In this document: one piece after another, positions 1-64,000 of the stretch
Layout: the number at the start of each line of letters is the position of its first letter
Position numbering within the stretch: position 1 is the first letter of the stretch
DNA from: Escherichia coli O157 typing phage 14
Reading direction: 5' to 3' (one strand)
Sequence record: KP869112
DNA: 64,000 nt
Notes under the pieces: generated by a model
Databases searched by the model: none
Seen by the model: only the letters and a program-made list of their open reading frames with translations
What the model was told of the DNA's origin: nothing
Position numbers and translations under genes: made by a program

Positions 1-1
1 G

Positions 2-928
2 GCCGAGGCTAAGTATAATTATAAATATGATTACTCTAAGGTAGAGTATGTAAATGCTAAAACTAAAGTTGTGATTGTTTGTCCTGTTCACGGCGAGTTT
101 GAGCAAAAGCCTTATAACCATCTCCGCGAGGGGGGTTGCCGTAAGTGTGGAGGGACTGAGAGAAAGACTACTGAAGAGTGGATCGCTGAGGCAAAAGCGC
201 TTCATGGCGATAAGTATGATTACTCTCTTGTAAATTATAAAACCTGTAATGATAAAGTGGAGATAATCTGTAATACATGTGGTGCTCACTTCCCACAAAG
301 ACCTCATGACCATGCACCAAGTGGAAACGGTTGCCCCGAGTGCGGGAAGAAGAAGGTGGCCGAGGTTAGTAGGAAGACGCAGAGAAAGAAAGCATCTGAG
401 GTAGCTAAAAGGTTTGAGGCAAGAGCCAGAGCTATCCATAAAGATAAATACGATTATTCCAGGGTGGAATATGTTAATAGGGAGACAGAGGTCACTATCA
501 TCTGTCCGATTCACGGGGAGTTCACACAAAAACCGTTTGTCCACATCAACCAAAAAGCTGGCTGTCAAAAATGTGCTAAAGTCGGCTTCTTATCTCATGA
601 ACATGGTAGCCTTTATATCATGGTTGACGATCTGGAAGTACCAACTATGATGAAAATTGGTGTGAGTGTCCGGGTAGATGAACGAAGAAAAGATGTGTTA
701 AAAAGAGCTAAAAAAGCTGGTGCTAGATTCTCTGATCTACATGTTATAAAAACTTGGGAAGGAACAACAGACGACATGCAAACTTTAGAAAAAGCTATGC
801 ACCAAGCCTTGAGCCAATACAAAATCAACTTCACAGAGAAGTTTGATGGCTGTCGAGAGTTCTTCTACTACAGACCGGAGGTATTCGAGCTAGTAGAAGA
901 ACATTTGAAGAAATTTGCTAATAAATAA
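2..928 (+). CDS. T5orf172/GIY-YIG-like domain protein with tandem Cys/His zinc-binding repeats (homing-endonuclease-like), 5' partial
   Basis: Frame is open from window start; three repeats of KYDYS-V-Y...C-x-x-HGEF...GC-x-x-C; C-terminal LYIMV...KIGVS motif resembles T5orf172/GIY-YIG. Confidence 0.45.
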   Translation, partial: AEAKYNYKYDYSKVEYVNAKTKVVIVCPVHGEFEQKPYNHLREGGCRKCGGTERKTTEEWIAEAKALHGDKYDYSLVNYKTCNDKVEIICNTCGAHFPQRPHDHAPSGNGCPECGKKKVAEVSRKTQRKKASEVAKRFEARARAIHKDKYDYSRVEYVNRETEVTIICPIHGEFTQKPFVHINQKAGCQKCAKVGFLSHEHGSLYIMVDDLEVPTMMKIGVSVRVDERRKDVLKRAKKAGARFSDLHVIKTWEGTTDDMQTLEKAMHQALSQYKINFTEKFDGCREFFYYRPEVFELVEEHLKKFANK

Positions 929-989
929 TAACACACAAAGGGCCAGCTTTATTCTAGCCCTTCAGTCCGTTGTAAATTAAGGAGTTGTT

Positions 990-1115
990 ATGTCATCTGG
1001 TGGCTTTAAAGTAAAAATTTGTAAACACTGCGGTTGTAAGTGCAACCTTCGTTGGTGCAAGTCACTAGACGATTTTATTTGGCATTGCCCTAAATGTGAT
1101 GCGGAGTATCTATGA
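990..1115 (+). CDS. small zinc-ribbon protein (41 aa)
   Basis: AAGGAG 7 nt upstream of ATG; CxxC...CxxC cysteine pairs; stop overlaps nrdG start (ATGA); below the ORF-track size cutoff. Confidence 0.4.
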   Translation: MSSGGFKVKICKHCGCKCNLRWCKSLDDFIWHCPKCDAEYL

Positions 1116-1585
1116 ACATTGTCGGATACACAGAAATATCTTACACCGAAGGGCCAGGTATTAGAACTGCCTTGTGGGTATCTGGGTGCCCACACGCTTG
1201 CCCTGGTTGCTTTAATCAGGCATTTTGGTCAAAAGATAAGGGGAGGGAGTTCACTGAAGAAGATTTGCAAAAAATCTTGTCAGATTTAGATAACCCGTCT
1301 GTGTGCGGTATCTCTCTGCTGGGTGGAGAACCCTTAGCCTACTATAATGAGCCAGATATTATTAGCCTGATGGAGAAAATTAAGGAAAAATTTGGTGACA
1401 AGAAAACTATTCTTGTATATACTGGGTTCACATTTGATCATATCTCTAGTGATGTTCTTAAACTGGCTGATATCATCATTGACGGTAAGTATGTAAAAGA
1501 TTTACCAACCAAGAAACCGTTCCGAGGTAGCGATAACCAAAGAATGTTTAAAAAAGTAGCAGGCGGTTGGGTTCAGGTAGACTAG
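1112..1585 (+). CDS. nrdG: anaerobic ribonucleotide reductase activating protein (radical SAM)
   Basis: GPGIR motif and CPHACPGC radical-SAM cysteine cluster near N-terminus; size 157 aa typical of NrdG. Confidence 0.8.
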   Translation: MNIVGYTEISYTEGPGIRTALWVSGCPHACPGCFNQAFWSKDKGREFTEEDLQKILSDLDNPSVCGISLLGGEPLAYYNEPDIISLMEKIKEKFGDKKTILVYTGFTFDHISSDVLKLADIIIDGKYVKDLPTKKPFRGSDNQRMFKKVAGGWVQVD

Positions 1586-1588
1586 TTG

Positions 1589-1618
1589 TTGACAAAGCTT
1601 TGTTTAGATAGGTATAAT
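1589..1618 (+). promoter_or_regulatory. sigma70-like promoter (TTGACA-N18-TATAAT)
   Basis: Consensus -35 and -10 hexamers directly read downstream of nrdG. Confidence 0.6.
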
Positions 1619-1649
1619 TATCGTAAAATGAAAGCAGAGGAGGTGCCAA

Positions 1650-1763
1650 ATGGCTAAAAAAGCCTTGAAGAAGGCGTACAAAAAAGAGATTGCGCTTGAG
1701 CTTAAGAAAAAACACAAGCGTGAAAAGAAATATCATGAGGATGAAGAGGGGGTGCAACAGTGA
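1650..1763 (+). CDS. small basic protein (37 aa)
   Basis: GAGGAGGTG RBS upstream of ATG; Lys-rich; stop overlaps next start (GTGA). Confidence 0.3.
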   Translation: MAKKALKKAYKKEIALELKKKHKREKKYHEDEEGVQQ

Positions 1764-2110
1764 CACAAGAACGTATCGATTTGGCTAATAAGTTTGTAGA
1801 TCTCATTTTGCCACGGTTAGTTACTCAACATGCAGACGCTATTTCTACTAATCTTGATGGCTTACGCCTAATGCTGAATCGCACAGATGATCCTCGTATT
1901 CGAGCTGATTTAGAAGCCTCTGCCAACAAACTGGAAAAGTTCTTGCAAGTAGATACGCAAGAAGCCTTACACAAGATTATGGTGGAAGGTTTCTCTAAAG
2001 AATTTACCATTAAAGAGCTTAAGGAGCTGATCCACCAAGAAGAGATGAATATCCGAGTTCAGGCTGTTGCAAGCAGCATGGAAGCGGCTATTGAAAAACT
2101 GTTGCAGTAA
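1760..2110 (+). CDS. hypothetical protein (116 aa)
   Basis: GTG start preceded by GAGGGGGT; co-directional array. Confidence 0.5.
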   Translation: MTQERIDLANKFVDLILPRLVTQHADAISTNLDGLRLMLNRTDDPRIRADLEASANKLEKFLQVDTQEALHKIMVEGFSKEFTIKELKELIHQEEMNIRVQAVASSMEAAIEKLLQ

Positions 2111-2148
2111 AAGTACTTGGCACATCTCAATCTGAAAGGAGTCCCAAC

Positions 2149-2937
2149 ATGGGTCGAGCTAAAGAAACAAAACGCATGCGTGATGAAGCTAGAGAGGCTC
2201 GCAAATCTGATCGCCTGCGTAAGGCTGCTGAGAAATTTGCTGACGAACGAGAGCACACCGCTCCAGCTCTCCGACCAATGAATAAAAAGCAGCAAAAGTA
2301 TCTTGATTATCTAGGGTCACGTAAGATTATTATTGTAAACGGTGTGTTTGGATCCGGTAAGACATTCATGGCATCTGCATATGCAGGTGATCTTCTGCGT
2401 AAGAATGAGATTGATAAGATCATTGTTGCACGTCCTTATGTACAGACCGGAAAATCAAGCGGATACAAACCGGGAACGTCAATGCAGAAGCTTTGGCCTT
2501 ACCTTCGTAGTATGATGGACACTATTTGTCGTCGTGTTGGCAAAGGTGCTTTTGCCGCAATGCTGGGAGATGGTCAGAACAGCCGTATCGAGATTTGTGA
2601 AGTTGAAAGCATTCGTGGTCGTAGTTTCGATGAGCGATGCTTTGTCCTGATTGACGAGGCACAGCAAACTAACCCTGAAGAAATGTTGTCAATTATTACA
2701 AGGATCTCTGATCAGGCCACCCTTGTAATTATGGGTGATAATAGTCAACGTGACATCCCTGGTAAATCTGGCCTTGCATGGGTGACGGATTTCTTTACTC
2801 GTCATCCAGATCCTGAGGTTGGAATGATCAGCTTTGATAGTCCAGACGATGTCGTTCGTTCCGGGTTGGGCCGTCAGATTGCTCTCAATCTTATAGAGGA
2901 TCGTGCAAATCATATTTGGACCCCTGTTTCCGAGTAA
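2149..2937 (+). CDS. phoH: PhoH-like ATPase
   Basis: Walker A GVFGSGKT, Walker B VLIDEAQ, overall PhoH-like layout. Confidence 0.8.
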   Translation: MGRAKETKRMRDEAREARKSDRLRKAAEKFADEREHTAPALRPMNKKQQKYLDYLGSRKIIIVNGVFGSGKTFMASAYAGDLLRKNEIDKIIVARPYVQTGKSSGYKPGTSMQKLWPYLRSMMDTICRRVGKGAFAAMLGDGQNSRIEICEVESIRGRSFDERCFVLIDEAQQTNPEEMLSIITRISDQATLVIMGDNSQRDIPGKSGLAWVTDFFTRHPDPEVGMISFDSPDDVVRSGLGRQIALNLIEDRANHIWTPVSE

Positions 2938-2942
2938 TACAG

Positions 2943-2963
2943 AAGGGTGGTTATTCCACCCTT
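2943..2963 (+). terminator. possible hairpin terminator after phoH
   Basis: AGGGTGG-TTATT-CCACCCT stem-loop followed by weak T/A tract. Confidence 0.35.
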
Positions 2964-2981
2964 AAATATCTAAAACAGTTG

Positions 2982-3010
2982 TTGACAAACAGGTAAGCTT
3001 TAGATATTAT
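2982..3010 (+). promoter_or_regulatory. sigma70-like promoter (TTGACA-N17-TATTAT)
   Basis: Hexamers read directly; upstream of ORF 3041. Confidence 0.55.
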
Positions 3011-3040
3011 TATCGGACAAGACAAGTAGAAGGAGATAGT

Positions 3041-3352
3041 ATGGCTACAATACAAGAAAGACTGAATAAAATATACTGCCTGTTTGTCTATAAAGGCGAG
3101 ACAATTTTGGCAAATAAAGGATACAAGAATGTGTGGATCAAGGACAGTGGTGGTAATATAATCAACTTAGCGTTGCTACGTGAGCGCCGACACAGATTCT
3201 TTATCGAGTCTCGGATTATTGAAAGCAGCACCTGCTACAGAACCGGCGATAAAGTAATTGTTGACAATGATACGTGGTATGTGGTAGACTGGCAATCATT
3301 GAGCTGTGATGCTTCTGACAATCGTAAGTATTCCCTAGTGATTGCTAAATAA
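3041..3352 (+). CDS. hypothetical protein (103 aa)
   Basis: ORF with GGAGA RBS; downstream of promoter. Confidence 0.5.
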   Translation: MATIQERLNKIYCLFVYKGETILANKGYKNVWIKDSGGNIINLALLRERRHRFFIESRIIESSTCYRTGDKVIVDNDTWYVVDWQSLSCDASDNRKYSLVIAK

Positions 3353-3412
3353 AGGTAAATGTGAATCAGGTTTAAATAAATAGCTTTCAACTTCCAATAT
3401 TAAGGATTTCTC

Positions 3413-4462
3413 ATGAATTTAACACCTCGCAGCACCATGGTACACGGCATGAAAGAAAAACAGAACGGTTTCGAACCTATGAGTAATAAAATGTTTGGTA
3501 TGCCGGGTGGTATTATGGAAACATACAGCTACCCAACACCTGTTGTTGACCACGTTCTTTATATCGACGATTTGGAAGACTTACAAGATCATATGTCTCG
3601 TCTGCAGACGATCCGTATGGCTCAGCCGGAAGAAAGCATTCGGGTGATCATCAATAGCCCTGGGGGTTGCGTGCACATTGCAATGGCTTATCTGCAGGCA
3701 TTCCGCGAGTCTCAGGCAAGCGTTGTTGCACATGCTGAAGGGATGTGCTGCTCTGCTGGAACAATCTTATGGCTTGGTTGTAAAGAACGTACTGTGGCTC
3801 CGGACACAGAATTTATGTTCCACTACTATCAAGGTGGCACTTATGGTAACGGTGTGAACATGAATACTCAGGTCAGCTACTGGAAAAAACGTTTTGAACG
3901 CCTGATCGAAAAATACTACGGTGGGGTGCTGACAGAAGATGAGATCGCATCCATCACAGCTGGTGGCGAAGTGTGGTTGGACGGAGAAGAGCTGGCAGCA
4001 CGCACTGGAGCTATTATTCTGGATGAAGGCAACATACAACGCATCCAGAACGGACAAAAACCGAAAAAGCTTCTGGCAAAAGGTGATGAAGAGGGCGTGT
4101 TAGGTGAAGCAGGTCTTCCGGAGATTCACCAGTGCACATCTTTAGATGAGTTAGTTCATGCTGTTGAATCTGCAAAAGCGGGTGGTTCGAAAGGTGATGT
4201 TCACACTGTGTTCCTGAATCTGCAGATGGAAAGTGGCGAGACCGTCCGAATTGCCCTGGGTGAGATTACTTCAGAAGATCTGCAGAGATTCTCTGTCGTT
4301 GAACTTCAGGATATTCTGTCTCAATTGAAGACTACTCTGAACGGCGGTGAAGAGGTTAAGGTGAAAGATAAGACTCGCAAGCGTCTGGTGGATAATATTA
4401 TTAAAACAGCAAAAGAGCTCAATGAAAAAATCCTGGGCGCAGGAATTGTCGAAGAAGTTTAA
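3413..4462 (+). CDS. ClpP-like (S14 family) serine protease with C-terminal extension
   Basis: INSPGG motif, candidate active-site Ser in GMCCSAG and His in FMFHYYQGG, matching ClpP catalytic layout. Confidence 0.6.
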   Translation: MNLTPRSTMVHGMKEKQNGFEPMSNKMFGMPGGIMETYSYPTPVVDHVLYIDDLEDLQDHMSRLQTIRMAQPEESIRVIINSPGGCVHIAMAYLQAFRESQASVVAHAEGMCCSAGTILWLGCKERTVAPDTEFMFHYYQGGTYGNGVNMNTQVSYWKKRFERLIEKYYGGVLTEDEIASITAGGEVWLDGEELAARTGAIILDEGNIQRIQNGQKPKKLLAKGDEEGVLGEAGLPEIHQCTSLDELVHAVESAKAGGSKGDVHTVFLNLQMESGETVRIALGEITSEDLQRFSVVELQDILSQLKTTLNGGEEVKVKDKTRKRLVDNIIKTAKELNEKILGAGIVEEV

Positions 4463-4473
4463 ACATTAATTCT

Positions 4474-4497
4474 AAAGCCCTCTTCGGAGGGCTTTTA
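4474..4497 (+). terminator. rho-independent terminator
   Basis: AGCCCTC-TTCG-GAGGGCT hairpin followed by TTTTAT. Confidence 0.7.
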
Positions 4498-4513
4498 TGA
4501 TCTGGAGATTTGC

Positions 4514-5047
4514 ATGACTTGTGCTAGAAAACCTGATGAACAACGTAACGCCTACGATGAGTATGTGACACCGGAGTGGTGTGCAGAAGGGCTGTATGAC
4601 CTTATTCCGTTCCCAGAAGACTGGACCTACTTAGAGCCTTGCAGGAATAGTGCCTCAGGTGTGTTCTACTCCCGTATGCCGTTAGGATCTGCATGGGGAG
4701 AAATCCAAGAAGGTGTTGACTATCTGAATACAGAATACAACCATGTTGACTGTATTATCACCAACCCACCATACAGCTTGGCTCGTGAGTTTGTAGACAA
4801 GGCGTTGAAAGATGCTGACGTAGTTATTATGCTTTTACGTCTTAATTTTCTGGAAAGCAAAGCCAGATTTGAATGGTGGCTTGATAATGCACCTACCACT
4901 GTGATCACAATATCTAAGCGTCCGTCATTTCAATCAAATGGCAGAACTGACGGGCAAGCATATGCATATTTTGTGTGGGATAAGAAAAACCGTTTAGGCT
5001 TGCCGCCATTTATGTGGTTGGCACCCCCAGAGGTAGACCTGAAATGA
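4514..5047 (+). CDS. small phage Dam-like DNA N6-adenine methyltransferase
   Basis: YVTPEW and ITNPPY (NPPY catalytic motif) in a 177 aa protein. Confidence 0.55.
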   Translation: MTCARKPDEQRNAYDEYVTPEWCAEGLYDLIPFPEDWTYLEPCRNSASGVFYSRMPLGSAWGEIQEGVDYLNTEYNHVDCIITNPPYSLAREFVDKALKDADVVIMLLRLNFLESKARFEWWLDNAPTTVITISKRPSFQSNGRTDGQAYAYFVWDKKNRLGLPPFMWLAPPEVDLK

Positions 5048-5328
5048 AAATGAGTGCTAAGGACAAATTACACCAGTTAGCGCTAAAATGTCCTGTAACG
5101 CTCCCTGACGAGCTTAACTCCATTTATGATGCGATTGTAGGGGAGATACAAAATAAAGCGTTAGCAGGCTTTCTGGGATGCGGATTTTCGATAAATCTAC
5201 CCTCGCATCTCTCAGATTACTTCCCGCATATTGTTGGGGATTTGAGGGCAGGAGGTCTGCAGGTAGATGTTGTTGGCATCTCTCCAGAGAAAAATAATAC
5301 GGTTGCCTACTTGACAGTAACCTGGTAG
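5044..5328 (+). CDS. hypothetical protein
   Basis: Start chosen at internal ATG overlapping upstream stop (ATGA); ORF track 5014..5328. Confidence 0.45.
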   Translation: MKMSAKDKLHQLALKCPVTLPDELNSIYDAIVGEIQNKALAGFLGCGFSINLPSHLSDYFPHIVGDLRAGGLQVDVVGISPEKNNTVAYLTVTW

Positions 5329-5362
5329 TAGTGTATTGTTGTTCTCAACAAGGGGGTCATTT

Positions 5363-5602
5363 ATGTACAAGTCATTTTCAATTTACTCAAGACAGGCGAA
5401 ACACTACACAGAGATCCTGATTACTCAGAAAAAATCTGTAGAAGGTGAGTGGGAATATCACCATAAAATGTTGCGTCCAGATTGGGTTTTTGATAGACTT
5501 ATTGCCATGATCCCTCTTGGGGAAGTATACCCTCTGACAGGTGGGAGGGATGCTTGGGATTTAATTGATTACATAGATTCATTTAAGGAGCCCAGTGTAT
5601 GA
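5363..5602 (+). CDS. hypothetical protein
   Basis: Internal ATG with AAGGGGG RBS; ORF track 5336..5602. Confidence 0.4.
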   Translation: MYKSFSIYSRQAKHYTEILITQKKSVEGEWEYHHKMLRPDWVFDRLIAMIPLGEVYPLTGGRDAWDLIDYIDSFKEPSV

Positions 5603-5997
5603 AGATTGAGATCACTAAAGAAGGTAAGAAAGTGTCTGGAGACTATGCAACAGTAATTCGAGATTTAATGTTTGAAACCACCAAGTTCGGCACATCTAAA
5701 GTTGGTCAAACTGTTAGTGTGCAAGGCAATATCACCACAGGGGAGAAGATAATCATTGTAATCAAAGGGCAGGATCCTGTGGAAGGAACAGTGGGCCGAG
5801 GAGGATACCTGTGCATTTCTGAAGAGCCACGTATGCTGGTGGCTGACCACACTACAGGTGGGAAACGTGTGTGCGAGGCGAATGAGGTAATGATTATTCA
5901 ACCTGTTGATCCAGATGATCCAGCAACTTGGGTGGTAGGAAATGAAATCTTCTCCTTAGAAGAGTTATCCTTCCCAGCCCCACGCTCTGTTCAGTAA
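5599..5997 (+). CDS. hypothetical protein (132 aa)
   Basis: ORF overlapping upstream stop by 4 nt. Confidence 0.5.
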   Translation: MKIEITKEGKKVSGDYATVIRDLMFETTKFGTSKVGQTVSVQGNITTGEKIIIVIKGQDPVEGTVGRGGYLCISEEPRMLVADHTTGGKRVCEANEVMIIQPVDPDDPATWVVGNEIFSLEELSFPAPRSVQ

Positions 5998-6036
5998 TAA
6001 TTTATCTTACCATGGACGGTAGAAGCAGGAGGTAGC

Positions 6037-6270
6037 ATGAAAGTTAAATTTCTTACAGATTTAGGGTACCCTTCCTTGGTTGACTGCATTGGTAAAATTG
6101 TGGAAGCAAAACGGCTATCTGCAAACGATAATGTTGTCATGGTTAAGGGAAAAGATTTATTAGCTGCAGGTGCAGAGTCTGGCAGGATCTCTCCTGACTA
6201 TACATATTACTTATCTTTAAGTAATCTACCAGAACGAGGCGGCAAAGGCCTTGAAGTTGTGGAGGAGTGA
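6037..6270 (+). CDS. small acidic protein, MKVK-family paralog
   Basis: MKVKFL N-terminus, KGKDLLAAGA core, acidic EVVEE C-terminus shared with other family members. Confidence 0.5.
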   Translation: MKVKFLTDLGYPSLVDCIGKIVEAKRLSANDNVVMVKGKDLLAAGAESGRISPDYTYYLSLSNLPERGGKGLEVVEE

Positions 6271-6812
6271 CAGGTATGCTTCTGATTAACTGGGAAGACC
6301 TCTATGGGGACAAAGACCCTGTTGCGTTTGTTGATCGTAGATGGAGATACACTGAAGAACAACTGGCTGCAAAAAATTTAACTGCGAAACGCAGAAAGAT
6401 CATCCAGTGCAAGTACAAATACGCACAATTTGCTGCAAAAGTGTCTCCACAAATCGAGAGTTTTGTACTTAAATTGTATGACGAATACCTCAAGTTCAAA
6501 TTGGATTTTGTACAGGTGTACCGTGCACAGGTACGCCCAGATACCAACATATGTAGATGGAAGGTTGTTTGTGACGGTAAAGATTTGCCGCTCAGCTTGA
6601 CAATTGAGTGGCGTTATGGGTATCATGAGTGTGGTCTGTATGATATTTGGGATGTCATTGTAGATCCTGCTAAGTACCTGAACACAGAGGAGCTGGAATA
6701 TATCAATAAGGTTATTCTCGATATGTTTTTCAGATACACCCGTGAAAACTCTGAGAAAGAACGGGATGATTTTCTTGACACCATCAGCAACCATCTGCAG
6801 TATACAATTTAA
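6267..6812 (+). CDS. hypothetical protein (181 aa)
   Basis: ORF, 4-nt overlap with upstream gene. Confidence 0.5.
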   Translation: MTGMLLINWEDLYGDKDPVAFVDRRWRYTEEQLAAKNLTAKRRKIIQCKYKYAQFAAKVSPQIESFVLKLYDEYLKFKLDFVQVYRAQVRPDTNICRWKVVCDGKDLPLSLTIEWRYGYHECGLYDIWDVIVDPAKYLNTEELEYINKVILDMFFRYTRENSEKERDDFLDTISNHLQYTI

Positions 6813-6830
6813 CCTACAAAGGGAGGGCTA

Positions 6831-7067
6831 ATGAGTATAAATGTTGTGCTAATAGGCTACCTGGTAATAGCCGTTATAACAGCGGTATTCTTGACAGGTA
6901 TATGCATCGTGTCTAGACGAAAGGTGAAGTTTGATGATTTTATCACCATCATCACTGCTGCACCTTTTTGGCCTATTGTTATCTTCATCGTAATAATGTG
7001 CCTAGTTGATTACTACAAGAATATTCGTAAGGAGAAAAAGGAGAGTAGGGATGGAGACCGCACCTAA
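6831..7067 (+). CDS. small membrane protein (2 predicted TM helices)
   Basis: Hydrophobic stretches VVLIGYLVIAVITAVFL and FWPIVIFIVIMCL. Confidence 0.45.
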   Translation: MSINVVLIGYLVIAVITAVFLTGICIVSRRKVKFDDFITIITAAPFWPIVIFIVIMCLVDYYKNIRKEKKESRDGDRT

Positions 7068-7180
7068 AGCTGTTTATACTGTTCTTAAAGAGATTGCGTT
7101 CTACGCAGATCTTAGCCAGGCACCTTTATGGGAAAAGAGCATGTATTTAAAATGGTGCGTTAATTTAGGGAGACCTTCCA

Positions 7181-7669
7181 GTGTTTCAAGCCATGTTTAT
7201 TGAGATGCTATCTGGGGTATTGTTACTGGTAGCCATCTTAGGTGGTGCAGTTCTGATGTATAACTATCTTGAAAAAGGAGAAATTTTAACAAAATCTGGA
7301 AAGATAACTTTGATACCTCTTGATAGTAAAGGTAAAGACCCGTCACGACTTGTTATAGATGATTACGTTACAGGTGTGACGTTCGAGGTCTCTGTGGAGA
7401 GGTTAATACGCAGAGCTGGCGGCCCTTATGACCGAAGAGAGTATGTTTTCGATTCCGTTACAGAGATGGGGGAGCATCCGTCTTTAATGTTCAGGATGGT
7501 AATCAGGGATATGAGGTCATCTATAGATAGGATCGTAAAGGACATTAAGGAACCTTTTAGGGTAAAAGTTAAGAAGTTTTTTGATTCTAAGATTAACATA
7601 CTTGCTGTTGTGCTAGGCGTAATTCAACTTCTGTTAATTTTGCACTATTTTGAACTGTTGTTTAAGTAG
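7181..7669 (+). CDS. membrane protein (162 aa)
   Basis: N- and C-terminal hydrophobic helices. Confidence 0.45.
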   Translation: MFQAMFIEMLSGVLLLVAILGGAVLMYNYLEKGEILTKSGKITLIPLDSKGKDPSRLVIDDYVTGVTFEVSVERLIRRAGGPYDRREYVFDSVTEMGEHPSLMFRMVIRDMRSSIDRIVKDIKEPFRVKVKKFFDSKINILAVVLGVIQLLLILHYFELLFK

Positions 7670-7729
7670 TGTGCAACAAGGCACAAAGGATGTGCCATAA
7701 TTAAACAAATTAAGAAAGAGGTAGAGAGA

Positions 7730-8077
7730 ATGTCAAAGATTAAATCGATATTAATGTGGGTAGCTGTTGTGGCTTTTGTAGGATACTGGACTTGGGAAAC
7801 TGAATTAAAAGATATCGGATATACCAGTCTTGAGAGCAAGGCATGCATTGGCATAACCGATGCATTCAGGCAAAATGCTATGGATCACGAATGTGTCGAT
7901 GCAGATATAGATGAGAAACTATCTAAGGACAAGGATTTTTACCATGGTCATGCCTTGCTTGATAGTGGTGACACTGTAGAATTCTGGTCGTGGTTCCGTG
8001 AAGATGGAACAATAAAGACAGCAGTAAAGATTTCCAACAAAGAGTTAATGCTGTTGCAGCAGAAGGAGGCTCAATGA
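7730..8077 (+). CDS. hypothetical protein with N-terminal TM/signal anchor
   Basis: AAGAAAGAGG RBS; hydrophobic N-terminus. Confidence 0.5.
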   Translation: MSKIKSILMWVAVVAFVGYWTWETELKDIGYTSLESKACIGITDAFRQNAMDHECVDADIDEKLSKDKDFYHGHALLDSGDTVEFWSWFREDGTIKTAVKISNKELMLLQQKEAQ

Positions 8078-8361
8078 TCTGGATATCTTATACTGATGGC
8101 ACCATGCTGTATACTGCAGGTACCAGATATGAAGTTCAGGAGAACGATAAAAAATTTATCGTAAGAACATTTGACAAGGACGACAACCTTTTGCTAGAAT
8201 TGACTTACAAGGTTGGAGAGGTATCCAATATCCAATTGGATTGTGGTCATAAAGATAATCCACTCAAAAAACCTGGAATAGGCAAGGCTTCAGAAGAACG
8301 TTTGTCTCGTATTGCAGAAAGCGTTTCTCCCCAAAAATCCAAGAAGAGGATTAGAAAATGA
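8074..8361 (+). CDS. hypothetical protein (95 aa)
   Basis: ORF, 4-nt overlap junctions. Confidence 0.5.
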   Translation: MIWISYTDGTMLYTAGTRYEVQENDKKFIVRTFDKDDNLLLELTYKVGEVSNIQLDCGHKDNPLKKPGIGKASEERLSRIAESVSPQKSKKRIRK

Positions 8362-8558
8362 GTGACAAAATTCTTAAATTTAATACCTACTATGAGAATG
8401 ATTTGAACGATCTGTATTATATAGTGCGTAGCGAAAACCCAAATGTAGTTCTGTTTTGCCGAGAACCTTTCAAAAAAGAGGAGATTGAATCTACCATGAA
8501 TGTGGATCAGATTTCACACCTGCTGCTCCTTGGATCATTAAAAGAGGCAGTATTCTAA
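8358..8558 (+). CDS. hypothetical protein (66 aa)
   Basis: ORF, overlapping junction. Confidence 0.45.
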   Translation: MSDKILKFNTYYENDLNDLYYIVRSENPNVVLFCREPFKKEEIESTMNVDQISHLLLLGSLKEAVF

Positions 8559-8577
8559 ACCAGGGTGGAGGGTTTTT

Positions 8578-8763
8578 ATGAAGCATTATTGTCTGTCTGG
8601 TAGATTGGGTGCAGATTGTGATTGGGTTTTCTTAAAACTTGTCAGCATTCGAGAGTCCATCTCAGAAGAAGAGCAAGAAAGTGAGCTGATGTCATGGATC
8701 AACCATTACGGTAACACTTTTCGGCATGTTAAGGTAGAAGAGTTGCCAAGCGAGGCTGATTGA
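8578..8763 (+). CDS. hypothetical protein (61 aa)
   Basis: ORF with GGAGGG RBS. Confidence 0.4.
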   Translation: MKHYCLSGRLGADCDWVFLKLVSIRESISEEEQESELMSWINHYGNTFRHVKVEELPSEAD

Positions 8764-8858
8764 CTATGATTGCATCAATATTAACGTTTATGGGTGGCGT
8801 GGCATTCGGATTCATTGTTTGCCTGTTTATAGTGATTATGTCTATGCGAGGCTGAATT

Positions 8859-9155
8859 ATGAAACTTTTTGAGTGGTTTAAAAAGTTTAAATATAAAGCT
8901 GTAGCCATCGTGCCGTGGTCCATTCAGTGGGTTGATGAAGGTGGTCTACCAATACCTGGTGACAAAGATACTGGGTACTGGATTATGATGGAGAACGGGT
9001 TTGGAAAGCGAAAGTATACGTGCACAAACTCTACTCGATCTGCGCTTAATAGAGTGCCTGGTTACAAACTTATGGTTGTGTGGAAAATGTCAGGCGTGCC
9101 TCCAGCTAATGCTCAATTTCTTACTGACAATCCGACCACGGTAGAGGGAGATTGA
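8859..9155 (+). CDS. hypothetical protein (98 aa)
   Basis: ORF in co-directional array. Confidence 0.5.
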   Translation: MKLFEWFKKFKYKAVAIVPWSIQWVDEGGLPIPGDKDTGYWIMMENGFGKRKYTCTNSTRSALNRVPGYKLMVVWKMSGVPPANAQFLTDNPTTVEGD

Positions 9156-9439
9156 TAATGAAAAAGATTAACAGTGGTGAAGTTGAGTTTAAACTTGTCG
9201 GGAAAGGCACTTACTGGGAAGTTCGTCAAAAGGTATATTTGTTCGGTCTTATTCCCTATTGGTCTAAATTCTACTGGGGAGCTAACGAGTGGGGAAGATA
9301 CGCCACCAAATCAATGGCACTTATTGGTATAGCAGAGTACATTGCAGCCAGAGATAGGGTTGGAGACACTTATTACTATACTGCGGACGATATTCGTAAC
9401 AGTGTTTACGTCCCACAACCACCTGATGGAGACCGTTGA
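9152..9439 (+). CDS. hypothetical protein (95 aa)
   Basis: ORF, overlapping junctions. Confidence 0.5.
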   Translation: MIMKKINSGEVEFKLVGKGTYWEVRQKVYLFGLIPYWSKFYWGANEWGRYATKSMALIGIAEYIAARDRVGDTYYYTADDIRNSVYVPQPPDGDR

Positions 9440-9663
9440 TGAAAGTTAAAGTTTTAGATTCAAGCTTCTATATTGGTCAGGAGCCTTTAGTAGGAAAAGT
9501 GTTTACTGCTGTCCCTAACGAAGATTACCCTGACCTTTTAAAAATAAAAGGAGCAGATCTTATTGCCGCTGGTGCATCTCAGGAATGCTTTGACAGTCAG
9601 TGGACCTACAACTTTGCCCTAGGTGAGGATGTAGAGGTAGTGGAGGACGATCATGAAGGTTAA
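9436..9663 (+). CDS. small acidic protein, MKVK-family paralog
   Basis: MMKVKVLD...KGADLIAAGA...EVVEDD. Confidence 0.5.
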   Translation: MMKVKVLDSSFYIGQEPLVGKVFTAVPNEDYPDLLKIKGADLIAAGASQECFDSQWTYNFALGEDVEVVEDDHEG

Positions 9664-9907
9664 AATTCTTGATTCTAACGTCTACTTGGGACAATCCTTC
9701 CTGAATGGAAAGGTCGTTCCTGCGGTATACTTTGAAGGGTTGCCGTGGGATGATCCTGTGCGGCAACATCACAGTTATGTAGGCCACAACGTGGTGTTTA
9801 TCTTGGGATCAGACCTGATCACCGCTGGTGCACCTGAATATTATTTCGGGGAAGAGTCCTACTATGCCTTTGGGGTAGGGTCAGATGCAGATATTGTAGA
9901 GCTGTGA
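9653..9907 (+). CDS. small acidic protein, MKVK-family paralog
   Basis: MKVKILD...GSDLITAGA...DIVEL. Confidence 0.5.
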   Translation: MKVKILDSNVYLGQSFLNGKVVPAVYFEGLPWDDPVRQHHSYVGHNVVFILGSDLITAGAPEYYFGEESYYAFGVGSDADIVEL

Positions 9908-9919
9908 TGGGTAACCGTT

Positions 9920-10318
9920 GTGAAAAATAAACTGTTTAAAGTTACAATGAAAATTCGCGGGGCTTGGAGCGTAAAGCAAGGGCGTATTCCAGAATTTGAG
10001 AAAGACTTCTACGTAGTCTCCACCTCGGAGGAGGCTGCATGCTGGCAGGCTGGCTATGCCTATGCAAGAACCTGGTACGAAGGATACCAGACTGGGGGCT
10101 ATGACGGAGAAATTATCAGCAAGGGTGTAGAAGAAATTAATGTGTTGACAAGTGAAAAAGTTTTTGTTATAGTGCATCCAGATTCCAGAGTGAAGCATTA
10201 CTGGAATGCCAGAACAAAAACTTGGACACCGTTTGCAGATTCTGCTACGCCACTTTTAAACCAGAAAGCTCTTGACTCTGCCCCAAGTTATGGGGTTGTT
10301 GAAGAAAAGCTAAACTGA
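9920..10318 (+). CDS. hypothetical protein, paralog of 12125..12520
   Basis: Shared ...HYWNARTKTWTP... / ...YYWDVLNNEWTP... C-terminal region. Confidence 0.5.
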   Translation: MKNKLFKVTMKIRGAWSVKQGRIPEFEKDFYVVSTSEEAACWQAGYAYARTWYEGYQTGGYDGEIISKGVEEINVLTSEKVFVIVHPDSRVKHYWNARTKTWTPFADSATPLLNQKALDSAPSYGVVEEKLN

Positions 10319-10335
10319 AACAGTGAGGTGTCACC

Positions 10336-10626
10336 ATGATGGATTTAATTCTAAATATTGATAACGCAGGAGAGTTTAAAGACGAGGGTGTAACAAGCAT
10401 GGACAAACCCTGCTCTGCTAAGGTTGACTCAAAATGGACCTACAAGTTTGACGGAGAGATCTTCGCAAATGATGAGAAGGTTGTAGATGCTGCAGCCATT
10501 TTAAACGCTCTAGGGTACGACCCTGTGAATTCTTTGATCAAGGATCCTGTTGAGTTTGCAGAGTATGTTCGAAAAATGGCAGATCTTGCTGTGGATATTT
10601 TAAAAACTATCGACAACAAGCTGTAA
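10336..10626 (+). CDS. hypothetical protein (96 aa)
   Basis: ORF with GAGGTG RBS. Confidence 0.5.
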   Translation: MMDLILNIDNAGEFKDEGVTSMDKPCSAKVDSKWTYKFDGEIFANDEKVVDAAAILNALGYDPVNSLIKDPVEFAEYVRKMADLAVDILKTIDNKL

Positions 10627-10708
10627 AAACTGTTGACACAACGCTTCAGATTTAGTATCATTGTTTTCAAAGATGGTTTGGTTCCCTCTTCTTTAAAAGG
10701 AACACGTT

Positions 10709-11026
10709 ATGCAAATTGAAATCACTGGCAACGTAGAAATCACTGAAGGTATGGTGTCTTTCATTTCCCACAAAATGTCTAAGCTGGAGCGTTTGCACCC
10801 CTCTGCCAACTATGCACGTGTGAGTGTAAAAGTTGAAAATGATCACCAGGAAGTTATGGCGCTCATTTTTGACAATTCTGGAAAAGAAGTTATTGCCAAG
10901 GCTAAAGGTAGTGATGCTTACGAGGCAACTGACCGTATGGTAGATGTTGCAGCACGTCAGCTGGCTAAATGCGGTGGAAAGAAAGGTAAGGGGAAAGGCA
11001 AAGTAAAGATTGACTTTGGAGAATGA
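10709..11026 (+). CDS. hypothetical protein with Gly/Lys-rich C-terminus
   Basis: ORF preceded by promoter-like TTGACA-N17-TATCAT at about 10629-10657. Confidence 0.5.
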   Translation: MQIEITGNVEITEGMVSFISHKMSKLERLHPSANYARVSVKVENDHQEVMALIFDNSGKEVIAKAKGSDAYEATDRMVDVAARQLAKCGGKKGKGKGKVKIDFGE

Positions 11027-11163
11027 GGTGCTACAATGGGCGTGATTAAGAAACTAGTCCCAAATGTAGAGATTGCATGCTTTGAAATTATGTTTGCAAT
11101 CGCAGTTGTAGTTAATGTGTTAGGTTACGGCTATTAATATCAAATAATTGAGGAGACCTCTAA

Positions 11164-11433
11164 ATGAAAATTAAATTATTCAAAACTGAGCTGGCAGACA
11201 AAAACTGTGGACTGGTTGAAGGCATGATTGTCGAAGCACAACCAGTTGACTATATGAAGGTGGTTCGTGATGCCCTGGGTGAAGGTTTTGATCTGATGGA
11301 GCCAGCTCTGCGAGAAGATGTTATCGAGATGGCTAAAAAGCACACACCTGAAGGAATGGTGGTGTTTGTTGCACCAGGTAACGGAGAAGAGTTGATTGTA
11401 ACTCCGGATGTGTATGAGATTGTAGAGGAATAA
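11164..11433 (+). CDS. small acidic protein, MKVK-family paralog
   Basis: MKIKLF...EIVEE. Confidence 0.5.
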   Translation: MKIKLFKTELADKNCGLVEGMIVEAQPVDYMKVVRDALGEGFDLMEPALREDVIEMAKKHTPEGMVVFVAPGNGEELIVTPDVYEIVEE

Positions 11434-11524
11434 TCCTGCTTGGATTAGCATACTTCCTCGACAAGGAAGGTTTGTAATTATTTGTGGGAAAGGAATCCCA
11501 ATCTCTTACCATAGGTGATACTAT

Positions 11525-11788
11525 ATGATTGTTTATTTTAAAACTTCAGGTGGATACCCTGATTCTCAAAGCTTGATCGGAAAAACGTGCACAGCATACT
11601 CACCTCTTGATGAGGAGGTAGGCGATATTCTACGAAATATGTATCGGATTGATCCCCAAGAAGCCTTTGATCAAAACCTTGTATTTGTCAAGGGCTCAGA
11701 CATGAAGTCTTTGGGAGCATTCCCTGAAGCAGATGATGATGCCGTTTATTCGTTCATGACCCCTTTTGAAGCTATGGTTGTCGGGTGA
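11525..11788 (+). CDS. small acidic protein, MKVK-family-like
   Basis: VFVKGSDMKSLGAF core. Confidence 0.45.
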   Translation: MIVYFKTSGGYPDSQSLIGKTCTAYSPLDEEVGDILRNMYRIDPQEAFDQNLVFVKGSDMKSLGAFPEADDDAVYSFMTPFEAMVVG

Positions 11789-11792
11789 TAAT

Positions 11793-12125
11793 ATGAAAGT
11801 ACGCTTTATTGGTGAAACAATTCCTGTGCATCTCCGGTCGCCTGAGGATTCTGCAGATCTTGCATCTCAGAAAGCGAGAGGCTATGATAAGAAAGTAACC
11901 TCAACCGGTGTAGTGCTTGAGGCTACTAGTCTACCTGACCCTGCTGCATTCTTTAATCATTATGGGTACTATTTCAGCAATCTTATGAATATCGGTGAGC
12001 TTGTGTTTATTAGTGGTGGAGAGATTGTTAGCAAGCTTGGCGGCGATCCGGATGTCTTTCATGAAACCTGTCCTTTTGCATTTGTGGTAGGTTCAGATGT
12101 GGAAGTTATTGAGGAGGTGCGGTAA
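11793..12125 (+). CDS. small acidic protein, MKVK-family paralog
   Basis: Internal ATG (MKVRFIG) chosen; GSDVEVIEEV C-terminus; ORF track 11766..12125. Confidence 0.45.
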   Translation: MKVRFIGETIPVHLRSPEDSADLASQKARGYDKKVTSTGVVLEATSLPDPAAFFNHYGYYFSNLMNIGELVFISGGEIVSKLGGDPDVFHETCPFAFVVGSDVEVIEEVR

Positions 12126-12520
12126 TGGTAAGCCTATACCGTGTTGAGTATAGCTCAGATACTGTATACAACGTAAGAAGCAAAGATCGCAGCAACAGAG
12201 TGCAAGAAATGTATGTTCTTGCCGACAGTCCGTTATCTGCAGCGTTCAAGGCAGGGGCTCTTGCATCTCGTTGGAAATTTGAAGGCGGATCTTTCTATGA
12301 AGAAACCCTTGAAGATTCTGTTGTTATTTCTTCTGTAGAGGTTTCAGATGACTACGAAGGGAAAAAGTTCGTAATGCGGCACCCACACAGCAACATTGCG
12401 TACTACTGGGATGTTCTGAACAACGAGTGGACCCCAGATCTTCAGAAGGCCACTGTGCTAACACCGTTTTTGGCAGATAAGTTCCCACCAGAAGGTAATT
12501 TATCCGCACTGTTTCAGTAA
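12125..12520 (+). CDS. hypothetical protein, paralog of 9920..10318
   Basis: See 9920..10318. Confidence 0.5.
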   Translation: MVSLYRVEYSSDTVYNVRSKDRSNRVQEMYVLADSPLSAAFKAGALASRWKFEGGSFYEETLEDSVVISSVEVSDDYEGKKFVMRHPHSNIAYYWDVLNNEWTPDLQKATVLTPFLADKFPPEGNLSALFQ

Positions 12521-12596
12521 TTTTCTTGCACACAGGTGTTGACAACACCAACCCTGTGTGAAATAATACCTTCATCTTAACAAGACGGGAGACTGA

Positions 12597-12857
12597 TTGA
12601 TGAAGATTAAACTGAAAAACCTTGAAATGGCAGAGATTCAGGATGGTGTTGATTTCCGCTCTAAAGATGGTGACATCTTAGAGGTAAATCTTCCAACCTA
12701 CGAGCTGATTAAAGGTTTTGGCAACGTTCAGGAAGAGGATATTCCAGAAATTCTTATGATGTTGATTCTTGACGGAACTGTGTTTGTAGGTGAAGGTGAG
12801 AACGCTATTGCAATCCCAGGCCATTTTTATGAAGTAGTTGACGAAGAGGTGCTGTAA
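12597..12857 (+). CDS. small acidic protein, MKVK-family paralog
   Basis: MMKIKLKN...HFYEVVDEEVL; promoter-like TTGACA at about 12539. Confidence 0.5.
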   Translation: MMKIKLKNLEMAEIQDGVDFRSKDGDILEVNLPTYELIKGFGNVQEEDIPEILMMLILDGTVFVGEGENAIAIPGHFYEVVDEEVL

Positions 12858-13208
12858 ATGAAAGTAGAAATTACTGGTTTTGATGTTAGTGTGGTTCCGG
12901 AAGATATTTTAGCTAACTTACCGGAAGGTTTTGGTAACGGTGTTGTGGTGGATGCTGTTCCTCCTACCAAAGACATTCTGCTGCAGTATGGTGTAGCAGA
13001 GGAAGATGTCGATAAAGTTCTTACAATGATGGCAATCGATCGTGTTGTCGTTGTTAAAGGTCTCGATAATTTTGAGAGTGATCCTCTGATTATTCGCGGA
13101 GATGACTACAAAATCATCGATAATGAAGGCCAAGAGTTCTATGAGCCTTGTGCAGAAGATATTCTTAACTTATTACTGGAAGCAGGCACCGAAGAGGAGG
13201 ACGAATAA
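12858..13208 (+). CDS. small acidic protein (116 aa), MKV-type N-terminus
   Basis: MKVEITG...acidic C-terminus. Confidence 0.5.
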   Translation: MKVEITGFDVSVVPEDILANLPEGFGNGVVVDAVPPTKDILLQYGVAEEDVDKVLTMMAIDRVVVVKGLDNFESDPLIIRGDDYKIIDNEGQEFYEPCAEDILNLLLEAGTEEEDE

Positions 13209-13537
13209 TGAAGATTGACCAGTTACTGAAGGCTCGTGCAGAAAAAGCGTACACCATTAAGCTGACCAACCTGGTTCCTACTTGTCATCCGGATGTAGGT
13301 TGGCCCGAAGGTCTGGTAGAGGGAACTGTAACAGCTGCATACCTTCCTAACATCAAGTACCTTATGGAGATCTTAGAGATGGATGAGGAAACTGCAGAAC
13401 AGTTCCAGTTAGATATGAAACAGAGTGGGACTCTGGTTATTCACGGGTGGTATAATACTAAAGATGCAGAAGACCCTCTGGTAACTTCTAATCTGGCATA
13501 TGAAATCTTAGGGCCTTTGAACCTGGAGGAAGACTAA
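13208..13537 (+). CDS. small acidic protein (109 aa)
   Basis: ORF, overlapping junctions. Confidence 0.5.
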   Translation: MKIDQLLKARAEKAYTIKLTNLVPTCHPDVGWPEGLVEGTVTAAYLPNIKYLMEILEMDEETAEQFQLDMKQSGTLVIHGWYNTKDAEDPLVTSNLAYEILGPLNLEED

Positions 13538-13824
13538 TGAAAGATCTGGTTAAGATTAAGATTAAAGATACCAATGGAGAACTCAGCCATTTTGGAATTA
13601 ATGATGGTGACGAGCTGATCGCACACCTGCCTACTAAGGAGGTTGTAAGCAAAGCAGTTGCAGGAGAAGAAGCTGCAATGCAGGCTGCAGGTGTGGATGA
13701 AAACTATGTAGCTATGTGCATGTGCCGAGATCAGGTTGTTCTGTATAAAGCGTATCGACCAAACGGAGCCACGGAGTGGCTTGTATTCCGACCCGAAGGA
13801 TATGAAATCTTAGAGGCACTATGA
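13537..13824 (+). CDS. small acidic protein (95 aa)
   Basis: ORF, overlapping junctions. Confidence 0.5.
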   Translation: MKDLVKIKIKDTNGELSHFGINDGDELIAHLPTKEVVSKAVAGEEAAMQAAGVDENYVAMCMCRDQVVLYKAYRPNGATEWLVFRPEGYEILEAL

Positions 13825-13913
13825 TAAATCTTGCCAAGGTTGCAACGGCACTGCTAATTATTTGCTGGTCAGTAACCTTAACACTGTGTCTTGTATTTCA
13901 GTGAGGTGCTTGT

Positions 13914-14177
13914 ATGAACATCCTGATGTGGGTTATAGCAGTGGCGTTTGTTGCATGTTTTTGCTGCTGGGTTGCGGTGAGGATTTCTGTAGCTACCCTT
14001 CGGAAGTTGGGGTTCTCAGAATGGGATATTAATATCCTTTCTTTTCGCAATGAAACAATCTCAGCCGCCCTGCTTTGTAAGAAATTCAAGTGGGAACCTT
14101 GTGAGGTCATGAGCTATCTAAGAACAGGCGATATCCCTGAAAGATTTAAAAAAGTTCTTGACGGCAAGGATAAATGA
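13914..14177 (+). CDS. small membrane protein
   Basis: N-terminal hydrophobic helix ILMWVIAVAFVACFCCWVAV. Confidence 0.45.
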   Translation: MNILMWVIAVAFVACFCCWVAVRISVATLRKLGFSEWDINILSFRNETISAALLCKKFKWEPCEVMSYLRTGDIPERFKKVLDGKDK

Positions 14178-14332
14178 CAGTATAGTGACTAACAAGAGGT
14201 GAGGAGTGACTGATTTTACTGAAGCTTTAATGATGGCCTTGTCTGTTTTAGCGCTATCGGTGTGTTTTGGGGCGTTATTCACATCTCTGGTTAAAGTTTT
14301 ACATACAATATTATTACCCAAGGAGCGCAGTA

Positions 14333-14584
14333 ATGACGAAGATTGACTTGAATGCTGGCGATCATGTTGTTGTCAAATGCATTGGAGATTATCTTGGATT
14401 CACAATCGGCAATACTTACGAGGCGGTAGTGGCGAAGGTTTATCATGATAAAGTCCTCAGTCTTGTATTTGACTGCGATGATGATGGGGATGACCGATAC
14501 GTCTGTGAGGTGCTGGCACGAGACGATAGTGAAGACCAGAAATTTCTGGTTATTGAACTGAACGGTATTTTTGTAGAACGTTAA
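14333..14584 (+). CDS. hypothetical protein
   Basis: Internal ATG with AAGGAG RBS; ORF track 14267..14584. Confidence 0.45.
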   Translation: MTKIDLNAGDHVVVKCIGDYLGFTIGNTYEAVVAKVYHDKVLSLVFDCDDDGDDRYVCEVLARDDSEDQKFLVIELNGIFVER

Positions 14585-14612
14585 TTTAAAACAACATAAG
14601 GAGACTCTTACT

Positions 14613-14918
14613 ATGGCTAAATCTAAAGTTGAACTGTTCACCTCTCTTCCTTCTGACACTGCAGAGCGTGATCGCCTTCGCAAAACAATCGAAGAACTGG
14701 TGGAACTCCAACTTCAGATTAAAGATCTGAAAGATGCCATTAAGGATATCATTCTTGTTGAGAAGCAGGATCATTTGTATTCTCCTAAATTCATCAAATC
14801 TCTGGTGGCTACCGAGTTCGATATTCGATATGAGGCTGAAAAACGTCGAGCTAAAATCGAAGAAGAGGTTGAGCACATGTCTGAGGCAGACATTCTGTTC
14901 AAACGCTCTGTAGAATAA
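14613..14918 (+). CDS. hypothetical coiled-coil protein (101 aa)
   Basis: AAGGAGA RBS; charged heptad-like sequence. Confidence 0.5.
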   Translation: MAKSKVELFTSLPSDTAERDRLRKTIEELVELQLQIKDLKDAIKDIILVEKQDHLYSPKFIKSLVATEFDIRYEAEKRRAKIEEEVEHMSEADILFKRSVE

Positions 14919-14923
14919 TGACA

Positions 14924-14950
14924 AAGAGGGGGGGCTTAGGCCCCTCTTTT
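14924..14950 (+). terminator. rho-independent terminator
   Basis: AAGAGGGG...CCCCTCTT hairpin followed by T tract. Confidence 0.6.
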
Positions 14951-14974
14951 TACTATCTATGAAGGAGATTTGAG

Positions 14975-15307
14975 ATGGGCATGCCGATCACTGTAAAAGA
15001 ATTGAATGAACGTGATGCAGGTGGTCTATGGCCTGCACGAAAAATCCGTTGCATCCGTATGAAAGAGAACCTTGAACATCTTGAGCAACAGAAACGGATT
15101 GAGGTTGGTGATATTTTCGAAGTATTTTATTCTGATCGCCGTAACTGGGAAACCATTCAACCTTCCGGTCTTGTTCTTGCTAAGCTTGACACTGGAGAAG
15201 TGATTGTTCCTGGGTTGGATATTGTCTTCGAAATTATCCAGGAGTGGGATCCGGACAAGATTAGATACGAAGAGTTATTCGGTAAAGGTATTATCAAACC
15301 TGTGTGA
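14975..15307 (+). CDS. hypothetical protein (110 aa)
   Basis: AAGGAGA RBS. Confidence 0.5.
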   Translation: MGMPITVKELNERDAGGLWPARKIRCIRMKENLEHLEQQKRIEVGDIFEVFYSDRRNWETIQPSGLVLAKLDTGEVIVPGLDIVFEIIQEWDPDKIRYEELFGKGIIKPV

Positions 15308-15615
15308 GGTGGATTATGTCTACAAAGGCGGCTAAATACTCCTACATACCATCAACCTCTGCAGAGGTAGACTTTAGTTTCGATGTGTTTCCACTGTTTG
15401 AGGTGGTTCTGGCATACCCAACAATACTATCTACTCCTGAGTCACTTGTGCCTGTTAAGTTGCAGAACGCTATGCATTCTATGCACTACAACAATAAATG
15501 TAGGCACAGATGGTGTCAGGACGAGGAAAAAGATCTGGATAGTTTGAGAGATTTTGACAATCACCTTTTGACACCTTTCAGCTACTCCAACCTTGATAAG
15601 CCCTCATGGGTATAG
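15304..15615 (+). CDS. hypothetical protein (103 aa)
   Basis: 4-nt overlap with upstream gene. Confidence 0.5.
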   Translation: MRWIMSTKAAKYSYIPSTSAEVDFSFDVFPLFEVVLAYPTILSTPESLVPVKLQNAMHSMHYNNKCRHRWCQDEEKDLDSLRDFDNHLLTPFSYSNLDKPSWV

Positions 15616-15639
15616 CAAAATATCAAATTTAAGACACCT

Positions 15640-15668
15640 AGGACGCTCTGTGGCGTCCTTTTCTTTAT
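15640..15668 (+). terminator. rho-independent terminator
   Basis: AGGACGC-TCTGTG-GCGTCCT hairpin followed by TTTCTTT. Confidence 0.7.
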
Positions 15669-15828
15669 CTGGTGCACGATTGCATACCTTTGACAGATAA
15701 TCTCATTACAGAGCGTTTAAGAGCTTCCTACAAACAAATCTCTCTTTCGAGCGTAGCGAGAACGCACGTCCGTTTTGACCCAAATCACCATACGCTCGGA
15801 TTTTAACCAAACCCTCGCGGCGTTTCTA

Positions 15829-15857
15829 TTGACACATTACCGCTCCAGTGATAATAT
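15829..15857 (+). promoter_or_regulatory. sigma70-like promoter (TTGACA-N17-TAATAT)
   Basis: Hexamers read directly; a 29-codon hydrophobic ORF (15890..15979) and ORF 15976..16188 follow. Confidence 0.5.
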
Positions 15858-15975
15858 CCACACATAGTTTGTAGAATATGGGGTACACTATGAGAACATT
15901 GTCCGAAGTTTTGGTGGTGATCCTGATGATCATTACGTCCATAGCGGCTGTTGCCGGAATACTCACGGGTGGAAC

Positions 15976-16188
15976 ATGATAAACACACATGCATCTGAAG
16001 AGACATCCAAAGGAGTGACTATATGTCCCTTGGCTGAGCCAGTGAAAGAGGAAAACTTCGATTCTGAAGATTCTCCATCTTCGCTCCAGGTAGATCCTGA
16101 GGCTGATGACCTAACGTGGGAAGACATCGTAGATATCTGGTTCTCTATTATGCCTGAGCACGAAGAGTTCAGGGGTGGTAGACTATGA
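15976..16188 (+). CDS. small acidic protein (70 aa)
   Basis: ORF overlapping upstream mini-ORF stop (ATGA). Confidence 0.35.
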   Translation: MINTHASEETSKGVTICPLAEPVKEENFDSEDSPSSLQVDPEADDLTWEDIVDIWFSIMPEHEEFRGGRL

Positions 16189-16309
16189 AGCACCGAGCCC
16201 ACACAGGTTCCTCATGCTAAAGCATGGCCTGAAGAGGCAAACGTGCATAATTCCTGTACATTGGGACGTATAAAACCCTGTTCACATTCTCATTTCCAGA
16301 GGAGATTTC

Positions 16310-16525
16310 ATGAAGATAGAAATATTTGGTGGAGCTGACAATACTCGTGGCCTGATTTACCTTGAATTCGATGAATCATACCTGCCAGAGGTGTTAAATA
16401 TGGACTCTGTTGCTGATGCTTTGGGAGTAAGTCCTAAAGATCTCTACTCTGGTGCTGAGATTGATGGTTGGGAGGAGACCATGAACATTGATTTCAGTGA
16501 AGTAGGTGATGAACCACTGGACTGA
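16310..16525 (+). CDS. small acidic protein, MKVK-family-like
   Basis: MKIEIFGG...acidic C-terminus; GAGGAG RBS. Confidence 0.45.
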   Translation: MKIEIFGGADNTRGLIYLEFDESYLPEVLNMDSVADALGVSPKDLYSGAEIDGWEETMNIDFSEVGDEPLD

Positions 16526-18049
16526 CACACAATTAGCTACCCGGCTAAAGTGCTGGGAGCACCTATAACACATCTTTCAACTAAATTTCCTACCACCACA
16601 ATCACTTACCTCCCACACATGACTGTTTGCTTGTTTAGTGAGCAGTCATGCCTTGACATTCTTGCCTATCCTGATAAAATTAAGTTCTTCTCTTTTCTTT
16701 TACCGAGTAATTCGGGTTTTCTGTTCTCTTCGGTTTGAAGGGGTATGGAGATACACCTGAGTGAACAGGGTGAACAACCGAACCATTGGCTATGGCATTA
16801 GCATGGCGAAGCGGACGGGTGACGAAAGAGGGGCCGGAGGACACCAGTCACTGCCATATGATATATAGGTGATAACCTGAAGAGTCTGAATAAGTGTTTA
16901 AGTACCAGTCAGAGGAAAAGGTGAATGGTAGCCGAAGGGGGAGGGGGGTTTCTTGTATCTTTAATTTGTATATTATGTATACACTTGTAAACCAACACCA
17001 TCTGAATTTGCTTACCACACAAAGCGGATAGAGACAAATATTACCTATTAAACTTGAATTATTTATAGAAAATACCACAACACCACTTAAGTCTTTGATT
17101 TTACACATAAATCCTACAGATATTCACCCTCCATATTTAACATACTTGTAACATATCTATACCCAACCTGTCTGATCAACTCACCCAACTACATCCTCCA
17201 TATTTCCCCTGTCTGTACTACCCCTGCCCAGCCGGGAGTCCCGTCATATCTGGCTTTCCAGCAAATATCACACCCACAAATATCATTGCCTGAAGAGGGT
17301 TTCATCCCATAATACATGCCTTACCTGAAGAGCGCTTCATACACCACGTAAATTTTTTAATTGACCTGCAATTTTCCCGTCATGACCCCCTGCCCCGCCA
17401 GAGAGGTTGACTTTTCCCACACAGACCTGAAGAGCCAGCCAGAAATATCTGAACAGGTCCAGTTATACCACGATTTTGACCTGACCGACAGGAGTGCCTC
17501 CCTGTCAGGAGCCGGTAGCGACTGGAGTGCTGCCAGGCGGACGAAATGGGAATACTTCTCATTCTTATAATAATTCTCAAATATCGAGGCAGTGAGGCAA
17601 ATTAATAGGTGAGGCCGTTCACACAGTGGCACAACATTTGCAACCTATCTTGTGGGGTGAATGAGAATACCTATCATTGTGAGAATAGTTATCATTACGG
17701 GCAATTTAACATAATACCCATTATGCGCACCACTGGCGATACATACAGGGGTTGATAACATGAGTTACTGTTTACGCACATAACAATTATATTTCTTACT
17801 ATTTGTGTGGGATATAGTTAGCAGCCGATAGATTAGATATTGACCTGTAGACTTCCAACCGTCTAGACGTCTAAACGCCCACACAACAAGGCTTATACAT
17901 ACATCACTGAATGTAAACAGGACCGCAAAAATGCTACCATACAAGCTTGTAAATTTTTCATGCAGCACTTGACAAAGAGGAGGAAAACTTGTCTGACACA
18001 CTGGGCACAACATAACATACTGCAGCACAATATGACACAATAACGACTG

Positions 18050-18400
18050 TTATTATTTCATGTTTCACTGTTCACGTATAGATTGTTCCCGCATAGACTG
18101 TTTACGCCTGGATAGTTCACGCATAGATGATAAGCCATGCCATTCGTTTGCATGACAATAATTAACTTGTTTACAATAGATGACATAATATAAAAGCAGG
18201 GCAACTATTAGAAGATCATAGTTGCCTTGCTTGTTATGTCATGATTAACTAAATACAAGGCAACTATGATCTGATTAATAGATTGCAGACAAACTATCAC
18301 GGGGGTGATTGTTACTGCTTTTATATTATGTCGCGACTCCGTCGCGCCATGCCATTCGTTTGCATAGTTGCCTTATTGTTACAGATAAAATAATTGTATT
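18050..18400. repeat. cluster of direct and inverted short repeats in large non-coding region
   Basis: Four GTT(C/T)ACGCATAGA-like direct repeats at about 18060-18130; GGCAACTAT/ATAGTTGCC x4; CATGCCATTCGTTTGCAT x2; GACATAATATAAAAGCAG inverted pair. Confidence 0.6.
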
Positions 18401-18985
18401 GTTAATTATTTCTTATCTTTCTATTAGTCATCTAATGATTTCAGTTAGTATAGTAACGTACAGTAAACATTAGACGACTAAAGATTTCTCTGCTTATAAT
18501 AACCTAACGTGACAATTCCGGACTGTTTACGAAAAATGTTGACACCTGAGCTGATTTATGTTATGCAGTTTACACGAATAATTATTTTATGCAGGTATTG
18601 ACTATTCTGTTATTCTATGGTTGGAATAAATACTTAGCAGGCTATAGAATGGTGAGCGTACGTAAATTCTAAGATCTGGCGGCTATAGTTATGCCCGATT
18701 TTTCACGTAGAAAACGCTTTTATGAGTGTGTAAGTGTATGACTTATAAAGATTTTTAGTTGTTGACAAGATACTGAAGATGTGCATCAGGTTAAATTTTG
18801 TGCAATAGCGGCATTACGTGCAATTTTGGAAGGAAAAACGTGTAAAAAATGGCGCTGCTACCACACAATGAAAGATTATGCAATAGCTATTTTACATGTA
18901 TGTTTGTACAGTGGTGGTAATTGATGGCTTGTCGATTATTCCACTTGCCAGGCTGGGCCGTTTGTGGTAGGGGAAATACAGACAA

Positions 18986-19012
18986 AAAGAAAGGGGCCTT
19001 TTAAAGCCCCTG
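18986..19012 (-). terminator. rho-independent terminator (minus strand)
   Basis: GGGGC...GCCCC hairpin followed on minus strand by TTTCTTTTTG. Confidence 0.6.
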
Positions 19013-19029
19013 ATAGTTTAGTTAATAAA

Positions 19030-19449
19030 TTATAATGATTCGTATATTTCAAAAATCCGATTTGCCAGGTCGTTACGGTACCGGAATTTTTCTTCACGTT
19101 TGATCATTAGATCTTTGAAGCCGTATTCTTTAAGCACTTCATTAACTTTATAGCGGCATACCCTCATATTGTCTTGCGCGTCACCGATAAACTTGTTGCT
19201 ATGGTGCATGGCTTTAATTTCTTCTTCCAGGACCAGGGCAACTATGCGGACCGGATCAAGCTGATAGGCGGTAACATCCATGCGGCATTGTAAACGGCTT
19301 TTTACGTCTGCCACCGGGTATACTGCAACCTCTTCCCCGTCAACATTGACAATAATTAGTTTACCATCGATTTCGAATCCTTTCGCCGCCGGACCGTGAC
19401 AAAAAGCGTTATCAAAGCTATATGCCGGATTATTAGATTTGATGTTCAT
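19030..19449 (-). CDS. hypothetical protein (139 aa)
   Basis: ORF at distal end of minus-strand array; terminator downstream. Confidence 0.5.
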   Translation of the reverse strand: MNIKSNNPAYSFDNAFCHGPAAKGFEIDGKLIIVNVDGEEVAVYPVADVKSRLQCRMDVTAYQLDPVRIVALVLEEEIKAMHHSNKFIGDAQDNMRVCRYKVNEVLKEYGFKDLMIKREEKFRYRNDLANRIFEIYESL

Positions 19450-19596
19450 GGTGTTTTTACCTCTTAGTTAATTTTCTTACAACTTCCCTTCAAAAAAGAA
19501 TATAGCAAAACTGCCGATCCTTGTCAACCAAGGATAGCATAATTTTTATGTGATCAAGGGGCTTTATTGCCCCCTCTGATCGTGCAACTTGTTGTA

Positions 19597-19860
19597 TTAT
19601 TTGTTGCTCATCCAGTTTTCCCAGGCTGCCTGATAATCTGCCTCACTGCGGCGGATCTCTTCTTGCTCTTCAAGTCGGATCTCTTCTTCCAGGTACCCCA
19701 AGATGTCAGCCTTTTTGGTCTGGCGTAGCATCCAGTCATCTTTTTTGCGGGTAAAGATCTTATAAGCTTTCTCGCAAACCTCTTTTTTGCTACCTTTTTG
19801 GACTTCAAGAATTCTGTAGGCCATGTACTGAACTAATTTAAGCTGATCCAGACGTTTCAT
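19597..19860 (-). CDS. hypothetical charged protein (87 aa)
   Basis: Conserved leader (AGAGGAAACATC-ATG). Confidence 0.5.
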   Translation of the reverse strand: MKRLDQLKLVQYMAYRILEVQKGSKKEVCEKAYKIFTRKKDDWMLRQTKKADILGYLEEEIRLEEQEEIRRSEADYQAAWENWMSNK

Positions 19861-19937
19861 GATGTTTCCTCTTTATGTGGTTCGTTTTGATTAGTTGATA
19901 ATACAGCAGTTCGCAGATCAGTCTTTAGCAATTCATG

Positions 19938-20156
19938 CTATTTACTCACAAGGGTGTCGAAAACAAATTTTTCTTTATTGTCTAAACTCACGTATCCGAT
20001 TCGACCACGCAAGCCGCAAGTAGTGCCGTACTCGTAACCATTAAGGCCTTTAACCTTCCAATCCGTACCCATTAAAACCGCATTATATTCCTGACCAACT
20101 ACAAAAGCGCCCCCAGTCGATTCAATGCAAACAACTTTAATTTTACGGGTTGTCAT
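19938..20156 (-). CDS. hypothetical protein (72 aa)
   Basis: Conserved leader motif upstream. Confidence 0.5.
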   Translation of the reverse strand: MTTRKIKVVCIESTGGAFVVGQEYNAVLMGTDWKVKGLNGYEYGTTCGLRGRIGYVSLDNKEKFVFDTLVSK

Positions 20157-20216
20157 TTTCTTTCTCTCTTTGTGTGGTTCTGATTAGTGGGCCTTTTGGC
20201 CCGTGTCATTATCTTA

Positions 20217-20489
20217 TTACTTGCGGCGGCAGAATTCAAGCGTTTTTAATTGATAATCTTCCTCAGCCTGGAGTACGACCGCCTCGATCATTTCGTTGGC
20301 ATTGTTAAAGCCATAACCTTTAGCGAACTCATCCGCGCCACCTTCGTGATCATGTTCTGCGTTCATCGCTTCCACAAAATGGAATTCCAAATTGTTGAGG
20401 TAGGGGCTTGATGTTCCGTCCTCTTTTTCGATGAGATCCCAAATAGCATTAAAACGTGATTCGACTTCTTGATTAATCCAGCTTGACAT
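20217..20489 (-). CDS. hypothetical acidic protein (90 aa)
   Basis: Promoter, hairpin, CACACAACAACCAGAAGAGAGGAAAACATT leader, ATG. Confidence 0.5.
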   Translation of the reverse strand: MSSWINQEVESRFNAIWDLIEKEDGTSSPYLNNLEFHFVEAMNAEHDHEGGADEFAKGYGFNNANEMIEAVVLQAEEDYQLKTLEFCRRK

Positions 20490-20543
20490 AATGTTTTCCT
20501 CTCTTCTGGTTGTTGTGTGGGCACTTTTGCCCCTTCAAGATAA

Positions 20544-20572
20544 ATGTTACCCCACCCCCTGGCAGATGTCAA
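20544..20572 (-). promoter_or_regulatory. sigma70-like promoter on minus strand (TTGACA-N17-TAACAT)
   Basis: Hexamers read on reverse complement upstream of 20217..20489. Confidence 0.5.
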
Positions 20573-20700
20573 CGGTTTTTATAGTTCTTATATGACAGGC
20601 ACCCCCGGTGATTGTCTCCCCCCGTCGCCAGGTGCCTGCCGTGGAATAAGTATAACAAAAAACAGGACCATTGCAAGCCCTGTTTTGTAGTTTATAAATA

Positions 20701-20892
20701 TTATATTTTTTCGCCTATGTAGTCCGGTCGGTTTTTCTCTGTCATGCGCTTTAGCAATTCTTGAATAATCCATATTGCGGTCAATGTCTCATCTTCACGC
20801 TTTGAGTCAACATAATCAGGATCGTTTATAACCTTTGTTTGATTATGATATCTCAATACCGCCAACACTTTTACAGCTTCATCAGTGGTCAT
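20701..20892 (-). CDS. hypothetical protein (63 aa)
   Basis: ORF in minus array. Confidence 0.4.
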   Translation of the reverse strand: MTTDEAVKVLAVLRYHNQTKVINDPDYVDSKREDETLTAIWIIQELLKRMTEKNRPDYIGEKI

Positions 20893-21037
20893 TATCGCAC
20901 CTAAAACAATGAGTTAATATATAACACCAGATCGCTGACCACTAGAATAACACTGATCAGCACATACCTAACCATAAGGGGAAAGAGCGCCAATATTGCC
21001 ACCACAATCCCCAAGGTGATGATTATCTTTTTCATGG

Positions 21038-21322
21038 TTAACGGTTCACGTAAGTTTTCCCGTTCACGGTTATGGGCAGATCCTCCAGGTCTGGGTCTTC
21101 CTTAAGGTCGCGAGCAAGCTCACCGCACCGGATACCCTCGAATCCGTAGTACTCTGTTGTACCGTCATTAAAAGTTTTAGCGGCAAGGCATAAGCGATAA
21201 GTAACCCCGATTTGATTGACGGCATGGATATCCGTTAGATCAACCTCTTTTGCCAGCTCTTTAGCCATTACAGGCGCATTAAGTCCAACAACCAGGGCAA
21301 CCACTGCGATCATCTTTTTCAT
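21038..21322 (-). CDS. secreted/periplasmic small protein with signal peptide
   Basis: MKKMIAVVALVVGLNAPVMA N-terminus resembles Sec signal peptide. Confidence 0.5.
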   Translation of the reverse strand: MKKMIAVVALVVGLNAPVMAKELAKEVDLTDIHAVNQIGVTYRLCLAAKTFNDGTTEYYGFEGIRCGELARDLKEDPDLEDLPITVNGKTYVNR

Positions 21323-21413
21323 TGTGTCTATCCTCTTTCTGCTACGTTTAAGGCGGCGGTAACCGCCTGTTTATGCTTTGTTGGTTAATTTTCAGGTATC
21401 TGTATAAATTAAA

Positions 21414-21638
21414 CTATGCTGTACGCTCAACTATAACAACGGTTTGGGGGATCTCACCTTCCACCACTAGTAAGGCCTTTTTCTGCGTGATGGATATCTT
21501 TACCCGTTGCAGCGTGGCGGTGAAGTCTTTCATTTCGTCACGTGGTGTTTTAGTGCAATGCCAGATCTCAGGCTTACCTATTTGCAAGCCGCGTAAAAAT
21601 TCTGTTTTACCTGTCTTATTCGTGATCATTTTATTCAC
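21414..21638 (-). CDS. hypothetical protein (74 aa)
   Basis: ORF in minus array. Confidence 0.45.
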   Translation of the reverse strand: MNKMITNKTGKTEFLRGLQIGKPEIWHCTKTPRDEMKDFTATLQRVKISITQKKALLVVEGEIPQTVVIVERTA

Positions 21639-22086
21639 CTTAACCGATACCGTGGGAAGATAGGATCATGTTAGCCATAGTTGCAACCACTCCAACCGAT
21701 AATGCCAGGCCAACTACTACAACCGTGAAAATTTTCTCTAACATGATTCTACCCTCATTAATGGGCGTTGCCTTATTGCCCCGCCCTACGAAATACATTC
21801 TACCCGATTTGTAATTGTTGTCAAACTATTTTAACGATAATCATCATATGCTTTATTTACCTGGCGAATATAACATTCAAAAGCCAGATCAATAGATTTA
21901 TATTCACGAATATACTCACCATAGGAAACCACATACATTTCTATAGCTTCCTCATATGCGAGGAGAATAGAATCTAAGCCTACGATCTCAGTCTTTGCAA
22001 TAATAGCCATGATTTTTATCCTCTTTGTGGTTGGTGGGGCTTGTTGCCCCCCTTTGATTTATATATTACAGTCTTATATGGTCATG

Positions 22087-22320
22087 TCAACTATTTTCAA
22101 AAAATTTTTCTGCTGTGATATTTTTCCCGGTCGGATTCGCTACTTTCAAAATTTTATCATGTACTGGACGCCCAAAAGAATAAGATCCGTATACAGTAAA
22201 CCAATAATCGCCGTCAGGCTGTACTATTACCGCCGCATATGGTACGCCTTTTTCGTTTTTGCTGACAAAATAGATCACATTGCCATTAATAGCCTCAGCG
22301 CGTTTAATTTGTTCCATCAT
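22087..22320 (-). CDS. hypothetical protein (77 aa)
   Basis: Leader motif (AAAGAGAGGTAAATCATC-ATG). Confidence 0.5.
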   Translation of the reverse strand: MMEQIKRAEAINGNVIYFVSKNEKGVPYAAVIVQPDGDYWFTVYGSYSFGRPVHDKILKVANPTGKNITAEKFFENS

Positions 22321-22374
22321 GATGATTTACCTCTCTTTATTTTCATAATTGGGGCCTTTTCGGCCCCGCCAGGT

Positions 22375-22659
22375 TTATTTATTGATAGCGTGCAGCGGGA
22401 AAGGTACGCCAGGTTGATAGATAACTTTTACAACCTCATCAGGGCAAAAGAAATTGCAGAATTCCCCCTGATAAGCCTCATCCTCTTTCAATTCTTCATC
22501 AACATACTCAAAAAAGTAGTCAACACTTGGATAATCTTGCCCTGGGTTATAGTCAACCATTGTCAGGACCAGTTCAAGATCGTTGCGTAGGATATGCATA
22601 CCCGCTTTTAAGTATTTTGCTTCCATTTCTACTACATCGCCAGCGGTAACAATAGCCAT
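22375..22659 (-). CDS. hypothetical acidic protein (94 aa)
   Basis: Leader hairpin plus RBS upstream. Confidence 0.5.
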   Translation of the reverse strand: MAIVTAGDVVEMEAKYLKAGMHILRNDLELVLTMVDYNPGQDYPSVDYFFEYVDEELKEDEAYQGEFCNFFCPDEVVKVIYQPGVPFPLHAINK

Positions 22660-22861
22660 GGTTTTAACTCCTATCTATCCGGTTAATGATTGGGGGGCCT
22701 CCCCCCTGACACGTCCTATTATCCATATTGTAGGGCTTGATGCAAGTACTTCTTTAAAAAATTTTTAAGCGCCTTGGGGCCGCTGTAACGCTAAAATAAT
22801 AAAGGCCATGCAACCGCATAGCCTTTATGTGATTATATCACTGCAGGACCTGCTAGAGGCC

Positions 22862-23212
22862 TTATTTTGCATTCTTGCCTGTATTGCCGCCACGGTACCA
22901 GCGTTTGCGGTGAAAATGGTAATAATCACCCTCGGCATTAAACATCAGATGATTTTCAATAACCAGCTTACGAAGGTGGGCCGGATCTTGTTCCATTCTT
23001 GCCAGATTCCGGCGGCTGTTACGTAAGCGTATAAATTCCATATTCAGGCCGTTGATTGCAGCATGGATGTCAAAGTAACCACCTTTGAGACGTTCACGCA
23101 TGGCGTTAAGCTCAACACAATATACAGATTTCTCACAAATCAAGGTATTAGCTAGGGCGCGGACCTGGGCAAGGGGGTTAAGCTCATTAAGGTAATATAG
23201 TTTGACTTTCAT
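22862..23212 (-). CDS. hypothetical basic protein (116 aa)
   Basis: ORF in minus array. Confidence 0.5.
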   Translation of the reverse strand: MKVKLYYLNELNPLAQVRALANTLICEKSVYCVELNAMRERLKGGYFDIHAAINGLNMEFIRLRNSRRNLARMEQDPAHLRKLVIENHLMFNAEGDYYHFHRKRWYRGGNTGKNAK

Positions 23213-23229
23213 AAAATCGCCTGCTGAAA

Positions 23230-23538
23230 TTAGTTTGAGAAAACATCGTTCACAATAGCGATCACAATGCCGCCCACCTTGTCACGGTCAACAATGCACA
23301 AATCACCATGGATCATGCGGTAGTCTGGATGATCTTTCACAGAATAGTCAATAAGTGTTTTCTTGTCGTCCAGCTTCGTAACTTCCATTCTCATAACGAT
23401 ATGAGAATCATCAAAGGCATTATTCCGAAAAGTCATAGCCTGACCGCCAGGGCACCCGGTGATCTCCACTTCCACACCATCTACGATCTGACCATCAAAG
23501 AAATAAAGATTATTAGCCTGGATAAACATGTCTATCAC
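23230..23538 (-). CDS. hypothetical protein (102 aa)
   Basis: Downstream of conserved promoter-operator element. Confidence 0.5.
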   Translation of the reverse strand: MIDMFIQANNLYFFDGQIVDGVEVEITGCPGGQAMTFRNNAFDDSHIVMRMEVTKLDDKKTLIDYSVKDHPDYRMIHGDLCIVDRDKVGGIVIAIVNDVFSN

Positions 23539-23573
23539 TCCTTGTTAACTGCGTGGTATTTTAACAGGGTTTA

Positions 23574-23620
23574 AATTTACTTTATTGATGGCCCTGGAGT
23601 CAAGGCCATCTAAAAATAAA
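23574..23620 (-). promoter_or_regulatory. conserved promoter-operator element (copy 1 of 3)
   Basis: TTGACT-N18-TAAATT on minus strand with 24-bp hyphenated palindrome GATGGCCCTGGAGTCAAGGCCATC over the -35. Confidence 0.5.
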
Positions 23621-23622
23621 TT

Positions 23623-23823
23623 TTACAGGCCTACAATCTCTTTGATTCGTTTAACCGCTGCCTCAGCGCCTTGGGGGTAAAAATTATGGTAACCAATCAC
23701 GCGAGTGATACTAATCGCCGTTTGATGATCTTCATAGTCGCCCTTGAAGATTTCTTGACCGTCAATCAGCACGGCAATTTTTTCTTCTTTTTTGAAGTTA
23801 ATAACGCGGATATTGTTGCTCAT
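23623..23823 (-). CDS. hypothetical protein (66 aa)
   Basis: Leader motif AGGAGAAACAAA-ATG. Confidence 0.45.
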   Translation of the reverse strand: MSNNIRVINFKKEEKIAVLIDGQEIFKGDYEDHQTAISITRVIGYHNFYPQGAEAAVKRIKEIVGL

Positions 23824-24078
23824 TTTGTTTCTCCTTTCTGGTTTTTGTGTTGGTGGGGATGTTTCCCCGTTGATTGTTATTATCCATATTGCGGACCAGA
23901 TTGCAACACCCTGGAAGAAAAATTTTTTGAAAAAGTTAAGCCCCCCATGATCGGGGGCGTTATCAGTTACTTATAGCAATAAAGTACATTCCTACCCCTA
24001 ACAATATTTCAAGGGCGATGATCTCAAGCCATACCATAACCTGGCGCACCTTATCGGTGCGGGGCTTATCCTTGGTTG

Positions 24079-24324
24079 TCATCGTCTCCCCCTTTCCTCC
24101 TGGTAGTAGTGACGTAGTTTACAATGGCCCCCAGGAGTACCATCACCACGCACATCATAAGAAAAATTATCTCTGTCGTTGTTCGATCCATTGTTATAAA
24201 ATTCCTCAAGATCAGGCCTGAAAATAAAGCGTTCGTTATTGAATCCATCACGCCAGGCGGCTGGCTTCAAATCTTCATTAAAGGGATTAATTAACGTGGT
24301 ATTATTTAAACGGCTGGCCCACAT
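24079..24324 (-). CDS. hypothetical Asn/Asp-rich protein
   Basis: Internal ATG with GAGAGG RBS chosen; ORF track 24079..24342. Confidence 0.35.
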   Translation of the reverse strand: MWASRLNNTTLINPFNEDLKPAAWRDGFNNERFIFRPDLEEFYNNGSNNDRDNFSYDVRGDGTPGGHCKLRHYYQEERGRR

Positions 24325-24673
24325 ATTTTCTATTCCTCTCAAATAGGCGATCCGCCTCAGTTAAACATATCTCATGGGCTTGATCTCTGGTTTTAGCCTC
24401 ATCAAAAACTTGTTGTGCCAGGCTGCAGCGCAAGGAGACCGGAAGATCACTATAATAGGCGTTAACAAAAGTTTGGGCGTCATACAGGTCGGAAAATACT
24501 TTACCCTTCTTATTATTATCCTTGTCAACAATTGCAAGGATAACTAGTACAATGGTTGCAACCACCCCCAAGAAAATAGATATAATAAACCATAAAAAGG
24601 CGGATCTACCCATCTTGCCAGCTATCCAGGCGTTGAACAAGGCAACTACTACAGCCAAAATAATAAATTCCAT
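24302..24673 (-). CDS. small membrane protein (2 TM helices)
   Basis: Start at internal ATG (MEFIILAVV) with AAGAGG RBS; ORF track 24302..24811. Confidence 0.45.
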   Translation of the reverse strand: MEFIILAVVVALFNAWIAGKMGRSAFLWFIISIFLGVVATIVLVILAIVDKDNNKKGKVFSDLYDAQTFVNAYYSDLPVSLRCSLAQQVFDEAKTRDQAHEICLTEADRLFERNRKYVGQPFK

Positions 24674-24740
24674 TCTATGTACCTCTTTTGCAGTTCTGTT
24701 TAACAATAAGGCGGCAAATATGCCGCCGCCTGTTACCTGA

Positions 24741-25121
24741 TTAAAAACTATCGCCGTAAATCTTCCCGCTTTCTGCCCACACCACCACGCGGGGCATACT
24801 ATCCCACACATCTTGTTTTAGATTGAGCGCGTGCAATTCTTCGATGGTGCCCATACCGGGCACGGGCTGATTGTATACTGCAAAACGACCACCCGCATAA
24901 TCATAGGCTAGAATTAAATCACACTGGATCATCTTTTTGATCATGGCATTAAGCATGGCGTTAGCCGCATACTGATCACGTTTTAAAGGCAACTCTTTGA
25001 TTAGTTTGCGATAGTTTTCGATATGGTCGCACACTGTTTCACGCGGAAGATCTTTCATATCCTCGCGAAAGGTAACCAGGTTAAACATAACGGTGTAAAT
25101 AGCTTTGGTAGTGTTTTTCAT
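24741..25121 (-). CDS. hypothetical protein (126 aa)
   Basis: Leader motif upstream. Confidence 0.5.
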   Translation of the reverse strand: MKNTTKAIYTVMFNLVTFREDMKDLPRETVCDHIENYRKLIKELPLKRDQYAANAMLNAMIKKMIQCDLILAYDYAGGRFAVYNQPVPGMGTIEELHALNLKQDVWDSMPRVVVWAESGKIYGDSF

Positions 25122-25210
25122 GATGTTTTCCTCTTTGTTTTGTGTGGGGGCAAACGTCTTGCCCCTTGAGTTTTAATATAGCAGGTTTTTAGGTTATTGC
25201 AACACTTTAT

Positions 25211-25834
25211 TTATGAAAAAGTCATCTCGCCATATTCATCCACATCAAACCGCCAATCATTGGCCTCGATAAGGCCGATCAGGTTTTCGGTGGTGAATTG
25301 TTCAAGATAGGCTTGCTCCAGGTCTACGTAAACCTTGCGGGATAACTCCCGTACCGTCTCGGTGATCAGCTCTTCCAGCTCTTCAACTTTATCCTCTTGC
25401 TTGGTGGTCAGGTCTAGCCAATTGGTATCGATGCACCCGCCTATTGTGTTTTCGTGATGATAATGGCTAAACGGGATACGTTCAACGCTGGCTGACAGTT
25501 CGCCATCATGCATTGTGCCGAACAAGTGTCTAATTAAGCGGAATTTTGTAAGCGCTTTAACCTTACGCAAGAATTTTTCTAAGTTTACATTTTCAGCGCT
25601 AATTGATGCGCCGTCGCCTTGACACCAAAAGCCGGACCAATGTATTTCGGTATCTTCAAGGCCATACTCTGGAAAAACATATTCTTTATAGTACTCAATT
25701 ACACTTTCTGCAAAAAAGTTATCCCCGCTGTGTTCTTCTCTTTCGCGGACCATTTCAACAGCTTTTTCTTTTTGTTCGTCGGTCAGCACGTCGAAAGATA
25801 AATTGTAACCTGTAGTAATGTTAACGGTGGTCAT
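25211..25834 (-). CDS. hypothetical acidic protein (207 aa)
   Basis: ORF with leader motif; Glu/Asp-rich. Confidence 0.5.
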   Translation of the reverse strand: MTTVNITTGYNLSFDVLTDEQKEKAVEMVREREEHSGDNFFAESVIEYYKEYVFPEYGLEDTEIHWSGFWCQGDGASISAENVNLEKFLRKVKALTKFRLIRHLFGTMHDGELSASVERIPFSHYHHENTIGGCIDTNWLDLTTKQEDKVEELEELITETVRELSRKVYVDLEQAYLEQFTTENLIGLIEANDWRFDVDEYGEMTFS

Positions 25835-26142
25835 GATATTTTCTCCTATTTTCTTTGTTAGTGGCGGGNNNNNNNNNNNNNNNNNNNNNNNNNNNNNNNN
25901 NNNNNNNNNNNNNNNNNNNNNNNNNNNNNNNNNNNNNNNNNNNNNNNNNNNNNNNNNNNNNNNNNNNNNNNNNNNNNNNNNNNNNNNNNNNNNNNNNNNN
26001 NNNNNNNNNNNNNNNNNNNNNNNNNNNNNNNNNNNNNNNNNNNNNNNNNNNNNNNNNNNNNNNNNNNNNNNNNNNNNNNNNNNNNNNNNNNNNNNNNNNN
26101 NNNNNNNNNNNNNNNNNNNNNNNNNNNNNNNNNNNNNNNNNN

Positions 26143-26295
26143 TTTAATCACTGGACGGCCTTGCCAGTGCCCTTGGAGAAAGCGCGCTTTAACTTTATCG
26201 GTGGAACTATCACGCCACCAAACGGCTTTATTATTGCAGTAGTAAAAATTATTCAGGACAACATCGACTTTATCAAAATTTTTTAATTTACGCAT
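26143..26295 (-). CDS. hypothetical protein, 3' end lost in assembly gap
   Basis: ORF runs into N-run 25862-26142; leader motif upstream. Confidence 0.35.
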
Positions 26296-26506
26296 GGCGT
26301 TTACTCCTTCCTTCTTGCTTTGATGTGGTTAGTATATCCGGACTATCCCAAGGTGTCAAGCTTTAAATAGAATCACTGTCAATAATATTTTTAACGCCAT
26401 AAAACGGCCCTAGACGCTGTTTTCAGGTTAAGAAAGGGGATTGCATAGGTAGGGGCCTTTATGGCGCTTGTAGGGCCAACCAGGGGCGCTATCGGCGGGA
26501 TAGAAA

Positions 26507-26532
26507 TAAAAAGCCCCGCACAATGGCGGGGC
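26507..26532 (-). terminator. rho-independent terminator (minus strand)
   Basis: GCCCCGC-CATTGTG-GCGGGGC hairpin followed by TTTTTATTTC on minus strand. Confidence 0.7.
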
Positions 26533-26540
26533 GTTGGTTG

Positions 26541-26738
26541 CTATTTGTCTTTGTGGCGGTATCGTTCCGCCTGTCGTTCACGTTCCAAAAGCAGGCCCGG
26601 TAATTTGCGATCATAGTGATTTCTCCAGATCTTCCCGAACCTTTTCGGTTTATTCGGTTTATTGTTACGCTGGCGGCGTTCCGGCAGCTCTTCGGAATCG
26701 TGGGGGCGCTTTACAATTTTTTCGAAATTAATTTTCAT
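26541..26738 (-). CDS. small basic protein (65 aa)
   Basis: Internal ATG with AAGGGGGCG RBS; Arg/Lys-rich; ORF track 26541..26762. Confidence 0.45.
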   Translation of the reverse strand: MKINFEKIVKRPHDSEELPERRQRNNKPNKPKRFGKIWRNHYDRKLPGLLLERERQAERYRHKDK

Positions 26739-27081
26739 AAACGCCCCCTTTACTGATCTCAATATTTGCCTGAATCGCCCGGATACGACGTTTTATAGTC
26801 TCCTGATCCTTGCAATCATATCCCCAAAAGTCTACGATTTTTGCGCCGCCAGCCTTTAAGCGGTATAATGTTTCTTGCATCTTGTAAGCTGGGATCGGTC
26901 TCGGTGTTACCTGGTCCCCTTTCTCATCCTTGTACTTGATAATGTAGTCTTCATTGTCGTTGAATACCCAAAATGGGTATTCTGTAAGCGCGTTGCTCTC
27001 TTTTTCGTTTTTGGATTGGATCTTGTTTACAATTAAAGCCGTAGCAATAGCGCCAATAATAAAACTTGCCCCGCTGATCAT
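26728..27081 (-). CDS. hypothetical protein with N-terminal TM helix
   Basis: Internal ATG with AAGGAG RBS; ORF track 26728..27099. Confidence 0.45.
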   Translation of the reverse strand: MISGASFIIGAIATALIVNKIQSKNEKESNALTEYPFWVFNDNEDYIIKYKDEKGDQVTPRPIPAYKMQETLYRLKAGGAKIVDFWGYDCKDQETIKRRIRAIQANIEISKGGVYEN

Positions 27082-27157
27082 GTTACTTTCTCCTTTCATT
27101 GTGCTGATAAACTATCTTTATAGATGGCCCTGCTACCAGGACCACCGAAAAAACAGT

Positions 27158-27403
27158 TTATTTGACGATACCGACAAAACAGATCCCGCCTTCCCCTATA
27201 TAGGCAACATCGGTAATTTTATAATTTGTCAAGATCCGCGTGTTCAGATCATTAATAAAATCGGTCATCGCGTTGGTGTAGTTGTCTTCCGTGTCTAAGG
27301 CATAATCCCAGGTGTAAACCTTTTTACGTCCGAAGCCTTTTACCATGATACGGGCGCTTTTGGTGTTGGTAGGGGCATAATATTTGGTGATTAGTGCTGC
27401 CAT
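27158..27403 (-). CDS. hypothetical protein (81 aa)
   Basis: Downstream of conserved promoter-operator element. Confidence 0.5.
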   Translation of the reverse strand: MAALITKYYAPTNTKSARIMVKGFGRKKVYTWDYALDTEDNYTNAMTDFINDLNTRILTNYKITDVAYIGEGGICFVGIVK

Positions 27404-27444
27404 GGTTTTAACTCCTCTGAATTAGTTCAGTGTTAACAGTATAA

Positions 27445-27490
27445 AGTTTACTTTATTGATGGCCCTGAAGTCAAGGCCATCTAAAAATAA
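27445..27490 (-). promoter_or_regulatory. conserved promoter-operator element (copy 2 of 3)
   Basis: 46 bp identical to 28055-28100; TTGACT-N18-TAAACT with palindrome GATGGCCCTGAAGTCAAGGCCATC. Confidence 0.5.
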
Positions 27491-27492
27491 TC

Positions 27493-27834
27493 TTACTCGT
27501 TTTCTTCCAGCTCTGCAAGCTCTTCTTTTGCTTCTTCTAACTCTGTCTGTAGTTCCTGGTATTCTTCATCGTCCTCAATATCCAGGCTGTCGATGTAGTC
27601 GCTAAATCCGCAGCGGTAAGCGATAGGATCTAGCTCCTCGAGGATACGCGACGGAAGAAAAGAAATGTTTCCGATCATAATTTCGCCGTAGATCTCGTCT
27701 AACCATTCATCATAGTTTTCGTCGTACTTGTCCTCGTCGATTTCAAAGTTATCGATCTTATTCTCAAGGTCTGCGATCTGTTTTTTCAGCGCGGCGATCT
27801 GCATGGCTTTTTCTGCGGCGGTCATAGTAGTCAT
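27493..27834 (-). CDS. hypothetical acidic coiled-coil protein (113 aa)
   Basis: Leader motif upstream. Confidence 0.5.
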   Translation of the reverse strand: MTTMTAAEKAMQIAALKKQIADLENKIDNFEIDEDKYDENYDEWLDEIYGEIMIGNISFLPSRILEELDPIAYRCGFSDYIDSLDIEDDEEYQELQTELEEAKEELAELEENE

Positions 27835-28054
27835 GGTGTTTTTCTCCTTTTGTGTGTTCTGGGAAGTTTTCCCGTCTATGTGTTTAGTATACTGATCTAA
27901 GTTAGCTTGTCAATTAAAAGTTTAAGAAAAATTTTGCGATACCGTTGGCGCTACCCATCAACATTTGCGCCAGGATGTAACCAATGATGCAAACGATAAT
28001 AGTTACCTTTGTGTGCTGGCGTGTAGTACTCATCTTTAAGCCCCCTTTCCGCTC

Positions 28055-28100
28055 AACTGTGGTTAGTTTACTTTATTGATGGCCCTGAAGTCAAGGCCAT
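28055..28100 (-). promoter_or_regulatory. conserved promoter-operator element (copy 3 of 3)
   Basis: Identical to 27445-27490; a 36-codon hydrophobic ORF follows on minus strand (about 27925-28033). Confidence 0.5.
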
Positions 28101-28112
28101 CTAAAAATAAAC

Positions 28113-28517
28113 TCAGTAAGTTTTCAGTACTTTACCGTCCAACCTGTCAAGCTGGATCTCGATAGCTGCAGAAAACCTATTGTAAACCACATCGCCCATA
28201 GAATCCAACCAGTCTATGACATTATACACTTGCTCTTTGTTCTTGCAGGTCCGGATCCGTTTCATGATGTAAGCCGGATCAATATTGGTACTCTCGTTGG
28301 TGTTCCCCTGTACCTGGTTTGCCGTATTAGTTACATCTTTAATGGCCTTTACCACCACCTGGAATGGCTTTAAGGTGCCTTTTGCGTTCATCTCACGCGC
28401 TTTTGCGGCGCGGTTGTTATATGTTACACAACGGCGGCAAATGTTGACCAAATGCATATCAATAATTTTTTCATCGTTTGCCAGTTCGTTCATGATGCGG
28501 CGTACGTTCTTATTCAT
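28113..28517 (-). CDS. hypothetical protein (134 aa)
   Basis: Leader motif with hairpin GGCGGGAATGTTTCCCGCC. Confidence 0.5.
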   Translation of the reverse strand: MNKNVRRIMNELANDEKIIDMHLVNICRRCVTYNNRAAKAREMNAKGTLKPFQVVVKAIKDVTNTANQVQGNTNESTNIDPAYIMKRIRTCKNKEQVYNVIDWLDSMGDVVYNRFSAAIEIQLDRLDGKVLKTY

Positions 28518-28600
28518 GATCTTTTTCCTTTGTGTTGGCGGGAAACATTCCCGCCTTTTGTGCCTAGTTTACTTTAATTTTGCAGCGTGTCAATAATTTT

Positions 28601-28999
28601 TTATTCATGGGCGCATGTTACAATGTGCTTTTTATAGCCCAGGTGGTCAGCAAGTGCCGACAAAAACTCTTCTTCGTAGATCCAGCCGTCGGCAGTGATC
28701 CCCATAGCATTTAATGCGCTCTCAAGTGCTGCGTTAGCTTTATCATAACCGTGACCGCTCGCCTTGCCGCCAGTATAGCCGTACTTATTGTTCTTGTTGT
28801 CGTGTATCCAAAAAACGCAGTAGTAAGTGTTCCCGCTGGCGGCGGCATAATACCGGATCTCAGCTACTTCGTGCAAATTATTGTCATCGTCCAGGCCCAC
28901 CAGATTATAAGCCTTGTAAAATCCACGATCACGGCGGCAGTTCTTGACATCAGAAAAAGAAAAGTCTGCATTATCAAAATTAAAGGTAGTGGTTTTCAT
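28601..28999 (-). CDS. hypothetical protein (132 aa)
   Basis: Leader motif upstream. Confidence 0.5.
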   Translation of the reverse strand: MKTTTFNFDNADFSFSDVKNCRRDRGFYKAYNLVGLDDDNNLHEVAEIRYYAAASGNTYYCVFWIHDNKNNKYGYTGGKASGHGYDKANAALESALNAMGITADGWIYEEEFLSALADHLGYKKHIVTCAHE

Positions 29000-29063
29000 G
29001 ATTTTATCCTCTTAGTGTCTTTTGTGCTTTTAGTGTATTTGGTGTCGGACTATATGTCAATAC

Positions 29064-29261
29064 TTATTTTTTATTAAACCAGTGGTTGATCTGACCTTTT
29101 GTCAGGGCGCAACGATTAAGCTGTTGCAGGGTATAGCTATGACCGCGACGAAATTTATAAAGGCCTTGCCCGTTGTTGATGGTTACATCCACCCGGCAAA
29201 TCACTTGATTGGTGACCACCTGGCGAGTGTTGCGACGTACTTTGATCCCGTATGCGTTCAT
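29064..29261 (-). CDS. small basic protein (65 aa)
   Basis: Internal ATG preceded by AAGAGGATAAATTT leader; ORF track 29064..29339. Confidence 0.4.
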   Translation of the reverse strand: MNAYGIKVRRNTRQVVTNQVICRVDVTINNGQGLYKFRRGHSYTLQQLNRCALTKGQINHWFNKK

Positions 29262-29946
29262 AAATTTATCCTCTTTACTGGTTAGTGCGGTGTTGTTCAC
29301 CTTGTAGGGTAATAATACCATGATTAACCTTGTTGTCAACGACTATTTTAAATTATTTTTATGATAGAATCCACCTGCCGCCCCCGCCAGGTTAACCACC
29401 ATTTTTTCGTACTCTTCTTTATGTTCCAACGCTCCCGCCATAGCCTTTTCAACCAGGGCGATAGCCTCAGCGTCATTAATCGCTACATTTTCCAGGGGAT
29501 CATATTACCTTTCATTTTTGTACCTCCTCTCCAGTTGTTGCCTACCCTATAGCATAGCCCTACCAGGTTTGCAAGCTTTCACTCTCCCCTGCCAGGCTGG
29601 CCCCGCCAGGTCCTGGCAGTGGGCGCACCTGGTTATAATTTTTTTTTTGAAAGGTGTTGACAGCGGCCCCGCCAGGTGGCACAATATACCTATCGAAAGG
29701 ACGGCAGGCACCGGTGACGGGGGAGACAACCACCGGGGATGGGCGCTGCATAAAATGAGAACGGTTATCATTATCATTTAAAAATTTATGCAAAAAATCC
29801 TTGCTTTCTTTGTCCTGTGTGATACTATAATAACAAGCCGGGGCAACAGGGGCCGGGAGACAATCACCGGGCCTGCCCGTTATTCTGCAAACGAGAATGA
29901 TTATCATTCAAAATTCTAAATGAGAACTCCTCACATTTAATAAATT

Positions 29947-29964
29947 TAATTAGCATGCTAATTA
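29947..29964. repeat. 18-bp perfect palindrome TAATTAGCATGCTAATTA
   Basis: Read directly; lies in AT-rich intergenic region. Confidence 0.7.
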
Positions 29965-30019
29965 CCCTCCGTAACAATTTCCTATAAAACAGTATCCCAT
30001 AAAATATTCCCATATAGAA

Positions 30020-30480
30020 ATTTTAAAAATCCATTTCTGAAAACGAAAAATCGATTTCGTCCCCAAAAATTTCAGGTCGAGATCCGGAACGATTTCCAGA
30101 AAATCCGATTCAGAAAACGAAAAACAGATCGAGTACTGAGAAATTTATCGAGAAAAATTTTCAGAAAATCCAAGCCCTGAAATGAAAAGTAGATCGAGTA
30201 CCTGGAAAGCTGCACCGCAACTTCAAGATAGTGGTTAGATTGTTACCATAGAAGGTCAAGGGTAAGTGGAGGAAGTTCTGGTAGAGGGAGGTTAGCATGT
30301 GTGGGAAATCTATAATGGTGGCCTGGAATATGGTGCAAACGATAGGATGAGTTATTCAGCTTGTCGCGCCTACTCTGAAAAATCCATTTTAGTTTTCGAT
30401 CCATTTTCTGATTTTCTAAGAATTTTAAAATATCCAGCCTGGTGAAATATCAAAAGGAGGAAATCCATTTTAGAAATCCC
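30020..30480. repeat. cluster of degenerate direct repeats (GAAAATCC / CTGAAAACGAAAAA / AGATCGAGTAC)
   Basis: At least seven related copies in 460 bp of non-coding DNA. Confidence 0.55.
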
Positions 30481-30513
30481 CCTTATACTTGATATGCCAG
30501 GAATTTTCAAGTA

Positions 30514-30843
30514 TCAGTTGTCTTTGTTTTTAGGTTTGTACATGCGCAGAGGTATGGTCTTTGTAACATTCCATTTCCTCAACCCTTCCCAGCTCCAGTT
30601 GTGGGCGTGGTATCCGGTTATGCATGCACTACTGGGGTGATCGTAAGCATAAGAGAACGCTAAGCGCACCAGGTGGGGCCAGTCCTTCCATGGTTGTGGA
30701 CCGTAAGCTTTTCTCCAACACCGACACAAACTAAATGTCTCAAGGATAGGAAGGATAACAAACCCATACACTGTCACCAAAATAGCCAGCGCAATGATTG
30801 TCAGGAATACATACCCTGCAGTTGAAACGATGATCTCTGTCAT
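30514..30843 (-). CDS. membrane protein (109 aa)
   Basis: N-terminal TM helix VFLTIIALAILVTVYGFVILPIL. Confidence 0.5.
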   Translation of the reverse strand: MTEIIVSTAGYVFLTIIALAILVTVYGFVILPILETFSLCRCWRKAYGPQPWKDWPHLVRLAFSYAYDHPSSACITGYHAHNWSWEGLRKWNVTKTIPLRMYKPKNKDN

Positions 30844-31043
30844 TTGTCGTCCCCTTTCTTACGAATATAGATGTGAGAGCCTGCCTGTATATAAATTTCT
30901 CGACCATCCTCTGCAAAGATATGAAATACACGATCACCTTCGTACTCGATACGAGATATCTTCATAATGGTCTTTCCACCTGGGATACGGATCTCGTCTC
31001 CCACAGCGATGTTCCATGCAGATTTAAGCTTAAACATCTGCAC
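30840..31043 (-). CDS. hypothetical protein (67 aa)
   Basis: Overlapping-junction ORF. Confidence 0.45.
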   Translation of the reverse strand: MQMFKLKSAWNIAVGDEIRIPGGKTIMKISRIEYEGDRVFHIFAEDGREIYIQAGSHIYIRKKGDDK

Positions 31044-31275
31044 CCTCCTTTGGGAACTTAAACTCTGGCATAGCCATATACGCTACAACAGGGTTGTGAT
31101 CAAAGTAGAACTGACCGTTAATTATCCCGGTTTTGTCCACATAGTTACCAGATCCTGCAAGAACAACCTCGCAAGCTCCGAAATCCACCTTGCCATTCTC
31201 ATCTGCCATGGCTACAATATACTTTCCTAGAGGCATGTTTTTAACGCCGTCTACAAATGTCCACCCTTTGTTCAT
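31030..31275 (-). CDS. hypothetical protein (81 aa)
   Basis: ORF in minus array. Confidence 0.45.
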   Translation of the reverse strand: MNKGWTFVDGVKNMPLGKYIVAMADENGKVDFGACEVVLAGSGNYVDKTGIINGQFYFDHNPVVAYMAMPEFKFPKEGADV

Positions 31276-31296
31276 AACTTTATCTCCTGCATTCTC

Positions 31297-31629
31297 TTAA
31301 GGTAACCAGTAAACAATCTCACCTTTCAGCTTCATGTCGTTTCCAACATAAATTTGCCAGCCATCCATCTTAGCAACTGTAGGCCCAAAGTCATCCGCAC
31401 CTCTTACCTCTTTCCAGGCTCCGTAGTCAGGTTGCCAGATATAGAATCCACCTTCTTTGTCCCATGCTCCGTACACTACGTTTAACAGGTTTCCCATTGC
31501 AACAATGGTGGGCCGTGGGAATAATACATCTACAGATGCGCCACAATTTCGGGTATCTTTTAAGTTGCAATCCCAAAAGATGTCTGCCAGTGTGGCAGCG
31601 ATAGCTTTACGTCTTTCTAATGTTACCAT
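31297..31629 (-). CDS. hypothetical protein (110 aa)
   Basis: ORF in minus array. Confidence 0.5.
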   Translation of the reverse strand: MVTLERRKAIAATLADIFWDCNLKDTRNCGASVDVLFPRPTIVAMGNLLNVVYGAWDKEGGFYIWQPDYGAWKEVRGADDFGPTVAKMDGWQIYVGNDMKLKGEIVYWLP

Positions 31630-31638
31630 ATATCATAC

Positions 31639-31830
31639 TCACTTGTTGTTAATAAGTTCTAAAACTTTCTGTCTTACTTTGTCAAGGTCTGTTGATTCAA
31701 AAACTGTACGATATCCCCAACTTTGCCCATAGGAGTGACTGCAATCCCCGTAGCACCATTGCTCAATTTGATAGTATTCAAGGAACGGGTGCTGTCTAAC
31801 TATGATACCATCCCGGTTAAAAATTACCAT
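31639..31830 (-). CDS. hypothetical protein (63 aa)
   Basis: ORF in minus array. Confidence 0.4.
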   Translation of the reverse strand: MVIFNRDGIIVRQHPFLEYYQIEQWCYGDCSHSYGQSWGYRTVFESTDLDKVRQKVLELINNK

Positions 31831-31893
31831 AATACATCACTCTCTGTTAGTTTATGCGTATATTATACACTGCAGTTTTCAGATGTCAACCTC

Positions 31894-32145
31894 TTACAGA
31901 TTGCTCCAGTACAATCGGCATTTACATTTTGGGCAATGAGGTTCTTTTATGTAATAACCGTCAGTCTTTGGAACACTTTTTGGTGCAGTTTTAAGATTGT
32001 ACCTGGTAAAACATCGGAAGCAGGTTACCTCTCCCACCTGTTGATCGTTGATCCACTCACCGGAGTAAAGTTCTTTCTTGTTTCTCATAATTCTCTCCCA
32101 AATCCTCTGCAATCTTATACCAAAATCTCCAGCCAGAAAGCACAC
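31894..32145 (-). CDS. small zinc-ribbon-like protein
   Basis: CxxC...CxxC pairs (CFRCF...CPKCKC). Confidence 0.45.
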   Translation of the reverse strand: MCFLAGDFGIRLQRIWERIMRNKKELYSGEWINDQQVGEVTCFRCFTRYNLKTAPKSVPKTDGYYIKEPHCPKCKCRLYWSNL

Positions 32146-32339
32146 GGGAACACTTTGAGGATTGAATCTTTACCTGGTTCAGCAGTTCTTTTTCCGTAGG
32201 GTAGGTAGAAATACCCTCCTGCAGATTCGAACACAGCCCCTTCGGTTGTATCTATCACAGCTAGAATTAAGATTTTAGTCTCCACAGTGCTCTCCTCTCT
32301 TAGTTGTCGTGGAAACTATATCACCTCAGAAGATGGCCG

Positions 32340-32798
32340 TCAACACTTTTTGTACTCCACCACGACAATATCTATGTCGAAAGTGGCAAGGTTAATAACG
32401 TCCTCTACGTGTTCCCACTTCAAACCGCCTATGCCGCACCCGATCTTAGGGATGTAGAATGGTAAAGTCGATCCGCTGAATACTTCATTGACTAGCTCAA
32501 AGCCTTTCAGGATTGAGAAATACTCAGCATTAGGTCCTGGGTAGAACTGGGTATATAGATTGATTCCGTAGACAATACCTATCGGAGATAAGTGCTCCCA
32601 TCGGGAGAACGCACCCAGTTTACTTAGGCAACCGTATCTAGTCTCTTTGTCGGCTGACAGTGCTTGAGGAAACTCACGGGCAATCTGTTTTGCTATACCC
32701 TTGCCCATTGTGTGGAAGCAGTTACAACCGTGGATCAGGTGACCAGCACCGCTCTTAAAAAGGGAGATTAAATCTCCCTCTACAGTATCAATAATCAC
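32340..32798 (-). CDS. macro domain protein (ADP-ribose binding/processing)
   Basis: V-EGDL...HGCNCF...MGKGIA and C-terminal IPKIGCGIGG match macro-domain signatures; GTG start with GAGGAG RBS chosen (ORF track 32340..32879). Confidence 0.5.
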   Translation of the reverse strand: MIIDTVEGDLISLFKSGAGHLIHGCNCFHTMGKGIAKQIAREFPQALSADKETRYGCLSKLGAFSRWEHLSPIGIVYGINLYTQFYPGPNAEYFSILKGFELVNEVFSGSTLPFYIPKIGCGIGGLKWEHVEDVINLATFDIDIVVVEYKKC

Positions 32799-33213
32799 GG
32801 TAAGCCAGCTCCTCTTCCGCAATTTCAAAAAACTCAGTCCAGCACTGTGGCATATTGGAGTTACCGAAGTGGCTTTCATAGTAAAGGTTCTTACCGCTAG
32901 GAAGGTAGAAATCTGTTACCTCATAAAATCCACAATCGTCGCACTCACCTTCTTCAAACTTGGCCTTAACCTTAATACCGAGGAAGGTGAAAAGTTTATG
33001 GACATCTTCAGTTTCGAACTCCCAGGGAATGTTGTTTTCCGCATCGGTGTAGAACTGGATCAGCAGACCATTGTCCAGTTTACCAAAATACTCTGTGAAG
33101 TAACTTCCTTCCCAGAAATCTTTATGACAAATAATATCCATGCGTTTGCCCATAATAATGGTGTGAGCGTTTTGGGCATCGTCACGAATCAGTTTTGGCA
33201 TTTCATAGATCAT
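32788..33213 (-). CDS. hypothetical protein (141 aa)
   Basis: ORF in minus array. Confidence 0.5.
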   Translation of the reverse strand: MIYEMPKLIRDDAQNAHTIIMGKRMDIICHKDFWEGSYFTEYFGKLDNGLLIQFYTDAENNIPWEFETEDVHKLFTFLGIKVKAKFEEGECDDCGFYEVTDFYLPSGKNLYYESHFGNSNMPQCWTEFFEIAEEELAYRDY

Positions 33214-33281
33214 CTTAGTTCTCCGGGTTCAACAGGTGGTGGCGCTACAGGAAGATCATAAAACATAGCTATCACAGTCTC

Positions 33282-33479
33282 TTACACAGGAATTGCTTCA
33301 AACAGGCCGTTATCTATACCGTCCTTCAGATAGAGATTATATTCTATGTCGGTATCTGTGTAAAGGGCAGCATCCAGCATTCTATCTGTGAGTCCATCCA
33401 TTGGGTGGAGAAACCACCACCCACGCCAGTCAAAGTAACAGCCTGGTGCATCTTCTCTTACACGGATTCGATAAATCAT
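33282..33479 (-). CDS. hypothetical protein (65 aa)
   Basis: ORF in minus array. Confidence 0.4.
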   Translation of the reverse strand: MIYRIRVREDAPGCYFDWRGWWFLHPMDGLTDRMLDAALYTDTDIEYNLYLKDGIDNGLFEAIPV

Positions 33480-33575
33480 GGGCAGTGGCCTCCTGTCAGT
33501 TATACATCCCAGTTTTCTTCGTTCATCACGTCCTCCCGTTCTATGAAGTTATAATTGCACACCTTTCAACCTGTG

Positions 33576-33992
33576 TCAACAGAAAACTTCAACAAATTCT
33601 TCCACAGTTTTAATGTCGTGGGAAAAAGGTTTACGGCTATAACGGGCAATAGCACTATCAACCACCGCCCGGTACTCTAAATCTTCAGAGTATTTCATGA
33701 AGCATTGTAGCGTCTCTGGACAGATAGCTAAATAGCTCCACCACCCCTCTTCAGATTGGTAGTCGAATCCCATACTCTCCAACCATGAAGCGTACACACC
33801 TGCACCCTCTAGCCAGTGGGTATTTTCATCAAGAAATTTATTCACCGACATGTGTGCTTCCAGGCACTCGTCAAGCTCTTTTCCGTTAACCAGCCATGCA
33901 CTGACTGTGGCGCATCCGAGGTCTACAGATTGAGTTGACAGGTTATATTGGTCATAGTTCTCAGGTTTAACAATGATATCTTCTAATGTCAT
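33576..33992 (-). CDS. hypothetical protein (138 aa)
   Basis: ORF in minus array. Confidence 0.5.
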   Translation of the reverse strand: MTLEDIIVKPENYDQYNLSTQSVDLGCATVSAWLVNGKELDECLEAHMSVNKFLDENTHWLEGAGVYASWLESMGFDYQSEEGWWSYLAICPETLQCFMKYSEDLEYRAVVDSAIARYSRKPFSHDIKTVEEFVEVFC

Positions 33993-34054
33993 TTTTCAGA
34001 TCTCCTTATACAAAAATGCCCCACCCTTTCGGGCAGGGCTATGTTAACTAGATG

Positions 34055-35281
34055 TTAAAACGGTATGTCATCATCAAAGGCGTACTGTGCTGGATTCTGA
34101 TCCATCGGGTCATCTTCCTCATCATTTACAGGAGGAGCGTCTACAGTGTTTTGCTGTGGAGCTGCTTCCTGTTTGGCAGCCTGAGGTTCTTGATGGTCAG
34201 TTGACCCAGCACCGTTCTTGATCCAATCGTACAACGGCTCAGCCAGATTAGTCAAGACATCTTTTGCTTCTGCAGTAATTGCCACTGCAAAATCATCAAC
34301 TTTCGTTTTCTTGTCAATACGGCGACAAGCGTTCAACACCGCATTACCGACACTGGCACCTACTTCATCTTCAGTTCGGTTGGTGGCTTGAGCATACTCT
34401 TTCTTAAGCTCAATAGTGACTACGTGTAGTGTTTTAGCCACTCCTAGTGGGTCGTCTACCTTAAACCCGCGATCCAGGATGATTTGCAACGCATTGATGC
34501 TATGCCCCGTTTCCACACCGATAGGGTCGTAAGAGGATTTACGCTTGCCACCAGAGCCTTGAGTGCCGTTCTCTGCCTTAGGAGGATAGGCCTTGAAACC
34601 ACTGATAATGTTTCCGGTGTCTTTGTCAACAATGGCTGCAACACGACCACCTACCACCAGGTCTTTAAGCTGCTCATCAGTTACAACCATAGCACCTTCG
34701 CCAATCTTGTGGTCATTAACAGTAACCACGTTGCCAACAATCTGAGTCACATCACCATAGATGCGTAAAACGTCCTGATTGGCATTCTGCTGAGGTTTCT
34801 GCTTCTGGCCTTGTGATTGTGCACCTTGTTGCTGTTTTTGCTGCTGAGTCGCTGCTGGAGCCTCTCCTGCACCCAGCTTAACCATCTTAGCCAGTGAGCC
34901 CTTGTAATAGGTCTTACCGTTATGCTCGTTTGCCTTCAAAGGGATATTTACGATCCATCCTGGCGTTACGGTTTCCCACTTGTCATCAATCTTAACAGAG
35001 ACAGAGTCTTGATGACCTGGTTTAAGCAGCTTATCACCCATGCTGATCCAGACTTCTTCACCACCTTGAAGCAGGTTATCAGAGGAATCCAGTTCAGAAA
35101 TCAGTAAAGAGATGGTGTGGCTGGATTCAATTTTCTTACCTTGCCACACAGTGGTTTTAATACCTGTTGTAGGATCAGCACCTTTGATAGGCTTGATGCT
35201 AACACGTTTAATCATGCCGTGAGCCAGTAAAACAGTTTCACGCGGATTCATTGGGTTAGCGAATTGTTGAATAACGCTCAT
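34055..35281 (-). CDS. single-stranded DNA-binding protein-like, with SSB-type C-terminal tail
   Basis: Terminal DDDIPF hexapeptide identical to the bacterial SSB tip; Gln/Gly-rich linker; sits in replication block. Confidence 0.5.
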   Translation of the reverse strand: MSVIQQFANPMNPRETVLLAHGMIKRVSIKPIKGADPTTGIKTTVWQGKKIESSHTISLLISELDSSDNLLQGGEEVWISMGDKLLKPGHQDSVSVKIDDKWETVTPGWIVNIPLKANEHNGKTYYKGSLAKMVKLGAGEAPAATQQQKQQQGAQSQGQKQKPQQNANQDVLRIYGDVTQIVGNVVTVNDHKIGEGAMVVTDEQLKDLVVGGRVAAIVDKDTGNIISGFKAYPPKAENGTQGSGGKRKSSYDPIGVETGHSINALQIILDRGFKVDDPLGVAKTLHVVTIELKKEYAQATNRTEDEVGASVGNAVLNACRRIDKKTKVDDFAVAITAEAKDVLTNLAEPLYDWIKNGAGSTDHQEPQAAKQEAAPQQNTVDAPPVNDEEDDPMDQNPAQYAFDDDIPF

Positions 35282-35646
35282 TATTTGTCTCCTTGTTCTT
35301 CGTTAGTGCTTGCCGTGTGTGCGAACCCTGCTTGAATTAATTTGTCCTGAACTTGAGCCAACAGGCCCATTGCAAAACTTGTGGTCCCAGAGAGGGCCAT
35401 CAGCATATCCCGTTGTTGAGCTACCCAACCTAAGGCATAGTCCAAACGACGATATTTTTCTTCTTCACGCAAAGCTTGGAATAATTGTTCAGCCTCTGGC
35501 TGTTGTGTGAGCTCCTGAAGTCTTCCCATGAAAGAAGAAAGCACTAGCAGAAGAGACACTTGATCTTTACTTAACCCTAAGAAAAATTCTTGAGGTTGTT
35601 CTTGCTCGTTCATCGCAACCGACGCTTGATCGTTCATTTGTTCCAT
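35281..35646 (-). CDS. hypothetical protein (121 aa)
   Basis: Overlapping junction with SSB-like gene. Confidence 0.5.
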   Translation of the reverse strand: MEQMNDQASVAMNEQEQPQEFFLGLSKDQVSLLLVLSSFMGRLQELTQQPEAEQLFQALREEEKYRRLDYALGWVAQQRDMLMALSGTTSFAMGLLAQVQDKLIQAGFAHTASTNEEQGDK

Positions 35647-35729
35647 TATGGAATCTCCGATTTTATTTGAACAACATAGAAGGAGACACTATTTTAGCAT
35701 CCCCTTCTGTAAATTACAATAGGTATTTG

Positions 35730-35975
35730 TTAGCCAATCACTTCGAAAGTTCCCCAATTCCCGTCCAGCAGGCAGGTGATCGGATCTCCATCGTCGTCAA
35801 AGATTTCAAAGTTTTCAGCATCCAGGATGTGGCCCTCGAACACAATACTCTCGTCGCCACCACCAGAAATAACAGCGTATTCCTTACCTTGAGTCAAGTT
35901 TTGACACCCTTTGCCACCAAAACCTACTTCCACACAACGTACTTTCTGTCCTGCGCGAGCAACTACTTCAGCCAT
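35730..35975 (-). CDS. small acidic protein (81 aa)
   Basis: ORF in minus array. Confidence 0.45.
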   Translation of the reverse strand: MAEVVARAGQKVRCVEVGFGGKGCQNLTQGKEYAVISGGGDESIVFEGHILDAENFEIFDDDGDPITCLLDGNWGTFEVIG

Positions 35976-35992
35976 CTTAAGGTCTCCTGATA

Positions 35993-36313
35993 TTAATCGT
36001 CAAGTTCAAAATAGATTTTAACAGCTTCATCAAAGATTGGAATCCCGATGTTGTTGATAAGCTGCCAAACTACCATATCTTTACCTGGGTCTGGGAGAAT
36101 GTCAACCTTTCTCCATGCGCTGTATATCCAGTTCGGACCACCTTCTGCACTAACTGGCAGATTTTCACCAGCCTCCTGCAGATACTTATACAGCAAAAGA
36201 TATTCTGGATACTCTAGAACACTGTCCTCTGTAGTGTATAGCAGTTCACGGTATACTTTTAAGAACCCTGCGGGGGTGATGTTTTCAGTCTTCATTTGCT
36301 GCCTCTCCTGCAT
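35993..36313 (-). CDS. hypothetical protein (106 aa)
   Basis: ORF in minus array. Confidence 0.5.
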   Translation of the reverse strand: MQERQQMKTENITPAGFLKVYRELLYTTEDSVLEYPEYLLLYKYLQEAGENLPVSAEGGPNWIYSAWRKVDILPDPGKDMVVWQLINNIGIPIFDEAVKIYFELDD

Positions 36314-36677
36314 TCATCAGATCTGCCATAGCGTCACCAACGAAGAGAACAACCACATCGTTGACAGCGTCAGTATCATCTTTGTTGACGTTGCTGAATT
36401 TAGGACACACAGCAATGATCATATAGACACCGTTACCCACCTGAACTGTCCGTGTGGTGCACATCATGGCGGTATTTGTGCCTTCTTTGAAGGCGAAGCC
36501 TTGAAGACGCTCCTCTAAAGTGTTACCGGTAGATTTCAGAAGCGCCAGCTCGTCCAAGGCATAGATGATGTCTCCGGAAGTTAGTGTTGCCTTGCCATCA
36601 GACACCATAATCACTCCATCAGCACCGTCAAGCTTAGAGGCTTCAAAGATATCAATATCCCAAATATTTTTCATCAC
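36285..36677 (-). CDS. hypothetical protein (130 aa)
   Basis: ORF in minus array. Confidence 0.5.
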   Translation of the reverse strand: MMKNIWDIDIFEASKLDGADGVIMVSDGKATLTSGDIIYALDELALLKSTGNTLEERLQGFAFKEGTNTAMMCTTRTVQVGNGVYMIIAVCPKFSNVNKDDTDAVNDVVVLFVGDAMADLMNAGEAANED

Positions 36678-36994
36678 GCTTCCTCGTCGTCTAAGGAGTT
36701 GAAGATTTCACCGAAGTATTCTAAGACTTCTAGCTCCCGTGTGGTGCAGAAAACACAGTCACCGTTGTCATCCTCGATAACGGCCTCTTTACCCAGAATA
36801 TCTACTTCAAGTTCATCGTTCAACAGGACGGCCCCTGTGTAAACTTTGTCAGCTGTGCAGTCCCGAAAAGCAAAGTCCTTCTCCAGATAGTCTGGCTTAA
36901 CCTTGGCTTTAATTCGTTGGTATTGTTTGGTCATTGCTGTGGTCCCCTTTCGTTTTGATAGGGCCATTATATTAGGCCCTATCACTGTTGTCAA
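36674..36994 (-). CDS. small Cys-containing acidic protein, paralog of 36998..37252
   Basis: Shared AF(K/R)DCT...(D/G)D(C/S)V(F/W)CT motifs. Confidence 0.5.
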   Translation of the reverse strand: MTTVIGPNIMALSKRKGTTAMTKQYQRIKAKVKPDYLEKDFAFRDCTADKVYTGAVLLNDELEVDILGKEAVIEDDNGDCVFCTTRELEVLEYFGEIFNSLDDEEA

Positions 36995-36997
36995 GTA

Positions 36998-37252
36998 TTA
37001 ATGTTCAGGTTTTACAAAAACGACTTCATTAACAGTGCACCAGACAGAGTCTCCTTCATCATCTTTAAAGGTAAGGCACTGTGCCGAGTTTTCCAGCTCA
37101 TCGATCTCTTCTTGTGATAAAGGGGCCCCTTCTTCCAGAAGGGCTTTTACCAGAGGGTTCTCACAAAACTCTGCTTCATAAATTGCACCGACTGTGCAAT
37201 CTTTAAAAGCTCGGTCATTTGCAACGCATTCTGGCTTCAAAGTAATTTTCAT
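36998..37252 (-). CDS. small Cys-containing acidic protein, paralog of 36674..36994
   Basis: See 36674..36994. Confidence 0.5.
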   Translation of the reverse strand: MKITLKPECVANDRAFKDCTVGAIYEAEFCENPLVKALLEEGAPLSQEEIDELENSAQCLTFKDDEGDSVWCTVNEVVFVKPEH

Positions 37253-37328
37253 CTTGGCAGTCTCCTTAGTTATTTAAAAATCAACGCTCTGTTTGTGTGA
37301 AGCATCTTATATCTAATCTTACTTCTTG

Positions 37329-37727
37329 TCAATGGCTATTTTCAATCAGCCACACAGGGTCGAGGTAAATTTGTTGGCGTGTTGCCCAATGACAAACTTC
37401 ATTGTACATCTGAATCTCTTTGTCCGTCAGTTCACGAATAGGCTCATCTATACCCTCATTTTTGTGGTAATCCCAGTCGGCATCGATTTCCCACAACCAT
37501 GACTTGTTGTCACCACGCTTACGCACACAGAAGTCACCAGGACGGCCTGCCAGTGCATTTAAGAACTCGTTCTCCGCTCGCTCCTGGAGAATACTAAGGA
37601 GCAAAACGTTGGAGCATGACCGTAAAATATGCTTCAGCTCACAATCATCAATCTCAACTTCAATACGTTGTTTGACTGTGTGGGTACCTTTTACTAACAT
37701 CCTACCTCCTCTAAACGAACTCTGCAA
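37329..37727 (-). CDS. hypothetical protein (132 aa)
   Basis: ORF in minus array. Confidence 0.5.
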   Translation of the reverse strand: MQSSFRGGRMLVKGTHTVKQRIEVEIDDCELKHILRSCSNVLLLSILQERAENEFLNALAGRPGDFCVRKRGDNKSWLWEIDADWDYHKNEGIDEPIRELTDKEIQMYNEVCHWATRQQIYLDPVWLIENSH

Positions 37728-37905
37728 GAGTTGTGTTGTTCACTGCACCGCAGTAAATGGAATATCCCAGCCCATTATAGTGTAAAAACCACGGCGTGCC
37801 GAAATTATCTTTCACGTAGACATCGCCGTTGTTTGTAAAGGGCCAATATTCTTCACCAAGGGTAAAATACCTATTCATACCCTCAGCCAGATACTTTACT
37901 TTCAT
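37711..37905 (-). CDS. hypothetical protein (64 aa)
   Basis: ORF in minus array. Confidence 0.4.
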   Translation of the reverse strand: MKVKYLAEGMNRYFTLGEEYWPFTNNGDVYVKDNFGTPWFLHYNGLGYSIYCGAVNNTTLAEFV

Positions 37906-38129
37906 AGGCCCTCTTCAACAGCTACAAACTTGGCAAGCAGGCTGGTTCCGTAGATATGATACTCACCGTTTGCCAGATGGGAGATAAACCAGGCAATCCC
38001 TTCCTCGTCTTTAATCATCTTGTTTGCACGATTTTTATCGTAATAAACCTCGTAGGTCTCTCCTTCTTTAAAGAAGGACAGGTCTGTCATCTTTTCTTCT
38101 ACAAAAGTAGCTTTAACCAAAGTTGTCAT
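37902..38129 (-). CDS. hypothetical protein (75 aa)
   Basis: 4-nt overlap junctions. Confidence 0.45.
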   Translation of the reverse strand: MTTLVKATFVEEKMTDLSFFKEGETYEVYYDKNRANKMIKDEEGIAWFISHLANGEYHIYGTSLLAKFVAVEEGL

Positions 38130-38410
38130 TGATCGGTCTCCTTCTTGTTAAGTCTGAATACTGCAATAATAGCATTCCCAAGGTGCAGTGTCAAGTCATT
38201 TCCAAGATACCACAGCATCCCACGGTCATCTTTAATGAAAGGGTAACAATCTGGTGCCTTCCAGACATTGTACACTTTCCCAACCTGAAAGAAATCAGGA
38301 CCTGTTGGGATTTTGGTGCCAGGCCACACTTGAGATACCTGAACACACTCCACCTGCATAATAACAGGAATGGTCATGGATGTAAATGTTTTTGTTGGCT
38401 CTACTACCAT
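38126..38410 (-). CDS. hypothetical protein
   Basis: Internal ATG with AGAGGAG leader chosen to avoid overlap with polymerase 3' end; ORF track 38126..38500. Confidence 0.4.
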   Translation of the reverse strand: MVVEPTKTFTSMTIPVIMQVECVQVSQVWPGTKIPTGPDFFQVGKVYNVWKAPDCYPFIKDDRGMLWYLGNDLTLHLGNAIIAVFRLNKKETDQ

Positions 38411-38459
38411 AAAAGTCTCCTCTTTGCTCAACAGCACCTCCCTGTGCTGATAGTTTACA

Positions 38460-41237
38460 TTAGTGACAATCACCCCAGTTACGACCACACAAGTATTCAC
38501 CTGTGATCTGGAACGGGACTCCCATCATTTTAGAAGCTTGCCAGAAGCAATGCACCACCATTTCACCTACAGGGCTCCAGATAAGTTCAAGCTTTCCGTC
38601 ATCGTTCAGGATAGGATCGTACACCGTGTTTCCGTCTCTGTCAACCACTTCGTTTCCGTCCTCATCCTTGCGTGCCTTTTTGTACTTATGACCGTCGAAC
38701 ACATGAAGTTTGGCCTCCTGCTCTGCCTTAAATGCTTCCAGTTCTTCAATTGTGTCGAAGGTGTACACAGTCTTATACTTCGGTGTGTCAGGCACTTGAA
38801 GCTGATATTCGTCATGGTAATAGATAATACGACGGACACCTTCATCGTACCACCCACGCTTCACCATTTGGTGGTGCATGAGTATCCCAACTAAGTCACA
38901 CAGCGATGCACCACCATTCTGTTGGTATGCATTAAGTAAAGAGTGTTTAGATCGGGTCCAGATAGCATGACCATCAAAAGAGTAGATAAACTTCTTACCT
39001 GTTGCTTCCCAGAATTTCTCCAGATCCTCTTTGCGCCCCTTAAGACCAGGGTTGGCATCCCAGAGTGCATCGATTACCCTTTGTCCCAACTCTGGAGAGA
39101 TGTCCAGCATATCTGCAACTTTATCTTTTTGTGCCCCGTACATAACCCCATACGTGATAGGTTTACCGTCGTTACGAGACACCTCTCTGCCTGCTACTTT
39201 TGTATATGCCTCAGCATTGTTTTGGTGTGCGTCCCCGTTACTTACAACATCATAATACAAGCCGTTGTCGAACTCAAAGGCACCCCAAGCCCCGATAAGC
39301 TGCTCTAAGTTGGACCCGTCAATACCGATCTCAAAGTATCCAGGAGGAACACCCCACAAGCTACGCATCTCCTTACCCATAACCACTTTAGGAGAGGGTT
39401 TAGGCATGTTTGCACAAATGCTGTGTTTCTGTCTGGAAGTGTTTGTTAATCCGGAGCTTTTAGCAGGAAGCTTATGGTCAATCTTCAAGCGTGGGTGATT
39501 AAGAAGACCAGTATCAACCTTATCCTCCTTGATTGGATCAAGGACCGATCTGCGGTTTCGCAATGATAACCACAAGACGATATCCTTAGCCATCTCTCCG
39601 TTCAATTTTTCAAGATTCGGACATAGGTGTCCAAACGTATCTTTCAGTTGCGGAGAAGTAATAAGTGCCCTAGCTTTTCTACGTATTTTCCCGAATACTT
39701 CCTTTTTAATCCTTTCGGAGTTAGGAAAGCTTCGGAACTTGTGCACTGTTGTCTGAAACTTAGCATCAGTTTTGTTCCAGAAGTTGATAATTAGGTCACA
39801 ATACTCTGACTCTAAAAGCTCGTCCATGTATGCATATACTCGTGCATCAACATCTGCATCAGGTAGAGCTTTCTTCTTGCTGTCTTTAGTTACATCCTTA
39901 GTTCTCCACATTGTCGGAAGCCAACCAGCACTGATCAGGTATCGCTTAATGTCGTCCTGATTGCTGATTTTCATAGGTATCTTGCAGTCCGGCATTCGCT
40001 TCTGCTGTAGATCACTTATTGCCTGATCCATCAGCTCTTTAGGTAAAGGTTGTGGTGTGGAAGTGCCCTTAATATAGCCTCTCAAGAAATCAGCCATCTT
40101 ATCAGGGTCTTTGCAGCCCATCTCTTCACACCATTTTATCCCCATCTTACTGACATCTCCTGTGGAGGTAAATGCTCGCTTAGGCTGGGCTTTGAACTCT
40201 AAAGCGCTCATGTCTACAGGATAGCCAAGCTTATCTTTTAACCATTTCCAACCATTATTGGAGATTGTCCCATCTTGGTTAAACGGCTTTTCAGGGAACT
40301 TGGGCCGCTGAGACATTGACAGCTCTTTTAAAGGTAGTTGTGGTTCAACACGATCAGCTATTTCTTTCATCCACGCATCACAACGGTCACGTAAAGCAAT
40401 AGCTCCATCTATGTCAAAATACACACCCTGACGGGCCTGCAGCTCCATCAGGAAGTGCTGCAGCATGCCTCGGCGTAGTGCGTTCTTCCAGGTGATCTTC
40501 TTGAACCCTTTCGGCTTCTCTTTGGCAGGATCGTACATAAAGTTCTGCATGTCAGATTTGCCGTAGAATACACCTTTTGATTCCGCTACCAGCTCTTTCC
40601 AGAGCAGCTCCTGGATGATAACGTCCTCGAATACACGATCCACATACTTCCACAATGGAAGATCGCGCCAGTCATCAATTTGAACTTTCTGGTTACCAAG
40701 GGCGTAGCCCCATGCCATAAGGCCGTGAGGACCAACAGGCTGCATTTTCTTAGTAACCGGGTTGAATACGGAGTCCGGACAACCTTTTGGTAAAGGGCGA
40801 TCAGGCCACAAGATTCGGCTCATCGCCAACGTATCAAACAGGTTAACCTGGTGGTCGTTGATAGTCCCCATACATTTAGGATCACGGAACATATCAAAAT
40901 GAATACCGGATAATCTCTCCATCAGCATAAAGTCATAACTGTAGCAGTTATGGCAGTTCAAAGCTGTTGGTGACCAGTCGGAATTTCCTGTAAGCCAACC
41001 TTCCAACTCCGAAAAATCTGCTATGCGAACTTCAAAATCCTTATAAAGAGTTTTCTTTGCCAGAATAAAGTTCTTGGCCTTCTCTATATCCTCCTCGGAG
41101 TAGTGTGTGCGGTCATTCAGAGGAAGGAACAGCATAAAACGGTTCTTATTCAGCTCTTTAAACAGGCCGCAGTGATAATAAAGATCTGGGTCTTCCAGCA
41201 AACCGGATGACTCAAAATCGAACGACCACATGCTCAT
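38460..41237 (-). CDS. family A DNA polymerase with 3'-5' exonuclease domain
   Basis: N-terminal FDFE (Exo I DxE), KPITYGVMYGAQ (motif B YG) and YYHDEYQ (motif C HDE) characteristic of Pol I family. Confidence 0.85.
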   Translation of the reverse strand: MSMWSFDFESSGLLEDPDLYYHCGLFKELNKNRFMLFLPLNDRTHYSEEDIEKAKNFILAKKTLYKDFEVRIADFSELEGWLTGNSDWSPTALNCHNCYSYDFMLMERLSGIHFDMFRDPKCMGTINDHQVNLFDTLAMSRILWPDRPLPKGCPDSVFNPVTKKMQPVGPHGLMAWGYALGNQKVQIDDWRDLPLWKYVDRVFEDVIIQELLWKELVAESKGVFYGKSDMQNFMYDPAKEKPKGFKKITWKNALRRGMLQHFLMELQARQGVYFDIDGAIALRDRCDAWMKEIADRVEPQLPLKELSMSQRPKFPEKPFNQDGTISNNGWKWLKDKLGYPVDMSALEFKAQPKRAFTSTGDVSKMGIKWCEEMGCKDPDKMADFLRGYIKGTSTPQPLPKELMDQAISDLQQKRMPDCKIPMKISNQDDIKRYLISAGWLPTMWRTKDVTKDSKKKALPDADVDARVYAYMDELLESEYCDLIINFWNKTDAKFQTTVHKFRSFPNSERIKKEVFGKIRRKARALITSPQLKDTFGHLCPNLEKLNGEMAKDIVLWLSLRNRRSVLDPIKEDKVDTGLLNHPRLKIDHKLPAKSSGLTNTSRQKHSICANMPKPSPKVVMGKEMRSLWGVPPGYFEIGIDGSNLEQLIGAWGAFEFDNGLYYDVVSNGDAHQNNAEAYTKVAGREVSRNDGKPITYGVMYGAQKDKVADMLDISPELGQRVIDALWDANPGLKGRKEDLEKFWEATGKKFIYSFDGHAIWTRSKHSLLNAYQQNGGASLCDLVGILMHHQMVKRGWYDEGVRRIIYYHDEYQLQVPDTPKYKTVYTFDTIEELEAFKAEQEAKLHVFDGHKYKKARKDEDGNEVVDRDGNTVYDPILNDDGKLELIWSPVGEMVVHCFWQASKMMGVPFQITGEYLCGRNWGDCH

Positions 41238-41295
41238 ATACAGTTCTCCTTAAAGGGGAGGCAGTTGTACTACCCCTCCCACTCTTTGTTAAACA

Positions 41296-43374
41296 TTAAA
41301 AAGGTGTTTCATCATCCTCAAAACCAGGAACATGGTCAGAGGACGGATCATCGTACTGGAGGTCTTCCTGCGTGTCAACAGGCTTAACAGTAGGAGTTAC
41401 AACCTTATCAGCCACAACCTTGCCCATAGGTGTTTCTACAACTGCATGCTCCTGATCCTCAAACATAGCCTGAGGTCTCCAAACAACCTCCCCACCTTCT
41501 CCATCTGTAAACATTTGCATTTCTTTGTCCCAGTACCAATTACTGGCATCATGGAACTTACCTGTATGTGGGTCCATAACCAAAGTGTCTGCAATACCCA
41601 ATGTTTTTGCTGGACGGTTTTTAAGACCTACTAAACGGACACGCCCACGAGAACGATCCACCATTTCTTCGGCCTCGACACCTATGACTACCCAACTCAA
41701 CTGTTCAAGCCCAGCCGATCCTCGCAAATTCTCTTTTCGCACAGGATACCAGAAAGGTAACGGGTTACCATCCTTGTCTTTAGGAGGCACAATCTCTGTA
41801 CGTTTGAGGTGAGCGATCACCAAGATAAACACATTAAACTGCTTACAAAACGCAGCCAGTTGGGTCATAGCTATGTCCAGTTCTTTTCGCTCATCCTTAA
41901 CATTAAGACCTGAAATTACCATGGACAGGTGATCCAGCACAATATAACGACAATGGTACAGGCAAACCATTTGCTTAAGCTTGGTAATCAACTCGTCCAC
42001 CGGAATAGATCCGAAATGTTTGAACACTTTGATTTTTCCAGCTTTTGCCCATGATTGGTGAATCTCTGCGTGTTCTTGATCAGTTAAAAACTGGCTAGGA
42101 TCTTCAACAAACTCTTTAACATCAAACCCTAACTGGTTTGCATACAAGGAGTTAATTGCTTCCTCTGGGTCCTCCTCAAGATGGATCATGCATAGACGAT
42201 CATCCTCTTCGTAGTCATCGGCCTTCGGGCATGTCGGGTCCATCAAGTATCTTGCAATACAATGTTCCAGTTTTTTAGCTACAGTTGTTTTACCGCCCCC
42301 TGATGGCCCTGTAAGCATTACGAGTGTCCCTTTGTGCAAGCCTTTTAGCATTTTTTGCAGTTTTGGGAACTCTGCACTGATATCTACCCCGTTGGAAGTC
42401 TTTTTCCGCAAAGACTCGATAGAGAAGTCTTCTAAATCCGACACAGCATCAGGCACATATTTAACAGGGTGCCGGAACATGTTGACAATATCTTCCAGCT
42501 TTTTAGCCTTCAGCATGTCTCGGATATCTTTTACACCGTCAGGGTCATTTACTTCACCAGGGTATTCTACGTGGTAAACGTTATCAGCCATCAAAAATGC
42601 TGCGATATTGTGCGTGGCCTCAACACCTTTAATGACGTGTTTTTGCTTCTCTACCTCGTTAGCTGCATCGTTATCCATTGCCAGCACAACTGTTCCATAG
42701 CTACGGATAAACTTCTCATTGTTTGCAAAAGTATCTACTGCGTTTGCACATCCACAGTTAATTCCAACAAAAGGCAGGCAGGGTTTTCCTGCCAGATCAC
42801 CACCGTTGATAACTGCGTCGATCCCGTCCTGGACCTCTTTAGCCCACTGCTTCACCTTTGCCGGGGCTTTAGCGTTGGTGAGAATCCCTTTTACTTGTAT
42901 CTGATATGCAGCCTGCCATGCTGCAATAACATCACCTTCTCCCTCACAAACGTTAATCTGCTTACGGTTGTTGGAAGATGCACACAGCTTTTGACCAAAC
43001 ATCTGGGAGTTGGCCTTTACGATGCCAACAACGGAGAAATGGCCCCTTTGCTCTTTAGGAATAGTCCAGTCACGCTTTTTGAAACCAGACAGATTTCCAT
43101 AGCGGTCGTAATATGGGAAATATGTTGCAGTGACTGTCACACCGTCTTCTTGGGACAATGCTGATCGCACACCAAAATATTGTGCAGCCATAAGACCGAT
43201 ATTTTGTTGTGGGACAGGGACAATTTTAGTATTTTCTAAAACAGTCTCTACAGTTTCAACTTCTTTTTCATCACGATAGTCTCGTTTCACACTTCCCCCA
43301 CTTTTATACTTAGTTGCTTTCGGGTTTGGCTCACCGAAACGGTTGTATGCAGATGCCATAAATTTACTTCCCAT
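41296..43374 (-). CDS. bifunctional primase-helicase (Toprim plus DnaB-like helicase)
   Basis: Walker A LTGPSGGGKTT, Walker B-like, N-terminal EGEGD Toprim-like motif; immediately upstream of the polymerase gene. Confidence 0.75.
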   Translation of the reverse strand: MGSKFMASAYNRFGEPNPKATKYKSGGSVKRDYRDEKEVETVETVLENTKIVPVPQQNIGLMAAQYFGVRSALSQEDGVTVTATYFPYYDRYGNLSGFKKRDWTIPKEQRGHFSVVGIVKANSQMFGQKLCASSNNRKQINVCEGEGDVIAAWQAAYQIQVKGILTNAKAPAKVKQWAKEVQDGIDAVINGGDLAGKPCLPFVGINCGCANAVDTFANNEKFIRSYGTVVLAMDNDAANEVEKQKHVIKGVEATHNIAAFLMADNVYHVEYPGEVNDPDGVKDIRDMLKAKKLEDIVNMFRHPVKYVPDAVSDLEDFSIESLRKKTSNGVDISAEFPKLQKMLKGLHKGTLVMLTGPSGGGKTTVAKKLEHCIARYLMDPTCPKADDYEEDDRLCMIHLEEDPEEAINSLYANQLGFDVKEFVEDPSQFLTDQEHAEIHQSWAKAGKIKVFKHFGSIPVDELITKLKQMVCLYHCRYIVLDHLSMVISGLNVKDERKELDIAMTQLAAFCKQFNVFILVIAHLKRTEIVPPKDKDGNPLPFWYPVRKENLRGSAGLEQLSWVVIGVEAEEMVDRSRGRVRLVGLKNRPAKTLGIADTLVMDPHTGKFHDASNWYWDKEMQMFTDGEGGEVVWRPQAMFEDQEHAVVETPMGKVVADKVVTPTVKPVDTQEDLQYDDPSSDHVPGFEDDETPF

Positions 43375-44158
43375 TAATTCTGCTCCTTACTACAGGCTCG
43401 TTTGCTAAGAATACGGCTTTTGCCCAGCCACGTGGTGTGAGGCTTCGGATCATCTTCGTTCTTGCACTCTTTCCACCCAGCTTGGCGTGTTGCATGGAAT
43501 ACCCGCTAACCGCGTCAACTATTTGCGGGACAGGTTTTGTGGCCGGGATTATAAATCCATTACCTATCCAGCCGCAAGTTATTTTTGGATAGGCATCACG
43601 TGGAGCTATAAATTCAGGAAACCAAGGGTTTACATCATCCTCCGGTAAATACCCGCCATAGTCAGAAGGATGAAAACGGTAATCAGGTTTGCGCCACAGT
43701 GTGGACATAACACCAACAGGATTCTCTACATGCCACGGGCAATCGTAAATCTCTCCCAGCTCTTCCGCAACCCGAGCATCCTTTACAGCATTAATTTGGA
43801 TCATGGGGTCCTTAGCCAGCTTTTTCTTAAAATGTGCAGCACCTGATACCGCTAAATGCGTGCACGGAGGAAATGCAAGAATAAAGTCTGGGGCTGGGTA
43901 CATGCAAAAAGTTTCCTGAGGGAACCATGGGTCAATCCAATAATCCACATAGTGGATGTTGGGATGATCGGTTATCACCTCTGCATAACTGCCGTGATCA
44001 GCACCTTCTGCATTGAAGCATAGGCACAGGTACCCAGCTTTTGCCCAGTCAATGACTGCACCACCAGACCCGTCAAATAGACTCCACACAACACCTTTGT
44101 GGTGGTGTTCTTTGTAGATAAATTTCAATTTGCTGTCTCCTAATGCAAAAAGCCCCAC
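43364..44158 (-). CDS. DNA cytosine-5 methyltransferase-like protein (divergent)
   Basis: LFDGSGG (motif I-like), FPPCTHLAVSG (PC catalytic motif IV-like), VENPVG (ENV motif VI). Confidence 0.5.
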   Translation of the reverse strand: MGLFALGDSKLKFIYKEHHHKGVVWSLFDGSGGAVIDWAKAGYLCLCFNAEGADHGSYAEVITDHPNIHYVDYWIDPWFPQETFCMYPAPDFILAFPPCTHLAVSGAAHFKKKLAKDPMIQINAVKDARVAEELGEIYDCPWHVENPVGVMSTLWRKPDYRFHPSDYGGYLPEDDVNPWFPEFIAPRDAYPKITCGWIGNGFIIPATKPVPQIVDAVSGYSMQHAKLGGKSARTKMIRSLTPRGWAKAVFLANEPVVRSRINGK

Positions 44159-44179
44159 CCTTTCGGGCAGGGCCTAGTG

Positions 44180-44662
44180 TTAAACCCGGATACCTATTGT
44201 ATACTCGGTGGATACCAATGTCAAATCTAAATTTAAAATTTCTTGCATCTCATAGTATGCGTCCAGGGTGAGATACATTTCCCCATCCTTTTCTACATAC
44301 TTGTCCAAGTGCTTGAGGCATTTCGGATAACTATCGAGTGCAGCTTTCAGACACTCAAACTCTGTGCTGTTGATGAGTCCTTCCATCTTGGCTACCCGTT
44401 CTGGGGTAACGATAGCACTGTAGTGAGATTTAGCTTCCTGAATGCAATGGGTCCAAGCATCAACTTTCTCTTCGAAAAGTCCGAAGAATTTCTTTTTGGT
44501 GAGCTTCAGATTCTTTAAGTGCTTAAGCACTCGGTTGCCGATCACAGCCACATCACGAAACTTAAGGATCACTTTGTCGATATCCTCGCGGCCTATTTTC
44601 ACAAAGCAAGCCTCACACATTTCAGGAGCTGCGTAACCTACTTTCCACATAAAATCTGACAT
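44180..44662 (-). CDS. hypothetical protein (160 aa)
   Basis: ORF in minus array. Confidence 0.5.
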   Translation of the reverse strand: MSDFMWKVGYAAPEMCEACFVKIGREDIDKVILKFRDVAVIGNRVLKHLKNLKLTKKKFFGLFEEKVDAWTHCIQEAKSHYSAIVTPERVAKMEGLINSTEFECLKAALDSYPKCLKHLDKYVEKDGEMYLTLDAYYEMQEILNLDLTLVSTEYTIGIRV

Positions 44663-44674
44663 AACACTATCTCC

Positions 44675-45073
44675 TTATTCTTCCTGAAAAGCAACGATAT
44701 CATATGAACTTGCAGACGATCCTGGTGAAGAATGACTCCAGTCTAGGTCATCAGAGTAGTCAGCGTACTGTGCACCACTACGTAGTTTATATTTTACCCA
44801 CTTACCTGGTGCAGGGTTTTCACCACCTTCCCATACTTCCCAGCCTTCTGGCAGGCCGTCCTGGGGATAGTCATCCACCTCACTAATAATCTTAGGGTTT
44901 GGCACCAAGATCCCTGCAGGCTCTTCCTTACGGATAAGTGTCCACACAACGTAGGTGTCTGAGCAGGCGCATGATAGCAAAGTATATCCACTATTCAGAA
45001 CTTCTGCAAGCTCTTTTTCAGCATCTTCCAATTTGGTTAAGTGGTATTGGATAACCTTCACACCTGTAATCAT
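44675..45073 (-). CDS. hypothetical protein (132 aa)
   Basis: ORF in minus array. Confidence 0.5.
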   Translation of the reverse strand: MITGVKVIQYHLTKLEDAEKELAEVLNSGYTLLSCACSDTYVVWTLIRKEEPAGILVPNPKIISEVDDYPQDGLPEGWEVWEGGENPAPGKWVKYKLRSGAQYADYSDDLDWSHSSPGSSASSYDIVAFQEE

Positions 45074-45378
45074 CAGAAACCTCCCACTTCTTCAGCAAAT
45101 GCAGCTGCTGTCGTCGCTGCATCCAGATAGGACTCTAGTTCACGGGCTGCACGTTTGTAAATTGAGTGTCGCAAATCGTTTGGCAGTTGGTGGAAGTCCA
45201 CCTCTTCACCGTTGTGGTAAACATGCACATCGGTGATTTGTCTAAATCCGTAACAGTCAACATCAGAATCCCGGCACTCCGGATCTGGCAACTGAACAAC
45301 TGCCTGAGCTTCCACAGTAAACATATCGTCAAGTTCGAAATCGATTTCAAAAGTGTATGGTTTATAACGTTTCATCAT
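45073..45378 (-). CDS. hypothetical protein (101 aa)
   Basis: ORF overlapping junction. Confidence 0.5.
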   Translation of the reverse strand: MMKRYKPYTFEIDFELDDMFTVEAQAVVQLPDPECRDSDVDCYGFRQITDVHVYHNGEEVDFHQLPNDLRHSIYKRAARELESYLDAATTAAAFAEEVGGF

Positions 45379-45391
45379 TTGATTGTACTCT

Positions 45392-45676
45392 TTATTGATC
45401 AGAATTATCTTTCGTAATTAAGGTCTGGGTAAGTTTGTAATAGCGGAAGCCACCGCCACCTTGCCAGCTTGCAGACTTAGAAATACCACCTTGATCTTCA
45501 CCATCAATCACTTTTTGCAAGCGAGGGATAATATGGGTATGACAATGATCACCCAGTTCGATCAAGATCCAACGTCTTTTCATCTTGTGGGCTACAGCAG
45601 CAGTAGTTCCCGAACCGCCGAATGAATCCAATACCAAATCACCTTCTCGCGTACACATTTCGAGAATCCGCTTCAA
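45392..45676 (-). CDS. C-terminal segment of split N6-adenine/N4-cytosine DNA methyltransferase (SAM-binding motif I)
   Basis: Frame contains WKKPEALLKRILEMCTREGDLVLDSFGGSGTT (FxGxG SAM-binding motif); no plausible independent start. Confidence 0.5.
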   Translation of the reverse strand: MKRILEMCTREGDLVLDSFGGSGTTAAVAHKMKRRWILIELGDHCHTHIIPRLQKVIDGEDQGGISKSASWQGGGGFRYYKLTQTLITKDNSDQ

Positions 45677-46716
45677 AAGCGCTTCTGGTTTTTTCCATTT
45701 TTGAAACTAACGCCGCCTTCATTTGCTATTCCATTCCAACTAATGTCTGTCCAAACATCAGTTATTAGTTCCGCAGGTCGCATCTCACCGTCAATTTCCA
45801 AAAGCCTGTTGGAGTAAAAGACCATTTGCCTACCATTTGCGATATAAAATCCTTCAACATCCTCATTCGGATGTACATAAACCTTATCCCTATCTTTCTT
45901 TGACTTCTCGATAGTTTCTTTTCTCTTTATTTTAGCGCCACCACCAATTGCAACAGATTGAAATACACGTTCTGCATTATCAATTGCGAATTGTGCTAAT
46001 TCATCATCGAATGTGTCAGGCAGTTTTTTCTTAGCTTCTTTTGCATCTTTATAGCCATTGGCCTTTGCAAACGCATCGGCAATACCGCACCACGTCCAAT
46101 TTTTATAATGGTCATCCGGGTTTAATAGGTATTTGTTATATCCTGTATCATACCCTTTAGGTATATAGATTTTGTTAAGCGGTTTCTGGGTGCGATCTTT
46201 TGCATATACAAGCAAAAAGTTTGCTGTGGAGAAAACTGTGGCTCCTGTTGCCTTAAATCCCGAAGGGAAATTTGTGGTCATCGATATGGTATTTAACTGA
46301 TTTGCACGACCAAAAATCTCGTCCATCAAAACTTTTAAATACGCCATTTCGCAATCATCTAAGTGAACGAATATTACCCCATCATCACTTAGAAGATTAC
46401 GAATTATTTCTAACCTATCCCTCATTAAGCCCAGCCAAACGGAATGCTCCAGGCTATCATCGTAGTGCTCAAAAGCCCTCCCGGTATTGAATGGTGGGTC
46501 TATGTAAACACACTTCACTTTGCCTGCATACTCTTGCTCTAGCGCCTTCAATGCTAATAAGTTATCTCCAAAAATCAGTTTATTATCAAAAATATCGTTT
46601 TCGGTCACTTTCTGGCTGTGGTAAGACTTGCTAGAATCTTCTAACAAAATGTGCTGCTCTAACTTTTTGCGCTCGTTTTTACCTATCCAGGTAAGTTCTA
46701 ATTTGGTTTTACTCAT
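45673..46716 (-). CDS. N-terminal segment of split beta-class DNA methyltransferase (DPPF catalytic motif)
   Basis: VYIDPPFNTG motif IV; ends 4 nt into the downstream frame carrying motif I. Confidence 0.6.
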   Translation of the reverse strand: MSKTKLELTWIGKNERKKLEQHILLEDSSKSYHSQKVTENDIFDNKLIFGDNLLALKALEQEYAGKVKCVYIDPPFNTGRAFEHYDDSLEHSVWLGLMRDRLEIIRNLLSDDGVIFVHLDDCEMAYLKVLMDEIFGRANQLNTISMTTNFPSGFKATGATVFSTANFLLVYAKDRTQKPLNKIYIPKGYDTGYNKYLLNPDDHYKNWTWCGIADAFAKANGYKDAKEAKKKLPDTFDDELAQFAIDNAERVFQSVAIGGGAKIKRKETIEKSKKDRDKVYVHPNEDVEGFYIANGRQMVFYSNRLLEIDGEMRPAELITDVWTDISWNGIANEGGVSFKNGKNQKRF

Positions 46717-46774
46717 CGTTTGGTGCTCTCCTTAGTTTTTGTGGGGAGGAGTGCCTCCCCTTTATACTCACATC

Positions 46775-47119
46775 TTACTGCTCAAGGTCTTCAGAGTCAA
46801 GCTCAAAAAGAATCAAACTGTGCATGCCTGCAGAGAGATCAACACACCCTGCAACAATAAGGGTTTGATAGTAAGGTTCAGCACCCTCAATGTCTTCGTT
46901 AAAATCCACAACAAGGTAGTCACCTTTGTTAAAGGTGTATTTGTCCGATGTAAACGCAAAACCTGCCCAGTCCCCTACTGCAGGATCTTTATCAGTCACC
47001 TTTGTTAGCAGTAGATCTTTTTCACGAGATCTTTTAGTAAAATCGTGAATCACAACATCCTTCTCTTCAGGAGTTGGATTGCCGCACACGTAGTTAACGA
47101 TATTTCTCCACAAACTCAT
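46775..47119 (-). CDS. hypothetical protein (114 aa)
   Basis: 4-nt overlap with helicase gene. Confidence 0.5.
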   Translation of the reverse strand: MSLWRNIVNYVCGNPTPEEKDVVIHDFTKRSREKDLLLTKVTDKDPAVGDWAGFAFTSDKYTFNKGDYLVVDFNEDIEGAEPYYQTLIVAGCVDLSAGMHSLILFELDSEDLEQ

Positions 47120-48486
47120 ACGTCCCCCTCTTCTGCTCTGGTTTCAAAATCTTTCCTGACAATTTTGTCTAAGTCAGGGAATGTTGTATTGTAAAACTCT
47201 ACGACTCGCGGGTCAACAATAATGTCAACCTCTCTTAGTGGACGCAACAAGTTTATTCCTTGTATTGTCTTAACTCTACTCAAAGCGACATACGTCATCC
47301 CAGGAGAGAAAGCTCCGTTCTTTCCAAGGTCTAGGTTGTAACAATCTAGTGTAAGTCCTTGACTTTTATGAGATGTTACGGCGTACCCAGATTTCAGAGG
47401 AAGTTGCTTGTATGACCCAATCACTACCCTCTCTATAAACTTCTCCATCTTCCTTTCTGCAATGTTGTATCTCTGAGATGGCTTATACTCGTTATTCTCC
47501 CACAACCTCTGCTCTATGTCAACCTGTGTTCCATCTTCAAGCTCTACCACCACCGCCTTGTTCTTAAATTTAACAATTGTAGCACGTGTTCCGTTAACAT
47601 AATAAGGTACTTTGTGCGTCGGGTCAACATCGTTGGCGGTTATCATAACTTTCATGCCAATTTTCAACTTCATCTCCTGCTCAACTGGCAGGGTGGAGGG
47701 AAACTTACCCTTCATTTCACCAGTGTATACCTTCTCTGGGGCGTTGATGGCATCATAGAACCTTCTGTTCACTTCCTCTGCTTGTTTGTTGGTGGCGCAA
47801 ATTGTGAGAGCGTCTGTTGGTACACCTCCTTTGTAACAGCGAGCATTAAGTTCTGCTACAACCTCTTTTATGCGACGACCCTCACGAACACAGTTGAGCA
47901 TTGTAGCAAATCGAACAGACTCCTGTCGGAACTGATCTATTAGGGCTATGTTGTGGAGGTCAAGCTCTTTCCAAGATTCGGTATAGCAACACAGGTCCGT
48001 ATGGTAGAAGTTGAAGTAGGCTTCCTTCTCCATAGAAGAGACAACAGGAGGTGCCTGGTAAAAATCGCCAAACAATATGACCTGTATGCCTCCGAAAGGT
48101 TTGTCATTTTTTCGAAGGAAGCGGAGTTTCCTATCCATCTCTATAAACTTATCAGCACGGATCATAGAGATTTCATCGATAATTAGGATGGTAAATGCCT
48201 TGCTTTTCAAAGGCTTTGCTGTTTTTGCCCTTATTGCGGTCCAGTCCGACTCCATGCTCACACCTGCTGCAAGATCGAAGGTTCGGTGTGCTGTTGCTCC
48301 ATTAACGTTTAAAGCGGCTACCCCTGTCGGGGCAACCGTTATGCAAGAGTCTCCATACATTGACTGGATCATGTTGATGAGGTACGTCTTCCCACAACCT
48401 GCGGGTCCTGAAACGAAGACATTCTCACCGCTCATGATTGCAACGAGGGCAGCATCTGTGCCTACATCATACTGCCCTTTTTCCAT
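47116..48486 (-). CDS. SF1 DNA helicase (Dda/RecD/PIF1-like)
   Basis: Walker A SGPAGCGKTY, Walker B ILIIDEISM, C-terminal SH3-like region typical of Dda-type helicases. Confidence 0.7.
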   Translation of the reverse strand: MEKGQYDVGTDAALVAIMSGENVFVSGPAGCGKTYLINMIQSMYGDSCITVAPTGVAALNVNGATAHRTFDLAAGVSMESDWTAIRAKTAKPLKSKAFTILIIDEISMIRADKFIEMDRKLRFLRKNDKPFGGIQVILFGDFYQAPPVVSSMEKEAYFNFYHTDLCCYTESWKELDLHNIALIDQFRQESVRFATMLNCVREGRRIKEVVAELNARCYKGGVPTDALTICATNKQAEEVNRRFYDAINAPEKVYTGEMKGKFPSTLPVEQEMKLKIGMKVMITANDVDPTHKVPYYVNGTRATIVKFKNKAVVVELEDGTQVDIEQRLWENNEYKPSQRYNIAERKMEKFIERVVIGSYKQLPLKSGYAVTSHKSQGLTLDCYNLDLGKNGAFSPGMTYVALSRVKTIQGINLLRPLREVDIIVDPRVVEFYNTTFPDLDKIVRKDFETRAEEGDV

Positions 48487-49691
48487 TACGCCTCCTCGTA
48501 AAGAATGTCGATAGTGTTACCGTCACGATCAACTACATATTCAATAGGGTCTCCATCTTTGCGTGCTTCCGGAGCTACCACAATCTCATAGCGGCATGCA
48601 CGGCACTTAGCGCTATTGTGTTGGTATGGCACACTAACCACATCTGCAGGATCAACCATAACAGTCATTACAGTGCCGTAGCTCTTTGCATACTCTTTGC
48701 TGGCGCAGTGTAAGCCATAGGAGCACGCAGCTTCCGGATCATCCTCTACAAAGTTACGAGGCATGGATACAAAAGCACCCTGGTATTGTGGAACTTTACC
48801 ACTGTGCCAATCCACCCACTTGCTGCCGTTAAACTGAACCCCTTTGTAGCAAATTATTCGACCATCTTCTGCAATCTGGATATCGTTGGCCTGCATAAAA
48901 TCGTAGAGCATGTTTACAGATTTTGCAGAAGGATTGCGTAGCAGGCGAACGAGGAATTTCACATAGCGGTCATCCAGCGTTCCGTCTGCATAATCTTTCT
49001 CAATTTTCTTTGCAATGGTGGATCGCATCTCTACACCGTAGTAGTAGAGCTTACCATCTTTCATGATCAGGTTGTCTGCAAGTGTGGTGAACTCATTCTT
49101 GCGTTCCAGCCAGACAAGGATTTCACCAATTGCCTCATCATATTCCTGAACAGAGATATGGTCGAAGACTTTCTGGTAAACTTCCTCACTTTCGCTGCGG
49201 CGAATTTCAAAAATGCCTTCGTTGCAGGTGATCTGGAGGAGTTCCCCACAAATAACTACCAAAGGCTCGATGCTTCGAGTCTGTTGCTGAGACACACTGC
49301 TCACCACCTCCAGCACCGGATCTTTGACTTCTACTAAAGGTTCTTCTGACTTGATTGCTACCCCAGTGAACCCCACACCGTGAACAACACACAGTGGGTA
49401 TACCACGCCCCAACGTTTAACGGAACCTTCGCCTAAATCTAAGATCATAGCGTACTTACCGTTATCTTCCAGACCGTATCGAAATAAACGGGCCTCTTCG
49501 CGGGTTTCAAAATCCTCACGGGTGTAGCAGACGCTGTCACGGTCAGGATCGAACAACTCTGGGGCACCAACTGCCAGTGTCCAGGTTGTGTCGCCTTTCT
49601 CAATGGCACATGTGAAACCCTTCTTCTCAAGTTCTGCACGGCGGTCTCGTGCTTCTTTACGGGTTTTGAAATGTTCGTAGATGAAAATCAT
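48486..49691 (-). CDS. hypothetical protein, possible rIIB-like by position
   Basis: Directly downstream of the rIIA-like GHKL ATPase gene in the same orientation, as in rIIA-rIIB pairs; no motif evidence. Confidence 0.3.
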   Translation of the reverse strand: MIFIYEHFKTRKEARDRRAELEKKGFTCAIEKGDTTWTLAVGAPELFDPDRDSVCYTREDFETREEARLFRYGLEDNGKYAMILDLGEGSVKRWGVVYPLCVVHGVGFTGVAIKSEEPLVEVKDPVLEVVSSVSQQQTRSIEPLVVICGELLQITCNEGIFEIRRSESEEVYQKVFDHISVQEYDEAIGEILVWLERKNEFTTLADNLIMKDGKLYYYGVEMRSTIAKKIEKDYADGTLDDRYVKFLVRLLRNPSAKSVNMLYDFMQANDIQIAEDGRIICYKGVQFNGSKWVDWHSGKVPQYQGAFVSMPRNFVEDDPEAACSYGLHCASKEYAKSYGTVMTVMVDPADVVSVPYQHNSAKCRACRYEIVVAPEARKDGDPIEYVVDRDGNTIDILYEEA

Positions 49692-49701
49692 CTTGGTCTC
49701 C

Positions 49702-51684
49702 TTATTTGATGTTATTCTTTGTATCGATCAGTTCACGGTATTCAATCATAGCAGGAGTGTCCCAATATTTCAAGCCCACATGCTTCAAAAGTGGATATTT
49801 CTTTTCCAATCTTGCAATATAGGCCTTCCCGCACTTAACCCGGTTGGCGATTAAGATTTTGGCACGATGATTTAGCTCACTGTGCTTCCACGCGGTGTTA
49901 CCTTCCCACTTGTGGAAATGTGGCCGATAATTTCCAAAATCCTGCATGGGGATAATTTTCCCTAATTGTCTATACAGGCTGTCATATGAAGTTTCATTTG
50001 CTGCGCGAGTCAGTAAGAATTTCCAAGCATCCTCTTTCAACAAATGTTCCACATTCTTCTCTGTAACATACTGGCAATCAGGATCAGTCCAAAGCAGACG
50101 AGATTCTGATACCAGGTACAGATCTTCACCTTCAGGAATCTGGAGTGCAGCACGCACACGGTCATAATTTTGCTGGTAGATGTTACTCATCTGGCCCAGC
50201 CAGCAGCTTCCCCGTTGGATATCCCCCTCATAAGGGATGCAATGCTTAATCTTCTTGAACTCTGCCTTCGTGAGGCGCTCACGATGGAAGTAGCCATCCT
50301 CTCTAAGCTTCTTAACCCAGTAGCCTGGCTCGTAACGAGTTTTGGTTTCACCTTTCTTCGCAGGTCGGCGTGGAAGCTCCGATAACAATTTGACCGTATC
50401 TGCAAAGAACGGATGGTGTGCCGCCTCTTTAAACTCTTTCACCAGATCCTTGTTCCGGCAATAGAAAACGTTGCGTCCGGTGATCTCGCTTAAGTAGTTA
50501 CACTTATTCCGGTTATATTTGCCGTCTCCGTCGTTAAATACAAGGTATACACCTCGTAAGAACTCCGACTTTCCGTAACGAGCATAGCCTATGCGGCCTT
50601 TATTTAAGCCGCCAGCGAAAATTTCACAATCGCCTAAGTCGCCAAGCCCTGTTTCTTCCCAACGGTTCCACATAAAGTTTTTGCCGAAGATGTGTCCGAA
50701 CACTCCACTGTTCTTCATCATCTCACGTGCTTCTGAGGATGTTTTTGCTGTCTCCAATTCCGCAACAACTTCTGCCCCACGAAGACGTATACCTTCTTTG
50801 ACAAAGGCCTCCAGGCGATCCTGGAATCCACCATCGTCGTGCCCCTCTATGGTCCATTCGCGCCCAGGGTTAATATTGCAATCCCCGATAGGGATCTCTA
50901 CACAGATTGCAGGGTAGTCTGTCAATGTTTCCAGAAACTTAGAGCGGTAAGGTTGGTGTCCCATCACCACACGGCTCTCATCAGAGCTGGTATAACCTTT
51001 CAGGATGGTCATTTTCCAACCATCTTTCTCGTAGTGATACTGCGCCTCAACCTTGTCACCTTCCAGCATCTTACTGGTCATAGGGTCGGTAACGGTAAAC
51101 GGAAACTTTGCATAGCGTAGGCATGACGCAATAGCAGTGCGATATTTCAGAACATGCTCTTTCTTAACATGGAACTGAACTTTTACCCCGTTGTGCTCTT
51201 CAGTCTTCCGCTCGCGGATCTTGGTAACGTTTGGGATACCCTGATCCAAGAACAACAGATATGTGCTTTCAACACCGTTGTGCACACTGATCACATCGAA
51301 AGTGTCCACCATGCTGAACGGGGCCTTTGAACCTACACCTTTATTACCTACCAGAGCGTTGCTGTTGCGCTTGGTTGACTCCCCGAGGTTCATGAAAGTG
51401 TTGCGGACCATCTCTTCCGACATGCCCAATCCAACGTCCTGCACAAAGAAGTATGGTTCAAGGTCTGTAGGAGAGTGAATGATGATCGGTACATCACCCC
51501 GTCCAGACTCAACATGGGAGTCCACAGCATTGAAGATTGGTTCACGGCAGCTTGCCAGCACCTTATCTTCGTAAATCCCTTTAATGATTAGCCCAAAAGT
51601 CTCTTTGTTCAGAGAAATTGAGCCCCTGGTGACCTCCATATTTCCGGTTAGTACTGCTTTAGTTTCATTACTGTTTACAATCAT
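49702..51684 (-). CDS. rIIA: GHKL-family ATPase, rIIA-like
   Basis: Bergerat-fold motifs EPIFNAVD (N box), DVGLGM (G1), GNKGVGSKAPF (G2) in N-terminal third of a 660 aa protein. Confidence 0.5.
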   Translation of the reverse strand: MIVNSNETKAVLTGNMEVTRGSISLNKETFGLIIKGIYEDKVLASCREPIFNAVDSHVESGRGDVPIIIHSPTDLEPYFFVQDVGLGMSEEMVRNTFMNLGESTKRNSNALVGNKGVGSKAPFSMVDTFDVISVHNGVESTYLLFLDQGIPNVTKIRERKTEEHNGVKVQFHVKKEHVLKYRTAIASCLRYAKFPFTVTDPMTSKMLEGDKVEAQYHYEKDGWKMTILKGYTSSDESRVVMGHQPYRSKFLETLTDYPAICVEIPIGDCNINPGREWTIEGHDDGGFQDRLEAFVKEGIRLRGAEVVAELETAKTSSEAREMMKNSGVFGHIFGKNFMWNRWEETGLGDLGDCEIFAGGLNKGRIGYARYGKSEFLRGVYLVFNDGDGKYNRNKCNYLSEITGRNVFYCRNKDLVKEFKEAAHHPFFADTVKLLSELPRRPAKKGETKTRYEPGYWVKKLREDGYFHRERLTKAEFKKIKHCIPYEGDIQRGSCWLGQMSNIYQQNYDRVRAALQIPEGEDLYLVSESRLLWTDPDCQYVTEKNVEHLLKEDAWKFLLTRAANETSYDSLYRQLGKIIPMQDFGNYRPHFHKWEGNTAWKHSELNHRAKILIANRVKCGKAYIARLEKKYPLLKHVGLKYWDTPAMIEYRELIDTKNNIK

Positions 51685-52181
51685 TTATTGCGCTCCTTGT
51701 AGTAGATATGACTCCCGAATTGAGCTGTCCTCTGCATCTTTTTTGCCCATTTCGGTCGTACTTTGGTTGTATGGTAGTGTGTTGCTCCACCTGTTATGTC
51801 CATAGCCATGTATGCAACATGGTTGTTATTATAGACCTTTAGAAGCATCTTTGCAAGACTTTTAGCGTGATCCCATGAATCTTTTTCTGTCACCTTAAAA
51901 GTTTTGCCGTGGTTTGTCCACGAAAACTGGTTAGGTTGGTAGACAATCTTTCTTATAGTGTCTGGGTATTTGGGGTGAGATTTCCTGTTTAGTGTGGCAA
52001 ACCCTGATGCCAGCATACCCATCGTGCCATCCCCTCTAGCCTCCCTGTAGATATTGCATGCCAGAATGTTTTCCTTAGTAGCTGAGGGCTTGCAAGTATG
52101 ATATACTTTTTGTTTTGGTGCTGCAACAACAGGCAGCGATAAAAATGCGCTCAAAATAATAGCAAAGATCTTAATTTTCAC
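51681..52181 (-). CDS. SleB/CwlJ-like cell wall hydrolase with signal peptide
   Basis: N-terminal signal sequence MKIKIFAIILSAFLSLPVVAA; NIYREARGDG motif typical of the family. Confidence 0.55.
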   Translation of the reverse strand: MKIKIFAIILSAFLSLPVVAAPKQKVYHTCKPSATKENILACNIYREARGDGTMGMLASGFATLNRKSHPKYPDTIRKIVYQPNQFSWTNHGKTFKVTEKDSWDHAKSLAKMLLKVYNNNHVAYMAMDITGGATHYHTTKVRPKWAKKMQRTAQFGSHIYYKERNK

Positions 52182-52230
52182 AATAACTCCAAATAGAAAA
52201 TCCCCGCCGAAGCGGGGGAGGTCTTAGAAA

Positions 52231-52611
52231 TTAATCGTAGTGTGCCAAAATCTCTCCATCGTTGCAAGTTCCCTCTACAAAGTTATGAAGATTCATGCAC
52301 TCATCTTGATAGAAGAATTTACCGCTTTTCAGCCGTAAGCCAAACAACTCCGCATCTCCACGATGGCAAGCCTCTACAAGTTCATAGATTTCATACGGCA
52401 ACTCTCCGTCGTCATGGAAGAACCCAGCCTTATCGTTGACATAGATGAAGAAATAATCACTGCTGTCGCAAGCGTCCAATATTTTAAACCAGATTTCATC
52501 TACATCTTTTTCTCGGATATCGATCACGCAAGTGGAGCTGCATTCGTACTCCTTCTCCGGCTCCTCGGTCAATACCACCAGGTAGTTTCCCCGCTTACCT
52601 ACTTTAGCCAT
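52231..52611 (-). CDS. hypothetical acidic protein (126 aa)
   Basis: ORF in minus array. Confidence 0.5.
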   Translation of the reverse strand: MAKVGKRGNYLVVLTEEPEKEYECSSTCVIDIREKDVDEIWFKILDACDSSDYFFIYVNDKAGFFHDDGELPYEIYELVEACHRGDAELFGLRLKSGKFFYQDECMNLHNFVEGTCNDGEILAHYD

Positions 52612-52620
52612 ACAACCTCC

Positions 52621-53805
52621 TTAAGCTTTAGCCAAAATGGCGCTAAACTCTTCACCAAACTCTTTTACAATCTTCATCAGGTTTGGGTATGCTTTGATCA
52701 GCTGAGCAACGATCTTGTCACGACCTTTACCGATAAGCAAGGCATTTCCTAAGGCATTAGGTTTCATCATCGCCATAAAGACTGAAAATACAAAATCTCG
52801 GTTCTCGTCCTTGAAGTTTTCCCAAAGGAAATCGAGAAAGTTTGCCACACAGCTAACAAGATCTTCGTCGGAGATACTTGCATTTTCCATCATATTACGA
52901 ATAGCGATGCAACCTTCAGATCCAAGAATCCACAAGATGTCTGGCTGTTTAGGACCTACGTATTCTTTGCAACCTCCTGCCATAATCCGACCGATTTCCG
53001 GTAAGTTGCGTTTCTTGGTGTGGTAAGTCCAGATCTCTACCGCTGCAGTGTGACCAATAGCACCTTGCAGAAGAACACGGGCCATAGCGTCAGAAATAAT
53101 ACCGCTGTCAAAATCGTGCAAGATATCAGATGCAGCAACCCAAGATCGCGGTGTGGCAAAAGATGGACAATTAATCTCAGCCATGGCCTCATAATTATCG
53201 ATAGCTGATGGAACTCTTTTCAGATATCCAATTACAGAGGAGTGCACCCCATTAAGGAATGCGTAGTCCTCAATAAACACCTCTGCATTGCTTGTAACCT
53301 CTACAATGATAAAACGGTTAGCCAGAGGGGCTTCGAGCGCCGAAAGAACCGCACCATCTGTAGAACGGTTACCAGCAGCCACAAAAACAGAACCCTTAGG
53401 GAATGCATAGGTACCGCACTTGTGGTCAAGCATAATTTGCATTGCAACCTTTTGCAGGTAGTTATCTGCATGAGTGAGCTCATCCAGAAAGATAATTCCG
53501 CTCCAGTCAGGATCCGCAGGCCAAAATTCTGGAATTGCAAACACTGTACGTGTAGTTCCATCCGCTTCTACAGGGATAGGTAGCCCAGATAAGTCGGCAG
53601 GATCTTTATCTGACAGTCGCACGTCAACAAGGTTGTCATCTCGCTCACCGAACATATTATCAGCGATCTGCTTCATCACCTGGCTTTTACCCACACCCAT
53701 TGGTCCCAAAATTAGGACAGATCGGCTATGACGTTGGGCAAACTGAATAATAGCTGGCAACTCACGGACAGTGATTTGACCACTTTCGAATACGTTTCTT
53801 GACAT
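52621..53805 (-). CDS. MoxR/AAA_5-type AAA+ ATPase
   Basis: Walker A LILGPMGVGKSQ, Walker B IIFLDELTHA. Confidence 0.65.
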   Translation of the reverse strand: MSRNVFESGQITVRELPAIIQFAQRHSRSVLILGPMGVGKSQVMKQIADNMFGERDDNLVDVRLSDKDPADLSGLPIPVEADGTTRTVFAIPEFWPADPDWSGIIFLDELTHADNYLQKVAMQIMLDHKCGTYAFPKGSVFVAAGNRSTDGAVLSALEAPLANRFIIVEVTSNAEVFIEDYAFLNGVHSSVIGYLKRVPSAIDNYEAMAEINCPSFATPRSWVAASDILHDFDSGIISDAMARVLLQGAIGHTAAVEIWTYHTKKRNLPEIGRIMAGGCKEYVGPKQPDILWILGSEGCIAIRNMMENASISDEDLVSCVANFLDFLWENFKDENRDFVFSVFMAMMKPNALGNALLIGKGRDKIVAQLIKAYPNLMKIVKEFGEEFSAILAKA

Positions 53806-54074
53806 TAGTAAAAGTCCTCTACTTGTGTGTAAGTGTTTTCAAAGTTTTCCAAAACAGATATCACATCGGATCTGTCAATATCATACGTGACTCTCCAGTT
53901 GTACGCAACCCTTTCTGCTGTTGCCTCTTCTGGCGCTAGTCGTCTGCTGGCATAAAAGAGTGTTGGAGTACACTTTCTTGCTTGCCCTCTAACTTTCCCA
54001 TAATAATATCTGTGAATATCTTTGTCAAAATTTAACTCTTTTTCTGCACGAAGTTCATATTGCTGGTATAACAT
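53805..54074 (-). CDS. hypothetical protein (89 aa)
   Basis: ORF in minus array. Confidence 0.45.
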   Translation of the reverse strand: MLYQQYELRAEKELNFDKDIHRYYYGKVRGQARKCTPTLFYASRRLAPEEATAERVAYNWRVTYDIDRSDVISVLENFENTYTQVEDFY

Positions 54075-54118
54075 CTCTACTACTCCTTAAGCAGCATCCT
54101 TGCCGCCATTCCTGCCCA

Positions 54119-54499
54119 CTAAAATGCAGTCCGAATCCAGACAAGGTTCTTATCTGCCCAATCATAGAGGCAAGTCATTGCACTATTGAATTGCTCACAC
54201 GGAGGATAATCTTCTTCCATCTGACGCATAGCAGAGCCTTGTGGGTAAAGCTCCCGTGCTGCAAACCACGCGTCGTAGTCATCAACGGTGTCGAAGTAGT
54301 ATACAACATCCTCCAACTCAGGATCGAACTTTGAACTATCAGGATCCAGTTGTTCAGGGAACTTGGAGCGTAACTTGCCAGCCACAATACTTGCCAACTC
54401 GCTAACATGCTTATTGTCCCACTCCACTAGCTTCCCGTCTTCAGTGATGCGTCCTAACCACTGATCATGAAGGTCAACTGTTGTCTTCCACAGGGCCAT
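54119..54499 (-). CDS. hypothetical acidic protein (126 aa)
   Basis: ORF in minus array. Confidence 0.5.
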   Translation of the reverse strand: MALWKTTVDLHDQWLGRITEDGKLVEWDNKHVSELASIVAGKLRSKFPEQLDPDSSKFDPELEDVVYYFDTVDDYDAWFAARELYPQGSAMRQMEEDYPPCEQFNSAMTCLYDWADKNLVWIRTAF

Positions 54500-54501
54500 T
54501 A

Positions 54502-54759
54502 TCAGTCCACCTCTTCTTCTCGTTGTAGTTCAAGATACCCGTAGGTCTGGACATCTTCAAGGGTGTGGAACTCCCCATCTGCCGCTAATGCACGAACAAC
54601 TTGGCACAAAACCTTATGAGGAACTTCATCCAGACCAAGATTCAGTGCAGGGAACACCTTATCTAAGTCAACAAAATAAATGAACTGTAGCTCACCAGCT
54701 TCAAAAGGTGTATCTTCAATAAACATCTTCTCGGCATTAGTCAAGATCTGCACTTTCAT
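54502..54759 (-). CDS. small acidic protein, MKV-type N-terminus
   Basis: MKVQIL...REEEVD resembles the MKVK family. Confidence 0.45.
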   Translation of the reverse strand: MKVQILTNAEKMFIEDTPFEAGELQFIYFVDLDKVFPALNLGLDEVPHKVLCQVVRALAADGEFHTLEDVQTYGYLELQREEEVD

Positions 54760-55136
54760 TATTCTACCTCCTCTTCTTTTTCTTCGGCATTAGTTTCATG
54801 GCTACCCCACTCTGGAGTTTCCACCTCGATAGTAAACTCACGCACTACACGGTAATTGCCCATGAAGCGCTCCACTTCGTCAAGGCTTATGGAGAAGCCA
54901 TTGGCAACCAGGTCTGCAGCACCCTCTTCTACCAGGTAGTCCAGATTGGCTTCCAGAGCTTCAGGTTCAAACCCTGTCAATGCAATCAGATAACCTTTCC
55001 CTTCATCAGGGAGGACAATACAGCCCAACTGATTTTCTTTAAAAAGGCAGTGACCATCATTATTGATTGGGTGTTCATTGCAGTAAATAGCTGCACGATA
55101 AGTAACTTTAGACATCGGTAAGGTCTCCTTAGGCAA
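54759..55136 (-). CDS. hypothetical acidic protein (125 aa)
   Basis: ORF in minus array. Confidence 0.5.
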   Translation of the reverse strand: MPKETLPMSKVTYRAAIYCNEHPINNDGHCLFKENQLGCIVLPDEGKGYLIALTGFEPEALEANLDYLVEEGAADLVANGFSISLDEVERFMGNYRVVREFTIEVETPEWGSHETNAEEKEEEVE

Positions 55137-55407
55137 TTGTCATTTTACATTCTTGAAATTTTAACACAAGACGGTGATTGTGTCTAGTGTCTAAAAAGAT
55201 TTTTTCAACCATCAGGTACACGGTATAACCGTCCATCTTGTTGACAACAAAATCTCCAGGGTAAGGGAGAGTGTCCCCTGGGCTGGGAAAACATAACCCG
55301 CTCAGAAAGGCATCGTCAGTGGTGGACTTAATAGATTTCCACACACTGTCTGCCTGAACATGCTCACCGACGTAATATACATTACCACATGCCTTCATCA
55401 TAGTCAA
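55129..55407 (-). CDS. hypothetical protein (92 aa)
   Basis: ORF overlapping junctions. Confidence 0.45.
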   Translation of the reverse strand: MTMMKACGNVYYVGEHVQADSVWKSIKSTTDDAFLSGLCFPSPGDTLPYPGDFVVNKMDGYTVYLMVEKIFLDTRHNHRLVLKFQECKMTIA

Positions 55408-56303
55408 ATCCCCGCATAAATTAAACTTGTATCAGTATACTTCTTTAACGGGTAAATATCCTGTCCGTAAATGTAGTCATTAAACACCTCATCTACCCAA
55501 AGACTGCATTTATACCCCATCATTTCTAAAACGCCCATCTCTTCATCAGTGAATTTATCACCACTCTTGCAGGATGTCAATACCTCATTTTGTACTCTTG
55601 CCAGTTCAAAAATGTTGTTAGCAATGTCACTATTAACGATCAGGTATTCACCCAAAGGGTGTGCGGCATTAAAGATGCACAGTGGGAGGTTGACGTAATA
55701 GTCCCCAGGTGTATAGAAATTGTTGAGGTCCTTCACCAGAACATTCTTATCAGTCACTTCATTTATAACATCGTGCATATCGCACATCTTTATATGCTTG
55801 AGGATTCCATCTCCCATCACAAAATAAAAACTTGCTGAGATACTCTCGGCATAGATCTTACTGGACCCGTTGTAGTTGTATTTTACGCGAATACTCACGG
55901 GAGTTTTTCCTGTCGCGTTAGCCATCATCCAAAGGAACGGAAGTTCAAACTTCTCTTCTGAGGAAACAAAAGGTGAAGTTGCCAGAGATCGGAAACCTCC
56001 AGAAAAGTTGAAAGTCACAGAACCGCTCCGGCGGTATGATACCGCGTATTCTACTTTTATATCGACATACCCGTTGGAATAGGTGTGTCCTTCATTATCT
56101 AAATATGTCCACTTATCAGACCCAGATACCAATCTACGCTCAATAACCTTCATCACTATAGGAATTAGTGGGTTGGTACAAACCGCTTTTGAAGTAGCTT
56201 TAGCATCTAAAGCCTCGTAAATTGCAGAAAGGATGTCTCCAGCTGAGAGATTGGTTGTTATATCCTGTTGCCACCGAGTACTAAAACTGTTAAGATTTGC
56301 CAT
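55404..56303 (-). CDS. hypothetical protein (299 aa)
   Basis: First gene of minus array; promoter upstream. Confidence 0.55.
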   Translation of the reverse strand: MANLNSFSTRWQQDITTNLSAGDILSAIYEALDAKATSKAVCTNPLIPIVMKVIERRLVSGSDKWTYLDNEGHTYSNGYVDIKVEYAVSYRRSGSVTFNFSGGFRSLATSPFVSSEEKFELPFLWMMANATGKTPVSIRVKYNYNGSSKIYAESISASFYFVMGDGILKHIKMCDMHDVINEVTDKNVLVKDLNNFYTPGDYYVNLPLCIFNAAHPLGEYLIVNSDIANNIFELARVQNEVLTSCKSGDKFTDEEMGVLEMMGYKCSLWVDEVFNDYIYGQDIYPLKKYTDTSLIYAGI

Positions 56304-56343
56304 GAGTGAGTGCTCCTATGTTGGTTTTCTTTTGAATGGGTGC

Positions 56344-56372
56344 ACTATATCGGAGATTTAGAGTAAAGTCAA
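56344..56372 (-). promoter_or_regulatory. sigma70-like promoter on minus strand (TTGACT-N17-TATAGT)
   Basis: Read on reverse complement upstream of 55404..56303. Confidence 0.5.
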
Positions 56373-56385
56373 CACGTTTTTGATG

Positions 56386-56414
56386 TTGACATCTGTTGAG
56401 ACAATTGATACGAT
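56386..56414 (+). promoter_or_regulatory. sigma70-like promoter on plus strand (TTGACA-N17-TACGAT)
   Basis: Divergent from the minus promoter; upstream of 56446 start. Confidence 0.45.
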
Positions 56415-56445
56415 TTCTTCACTTACAGAGCACGAGAGACAACTC

Positions 56446-57423
56446 ATGAATCTTGAAAAATATTATACACCAGAAGAGTTAGAGCGCTTGCTCAAAAAAT
56501 ATAGACGCAAACAGAATAACGCACGGAAACGAGATATAGAGTTCGACCTGTCGTGGGAAGAATACCTCCTATTTGGTAAAAAACTTTTAGGGGAGGGGGT
56601 ATGCGACTACACCCTTATACCTTTCGACATGCACACAGATGAGAACGGACTGGGAAATCCTTTCTACCCATCTTTGGAGCGTATAGATGATGAAGGTCCT
56701 TACGCAATTGACAATTGTTGTGTGGTAGGGTTGAGGTGCAATGCTCTGAAAGACTGTCTGGTAGATAAAAAGACTGCAATCCTGATTAAAGACAAAACTG
56801 ATCGAAAAATTGTCCAGCAGATGATGCTCCACCTGAGCGAAGAGCGTATGGAGAAATTGAAAGGTGATTATACTTTTGAAGATTTCATCTTGCAATACGG
56901 GACAGAAGAAGATAAACTAGCACTATTTGACGAAGAGGAAGAAGATATGTCACCGATGCAGGATTTTAAAAATTTCATGGCTGATCGTGCAGCCAACAAA
57001 CACATTTCAGACATCGTAAACGAGACTGTGACAGAAGAAATTGAAGAACAGACCTCTGAAGAAGAAAAAGAGCCTCAGGAGGTTGAAGAGGAGATTGCAG
57101 AAGAGGTTCCTGCACTGCCTGATGATGTTGAGATTGCTAAGGCTTACACTTTCTATTGTCAAACGTTCTACGATGCAGGTATGAAAGTTGATCTGTCGTT
57201 CAGCCAATTTAAGAGTTCGTATATTCGCAAATGCTGTGCTTTAACTGGTGAACGTCTCGGAGCTGGACTTAAACCACTGTTGGTGACCGACTGGAATAAA
57301 GGTTTCACTAAAGGAAACTTTATGGTAGTATCTCCAATTATGGAGAAAGCTATGACAGATCTTATGAAGACCACCCGCATGACAATGACCGAGTTGGCAG
57401 GTATTTTCAAACACGTTAAATAA
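56446..57423 (+). CDS. HNH-type (HNH_3-like) endonuclease domain protein, possible free-standing homing endonuclease
   Basis: PSLERIDDEGPYAIDNCCVVGLRCNALK resembles SLDRIDxxKGY...N HNH_3 motif, a second degenerate copy near C-terminus; start at internal ATG downstream of promoter (ORF track 56380..57423). Confidence 0.4.
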   Translation: MNLEKYYTPEELERLLKKYRRKQNNARKRDIEFDLSWEEYLLFGKKLLGEGVCDYTLIPFDMHTDENGLGNPFYPSLERIDDEGPYAIDNCCVVGLRCNALKDCLVDKKTAILIKDKTDRKIVQQMMLHLSEERMEKLKGDYTFEDFILQYGTEEDKLALFDEEEEDMSPMQDFKNFMADRAANKHISDIVNETVTEEIEEQTSEEEKEPQEVEEEIAEEVPALPDDVEIAKAYTFYCQTFYDAGMKVDLSFSQFKSSYIRKCCALTGERLGAGLKPLLVTDWNKGFTKGNFMVVSPIMEKAMTDLMKTTRMTMTELAGIFKHVK

Positions 57424-57435
57424 TGACAGGGGCCA

Positions 57436-58917
57436 ATGGCCCCTTCTGGAGTTTTAATGGATAGCAGAAGTTCAGAAATCATTGCCTCACAGAAAGATGA
57501 TGCCCTGAGAATGTTGCAGGCTGCACGTATGTATCTCCTTGAAAAGCTGCCGTTTTATGGCACACTACTGTCAGGGTTGCAGTTCGTAGAAAACCACACA
57601 TGGTGCTCCACCATGGCAACCGACCATAAACGCATCTATTACAGTCCTGAGTTCATTATGGGATTGGCTGATGAACGCAAGGCTATTCTTAAGGCTTCTC
57701 TAACTGACGAGCAGTTTGAGATGGCTGAAGTTTTCTATTCCCCAAAATCTGTGAAAGAGGTGGCCTTCCTTCTGTCACATGAGGTGGGACATATTATCTG
57801 TGATCACCTGGTCCGTGGTAAAAGCTTTGAGCCGGAACTGTTCAATATTGCTTGTGATCACGTTATCAACACAGGTCTTGTGGTTGACTTTAGCAAGCCC
57901 CCTTGTGTTTTCTTCCCGAAGGGGAAAAGCACTACGTTCGTGAAAGGTAAGCCTTTTGGATTCTTAGCCAGCTGCTACTGCGACATGAAGTTTCATGGAT
58001 GGATTGCTGAGAACGTCTATGCAGTTCTTGATAAGCAAAGAGATCAGAATAACGGTAAAAGTAAGAGCGGTAAAGGTGAGAACTCTCAAGGAGATAAGCG
58101 ACAAACCGATGATCACATGAGTGGTAACGGTGGCACCAGTGATGATCTTGGAAAGGCTATGGGGTATGATCAGCCACAACCTGTAATCAGTCAATCTGAT
58201 AAAGATCAGGCCATGCAGGACTCTGGCGATATGCTGGAGGCAGCAATGCAAGCTTCCGGAGGCCGTTGCCCTGAGGCGGTTCGTGAGTTTGTCAAGAATA
58301 GAGGTAAGCCTGTAATCAATTATATAGACATCATCAAGCAACGCATGTTGTCTAAACGAAAGGCTGAACTGACCTACAGAAAACCTGGTCGCCGATCTGG
58401 GTCTTTGACCAGCACAATGCGAAAAGTTGGGGCTATAAACAAGAACCAGCACGTTATTGTTCCTGGTCGTAATCCGGAAAACACCATAGATATTGTGGTA
58501 GCTTTAGACGTTTCTGGCTCGATCTCTCAAAGAACTTTAAAGAAAATGTTCAATGAAATCACCGGATTGTGCAATCTGTATAAAGAGTTTAAGGTTACAA
58601 TGTTCTGTTGGTCAACCGAGATTGGAGAGGTCAAAGTATACACTCGCGGCAACATAGACGAGATGATCAACTATGAGGTCCACTCAACATGGGGCACAAC
58701 AGCTGCTTGCGTGTTCGAGTATCTGGATGCCAACATACCAAATGCAAAAGATGTCATCGTCCTGACCGACCTATACTTTGAGCATAACTTTGAACAAAAG
58801 GCTGTTGACAACAAGTGGAAAAAGTACGATACTTTATGGGTTCTCACCGAAGGGTATAATAAAAATTATATCCCGAGCTTTGGGAAAACTGTGGAATTAA
58901 TCGAGTACGCCAAGTAA
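57436..58917 (+). CDS. metallopeptidase-like (HExxH) plus von Willebrand factor A domain protein
   Basis: SHEVGHIICDH zinc-binding HExxH motif; C-terminal LDVSGS MIDAS motif of VWA domains. Confidence 0.6.
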   Translation: MAPSGVLMDSRSSEIIASQKDDALRMLQAARMYLLEKLPFYGTLLSGLQFVENHTWCSTMATDHKRIYYSPEFIMGLADERKAILKASLTDEQFEMAEVFYSPKSVKEVAFLLSHEVGHIICDHLVRGKSFEPELFNIACDHVINTGLVVDFSKPPCVFFPKGKSTTFVKGKPFGFLASCYCDMKFHGWIAENVYAVLDKQRDQNNGKSKSGKGENSQGDKRQTDDHMSGNGGTSDDLGKAMGYDQPQPVISQSDKDQAMQDSGDMLEAAMQASGGRCPEAVREFVKNRGKPVINYIDIIKQRMLSKRKAELTYRKPGRRSGSLTSTMRKVGAINKNQHVIVPGRNPENTIDIVVALDVSGSISQRTLKKMFNEITGLCNLYKEFKVTMFCWSTEIGEVKVYTRGNIDEMINYEVHSTWGTTAACVFEYLDANIPNAKDVIVLTDLYFEHNFEQKAVDNKWKKYDTLWVLTEGYNKNYIPSFGKTVELIEYAK

Positions 58918-58923
58918 GAGAGG

Positions 58924-59190
58924 ATGTTATTTATGGCAACAGAGGTAGTAATCAAAGCTGAACGCCCAGTTAAAAAAGCTATCAACACGTTCCCTGTAGG
59001 AACAATTGTGAGCATGATCACAGAGTCAGGCCGTATATCTACACTGCTGATTGTGAAATCTGCATGTTCTTCTTGTGTGTGGGCTTACGATCTGGACGAG
59101 AAAGAACTAAAAGATTTTGTTGGGGAGCTGAAAGCAACCGAGCTCGATGCTCGTATCGAAGTATTTGGTGAAACTATGGAGGAGGAGTAA
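58924..59190 (+). CDS. hypothetical protein (88 aa)
   Basis: ORF in plus array. Confidence 0.5.
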   Translation: MLFMATEVVIKAERPVKKAINTFPVGTIVSMITESGRISTLLIVKSACSSCVWAYDLDEKELKDFVGELKATELDARIEVFGETMEEE

Positions 59191-59453
59191 TGACCACGAA
59201 AATCACTATTGCAGAACCGAAAGCTAACACGCAACCTATCGAAAAATTTAAATGTGGTGAGGTGGTAACATTTACACCAGACAATGAAGATGCTAAGATT
59301 TTCGCCATGGTCACAGCTGAGTGGATGTGCGACAATACCACACAGGTTCTGCGTTTTGACACCTATCTTACCGATGAAATCAGGAACGACAAGATCGTGA
59401 CTGGTGTTGATACTGAGATTGTTTTCTACAAGAGCTTTTTAGAGGGTTTCTAA
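59190..59453 (+). CDS. hypothetical protein (87 aa)
   Basis: ORF overlapping junction. Confidence 0.5.
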   Translation: MTTKITIAEPKANTQPIEKFKCGEVVTFTPDNEDAKIFAMVTAEWMCDNTTQVLRFDTYLTDEIRNDKIVTGVDTEIVFYKSFLEGF

Positions 59454-59454
59454 T

Positions 59455-59688
59455 ATGGCGAAAATTCGTAAATTATCCAACAATCAGGTTGTGAAAGACT
59501 TTGAATCTGGAGAGATTCTATATGTTCGTGATGCAGATGACGAAGGTGAAGATCTTGTTATGTTGGTGGGGCACGCTGAGGACGGATGCATCCAAGCTGT
59601 TTTTCTTGAAACAGCTATGGTGCACTGGATAGAGCTGGACTTGAAAGCACGAAAACCTAAAGCAGAAATCCTGATTTACGAAGATTAA
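59455..59688 (+). CDS. small acidic protein (77 aa), duplicated in inverted repeat
   Basis: Near-identical copy encoded on minus strand at 63792..64000. Confidence 0.5.
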   Translation: MAKIRKLSNNQVVKDFESGEILYVRDADDEGEDLVMLVGHAEDGCIQAVFLETAMVHWIELDLKARKPKAEILIYED

Positions 59689-59768
59689 CAAAAAGGAGAT
59701 AGCCGTGTTGAGCAAGCGTGAATGCGACAGCATTAGCCTGAATTCTTATAAGAAACAATGGTTTGGGG
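59480..59768. repeat. inverted repeat, copy A
   Basis: Reverse complement matches 63712-64000 with one mismatch (59624 vs 63856); repeat runs beyond window end and into the N-gap. Confidence 0.85.
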
Positions 59769-60154
59769 TAGAAGTTTGCCGACTGCGGCTAGGCTCCTAC
59801 CTGAACTTCGTTTATTATGAGAGCGATAGTCGTATCGTTTCTTATGAAGTGTTCTACACTAAGAACACCTTCGAACTGCGCCGTAAAGTGGAGGGTGGGA
59901 GAACTACCCCCCAGAATAATTGGGAAACTATCCTACCTACAGATGTTATAGGAAGTCCCCTGAATGTATCTGAAGATGAAAATCTTATGGTTCATGCTAT
60001 GATGGGACTTGACAGCTTAGAGCTGGCGATCTATGATATGTCCATCGAAGCAGTTAAGCTGGACTACATCGAAAACACTTTAGAGGAAGGTATCAAGAGG
60101 TTTCTCAGTGAGAAATTAAAAGACCACTTTCATAAGGAGCTATACCTGTTATGA
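59705..60154 (+). CDS. hypothetical protein (149 aa)
   Basis: GTG start with AAGGAGA RBS; partly inside inverted repeat. Confidence 0.45.
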   Translation: MLSKRECDSISLNSYKKQWFGVEVCRLRLGSYLNFVYYESDSRIVSYEVFYTKNTFELRRKVEGGRTTPQNNWETILPTDVIGSPLNVSEDENLMVHAMMGLDSLELAIYDMSIEAVKLDYIENTLEEGIKRFLSEKLKDHFHKELYLL

Positions 60155-60396
60155 AGACCCGTAAAGAACGTAACAAAATTTTACCTGGAGCTCTAGAACA
60201 CCTGATGAAGTGCAGATCTATCTGGCACTCTGCCAAGGAAGGGCAGAAGGTGGTTGTGGTTAGTGACAATACCAACCCGTTTGGAGATTATACCACCATG
60301 ATGGCCCCATATGTCCGTGATGGAGTTGTGGAAGTGGTCCCTTACAACGGTCTGCATGAACGGCACTTTGAAAGCACTTTGCTAGTGGAGCTATAG
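60151..60396 (+). CDS. hypothetical protein (81 aa)
   Basis: 4-nt overlap. Confidence 0.45.
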   Translation: MKTRKERNKILPGALEHLMKCRSIWHSAKEGQKVVVVSDNTNPFGDYTTMMAPYVRDGVVEVVPYNGLHERHFESTLLVEL

Positions 60397-60398
60397 TC

Positions 60399-60965
60399 AT
60401 GGCGGTCAATGTGGCTTACAACACAGGAAAGCTTGACAGAGACATTGGGTGTCTTGTCCTTTCAGATACAGAAGAGTATTGGGGTTATGGGTTGCTGTCA
60501 GACCCACACCCGAGCAACCTTGTATCAACAGTGCTATACCGCTACGACCCTGTGCCAACGGTACACGACAAAGACATTCACGACCTTCGGATCAAGTGTC
60601 TGGAAGATCTGCTGAACAATGGTTGCAACGATCTGCGGGTAGCCAAAGAGAAGCTTACAAACATTCACAAAGAGGAAGTGATGAGCACTCTCAGTAAGAG
60701 ATCAGTGCACAAAAAGATGATGCTGAACTTTGCAATGGGTATCTACATGGACGGGTATAAGGGCGGGGACCCGATTCTCAAGCTTCGCTGCCCAACACTA
60801 TGGGAAAGAGTGGTTGACAGTAAGGACGGTACTGCCCTGCTCGAACTCCACACTGCAGGTTGGATTTGGCGGTACGTAGACGGATACCCTCTGTGGGCAT
60901 GTGGACCTGGGGAATTTGTTGACAGACCTAGCGCGGTGGTGGACTTACTATTGCAGTTTGAATAA
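60399..60965 (+). CDS. hypothetical protein (188 aa)
   Basis: ORF in plus array. Confidence 0.5.
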   Translation: MAVNVAYNTGKLDRDIGCLVLSDTEEYWGYGLLSDPHPSNLVSTVLYRYDPVPTVHDKDIHDLRIKCLEDLLNNGCNDLRVAKEKLTNIHKEEVMSTLSKRSVHKKMMLNFAMGIYMDGYKGGDPILKLRCPTLWERVVDSKDGTALLELHTAGWIWRYVDGYPLWACGPGEFVDRPSAVVDLLLQFE

Positions 60966-61022
60966 AAAGGTGGGTTATAAGGTATTCATACACCTACCAA
61001 CAATACAACAGGAGAGACTGAG

Positions 61023-61298
61023 ATGACGAAAGAAGAGGCCGACGTATTAGATTTTGCACTAGAGGCTACGCAGGAGGCTTTGGTGTTAGCTTGGAAAATG
61101 AACCAGCGTGCTGCAGAATGCAACCGCCGCATCAATGAGATTCTAGGCATGTCTATGTATGATTTCACTATGCATGCCGGGGAGATTCCTGAATTAACTG
61201 CAGAGATGAATGATCTTGACAATAAAATTAATATCATTCTGAAGACGGCAGAAACAACTCACCAAACCGCCCGTAAATTTATCAACGAGAAGGTGTGA
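61023..61298 (+). CDS. hypothetical protein (91 aa)
   Basis: GGAGAGA RBS. Confidence 0.5.
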   Translation: MTKEEADVLDFALEATQEALVLAWKMNQRAAECNRRINEILGMSMYDFTMHAGEIPELTAEMNDLDNKINIILKTAETTHQTARKFINEKV

Positions 61299-61765
61299 AT
61301 ATGGACTACAGCTACTGCGGGGAAGAAGTTCCTTTTAACTACAGCAATCTTACCACAAGCAATCCGTATGAGACTCGCCACGGCACGCACATCATTGCCA
61401 TTGACTTTGATGGAACGTTTAATGCGAGCCCTTTCATCTTCTCCCGCCTGATCAGGGATCTGAAGAAGGAGGGGTGGACAGTCTACCTTGTGACTTTCCG
61501 ATTCATCACTCAAGACAACGTAGACATTGAGTATTGGCGCAAGGAGTTGGACGTAGGTGTGTTCTACACAGGCGGTGTGCAGAAGGCAGCCTACTTGGCG
61601 CAGTTTGATATCTACCCAGATATCTGGATTGATGATTCTCCGGCATGTATTCCGGCTAAGAATCAGTTAGAGTTTGCAATGAAGGAGATCGAGTATAAGT
61701 CTGCGGCTAAGCGGAACGGATGGCCCTTTATTATTGAAGATTACCCAGATCCTGAACCGGAGTAA
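61295..61765 (+). CDS. HAD-superfamily hydrolase, 5'(3')-deoxyribonucleotidase-like
   Basis: IIAIDFDGTF (HAD motif I DxDGT) and IWIDDSP (motif IV DD). Confidence 0.55.
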   Translation: MNMDYSYCGEEVPFNYSNLTTSNPYETRHGTHIIAIDFDGTFNASPFIFSRLIRDLKKEGWTVYLVTFRFITQDNVDIEYWRKELDVGVFYTGGVQKAAYLAQFDIYPDIWIDDSPACIPAKNQLEFAMKEIEYKSAAKRNGWPFIIEDYPDPEPE

Positions 61766-62010
61766 GAGCCATGAGGCGAAGATATCATTACCTGATGTGG
61801 AAGTTATATCAAAATGCTGCCAAAGCCTATCATATCATGTTTGGCAATGACGATCACCACATCATGTTACATCTCACCGCTATTGAGCATCACAATGAGT
61901 GGATTCATGCAATCGTGGCAGGTGATAAAGACTTTAAGTAAAATATACCTCAAAAACGTATAGTGCGGCTTTCTCTAGACGGAGACTGATTAAATGTGCA
62001 AGTGTAAATC

Positions 62011-63258
62011 TTATAATTGGAAAGTTAAAGGTGCCAAGCGCCCAAATGTTGTCGTTGATGTGCCTAAGAAACCTTCCCTGTGGATCCCTTGAAAATAAAC
62101 GCTTTCTGTCCAGCTTACTGGCTCTGTCTGTTCAACAAACTTAGCTGTTGCCAGCGCTCTGTAATGAATAAAATTGGCCCTAGGACTATTATTAGCAGAT
62201 TGAGCACCAATATCGTTACACAGGTTTCTGGAGAAACCACGGTACTGTTTTGTACCATTATTGAAGAAAATTCCACTAGTCCCGTACCCGCGAGCCATAA
62301 TTACTTCATGGGTATAGGTGATGTTAAGGCTTCTCCACGTGTCGTCACCCCAAACATCCTGACCATAAAACACATTAACAAGCTGTTGGTCATCAGGTTT
62401 GTGCATCCTTTCTGTGGCTATAATTGCACCATTAGGTCCACACATGAACCCTTTCCATGTCTCGCCCACCGGGATGCCTTTAAACTGGTCAAGAGTCACA
62501 TGCTCGGCTGGATAAACTAGTGTGTTTTTGCTGTTATTTCTTAAGAAATCGTAACCTGCAATCCAGAATCCGTTAGGACCACCAAAAATAACCGAGTTGT
62601 CATGAACTTCACAATTAATTCTTGGATTTTTCCAAGGACCTGTCTCTGGACTTTCAGATGTTTCACCGATCTTAACTGGAGTAGCGTGTTGACTTTTGTC
62701 AACATGAAGAGAGCCGTAAGTATTATTGCCAGAGCCGTACAGGTGAAGCATACCATCAGCCTCTGGTGCAGCAATTACCCACACTGTATTGTTTACGCCA
62801 CCCATTACTTCAACAAGTCTCTCAGGATGGGTGTCCAAATGCAACCCTGTTACGATCTGTTCCGGCAAAGGTGTCCACTCTCTGACACAAACATCGTTTC
62901 CACCTGCTGCCTCCGATCCGATAAGACCAGCTGTGCAACCAATATAGAAAAATTTATTATCGAATGTGCGGATTACAAATGCACGGTCAGCTCTCCAAAC
63001 ATGGTCTACGTTCCAAGCTGCCTCATTAGGATAGTTTATTGTATCAAGATCTCCAGTCCGACACTCTCCGAACCTATTATAGCCAGTAATATTAAGCTGA
63101 CCATCATCAAAAAGTATAGCTAAGCTATTTACATAGGATACTGTGTTGCTTGTACCATCACTGTTGTCTATTGGGTATGACAGAACAGCAAGTTCCTTAA
63201 TTCCACCCCTCTTATCGAGGAAATGACGACCAAGTTTTAGCAAAGGGATTGGAAGCAT
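62011..63258 (-). CDS. hypothetical Gly/Asn-rich protein (415 aa)
   Basis: Long ORF; composition reminiscent of beta-rich structural or carbohydrate-binding proteins but no diagnostic motif. Confidence 0.5.
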   Translation of the reverse strand: MLPIPLLKLGRHFLDKRGGIKELAVLSYPIDNSDGTSNTVSYVNSLAILFDDGQLNITGYNRFGECRTGDLDTINYPNEAAWNVDHVWRADRAFVIRTFDNKFFYIGCTAGLIGSEAAGGNDVCVREWTPLPEQIVTGLHLDTHPERLVEVMGGVNNTVWVIAAPEADGMLHLYGSGNNTYGSLHVDKSQHATPVKIGETSESPETGPWKNPRINCEVHDNSVIFGGPNGFWIAGYDFLRNNSKNTLVYPAEHVTLDQFKGIPVGETWKGFMCGPNGAIIATERMHKPDDQQLVNVFYGQDVWGDDTWRSLNITYTHEVIMARGYGTSGIFFNNGTKQYRGFSRNLCNDIGAQSANNSPRANFIHYRALATAKFVEQTEPVSWTESVYFQGIHREGFLGTSTTTFGRLAPLTFQL

Positions 63259-63306
63259 TGTGTTCTCCAGATAAGAAAACCGCCCCGTCAGGAGCGGTTA
63301 GATATA

Positions 63307-63611
63307 TTAACGTTGTGCAATTACTACGTCTACAATATCACCAACACCACAATACGTTAATTGCAGCAAGGTAACACTGTTAGCCTTGTTGTTAATAACA
63401 GGTGTTGCCGACAGGATAGCATACTTATCGTGCAAAGTCACGTTGTGACCTACAGCATCCTGAATGACATAGATAACTGCAGTGAATGGATAAGGTTTAT
63501 CTTCCGCTGATGTCCCAGGCCACTGTCCTATTGTAAAATCCCCTTTCGCGTGGACAACATACATGCTGGCCTGCCCGTTAGGTGTCCATGTCCCACTGGA
63601 CGCGTCAACCT
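63307..63611 (-). CDS. hypothetical protein, 5' end lost in assembly gap
   Basis: ORF runs into N-run 63612-63711. Confidence 0.4.
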
Positions 63612-63711
63612 NNNNNNNNNNNNNNNNNNNNNNNNNNNNNNNNNNNNNNNNNNNNNNNNNNNNNNNNNNNNNNNNNNNNNNNNNNNNNNNNNNNNNNNNN
63701 NNNNNNNNNNN

Positions 63712-64000
63712 CCCCAAACCATTGTTTCTTATAAGAATTCAGGCTAATGCTGTCGCATTCACGCTTGCTCAACACGGCTATCTCCTTTTTGTTAATCTTC
63801 GTAAATCAGGATTTCTGCTTTAGGTTTTCGTGCTTTCAAGTCCAGCTCTATCCAGCGCACCATAGCTGTTTCAAGAAAAACAGCTTGGATGCATCCGTCC
63901 TCAGCGTGCCCCACCAACATAACAAGATCTTCACCTTCGTCATCTGCATCACGAACATATAGAATCTCTCCAGATTCAAAGTCTTTCACAACCTGATTGT
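63712..64000. repeat. inverted repeat, copy B
   Basis: Reverse complement of 59480-59768; starts immediately after N-gap. Confidence 0.85.
63792..64000 (-). CDS. small acidic protein, duplicate of 59455..59688 (5' partial at window end)
   Basis: Translation identical to copy A except His to Arg at one position. Confidence 0.45.
   Translation of the reverse strand, partial: NQVVKDFESGEILYVRDADDEGEDLVMLVGHAEDGCIQAVFLETAMVRWIELDLKARKPKAEILIYED

Follow-up and report, generated by a model that had tools for sequence, protein, structure and literature searches.

The window, a 64,000-nucleotide stretch of the Escherichia coli O157 typing phage 14 sequence (KP869112), very probably encodes three solitary DNA methyltransferases at unlinked sites, which would modify the phage's own DNA as it replicates. 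This sequence belongs to the genome of an rV5-like Vequintavirus (a myophage): about 120 GenBank records, nearly all of them Vequintavirus, match it at 90-99% identity, and the same three genes are annotated in these ~120 related phages, whose overall identity to it is 95-98%. The genes are thus ordinary and already known, having been annotated and partly tested in more than 100 near-identical phages. The sole feature particular to the window sequence is the loss of one base, which breaks the third gene.

As originally predicted, three distinct methyltransferases were present: the reading frames designated here as genes A (4514..5047), B (43364..44158) and C (45392..46716) were all found and all encode methyltransferase homologues. 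A scan for (D/N/S)PP(Y/F/W) in every reading frame of at least 100 amino acids in the window gave no match beyond genes A and C, and the annotation of relatives indicated no additional methyltransferase inside the span matching the window. The enzymes had also been taken for orphans, and a search of the neighbouring genes found no restriction-endonuclease partner for any of them. These neighbours had only PHROG matches of unknown function and no Pfam matches, and none was nuclease-like; their secondary PHROG matches were at most weak ones to 'DNA ligase' or 'DNA methyltransferase'.

Gene A and GATC methylation

Gene A (4514..5047, plus strand) encodes a solitary N6-adenine DNA methyltransferase of 177 amino acids, which matched phrog_799 ('DNA methyltransferase') with an E-value of 5.5e-67 in a profile search; the Pfam matches, to EcoRI_methylase and Dam, all stayed below threshold. 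A motif scan placed the NPPY catalytic motif IV at residues 84-87 (4763..4774, plus strand), directly preceded by T83, and T83, N84, P85 and P86 were invariant in an alignment of 30 sequences (alignment A2). The family profile matched M.TaqI (E 2e-4), and the matches of an AF2 model (pLDDT 88.9) were catalytic domains of adenine-N6 methyltransferases. Together, alignment, family profile and model point to a minimal gamma-class, M.TaqI-like enzyme with little beyond the catalytic domain.

The protein is identical at 175 of 177 residues (the exceptions being G162D and V174A) to bas51_0176, an annotated 'N6 adenine methyltransferase' of phage Bas51 (Escherichia phage WalterGehring, MZ501111). Both genes have a ClpP-like protease upstream and a 'putative glycosidase' 1.2 kb downstream. 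The positions of published escape mutations, D69, D79 and T83, are kept in gene A, and bas51_0176 is the only one of the three annotated adenine methyltransferases of Bas51 that has all of them. It has been reported that bas51_0176 methylates GATC adenines and triggers the retrons Asa1/Squ1, m6A sites at GATC numbering 1405 in the wild type and 35 in a T83P mutant (PMC12548924). We counted 703 GATC sites, i.e. 1406 adenines, in the Bas51 genome. These activities were measured in Bas51 itself, in a study that called only 6mA (PMC12548924). Phage-specific methylation, whose absence would have spoken against the original observation, is published for a close relative and so does not refute it; nor do the profile searches (see gene B). 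By analogy, gene A would transfer an N6-methyl group to the adenine of GATC, as its Bas51 orthologue does at essentially every GATC site.

The description of gene A as a Dam-like NPPY enzyme was correct for function, because GATC is the site methylated by its 99%-identical orthologue in Bas51, but gene A does not belong to the classical Dam family. The alpha-class Dam enzymes of E. coli and T4 (PF02086) make the same product as this orthologue. Unlike them, gene A shows the gamma order (TP motif, motif I, NPPY), has only 177 residues and lacks a distinct domain for DNA recognition. PF02086 was not matched above threshold, and the matches listed included no Dam or T4 Dam structure. The common target of this orthologue and Dam is a case of convergence between different families.

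Gene B and the PPCT/ENP family of cytosine methyltransferases

The original reading frame of gene B (43364..44158, minus strand) contains FDGSGG, PPCT and HVENPVG. Translation most likely begins at the TTG at 44128, as judged from the annotation of relatives and from a ribosome-binding site, AGGAGA, 7 nt upstream; this gives a protein of 254 amino acids (43364..44128, minus strand). The GTG at 44158 lies within a terminator-like hairpin with a T-run (44150..44175, minus strand; an 11-pair stem with 7 GC pairs, then TTTTG), between an upstream 160-aa reading frame and gene B. At its other end, the stop of gene B overlaps the start of a primase/helicase gene by 11 nt, gene B being located inside the replication module.

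Profile searches placed the protein in a methyltransferase family (phrog_757, 'DNA methyltransferase'; E 2.9e-87) with 3548 homologues. The protein itself had no Pfam or NCBIfam match above threshold; 19 of 28 family members matched PF00145 weakly. FDGSG, PPC, ENP and RSLTPRG were conserved across the family (alignment A1), and no motif X was recognisable in this alignment after RSLTPRG. Motif IV, PPCT (43859..43870, minus strand), contains the predicted catalytic nucleophile, Cys99 (264-aa numbering); P97, P98 and C99 were invariant and T100 nearly so. The equivalent of motif VI is ENP (43718..43726, minus strand), in which E145, N146 and P147 were invariant. Among the top 120 family members, 118 had PPCT and all had ENP. 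Of the predicted C5-cytosine-like enzyme with T for Q after PC and an ENV motif, the methyltransferase homology and the T were borne out, while the literal motif is ENP.

These findings identified gene B as a 'Dcm-like' C5-cytosine DNA methyltransferase, in one family with Dcm of phage K42, PHROG 757 and the 'dcm' of the T1-like phage Tls (FDGSG, FPPC(T), ENP, YPK, RSLTPRG); it is ~50-57% identical to the short (~227-236 aa) siphovirus members. K42 Dcm makes 5-methylcytosine in DNA, as detected by LC-MS, and triggers the retron Ec86/Eco1, and a C82A/E128A/K175A/K176A mutant abolishes 5mC (bioRxiv 10.1101/2023.08.16.553469). In ten family members, including one of 236 aa, these four residues fall exactly on FPPC, ENP and YPKK. 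In K42 Dcm and gene B the catalytic residues are spaced identically, at an offset of +17 (C82 to Cys99, E128 to E145). By analogy, Cys99 would attack C6 of cytosine and the methyl group would go to C5. CCWGG would be the target by family precedent; in gene B, I193 replaces the second Lys and four residues are inserted in the variable region before GYS, and the target may therefore differ from CCWGG.

We considered the possibility that gene B is not a plain 5mC DNA methylase, its PCT/ENP site transferring another group or acting on RNA or a nucleotide. Both the canonical Q after PC and the V after EN are replaced, the window protein has no PF00145 match, and motif X is not recognisable. The best structural matches of its AF2 model (pLDDT 85.2) were DNMT3 enzymes (DNMT3A/3B/3C as the top 48 PDB matches in Foldseek, E 3e-6), with TM-scores of only ~0.5. 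The family profile could nevertheless be aligned to DNMT3B and M.HaeIII over motifs I to IV. Motifs I and IV of DNMT3A/3B and of bacterial C5 methylases such as M.HaeIII (PF00145) align with those of gene B (LFDG...PC.DL), at ~13-15% identity and with ENP for ENV. Unlike these enzymes, gene B has a very short recognition region without a clear motif X and stays below the Pfam threshold. Yet the DNMT3 enzymes likewise have no Q after PC (PCN), and the gene B family has retained motif I (FDGSG) together with the catalytic Cys and the Glu. As described above, the residues whose joint mutation abolishes 5mC formation by K42 Dcm coincide exactly with motifs of the family. A different chemistry is therefore most improbable. 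Contrary to the suggestion that PCT indicates an atypical substrate or activity, the T after PC is a family trait and no sign of odd chemistry, since PPCT is family-wide and K42 Dcm makes 5mC.

The interrupted gene C

Gene C codes for a beta-class N6-adenine methyltransferase resembling type III Mod subunits, but no Res partner accompanies it. Its N-terminal fragment (45673..46716, minus strand; 347 aa; PF01555, phrog_67) comprises the DPPF motif IV (46500..46489) and the target-recognition region, and ends 6 codons past a frameshift. The C-terminal fragment (45392..45676, minus strand; 94 aa; PF01555) begins at a TTG overlapping the upstream TGA and contains motif I, FGGSGTT (~45622..45608). 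At the frameshift (45695..45696, minus strand; alignment column 1021), the window has GG and its relatives have GGG, in the context AAAAATGG[G]AAAAAACC, directly upstream of the codons for KPEALLKRI (motif X). The fragments scored 75.7 and 56 bits (the latter over profile positions 171-217) against PF01555, N6_N4_Mtase, the cut-off being 26.7 bits, and the repaired protein scored 146 bits. The repaired protein also matched the type III Mod 6k0w (E 1e-28) and EcoP15I Mod (E 1e-22), and the C-terminal fragment matched CcrM, MboIIA and PvuII across motifs X-I. Type III Mod proteins (EcoP15I Mod, PDB 4zcf; 6k0w) and gene C have the same beta-class order (DPPF, recognition region, KPxxL, FGGSGTT), but gene C is an orphan and has 441 rather than 618-644 residues.

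Gene C was found in 87 of ~121 relatives, ~28% being without it, and is cleanly absent from Bas56 and Bas58; it is dispensable, because roughly a quarter of relatives lack it. It is one 441-aa reading frame in at least 60 of the 87 matching relatives, and in the 60 closest of these its length is 1326 nt (59 phages) or 1329 nt (one phage). The repaired protein differs at 15 amino acids from the Bas51 orthologue, bas51_0070. Thus the 'split DPPF enzyme' does consist of two reading frames, with DPPF in the first, but the split is a private 1-nt deletion (GGG to GG) and not a design. The deletion would cut off the cofactor-binding motifs (X and I) from the part responsible for catalysis and target recognition and, if the sequence is correct, gene C is most probably inactive here.

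It is quite conceivable, though on balance we doubt it, that the split is a sequencing or assembly error and that the real phage, like its relatives, has the 441-aa gene unbroken. The change affects one base of a short run that adjoins an A6 homopolymer, it occurs in none of the 60 closest of the 87 matching relatives, and gene C is otherwise 99.8% identical to the rV5 copy. Yet the assembly is otherwise clean (of 83 Bas51 genes compared, gene C alone corresponds to two reading frames of the window, with 0/82 others split), a G3 run is of untypical length for a homopolymer error, and the gene is naturally dispensable. The zero-frame codons after the deletion, GGA AAA AAC, form an A_AAA_AAC slippery heptamer, and a simulated -1 slip gave one uninterrupted 441-aa product with K342N as its only change; re-initiation at TTGA, where the upstream TGA overlaps TTG, would be another route. 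That some low-level expression of gene C persists in this way seems to us very unlikely. In E. coli, ribosomes shift only weakly at A_AAA_AAC, and the heptamer, existing only through the deletion, is not an evolved feature; re-initiation fragments would lack the KPEAL part of motif X. A genuine loss of function has a precedent in K42 dcm escapers, in which a 1-bp deletion frameshifted a phage methylase under defence pressure (bioRxiv 10.1101/2023.08.16.553469).

In Bas51, a complete, A-independent m6A modification was observed at GTAC (509-511 of 516 adenines; PMC12548924). Either the gene C orthologue or bas51_0200, a fourth methyltransferase gene that lies outside the window, could account for this.

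Restriction, retrons and possible internal roles

The proposal that the methyltransferases provide broad protective modification conflicts with the BASEL data, in which the Vequintavirinae were exceptionally sensitive to restriction despite carrying methyltransferase genes. Protection by these enzymes, if any, can only be site-specific. None of the restriction systems tested in the BASEL panel is known to cut GATC, GTAC or CCWGG, so that narrow protection would lie outside that panel's reach.

We considered whether the methylases serve mainly phage-internal purposes, for example by shielding rapidly replicating DNA from MutH or mismatch repair at unmethylated GATC, or by controlling replication, packaging or gene expression. 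Known cases are P1 packaging and the choice of strand by MutH, both governed by Dam methylation. The restriction sensitivity would fit such a role, as would the over-representation of GATC in the genome (observed/expected 1.32-1.40) and the overlap of gene B with the primase/helicase gene of the replication module. Yet the titre of Bas51 methylase point mutants on a retron-free control was similar to that of the wild type (PMC12548924), so that no essential internal role is evident. Gene C is moreover missing from many relatives, and the restriction sensitivity was recorded with systems that are not known to target the methylated motifs. Mainly internal roles are thus possible but unlikely.

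The likely benefit to the phage, we infer, is instead a narrow masking of a few short motifs from enzymes that cut those motifs, and not a general resistance to restriction. Its cost is that retron defences sense methylases of this kind.

Methyltransferase genes of the window and of related phages

Three genes for putative DNA methyltransferases are present in the window, as originally predicted. Gene A (4514..5047, plus strand) encodes a protein of 177 aa with the motif IITNPPY, and gene B (43364..44128, minus strand), encoding a Dcm-like protein of 254 aa, shows LFDGSGG, FPPCT and HVENPVG. Gene C (45392..46716, minus strand) is divided between two overlapping reading frames, 45673..46716 with DPPF and 45392..45676 with FGGSGTT. 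Each of the four pieces has a match to a PHROG with the annotation DNA methyltransferase (phrog_799, E = 5.5e-67, for A; phrog_757, E = 2.9e-87, for B; phrog_67, E = 7.5e-31 and 9.4e-25, for the two fragments of C), the stretch 43364..44158, in which gene B had been predicted, thus being placed in a methyltransferase family. The window holds no more than these three, since a scan of all its long reading frames for (D/N/S)PP(Y/F/W) returned A and C only. The genomes of relatives contain, in addition, bas51_0200 (272 aa, NPPF), a fourth methyltransferase-like gene that lies outside the window, about 11 kb beyond its start.

We compared window segments 41000-48500 and 3400-6900 with GenBank phages by megablast. 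About 120 records matched at 90-99% identity, nearly all of them from Escherichia phages of the genus Vequintavirus, including rV5, FFH2, Murica, slur16 and a dozen BASEL phages. The records of these relatives annotate all three genes, two as 'putative N6 adenine methyltransferase' and one as 'Dcm-like C5 cytosine methyltransferase', or equivalents. As assessed by blastn, approximately 49-113 kb of the genome of Bas51 (phage WalterGehring, MZ501111) runs collinear with the window in reverse orientation. Identity is 95-98%, except at ~17500..34060, a region of small hypothetical genes, where it is 90-93% with many indels. Segments of Bas51 corresponding to homing-endonuclease genes and to an intron of the DNA polymerase gene are missing from the window (L010 7936-8704, 11087-11942 and 16673-17271). 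More than 30 GenBank records (MG0656xx) named 'Campylobacter phage ...' and ascribed to C. jejuni are 96-98% identical to the window sequence, which suggests that they are mislabelled or contaminating coliphages.

The literature already covers the three genes with their annotation, as well as the activities of A and of the B family, and none of the present findings is new in kind. Among the three genes, the sole feature private to the window sequence is a point deletion in gene C.

Family and target of the adenine methyltransferase gene A

When searched singly against PDB sequences, A and B returned noise only, and family profiles and structure models were used instead. A profile of 30 homologues of gene A aligned with residues 21-111 of M.TaqI (E = 2e-4), with T19-P20, a motif I starting with LEPC and NPPY in register. 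The motifs come in the order X (xTP), I (EPxxGxG) and IV, as in the gamma class. Motif I is degenerate (EPCRNSASG) and motif IV (IITNPPY, residues 81-87) contains T83-N84-P85-P86, invariant among 30 homologues (alignment A2). The AlphaFold (AF2) model (pLDDT 88.9) displayed a class I (Rossmann-like) methyltransferase fold, and Foldseek matched it to type I HsdM, PacII M, CamA, M.BseCI and Dim1/KsgA (E = 1e-5 to 1e-3; TM of about 0.55-0.62). The profile alignment to M.TaqI and the match of the model to adenine-N6 catalytic domains led us to classify gene A as a minimal gamma-class enzyme. No match was obtained with PF02086, the family of classical alpha-class Dam, and the scores remained below the curated thresholds of PF05869 (19.2 bits; cut-off 28.1) and TIGR01712 (16.1; cut-off 97), as well as sub-threshold with EcoRI_methylase of Pfam (20 bits). 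The description of gene A as 'Dam-like' does not therefore apply to its family, but it does apply to its target, GATC, as judged from the orthologue in Bas51.

This orthologue, bas51_0176, is identical to gene A at 175 of 177 residues. Bas51 mutants escaping the retrons Asa1 and Squ1 carry D69G, D79G or T83P in 'the N6 adenine methyltransferase', and native nanopore sequencing of Bas51, in which 6mA was the only modification called, revealed 1405 methylated GATC adenines in the wild type versus 35 in the T83P mutant; when expressed alone, the methylase gene was toxic and triggered the retron (PMC12548924, PLoS Biology 2025). Positions 69, 79 and 83 are D, D and T in only one of the three annotated adenine methyltransferases of Bas51, bas51_0176, the others having C/G/E and Q/A/I. 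The Bas51 genome, joined from four pieces for site counts, contains 703 GATC sites, corresponding to 1406 adenines. With 1405 of these methylated, GATC methylation in Bas51 is essentially complete. Gene A is expected to form m6A at GATC, a function known from its near-identical Bas51 orthologue.

The window also contains, some 1.2 kb further downstream than gene A, the orthologue (6267..6812, plus strand) of bas51_0171, a 'putative glycosidase' of Bas51 in which a premature stop at R87 provides the phage with a second means of escape from retron Asa1 (PMC12548924). As this orthologue has no Pfam match and PHROG 13467 is of unknown function, the 'glycosidase' label is not supported by profile searches.

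The Dcm-like gene B and its PCT motif

Gene B very probably starts, as annotated in relatives, with the TTG at 44128, judging from the surrounding sequence: AGGAGA is found 7 nt upstream of this codon, and the GTG at 44158 belongs to a hairpin of 11 pairs that precedes a T-run. The 3' end of the ORF upstream of B contains a near-consensus sigma-70-like promoter (TTGACA-17-TACAAT, 11/12; 44196..44224, minus strand). A strong terminator-like hairpin (44150..44175, minus strand) lies within about 20 nt downstream of this promoter and precedes the ribosome-binding site and the TTG of gene B. This could represent a leader/attenuator arrangement, or a chance match to a promoter. The stop codon of gene B overlaps the primase/helicase start, indicating that gene B is part of the replication module.

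The gene B protein had no match in NCBIfam or Pfam, PF00145 giving none at E values up to 1; 19 of 28 relatives scanned singly matched PF00145 weakly (best E = 1.3e-6). We found 3548 homologues, with matches in 1505 phage records, including the T1-like phage Tls, in which the gene is named dcm. Motifs I to IV of the family profile align with DNMT3B and M.HaeIII, LFDGSGG of motif I corresponding to LFDG in the former and to LFSGAGG in the latter. Residues conserved without or almost without exception among 28 aligned sequences were G30 and S31 (both nearly invariant), F96, P97, P98 and C99 (the invariant FPPC of motif IV), T100, E145, N146, P147, K192 and a C-terminal GGK...TK.IRSLTPRG. The segment RSLTPRGxAxAV resembles motif IX (R.LT.RE), and no GN(A/S)V motif X was seen between it and the C-terminus. 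All of the top 48 PDB matches of the AF2 model (pLDDT 85.2) were DNMT3A/3B/3C (E = 3e-6 to 5e-4; TM of 0.4-0.5).

We considered the possibility, raised in the original prediction, that the threonine replacing the usual glutamine after PC hints at an atypical activity or substrate. Yet this threonine was present in 118 of the 120 best homologues, and DNMT3 enzymes have an asparagine (PCN) where the gene B family has T, indicating that Q is not essential at this position. What had been read as an ENV motif is actually ENP, as in all 120 best homologues, the E and N of motif VI being kept and V being replaced by P. A 711-bp 'Dcm-like' gene of phage K42 has been identified as the trigger of retron Ec86. 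Its product forms 5mC on retron DNA, as shown by LC-MS, an activity lost in a C82A/E128A/K175A/K176A mutant, and the defence required a CCTGG site (10.1101/2023.08.16.553469). In ten members of the gene B family, one of them 236 aa long, C82 falls in FPPC, E128 in ENP and K175-K176 in YPKK. Gene B has C99, E145 and K192 at equal spacing, with an offset of +17, whereas the second lysine is an isoleucine. As the critical residues of K42 Dcm and its formation of 5mC fit the gene B family, T after PC is best regarded as characteristic of a family of enzymes that form ordinary 5mC. PCT thus marks a large phage Dcm-like family and is no signal of new chemistry.

The one-base deletion in gene C, GTAC methylation and restriction

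The fragments of gene C scored 75.7 and 56 bits with PF01555, compared with 146 bits for the repaired protein. DPPF (motif IV) is N-terminal to FxGxG (motif I), as in beta-class N6/N4 DNA methyltransferases, and the best solved relatives of the repaired protein are type III Mod subunits (6k0w, E = 1e-28; EcoP15I Mod, E = 1e-22). Alignment of the gene with two relatives revealed that a single G is missing (alignment column 1021; GGG to GG, window 45696-45695). The upstream frame stops 6 codons past the deletion, the KPEAL codons being out of frame. As the deletion is situated just before the codons for KPEALLKRI and FGGSGTT, it is predicted to leave a 347-aa product without cofactor-binding motifs and a 94-aa ORF without KPEAL. 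The gene measures 1326 nt in 59 of 60 listed relatives and 1329 nt in the remaining one. The enzyme originally described as split is therefore encoded by an uninterrupted gene in relatives, and its interruption is a private point deletion.

An evolved programmed frameshift was rejected, the ORF being continuous in the 60 closest relatives at least. The codons after the deletion are GGA AAA AAC, and a simulated -1 slip yielded the full-length protein with a K342N replacement; this option for slippage is a curiosity made by the mutation and no evolved feature. We also discarded the idea of a generally error-prone window assembly, because only gene C was divided between two frames among the 83 annotated Bas51 proteins mapped on the window by tblastn. 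Loss of the gene is tolerated, since it is cleanly absent from Bas56 and Bas58 and was matched in 87 of about 121 relatives. From these sequence comparisons, a real inactivating mutation appears somewhat more likely than a sequencing error. It is rather improbable that the deletion is a genuine recent loss in a natural isolate, selected because the methylase triggers a methylation-sensing defence (retron or methyl-dependent nuclease); under such selection it would be the counterpart of the escape mutants of Bas51 and K42 obtained in the laboratory. The ORF that comes next downstream of gene C (45073..45378, minus strand; 101 aa) is kept in relatives without gene C. Its secondary matches include a weak one to phrog_1573, annotated 'DNA methyltransferase' (E = 5e-6), covering positions 56-133 of the 138 in the profile.

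Bas51 DNA also contains m6A at GTAC, 509 sites having been detected in the wild type and 511 in the mutant of the gene A orthologue (PMC12548924). We counted 516 GTAC adenines in the Bas51 genome, 99% of which are thus methylated independently of this orthologue. E. coli K-12 is not known to possess a GTAC methylase, and the enzyme must therefore be encoded by the phage. The candidates in Bas51 are the gene C orthologue, bas51_0070, and bas51_0200 (MZ501111 124069..124887, minus strand; L013:12069-12887), which contains VEPSAGRGSF and FIGNPPF and has sub-threshold Pfam matches to Eco57I and MTS; assignment to the former was given up when the latter was found elsewhere in the genome. If the loss of gene C were genuine and selected, the phage would be a natural gene C knock-out, which could tell the two candidates apart as GTAC m6A writer. 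Nothing further was found in the literature on Vequintavirus methylomes or phage GTAC methylases, and the rV5 genome paper (PMC3606486) describes no methylation or restriction digests except XbaI PFGE. In the window and Bas51, the frequencies observed over those expected from base composition were 1.32-1.40 for GATC, 1.28-1.75 for CCWGG, 0.49-0.53 for GTAC, 0.28-0.30 for CTAG, 0.27-0.38 for CGCG and 1.73-1.75 for TGCA. Site frequencies are uninformative on selection, since several other tetranucleotides are as depleted as GTAC.

The label 'orphan' is right for the three enzymes, as no nuclease partner was found among their neighbours. The small genes flanking A, B and C had no Pfam match and gave PHROGs of unknown function as top matches; no res gene was found beside gene C, where the flanking ORFs (101-160 aa) had no Pfam match, and a 456-aa helicase near gene C is retained in relatives lacking C. 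By contrast, the proposal that these enzymes broadly protect the DNA by modification conflicts with the BASEL study, which found Vequintavirinae to be 'exceptionally susceptible' to restriction-modification, apparently without 'any effective protection'. Protection limited to the few methylated motifs is plausible, as a role that we infer. To our knowledge, none of the restriction systems of the BASEL panel cuts GATC, GTAC or CCWGG, which leaves room for such narrow protection. Methylases of this kind also carry a cost, as they trigger retrons (PMC12548924; 10.1101/2023.08.16.553469).

Taken together, the original observation is confirmed with small corrections and its interpretation is partly right: gene A is Dam-like by target and not by family, the methylases do not bring broad resistance to restriction, and gene C is split by a point deletion private to the window sequence. 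Three methyltransferase genes are standard equipment of rV5-like phages, and the significance of the present findings lies mostly in their correct annotation.

Follow-up and report, generated by a model that had tools for sequence, protein, structure and literature searches.

Gene content and organization of the locus

The window analysed, a stretch of 64,000 nucleotides from Escherichia coli O157 typing phage 14 (KP869112), belongs to the genome of a Vequintavirus (rV5/FFH2-like), a virulent myovirus. It encodes ten small acidic proteins (A-J, 74-116 aa) which sort into two sequence families, here termed group 1 (A, B, C, E and F) and group 2 (D, G, H, I and J), and all of the ORFs are annotated as 'hypothetical protein' in rV5 (Table 1). 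The nrd, phoH and clpP genes lie upstream of the array. A cassette of two group 1 genes followed by a gene of PHROG 7379 is present twice, and the PHROG 7379 proteins X1 and X2 are paralogues (E = 5e-10). In the second cassette E and F are separated by 4 nt, and the stop codon of F overlaps the start of X2 as TAATG. One sigma-70-like promoter precedes a hibernation-factor gene, D and the E-F-X2 genes, and another precedes the G-H-I-J run; judging solely from these promoters, the array is probably expressed early. In the rV5 record gene J appears as two pieces, gp148 and gp149, and the rV5 locus gives two partial matches to it.

Table 1. Genes and promoters of the array. Positions are those of the window; the E-value is that of the omitted protein in the leave-one-out HMM search of its group.
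Feature	Assignment	Position	Strand	Length (aa)	rV5	Bas54	Leave-one-out E	Remarks
A	group 1	6037..6270	+	77	gp122	bas54_0166	2e-6	rank 1; PHROG 5009, E = 6e-36
B	group 1	9439..9663	+	74	gp135	bas54_0159
C	group 1	9653..9907	+	84	gp136	bas54_0158	1e-13	10-residue insert, strands 2-3; E = 1.5e-11 against B
X1	PHROG 7379, not barrel family	9920..10318	+	132		bas54_0157		third gene of cassette 1 (B-C-X1)
Promoter	sigma-70-like	10633..10661	+		P144			11/12 consensus; annotated promoter in rV5
D	group 2	11164..11433	+	89	gp141	bas54_0153	4e-4	rank 1
E	group 1	11525..11788	+	87	gp142	bas54_0152	8e-7	20-residue insert, strands 2-3; weak PHROG 5009 match, E = 1e-4
F	group 1	11793..12125	+	110	gp143	bas54_0151	2e-6	two inserts
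X2	PHROG 7379	12125..12520	+	131		bas54_0150		third gene of cassette 2 (E-F-X2)
Promoter	sigma-70-like, extended -10	12539..12567	+		P150			11/12 consensus plus TG extension; annotated in rV5
G	group 2	12600..12857	+	85	gp145	bas54_0149
H	group 2	12858..13208	+	116	gp146	bas54_0148	7e-6	acidic C-terminal extension
I	group 2	13208..13537	+	109	gp147	bas54_0147	3.5e-4
J	group 2	13537..13824	+	95	gp148 + gp149	bas54_0146	1e-5

The paralogous copies are 30-47% identical or less and are stably inherited across the genus. In a divergent relative (L015) nine of the ten members are intact, with 28-74% identity (29% for H) and dN/dS of 0.13-0.48 where computable, values which are only rough as synonymous sites are saturated at this distance; C is frameshifted in this genome and X1 is absent from it. 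The intactness of nine members together with these ratios indicates that the members are retained by selection.

Two sequence families

Membership was assessed with leave-one-out HMMs against a background of the 412 six-frame ORFs of the window. Each omitted member ranked first in its own group, at E = 1e-13 to 2e-6 in group 1 and 6e-6 to 4e-4 in group 2, with the next-best ORF at an E-value of at least 0.18 in every case. Within each group the similarity extends beyond the N-terminal MKxK. The first-pass annotation had assigned nine to eleven proteins to a single paralogous family. The ORFs exist where it placed them, but the single family does not hold up: HMMER and hhalign fail to join the groups, which are two sequence families of the same predicted fold class. 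Three of the proposed members (16310, 54502 and 59455) match neither the group 1 nor the group 2 profile, and two true members (13208 and 13537) had been missed. The ORF at 59455, placed earlier on the minus strand, is on the plus strand, and its only strong partner is an inverted duplicate at the window end. A third family (58924, 59190, 59455, 60151 and 14267) was also considered and rejected, most of its members failing the leave-one-out test.

Sequence homology of group 1 with group 2 is not demonstrable. HMMER gave no cross-matches between the groups and hhalign a probability of 8%; the best hhalign variant reached 56% (P = 1e-4) but aligned only 27 N-terminal columns. Dropping the leading MK left a cross-group profile signal of P = 0.055, and the cross-group global score was no better than that of column shuffles.

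Such a result raises the question of whether the similarity is a translation-context artefact, produced by MK-AAA starts and by Glu-Glu codons acting as Shine-Dalgarno sequences, with no true family behind it. The weak cross-group signal once MK is removed is in line with this, as are both ends of the proteins to some extent. The N-terminal pattern MK[VI][KREQ][IVLF] is found in 11 of the 412 ORFs, five of them outside the families, and is by itself not diagnostic, while in six of the ten members the final pair of Glu codons (GAGGAG or the like) doubles as the Shine-Dalgarno of the next gene. Of the shared termini described earlier, the acidic C-terminal strand is nevertheless specific: [ED][VI][VIL][ED] within the last 12 residues occurs in eight of the 412 ORFs, seven of which are members, from both groups (7/10 members against 1/402 of the remaining ORFs). 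Moreover, D ends in EIVEE although no gene follows it within 91 nt, the within-group similarity is full-length and survives leave-one-out, the group 1 profile retrieves full-length relatives in unrelated phages, and the structure models described below are confident. As an account of the families as a whole the artefact is scarcely credible; it is refuted within groups and is a partial explanation only of the cross-group resemblance and the three non-members.

Distribution and wider relatives

All five proteins of group 1 carry the motif G-x-[DE]-L-x-x-x-G-A, which D, G, H, I and J lack. Its fuller form, G-x-[DE]-L-[IL]-x-x-G-A, is seen in these five and in a 35-sequence alignment; it comes after strand 3 and leads into an aromatic Y-x-F strand. 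The central (K/L)G-DL(I/L)(A/T)AGA core ascribed to the whole set at first is thus a property of group 1 and not of group 2, which carries a helical insert. Proteins A, B and C match PHROG 5009 at E = 4e-32 to 2e-38 and E much more weakly, and F joins group 1 through its leave-one-out match.

Among 1.84 billion representatives, the five-member group 1 profile retrieved 43 relatives, nearly all of 63-87 aa and aligned from residue 1, and the wider relatives match PHROG 5009 and 13367. A single-query word-indexed search with B returned close Vequintavirus orthologues only, and tblastn of B, H and one distant relative against isolated phages gave almost nothing extra. Group 1 is part of a widespread uncharacterised phage and prophage family (PHROG 5009/13367), which ranges over Enterobacterales and Vibrio phages and prophages, is often multi-copy (two to five copies in other phages) and includes tandem fusions. 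PHROGs 5009, 13367, 7345 and 8603, all listed as 'unknown function', have the same length, N-terminus, central motif and C-terminus as group 1, and have no function, structure or literature attached to them; the fused or tandem relatives gave nothing in Pfam and only further families of unknown function in PHROGs. In prophages the group 1 gene lies in the early-left operon, with recT/erf/ssb genes on one side and the integrase gene on the other, and in phage L009 a DNA polymerase gene has family members on either side. Group 2 turned up in Vequintavirus-like phages only, and F and all group 2 proteins fall into their own Vequintavirus-only PHROGs (13661, 11868, 12359, 12155, 12457, 12794). The expansion noted in the first-pass annotation is real, but group 1, being widespread in phages and prophages, is not lineage-specific.

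Predicted fold and proposed binding function

AlphaFold predicts SH3-like barrels for both groups, with a pLDDT of 92 for group 1 (B modelled) and 83 for group 2 (G modelled, from a five-sequence alignment), and both models match the same SH3-like chains. SH3 domains, the KOW domains of Spt5/NusG and PsaE belong to the same small-barrel class, but the identity to them is just 4-25%. The phage proteins also differ from these barrels in additions: strand 3 is followed by a helix and a long loop in group 1 and preceded by a two-helix insert in group 2. The barrel would be closed by two conserved strands, MK[VI]K[LIV] at the N-terminus and E[VI][VI][ED]E at the C-terminus. What varies most among the paralogues is the stretch linking strands 2 and 3, which in group 1 is a short loop or, in the case of C, E and F, an insert of 10-40 residues, and in group 2 the two-helix insert; it may set the binding specificity.

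Searches of A-J against Pfam, NCBIfam, PADLOC and PDB sequences gave no match. In Pfam nothing was found at E <= 1 for A-J and nothing relevant for 35 relatives, and the SH3, KOW, PsaE and S1 signatures were not found in the members; a sequence search of group 1, group 2 and X1 against solved structures yielded only an ankyrin-like 'LLEAGADPN' chance match and noise. No housekeeping family was thus matched in the profile searches, and the original remark that the proteins are not a recognisable enzyme is borne out. The conserved positions in the alignments are Gly, aromatic or aliphatic, and as neither these residues nor the database searches give any sign of catalysis, the proteins are most likely non-enzymatic. 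Acting stoichiometrically, they would most likely bind host or phage macromolecules. The rV5 genome paper names no paralogues, and keyword searches gave no paper on these families.

All ten proteins are acidic, with a pI of 4.05-5.39 and a net charge of -1 to -22 (-22 in H). This could point to mimics of DNA or RNA that inhibit DNA-binding proteins of the host, for instance its restriction enzymes or nucleoid proteins, or, given a predicted fold resembling RNA-binding barrels (KOW domains, OapB), to RNA-binding barrels of the KOW or Sm-like kind. Direct nucleic-acid binding is, however, unlikely at a pI of about 4, and Pfam gave no KOW, S1 or other signature. Acidity is also common in small phage accessory proteins and does not discriminate, and mimicry would be one form of the binder model, with nothing of its own to support it. 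Both versions are considered highly unlikely.

Host-specific fitness effects

Transposon insertion data are available for Bas54 (HIDEN-SEQ, supplement file 9; bioRxiv 10.1101/2025.11.20.689424), the orthologues of which are 95-100% identical to the proteins of the window. In K-12 none of the ten members is essential; D, E and F are classed as 'intermediate' and the other seven as non-essential (10.1101/2025.11.20.689424). In the clinical isolate CFE311, insertions in E, F and X2 dropped to zero reads (log2FC -7.16, -6.17 and -6.77, respectively; adjusted p = 0) and X1 was reduced (log2FC -2.14, adjusted p = 0), while A, B, C, G, H, I and J were unchanged (10.1101/2025.11.20.689424). The clinical comparison consists of CFE311 only, as the supplement sheet titled CFE303 repeats the CFE311 table, and eight of the ten members are without a phenotype in this sole clinical host with readable data. 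The effect of E and F is already present in these public data and is not discussed by the authors of the study.

The complete loss of two members in CFE311 suggests host-specific helper or counter-defence proteins. The members would have a dispensable accessory role in K-12 and be needed conditionally in particular hosts, and the E-F-X2 unit (11525-12520) would most likely block or evade a strain-specific defence in CFE311. The host-takeover or anti-defence role proposed at the outset thus agrees with the Tn-seq data as regards an accessory function and the depletion of E and F, but not as regards the eight members without a phenotype there.

Since the start of X2 overlaps the stop codon of F, and E lies only 4 nt from F, depletion of E and F could stem from lost expression of the downstream X2. 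If so, only the PHROG 7379 proteins, X2 and to a lesser degree X1, would be host-specific, the barrels being depleted through polarity or broken translational coupling and having their own role in DNA replication, recombination or nucleotide metabolism, such as that of small adaptors for proteins of the replisome or of recombination. The depletion of X1, with no depletion of B and C upstream of it, is consistent with host specificity of the PHROG 7379 proteins, and the position of the array downstream of nrd, phoH and clpP, like the DNA polymerase and recT/erf/ssb neighbours of relatives in L009 and in prophages, with a role in replication. The undepleted B and C, on the other hand, also speak against a strong polar effect of insertions on the gene that follows, and the transposon used is without a terminator, the authors of the study arguing against widespread polar effects (10.1101/2025.11.20.689424). 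As D, E and F are only 'intermediate' in K-12 and the others dispensable, a core replication role is not apparent either. This explanation is regarded as unlikely.

A proposed set of duplicated binding modules

The reading preferred here, to which we assign a probability of roughly 0.55, is that the array consists of non-enzymatic SH3-like binding modules that serve in host-specific adaptation or counter-defence. Tandem and segmental duplication within a sigma-70-driven accessory block would have given rise to two arrays of single-domain barrels. Expansion of viral host-range factors by amplification of paralogues is known from the poxvirus K3L 'accordion' and from T4 dmd-tifA. The array resembles these in that small accessory genes were duplicated, in tandem and as segments, and then diverged. 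It differs in that the copies are ancient rather than recent amplifications, given their low identity, the saturation of synonymous sites even between orthologues and their stability across the genus. A likeness is also seen to T4 Dmd, T4 NrdC.1, Bas37_0203 and bas54_0140 (HIDEN-SEQ), which are small, have no known domains, are dispensable in K-12, lie in accessory blocks and show depletion in particular hosts only; in contrast to these, most of the A-J paralogues are without a phenotype, and E, F and X2 are candidates for a counter-defence role.

In a bolder and unlikely extension, phages would widely use the 'MKVKLL' barrel as a modular scaffold for counter-defence, in which the barrel is kept constant and the strand 2-3 insert swapped or grown to meet different host immune proteins. 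The arrays would then be repertoire-like, E, F and X2 a three-part unit neutralising a CFE311 defence, and group 2 a highly diverged branch.

Most genes of large virulent phages are without known function, and ten of them are here reduced to two fold-related families, two group 1 members of which (E and F) are tied to a strong host-specific fitness effect. The rV5-like phages are therapeutically relevant and infect a broad range of pathogenic E. coli. From the fitness effect, a new function in counter-defence or host range could be found, together with its host target. If the idea of a barrel with a variable insert is true, the family would lend itself as a natural scaffold to the engineering of binders and would mark accessory gene regions in phages.

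Two families of small acidic proteins

The listed ORFs were translated, and each was compared with the full set of 412 six-frame ORFs that the window holds at a minimum length of 45 aa. Two clusters emerge, where the first-pass annotation had proposed a single MKVK-type family. These are group 1 (A, B, C, E and F) and group 2, which initially held G and H and to which I, J and D were added after profile building. The proposed similarity is thus real but divides into two families of five. Alignment and HMM building, suggested in the annotation as a check, ranked each omitted member first among the 412 ORFs in leave-one-out tests of both groups (E-values: group 1, 1e-13 to 2e-6; group 2, 6e-6 to 4e-4), with the best unrelated ORF never better than 0.18. 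Inside either group, translation context can be ruled out as the sole source of the similarity. The original list had missed I and J, which were found via the profile; three of its entries (ORFs 16310, 54502 and 59455) match neither profile and were wrongly included, and ORF 59455, taken for a minus-strand member, is on the plus strand.

Among the shared features, the central G-x-[DE]-L-x-x-x-G-A motif, thought to be family-wide, belongs to group 1 alone. The N-terminal MK[VI]x[IVLF] pattern occurs in five non-members among the 412 ORFs as well and is therefore not diagnostic. The C-terminal [ED][VI][VIL][ED] strand holds up better, being present in seven of the ten members, from both groups, versus 1 of the 402 other ORFs. 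In six of the ten genes, the codons for the closing Glu-Glu pair (GAGGAG or GAGGAA) double as the Shine-Dalgarno sequence for the tightly coupled gene that follows, yet D ends in EIVEE despite having no gene within 91 nt downstream. All ten proteins are acidic (pI 4.05-5.39). Translation context still serves as a partial explanation for what the two groups have in common, as it does for the three wrongly included ORFs.

Features of the array and of other regions of the window
Feature	Position	Strand	Bas54 gene	Remark
A	6037	+	bas54_0166	group 1
B	9439	+	bas54_0159	group 1
C	9653	+	bas54_0158	group 1
X1	9920-10318		bas54_0157	PHROG 7379
Promoter	10633-10661			sigma-70-type; consensus scan, same as annotated in rV5
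Hibernation factor	10709-11026			Ribosomal_S30AE
D	11164	+	bas54_0153	group 2
E	11525	+	bas54_0152	group 1
F	11793	+	bas54_0151	group 1
X2	12125-12520		bas54_0150	PHROG 7379
Promoter	12539-12567			sigma-70-type; consensus scan, same as annotated in rV5
G	12600	+	bas54_0149	group 2
H	12858	+	bas54_0148	group 2
I	13208	+	bas54_0147	group 2
J	13537-13824	+	bas54_0146	group 2
Accessory gene	15304-15615	+		97% identical to bas54_0140
ORF-free stretch	~16600-19000
Small-ORF run	36674-38500	-
AAA ATPase	52621-53805	-		MoxR-type, 394 aa
Inverted repeat	59480-59768 and 63712-64000			289 nt, perfect

Relationship between the groups

When a 35-sequence group 1 alignment was compared with group 2, hhalign returned a probability of 8%. 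The best variant, group 2 plus divergent orthologues against only the insert-bearing group 1 members, reached 56% (P = 1e-4) over only 27 N-terminal columns. Removal of the initial Met-Lys lowered the between-group profile signal to P = 0.055, global alignment scored no better than column shuffles, and iterated HMM searches did not cross between the groups. A single family cannot be shown by sequence; at the level of predicted structure, group 1 and group 2 resemble one another. The model of B (pLDDT 92) has strands at residues 2-5, 21-23 and 33-37, a helix at 38-43 and strands at 56-61 and 65-69. That of G (pLDDT 83, built from only five sequences) keeps that order of strands and adds, ahead of strand 3, a further hairpin and two helices (34-38 and 45-58); C, E and F carry inserts of 10-40 residues where group 2 has its helices. 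Judged by adjacency, fold, strand order and shared termini, and not by statistics, common ancestry appears somewhat the likelier origin.

Genomic setting and evolution

Over bases 6000-14000, identity is 98.6% to Escherichia phage FFH2 and ~97% to rV5; 121 phage records match, Vequintavirus nearly throughout. The rV5 reference labels all the candidates (gp122, gp135, gp136, gp141-143, gp145-149) 'hypothetical protein'. According to the rV5 annotation, the long plus-strand block with these genes starts with nrdD/nrdG, phoH, clpP and a DNA methyltransferase gene, and sigma-70-type promoters are annotated within it; the rV5 genome paper places the array genes in a single transcription unit (genes 82-163) and does not mention the paralogues. 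For J, the window and Bas54 each have a single intact ORF of 95 aa; the equivalent in rV5 (NC_011041, 14800-15070) is split in the annotation between the overlapping ORFs gp148 and gp149, which points to a frameshift or to faulty sequencing in that record. Mid-array, between the two cassettes described below, lies a gene for a phage ribosome hibernation factor (Pfam E = 9e-13), which in Bas54 is non-essential on K-12 (bioRxiv 10.1101/2025.11.20.689424).

X1 and X2, proteins of ~131 aa both assigned to PHROG 7379 ('unknown function'), are the one further pair of strong paralogues in the array (E = 5e-10), and each follows two group 1 genes. The gene orders B-C-X1 and E-F-X2 suggest duplication of a three-gene cassette. 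In a divergent rV5-like contig, 69-85% identical to the window in PhoH, ClpP and the methyltransferase, all members except C are intact at 28-74% identity; C is frameshifted and X1 absent. The dN/dS values between the two are 0.13-0.48 where computable, with synonymous sites saturated. This shows that the array genes have been kept as coding sequences even as they diverge fast, with H the extreme case. On the minus strand, a series of neighbouring small ORFs that resemble each other weakly (36674-36994 versus 36998-37252, E = 5e-7; a trio at 37711-38500, E = 1e-3 to 2e-3) is a possible further paralogue cluster.

Between convergent gene blocks lie ~2.4 kb without convincing ORFs, coinciding with the cumulative GC skew peak and containing CAGGGCAACTAT / ATAGTTGCCTTG in clusters of direct and inverted copies, together with an exact repeat of 20 nt around 18134-18381; neither a tRNA nor an Rfam match was found there. 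The equivalent region is marked 'non-coding' in the rV5 genome paper, and the corresponding ~2-kb intergenic region of Bas54 tolerates no transposon insertions (bioRxiv 10.1101/2025.11.20.689424). The stretch is a candidate replication origin. The second arm of the 289-nt inverted repeat ends at the last window base, so that a nearly identical copy of ORF 59455-59688 is found, inverted, at 63792-63989. Collinearity of most rV5-like genomes with the window stops at ~62076, and the repeat is possibly an assembly artefact or contig-end rearrangement.

Relatives in other phages

Searched against 1.84 billion representative proteins, the five-protein group 1 profile gave 43 matches at E <= 1e-3, two of which, large repetitive proteins, are probably spurious. 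Nearly all relatives are 63-87 aa long and align from residue 1 (consensus MKVKLLxxGGYxGxxxxxGKVVxA...IxGxELxxxGA...YxF..GxExE); tandem fusions of three (P0032) and two copies (P0037) occur, and others carry extra C-terminal domains. The family corresponds to PHROGs 5009, 13367, 7345 and 8603, each of 'unknown function'. Pfam and NCBIfam gave no meaningful match for any of 35 members, a PDB sequence search only a chance ankyrin-like motif, and a Foldseek search of predicted viral structures only uncharacterised phage proteins, in agreement with the earlier statement that no enzyme is recognisable.

Group 2 relatives turned up solely in Vequintavirus-like genomes. Group 1 genes are found in a lambdoid or P22-like prophage of a Morganella genome and of a second bacterial assembly, in the early-left operon, with recT/erf/ssb genes on one side and NinX-like, MT-A70 methylase and integrase genes on the other. 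Five copies flank the DNA polymerase gene of a 44-kb viral contig; a further contig carries three, one of 66 kb carries two, and a Proteus podophage has one amid a run of small genes. Multi-copy arrays thus recur in unrelated phages, and for group 1 the expansion is not lineage-specific as had been supposed.

Conditional requirement and proposed function

A HIDEN-SEQ phage transposon-sequencing preprint (bioRxiv 10.1101/2025.11.20.689424) covers Bas54 (Escherichia phage MaxBurger, MZ501093), whose genes map onto those of the window at 95-100% protein identity. On K-12 none of the twelve mapped genes is essential (D, E and F 'intermediate', the rest 'non-essential'). Resampling of K-12 against a uropathogenic isolate left no reads for insertions in E, F and X2 (log2FC -7.16, -6.17 and -6.77; adjusted p = 0); X1 was depleted (-2.14, adjusted p = 0), D not significantly (-2.78), and A, B, C, G, H, I and J were unchanged (bioRxiv 10.1101/2025.11.20.689424). 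We read the isolate as CFE311, because the command line in the supplement file 9 sheet 'resampling_K-12_vs_CFE303' names a '311' library, the next sheet is the identical table, leaving the file without a CFE303 comparison for Bas54, and the sheet shows the depletion of bas54_0063 and bas54_0140 that the preprint text assigns to CFE311.

Both of these genes are reported as needed against the predicted defence system DS-28 of CFE311, bas54_0140 with validation by deletion; deletions were built for these two only, and genes 0150-0152 are not discussed (bioRxiv 10.1101/2025.11.20.689424). The bas54_0140 homologue is in the same accessory block, ~1.5 kb downstream of group 2, and the MoxR-type ATPase adjoining ORF 54502 appears, by gene order and annotation, to be the counterpart of bas54_0063.

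The main rival explanation gives the PHROG 7379 proteins sole importance and assigns the barrels to replication or recombination. The transposon lacks a terminator, and the authors hold that polar effects are not widespread (bioRxiv 10.1101/2025.11.20.689424), with which the unaffected B and C upstream of the depleted X1 agree. E, F and X2 are translationally coupled, which leaves room for depletion of E and F to act through X2 alone. The earlier reading as host-takeover or anti-defence genes gains from dispensability on K-12 and the need for E, F and X2 in CFE311, and is limited by the unchanged A-C and G-J.

The best-supported explanation is that the barrels are non-enzymatic binding modules for host-specific adaptation, most plausibly counter-defence. 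They are predicted small barrels in which only structural residues are conserved and variation is concentrated in one inter-strand segment; their genes are repeatedly duplicated, placed in accessory blocks and dispensable in the laboratory host, and three linked genes (E, F and X2) are strongly needed in one natural host. The group 1 family is catalogued yet uncharacterised; its link to conditional essentiality is new and directly testable.

Follow-up and report, generated by a model that had tools for sequence, protein, structure and literature searches.

The DNA analysed here, called the window, is a stretch of 64,000 nt from Escherichia coli O157 typing phage 14 (KP869112), an rV5-like coliphage (Vequintavirus) that shows 93-96% identity over the window to rV5, naswa and related phages. 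Between 19 and 29.3 kb the minus strand carries a block of small early genes with unknown functions, matching rV5 ORF164-197. A sequence-only reading had noticed that genes in this block are preceded by short GC-rich hairpins, and the question is what these hairpins are part of and what they do.

Gene starts and cassette layout

In this block, 29 start codons between 19.4 and 29.3 kb were classified. Nine have a promoter, a hairpin and a leader (ATG 28517, 27834, 25834, 25121, 23823, 22659, 22010, 21744 and 20489, counting the 25834 cassette, which is half masked by an N run and was rebuilt from relatives), and three have hairpin and leader with no recognisable promoter (ATG 22320, 21322 and 20156). 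A different repeat, with the hairpin enclosing the -35 box, precedes three or four starts (ATG 28033, 27403 and 23527, plus a degenerate copy at 27081). About five have a promoter and/or an A/C leader and no hairpin (ATG 29260, 28999, 26295, 19860 and 19449), and about eight are packed tightly behind the preceding gene. The architecture that had been described is real, and GC-rich minus-strand hairpins do precede an A/C-rich tract, a AAAGAGGA-type Shine-Dalgarno sequence and ATG, but it had been ascribed to most genes and is found at 12 of about 29 starts. At these 12, a hairpin with a G-rich 5' arm and no T tail leads into an A-rich, U-poor leader; hairpins of the type quoted in that reading are GGGGC-aacaa-GCCCC (22050-22036) and GGGGCAA-gacgt-TTGCCCC (25165-25147), both on the minus strand. 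Overall, its interpretation is partly supported.

The hairpin-plus-CACAAAGAGGA leaders are the predicted transcribed portion of repeated early-gene expression cassettes. An AT-rich tract comes first, followed by a near-consensus sigma-70 promoter, a GC hairpin, a leader and the small gene's start codon. The hairpin, of 5-9 bp and with the G-rich arm as its 5' side, lies about 10 nt past the -10 box; the leader is 17-29 nt long, A-rich, U-poor and unstructured, with a strong AAAGAGGA Shine-Dalgarno sequence. The predicted promoters (TTGACA-N16/17-TAnAnT) match 9-11 of 12 consensus positions, and the nine hairpins that follow them start 9-12 nt beyond the -10 box. The sequence-only reading had overlooked this promoter context, and also that the cassette is common to other myovirus genera and lies at indel junctions between related phages. 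The cassettes are as follows, all on the minus strand.

28515..28593, minus: cassette, -35 TTGACA 28593-28588, -10 TAAACT 28571-28566, gap 10 nt; hairpin 28555-28537, GGCGGGAA-tgt-TTCCCGCC; leader AACACAAAGGAAAAAGATC; ATG 28517; predicted fold -14.6 kcal/mol, z -3.9; hairpin kept in 7 relatives, loop different in phage WM
27832..27913, minus: cassette, TTGACA-16-TATACT, -10 end 27886, gap 12 nt; hairpin 27873-27861, GGGAA-aac-TTCCC; leader AGAACACACAAAAGGAGAAAAACACC; ATG 27834; z -1.95
25832..25868, minus: 3' half of cassette, 3' arm CCCGCC 25868-25863; leader ACTAACAAAGAAAATAGGAGAAAATATC; ATG 25834; promoter and 5' arm masked by N run 25869-26142; relatives have TTGACA-16-TATACT taaacacaca GGCGGGAA-aac-TTCCCGCC
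25119..25202, minus: cassette, TTGCAA-16-TATATT, TG-extended, -10 end 25175, gap 9 nt; hairpin 25165-25147, as quoted above; leader CACACAAAACAAAGAGGAAAACATC; ATG 25121; z -2.6; 8 genomes have five different versions of stem and loop, each of which folds
23821..23906, minus: cassette, TTGCAA-16-GATAAT, -10 end 23879, gap 10 nt; hairpin 23868-23855, GGGGA-aaca-TCCCC; leader ACCAACACAAAAACCAGAAAGGAGAAACAAA; ATG 23823; z -2.6; loop altered in relatives, stem GGGGAG/CTCCCC in WM and YN3
22657..22745, minus: cassette, TTGCAT 22745-22740, spacer 16 nt, GATAAT 22723-22718, gap 11 nt; hairpin 22706-22692, GGGGGG-agg-CCCCCC; leader with TAGGAG; ATG 22659
22008..22090, minus: cassette, TTGACA-16-TAATAT, -10 end 22063, gap 10-12 nt; hairpin 22050-22036, as quoted above; leader ACCAACCACAAAGAGGATAAAAATC; ATG 22010; z -3.2
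21742..21824, minus: cassette, TTGACA-16-TAGAAT, -10 end 21797, gap 10 nt; hairpin 21786-21763, GGGCG-(14 nt)-CGCCC; leader ATTAATGAGGGTAGAATC; ATG 21744; z -3.8; conserved in Phapecoctavirus and Justusliebigvirus, hairpin replaced by GCGGGAA-tac-TTCCCGC in locus L011
20487..20572, minus: cassette, TTGACA-17-TAACAT, -10 end 20544, gap 11 nt; hairpin 20532-20519, GGGCA-aaag-TGCCC; leader ACACAACAACCAGAAGAGAGGAAAACATT; ATG 20489; z -2.3
46714..46800, minus: the sole clear cassette of the same type in the window beyond the reported region, TTGACT-17-TAAGAT, gap 11 nt; hairpin 46760-46743, GGGGAGG-cact-CCTCCCC; leader ACAAAAACTAAGGAGAGCACCAAACG, then ATG

Other elements of the block, also on the minus strand, are the following.

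22351..22367, minus: intergenic hairpin GGGGCC-gaaaa-GGCCCC, no recognisable promoter, no T tail, upstream of ATG 22320; kept in 8 genomes
21351..21368, minus: intergenic hairpin AGGCGG-ttaccg-CCGCCT or GGCGG-tta-CCGCC, upstream of ATG 21322; relatives show three versions of stem and loop, each of which folds
20189..20202, minus: intergenic hairpin GGGCC-aaaa-GGCCC, then leader ACTAATCAGAACCACACAAAGAGAGAAAGAAA, ATG 20156
19861..19883, minus: leader GAACCACATAAAGAGGAAACATC with no hairpin, ahead of ATG 19860
28065..28110, minus: second cassette type, TTATTTTTA GATGGCC-ttgacttcag-GGCCATC AATAAAG TAAACT; hairpin 28101-28078, its loop containing the -35 box TTGACT
27445..27490, minus: second copy of that type (hairpin around the -35 box), hairpin 27481-27458
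23574..23619, minus: third copy of that type (hairpin around the -35 box), hairpin 23610-23587
19557..19575, minus: hairpin AGGGG-gcaataaag-CCCCT, G-rich arm first, no T tail, lying about 27 nt ahead of the -35 box in promoter 19527-19499

Excess over chance, strand specificity, and conservation with covariation

If only the Shine-Dalgarno sequence were shared, the hairpins could be incidental GC-rich palindromes. A generic GC-hairpin covariance model does pick up unrelated window hairpins as well (E-values 0.1-10), and the ATG 22659 cassette is statistically the weakest case because its whole-leader fold has z = 0, with no fold excess. Against this, strict criteria find seven promoter-then-hairpin sites, all with the G-rich arm first, whereas 200 dinucleotide shuffles give a mean of 0.3 and a maximum of 3, none reaching 7; the plus strand of the same region has no such site. 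Allowing at most 3 mismatches, the window has 10 matches to the pattern CACACAAAGAGGAAA, against 3.0 expected (reached in 0 of 100 shuffles), 6 of them on the minus strand at 19.8-29.0 kb.

The layout is found in three genera. It lies on the gene strand at 18 of 29 strong promoters in Phapecoctavirus Schickermooser, at 10 of 20 in Justusliebigvirus alia and at 4-6 strong promoters in each of the rV5-like relatives; none was found on the other strand of these genomes, and every hairpin in them has the G-rich arm first. A 50-nt probe spanning -10 box, hairpin and leader matched 651 places in 156 phage records, with almost no annotated feature beneath. Across 51 distinct leaders drawn from 7 sources, the first paired base is most often separated from the -10 box by 10 nt (9-12 nt in 39 leaders), the hairpin lies 17-29 nt from the start codon in 48, and the leaders are 53% A and 14% T, against 31% and 27% in the background.

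In all 11 orthologue groups the hairpin is kept in every genome examined, with altered loops, longer stems or swaps of the whole hairpin. From these comparisons it is evidently the structure that is conserved, and not the sequence. Covariance-model alignment of 67 distinct hairpins, which is fitted to the model and includes related, non-independent copies, has 88.8% of cells paired against 72% when shuffled. Two-sided changes occur in 6 of 8 pairs (one pair is CG in 33, GC in 30 and AU in 3, with none unpaired), and the covariation score is 0.41, against 0.15 for shuffled alignments (0 of 500 reach 0.41) and 0.11 or less when the pairing partner is shifted. No surplus of G-U pairs, which would have been proof of function on the sense strand, was seen (22 G-U against 25 A-C cells). 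The sequence-only reading had named what would refute it, a shared Shine-Dalgarno sequence alone with hairpins lacking or not covarying; this check does not refute it, as hairpins occur in all orthologues examined and covary. Shuffle counts, covariation and conservation in orthologues refute chance, which we regard as having a negligible probability.

A fixed position relative to the promoter would also suit recognition sites for a phage or host protein, be it an RNA-binding translational repressor, an endoribonuclease, or a DNA repressor with its operator at +5 to +25, which would co-regulate the entire early gene set or shut it off. Co-ordinated early-gene shut-off is common in large lytic phages (T4 RegA and RegB). 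At more than 20 promoters of Phapecoctavirus and Justusliebigvirus the hairpins are near-identical (TAGGGCGGCAATGGTGCCGC or GGCGGGAA-tag-TTCCCGCC), but for Phapecoctavirus this uniformity is explicable by recombination between copies. Stems vary freely within the window and among its close relatives (GGGGCAA, GGGGA, GGGGGG, GGGCA, GGGAA, GGCGGGAA), loops range from 3 to 14 nt, and whole hairpins are swapped at orthologous sites. The common element is only a G run followed by a C run, and therefore too little for sequence-specific recognition, which makes a protein target improbable.

Position in the transcript and likely role

The closest known system is the promoter/stem-loop (PeSL) cassettes of the T4-like phages RB49 and phi1 (PMC2839356, PMC4122927), and the RB49 ORF207 sequence, read directly, has the same geometry as the window cassettes. 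For PeSL stem-loops a role as terminators or attenuators has been proposed and partly tested, and here too such a role would limit the build-up of transcription along tandem promoters by stopping read-through from upstream cassettes. PeSL stem-loop 211/210 cut lacZ expression as strongly as the rrnB T1 terminator (PMC2839356). The window hairpins are intergenic, and a few G-first hairpins are T-tailed (for example 24727-24710). The sequence-only reading held that there is no T tract and that these are not simple terminators, and both points hold: the A/C-rich 10 nt after the stem contain 0-3 T, as against 5-8 for the six terminator-like hairpins of this region. RB49 stem-loops likewise have no long U tracts, and terminator-like activity was measured for one of them with no obvious U tract (PMC2839356), so that a missing U tract does not by itself dispose of attenuation. 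Position is a further argument. Nine hairpins lie just past their own gene's promoter, and termination at that point would cut short the transcripts of the very cassette; between the hairpin and ATG 22320, 21322 or 20156 there is no further promoter, so that these genes would be silent if it terminated efficiently. We consider termination unlikely, though somewhat less so than a protein target.

With somewhat better than even confidence, we propose instead that these are modular early-gene cassettes in which a 5'-proximal hairpin protects or insulates at the RNA level, and which form a shuffling-prone unit. Host RNA polymerase would initiate about 7 nt past the -10 box, so that the hairpin would form at about mRNA position +3 to +7. 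There it may protect the 5' end, or keep RNase E and RppH from 5'-end-dependent entry and scanning. The hairpin may also insulate the ribosome-binding site against upstream sequence, which would therefore give transcripts from the cassette's own promoter, from read-through and from processing an equal translation context, while the U-poor leader would keep the Shine-Dalgarno sequence unpaired and offer few RNase E sites. Of the 8 predicted 5' untranslated regions, 7 have no stable structure other than the hairpin, and the Shine-Dalgarno sequence is predicted unpaired (z -1.95 to -3.9). The earlier suggestion of 5' stabilising stem-loops or regulatory sites fits this geometry, with the hairpin predicted to begin about 2-6 nt into the transcript. 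That base pairing at the 5' terminus protects mRNA is established for ompA and papA (reviewed in PMC3997798); the predicted single-stranded overhang, at 2-6 nt, equals or exceeds the length at which protection of the ompA type is reportedly lost, and by this prediction RppH would still have access. Having no promoter, three of the hairpins could not serve to protect the 5' end of a primary transcript, unless the transcripts are processed. The searchable literature yielded no transcription start, half-life or reporter data on rV5-like phages.

Indel junctions and proposed recombination at the cassettes

Several indel junctions among related phages lie inside repeated promoter, hairpin or leader motifs. 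A deletion inside the shared leader GAACCACAyAAAGAG removes the ATG 20156 gene from WM and JEP1, with an overlap of 8-19 nt, the junction partners being the leaders ACTAATCAGAACCACACAAAGAGAGAAAGAAA (ATG 20156) and GAACCACATAAAGAGGAAACATC (ATG 19860). In JEP1 a 1.2 kb replacement starts exactly at the -35 box of the ATG 22010 cassette, and an rV5 replacement likewise starts at a -35 box. A further deletion in WM lies between two AGGGGC hairpins, and the hairpin at 19557..19575 is one partner of a deletion junction in this phage.

These junctions in -35 box, hairpin and leader repeats, and the PeSL mini-circles demonstrated from such recombination in RB49 and phi1 (PMC2839356), might mean that the hairpins have no role in expression, being recombination or cruciform hot spots in DNA or hitch-hikers of a selfish repeated cassette. 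Recombination depends on identical sequence, whereas the stems diverge and keep their pairing; nor would it call for the G-rich-arm-first orientation, a constant spacing from the -10 box or the U-poor leader, which are specific to strand and transcript. We therefore judge this very unlikely.

Under the proposed combination of an RNA-level hairpin with a shuffling-prone unit, the cassette of about 90 bp would be a substrate for homologous or microhomology recombination because it is repeated many times, and recombination between cassettes would insert, delete and swap small genes. The same gene-shuffling role has been proposed for PeSL cassettes in T4-like phages (PMC2839356, PMC4122927). The leaders of the rV5-like phage cassettes are elements of the same kind as PeSL, a class already described.

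Cassette architecture in the early block

The segment 19000-29400 of the window is 93-96% identical to Escherichia phages rV5, naswa and EmilHeitz and to about 250 other records. Its counterpart in rV5 is ORF164-197, these being small hypothetical minus-strand genes for which annotation in the rV5 record is limited to a few sigma-70 promoters and terminators. The rV5 genome paper lists 33 promoters and 20 terminators and leaves leader hairpins unmentioned (PMC3606486); this paper and those on CB7 and the O177 phage give only promoters and terminators. It is worth adding that about 20 'Campylobacter phage' records (MG0656xx, host C. jejuni) are 92-94% identical to this E. coli phage group across the whole early region, and their assignment to a C. 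jejuni host looks doubtful.

The minus strand was read, and the 95 nt lying 5' of 29 start codons were printed out and sorted by layout, with genes named by the coordinate of their ATG. The sequence-only reading had placed a GC hairpin, a Shine-Dalgarno-like tract and ATG before most genes. The pattern exists, but it is less general than was claimed:

ATG 28517, 27834, 25834, 25121, 23823, 22659, 22010, 21744 and 20489 (minus strand): promoter, GC hairpin, A/C-rich tract, AAAGAGGA-type Shine-Dalgarno and ATG (the full cassette)
ATG 22320, 21322 and 20156 (minus strand): hairpin and leader, with no recognisable promoter
3-4 starts: a different 46-nt repeat, with a GATGGCC...GGCCATC hairpin that has the -35 box TTGACT in its loop
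about 5 starts: promoter and/or leader, no hairpin
about 8 starts: tightly packed behind the preceding gene
46800-46714: the sole clear cassette elsewhere in the window

The predicted cassette promoters are near consensus (TTGACA/TTGCAA-N16-17-TAnAnT, 9-11 of 12 positions), with A/T runs upstream. The stems are of 5-9 bp with the G-rich arm first, and every cassette ends in the AAAGAGGA-type Shine-Dalgarno and the ATG of a gene encoding 34-207 amino acids, annotated as hypothetical. A regularity overlooked previously is that all nine promoter-bearing leader hairpins sit 9-12 nt 3' of the -10 hexamer. Nine of the ten cassette copies in the window fall in 20.5-28.6 kb, and the tract CACACAAAGAGGAAA is in excess (10 matches against 3.0 expected), six of the ten being on the minus strand within 19.8-29.0 kb. 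The leader of ATG 25834 is half masked by a run of N at 25869-26142, where relatives have a full promoter and GGCGGGAA-aac-TTCCCGCC. This run, 274 nt long, stands for only 146-148 nt in the related phages rV5, WM and JEP1, and masks a whole promoter as well as the end of one gene and the leader hairpin's 5' arm.

The absence of a T tail, also claimed previously, was borne out: 12 leader hairpins are followed by 0-3 T per 10 nt. The early block also has six terminator-like hairpins with 5-8 T in the following 10 nt, at 26532, 24727, 23958, 22828, 20686 and 19011. Like intrinsic (Rho-independent) terminators, the leader hairpins are GC-rich, intergenic and of 5-9 bp, but they differ in the missing U tract and in their position downstream of a promoter.

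Under strict criteria (9 or more of 12 promoter positions matched, and a perfect stem of 5 bp or longer beginning 6-14 nt after the -10 box), the early block contains 7 promoter-hairpin sites, all 7 with the G-rich arm first, whereas 200 dinucleotide shuffles gave a mean of 0.3 and a maximum of 3; no such site occurs on the plus strand of this block. With transcription assumed to start 7 nt after the -10 box, the predicted 5' untranslated regions span 46-56 nt. In 7 of 8 of these the predicted fold has no stable structure other than the hairpin, the Shine-Dalgarno is unpaired, and the hairpin begins 4-7 nt from the assumed start; the fold z scores run from -1.95 to -3.9, with one leader at 0. 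Across 51 distinct leaders, pairing most often begins 10 nt after the -10 box, and in 39 of them the gap is 9-12 nt; the distance from hairpin to start codon is 17-29 nt in 48. A makes up 53% and T 14% of these leaders, the background values being 31% and 27%.

Two further repeated elements were seen in the region. The 46-nt repeat, TTATTTTTAGATGGCCTTGACTyCAGGGCCATCAATAAAGTAAAyT, is a predicted promoter lying directly past the upstream stop codon, with the -35 hexamer in the loop of a 7-bp hairpin; three exact-type copies were found against 0 expected. The second is a GC-rich element, CCGGTG(A/G)TTGTCTCCC, in three copies.

28110-28065, 27490-27445 and 23619-23574 (minus strand): 46-nt repeat
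about 27150-27110: degenerate copy of the 46-nt repeat
29855-29870 and 29721-29736 (minus strand): CCGGTG element
20605-20620 (plus strand): inverted CCGGTG element, within a long imperfect palindrome at about 20600-20650

The CCGGTG copies at 29.7-29.9 kb lie just upstream of the early block. Each follows an AT-rich Fur-box-like sequence (GAATGATAATCATTCTC; AAATGATAATGATAACCGTTCTCATTT; at 29909-29893 and 29779-29753) and precedes a TATAGT or TATATT that resembles a -10 box. AT-rich boxes of this kind, with GGTGtTTGTCT, are found upstream of the early block of the Phapecoctavirus Schickermooser (its sequence L006, about 12140-12245). The CCGGTG elements have no Rfam match; they might be an immediate-early control region, a replication origin or a protein-binding site.

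Conservation and covariation of the stem-loops

The cassette is a real feature, statistically strong and evolutionarily conserved. In Schickermooser more than 20 early genes are preceded by TTGACA-N17-TAAGAT gtatcacgTAGGGCGGCAATGGTGCCGCtcac...Shine-Dalgarno...ATG, or by a GGCGGGAA-tag-TTCCCGCC variant. A hairpin follows 18 of the 29 strong gene-strand promoters in Schickermooser, 10 of the 20 in the Justusliebigvirus alia, and 4-6 in each of the rV5-like relatives. The promoter-hairpin layout is absent from the opposite strand of all these phages, and their hairpins have the G-rich arm first without exception. A 50-nt probe comprising the -10 box, hairpin and leader matched 651 places in 156 phage records, with almost no annotated features beneath the matches.

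For 11 orthologue groups, drawn from up to 8 Vequintavirus genomes, every genome has a predicted hairpin at the matching place. Stems and loops vary, and what is conserved in orthologous leaders is the predicted structure and not the sequence:

ATG 25121 leader (minus strand): five versions, namely GGGGCAA/TTGCCCC, a register-shifted copy, GGCGGGCGA/TTGCCCGCC, a changed loop, and GGGGCGAG/CTTGCCCC
ATG 23823 leader (minus strand): three loops and one extended stem
ATG 21322 leader (minus strand): three versions
ATG 21744 leader, in a metagenomic contig: hairpin swapped whole for GCGGGAA-tac-TTCCCGC, downstream leader unaltered

An IMG/VR pattern scan for variants of one leader returned a single contig only.

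MAFFT misaligned the 3' arms of paralogous hairpins, and a covariance model from a gap-free seed alignment was used instead, which aligned 76 hairpins (67 distinct) from six loci. In the window the model also matches terminators and unrelated hairpins at E 0.1-10; it is a low-information, generic GC-hairpin detector and was therefore used solely for alignment, not for family detection. In the 67-hairpin alignment, which is fitted to the model and made up of mutually related copies, 88.8% of the cells are paired, against 72% when shuffled. Both-sided changes occur in 6 of the 8 pairs, one of which is CG in 33 hairpins, GC in 30, AU in 3, UA in 1 and unpaired in 0. The covariation score, for the same model-fitted alignment of related copies, is 0.41, against 0.15 for shuffled alignments (0 of 500 reached the observed value) and at most 0.11 with a slid partner. 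This covariation supports the predicted pairing of the cassette stem-loops. G-U and A-C mismatches, compared as a test for sense-strand RNA, numbered 22 and 25, with no G-U excess, and this particular argument for sense-strand function was therefore dropped.

Relation to PeSL cassettes and other known elements

Promoter-early stem-loop (PeSL) cassettes have been described in the T4-like phages RB49, phi1, T4/PST and KVP40/nt-1 (Arbiol et al., 2010, PMC2839356; Comeau et al., 2014, PMC4122927). Those of RB49 and phi1 have strong sigma-70 promoters with an AT-rich tract upstream, and a stem-loop that is often a G run followed by a C run. Where the stem-loop lies separates five PeSL subclasses, among them one that overlaps the -35 box and one downstream of the -10 box; the cassettes end with a Shine-Dalgarno and start codon, and are clustered in variable regions before small genes of unknown function. 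They have a role in modular shuffling (PMC2839356; PMC4122927); stem-loop termination or attenuation has been proposed, and mini-circles arising by inter-cassette recombination were shown in RB49 and phi1 (PMC2839356).

The window elements match this description point by point. They have an AT-rich tract and a predicted consensus sigma-70 early promoter, an adjacent stable stem-loop (often a G run then a C run), and an A/C-rich leader with Shine-Dalgarno at the start of a small unknown-function gene. They are clustered in variable early regions and placed at insertion, deletion and replacement junctions. The positional subclasses found in the window are downstream of -10, enclosing or overlapping -35, and upstream of -35 (19575-19557). 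RB49 ORF207, read directly, has a -10 box, 12 nt, GGGAG...CTCCC and then acaaattgagga, which is the window-type geometry, and RB49 leaders, like those of the window, begin CACACA.

Junctions were called by comparing the window with rV5, WM and JEP1. As plain counts from a small sample, five fall in cassette motifs and at least two others outside them:

gene at ATG 20156 (minus strand), deleted in WM and JEP1: junction in the shared leader GAACCACA(C/T)AAAGAG, with 8-19 nt overlap
1.2 kb replacement in JEP1: starts exactly at the -35 TTGACA of the ATG 22010 promoter
ATG 21744 cassette, replaced in rV5: starts just 3' of the -35 box
gene at ATG 19449, absent in WM: deletion between two AGGGGC hairpins
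18992-19011: terminator-like hairpin AGGGGC-tttaaaag-GCCCCT, T-rich on both sides, at the end of the minus-strand early block
19557-19575: hairpin resembling the 18992-19011 one, with no T tail, 550 nt upstream; the intervening gene is lost in WM
22872-23222: 349-nt insertion relative to rV5 and WM (4 nt there), with a 116-codon gene at 22862-23212; junctions outside cassette motifs

There are also differences. The window phage and its relatives belong to Vequintavirinae/Stephanstirmvirinae, whereas the PeSL phages are Straboviridae, and the dominant window subclass has its hairpin inside its own predicted transcript, at a fixed 9-12 nt past the -10 box. No hairpin sequence homology was found between the window and the RB49 PeSLs. 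A gene-plus-cassette unit shared with RB49 was sought by tblastn with the product of the ATG 20489 gene, a homologue of rV5 ORF167, for which the rV5 record notes similarity to an RB49 protein; the matches listed were from rV5-like phages and siphoviruses. Because the PeSL description matches and RB49 ORF207 shares the geometry, the cassettes are best filed as putative elements of the PeSL kind in another phage lineage, namely the rV5-like, phAPEC8-like and phi92-like phages, with a distinctive within-transcript position of the stem-loop.

Promoter-proximal hairpins in phage early regions are also known as lambdoid nut sites (boxA plus boxB) and as the hairpin promoters of phage N4. The window hairpins are similarly small, early and promoter-proximal, some with A-rich loops (GAAAA, AAAA, AAAG). 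A nut site was rejected since the loops are of 3-14 nt with unrelated sequences, and no boxA-like motif is present in the aligned leaders; an N4-type promoter was rejected on geometry, the hairpins being downstream of ordinary sigma-70 promoters and not forming the promoter. Transcription in rV5-type phages is reported to depend on the RNA polymerase of the host (PMC3606486, PMC7344957). An RNase III site of the T7 early type requires a duplex of about 20 bp or more, and was rejected as the stems are 5-10 bp; a Rho-utilisation site was rejected on geometry. T-rich plus-strand sequence after the hairpins could indicate an antisense terminator, which was rejected because the Phapecoctavirus copies have a T tract on neither strand. 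The only match at E up to 1 in an Rfam scan of 17-32 kb scored 31.5 bits, the gathering threshold being 94.4 bits. A literature search found neither transcriptomes nor mapped transcription starts for Vequintavirus or Phapecoctavirus.

Possible role of the hairpins and implications

The phage T7 gene 10 leader carries a 5' stem-loop, and a hairpin can be an obstacle to RNase E scanning. Stem-loops that act as 5'-terminal stabilisers are found in E. coli mRNAs, such as ompA (hp1) and papA (PMC3997798). The window leaders would resemble these in having a short GC hairpin close to the predicted start of a strongly expressed mRNA, ahead of a ribosome-binding site that stays accessible, and the effect expected of the ompA/papA type is shielding from 5'-end-dependent attack by RNase E and RppH. 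The 9-12 nt gap implies a 5' overhang of 2-6 nt if the predicted start is 6-8 nt past the -10 box, which is longer than the ompA optimum. A further difference is that the ompA and papA stem-loops are single-gene features, whereas the window has a multi-copy recombining module.

We favour an RNA-level role for the hairpins in the 5' leader, built on predicted transcription starts, predicted promoter activity and putative stabilisation. The hairpin would protect the transcript from 5'-end-dependent decay, as in ompA/papA (PMC3997798), and would insulate the ribosome-binding site from RNA lying 5' of it. The U-poor leader would keep the purine-rich Shine-Dalgarno open and present few RNase E sites, and the cassette repeats may secondarily drive the shuffling of small early genes.

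The proposal disagrees with the terminator reading of PeSL stem-loops, because the window hairpin lies inside its own predicted transcript, where such a role fits poorly. One RB49 stem-loop did act as a terminator in a reporter assay (PMC2839356), and the window hairpins might likewise be transcription attenuators, but we consider this unlikely: a terminator 5-25 nt past its own promoter would be self-defeating, the hairpins have no U tracts, and the three hairpin-only genes would be silent. For the downstream-of--10 subclass these sequence features argue against termination, and they are the reason for favouring the RNA-level role. Attenuation is nonetheless retained, given the RB49 result and an overhang at the limit of the ompA type, and on the same grounds so are recognition of the hairpins by a protein, which seems improbable, and action purely at the DNA level, which seems very improbable.

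Going beyond the RNA-level role as a passive stabiliser, the G-first, 5'-proximal hairpin might be an early-transcript RNA tag, shared by Vequintavirus, Phapecoctavirus and Justusliebigvirus and read by a dedicated factor, a speculation to which we give little credence. If true, early mRNAs of the phage could by this tag escape a decay system for host mRNA, or a 5'-end modification system, that the phage induces; the tag could alternatively be the target of a phage protein that shuts off all early genes together.

The early-gene grammar of promoter, about 10 nt, hairpin and U-poor leader aids the calling of early genes and their start codons, and the cassettes explain where strains differ by gain or loss of small early genes. 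They could also serve as compact, naturally occurring promoter and 5'-leader parts for expressing genes strongly in E. coli. As intergenic units of roughly 90 bp they are essentially unannotated, at 651 places in 156 GenBank records. With these elements, mobile regulatory cassettes of the PeSL type would extend beyond the T4-like phages and into another group of large coliphages unrelated to them, the rV5-like, phAPEC8-like and phi92-like phages, which are widely used in phage therapy collections.
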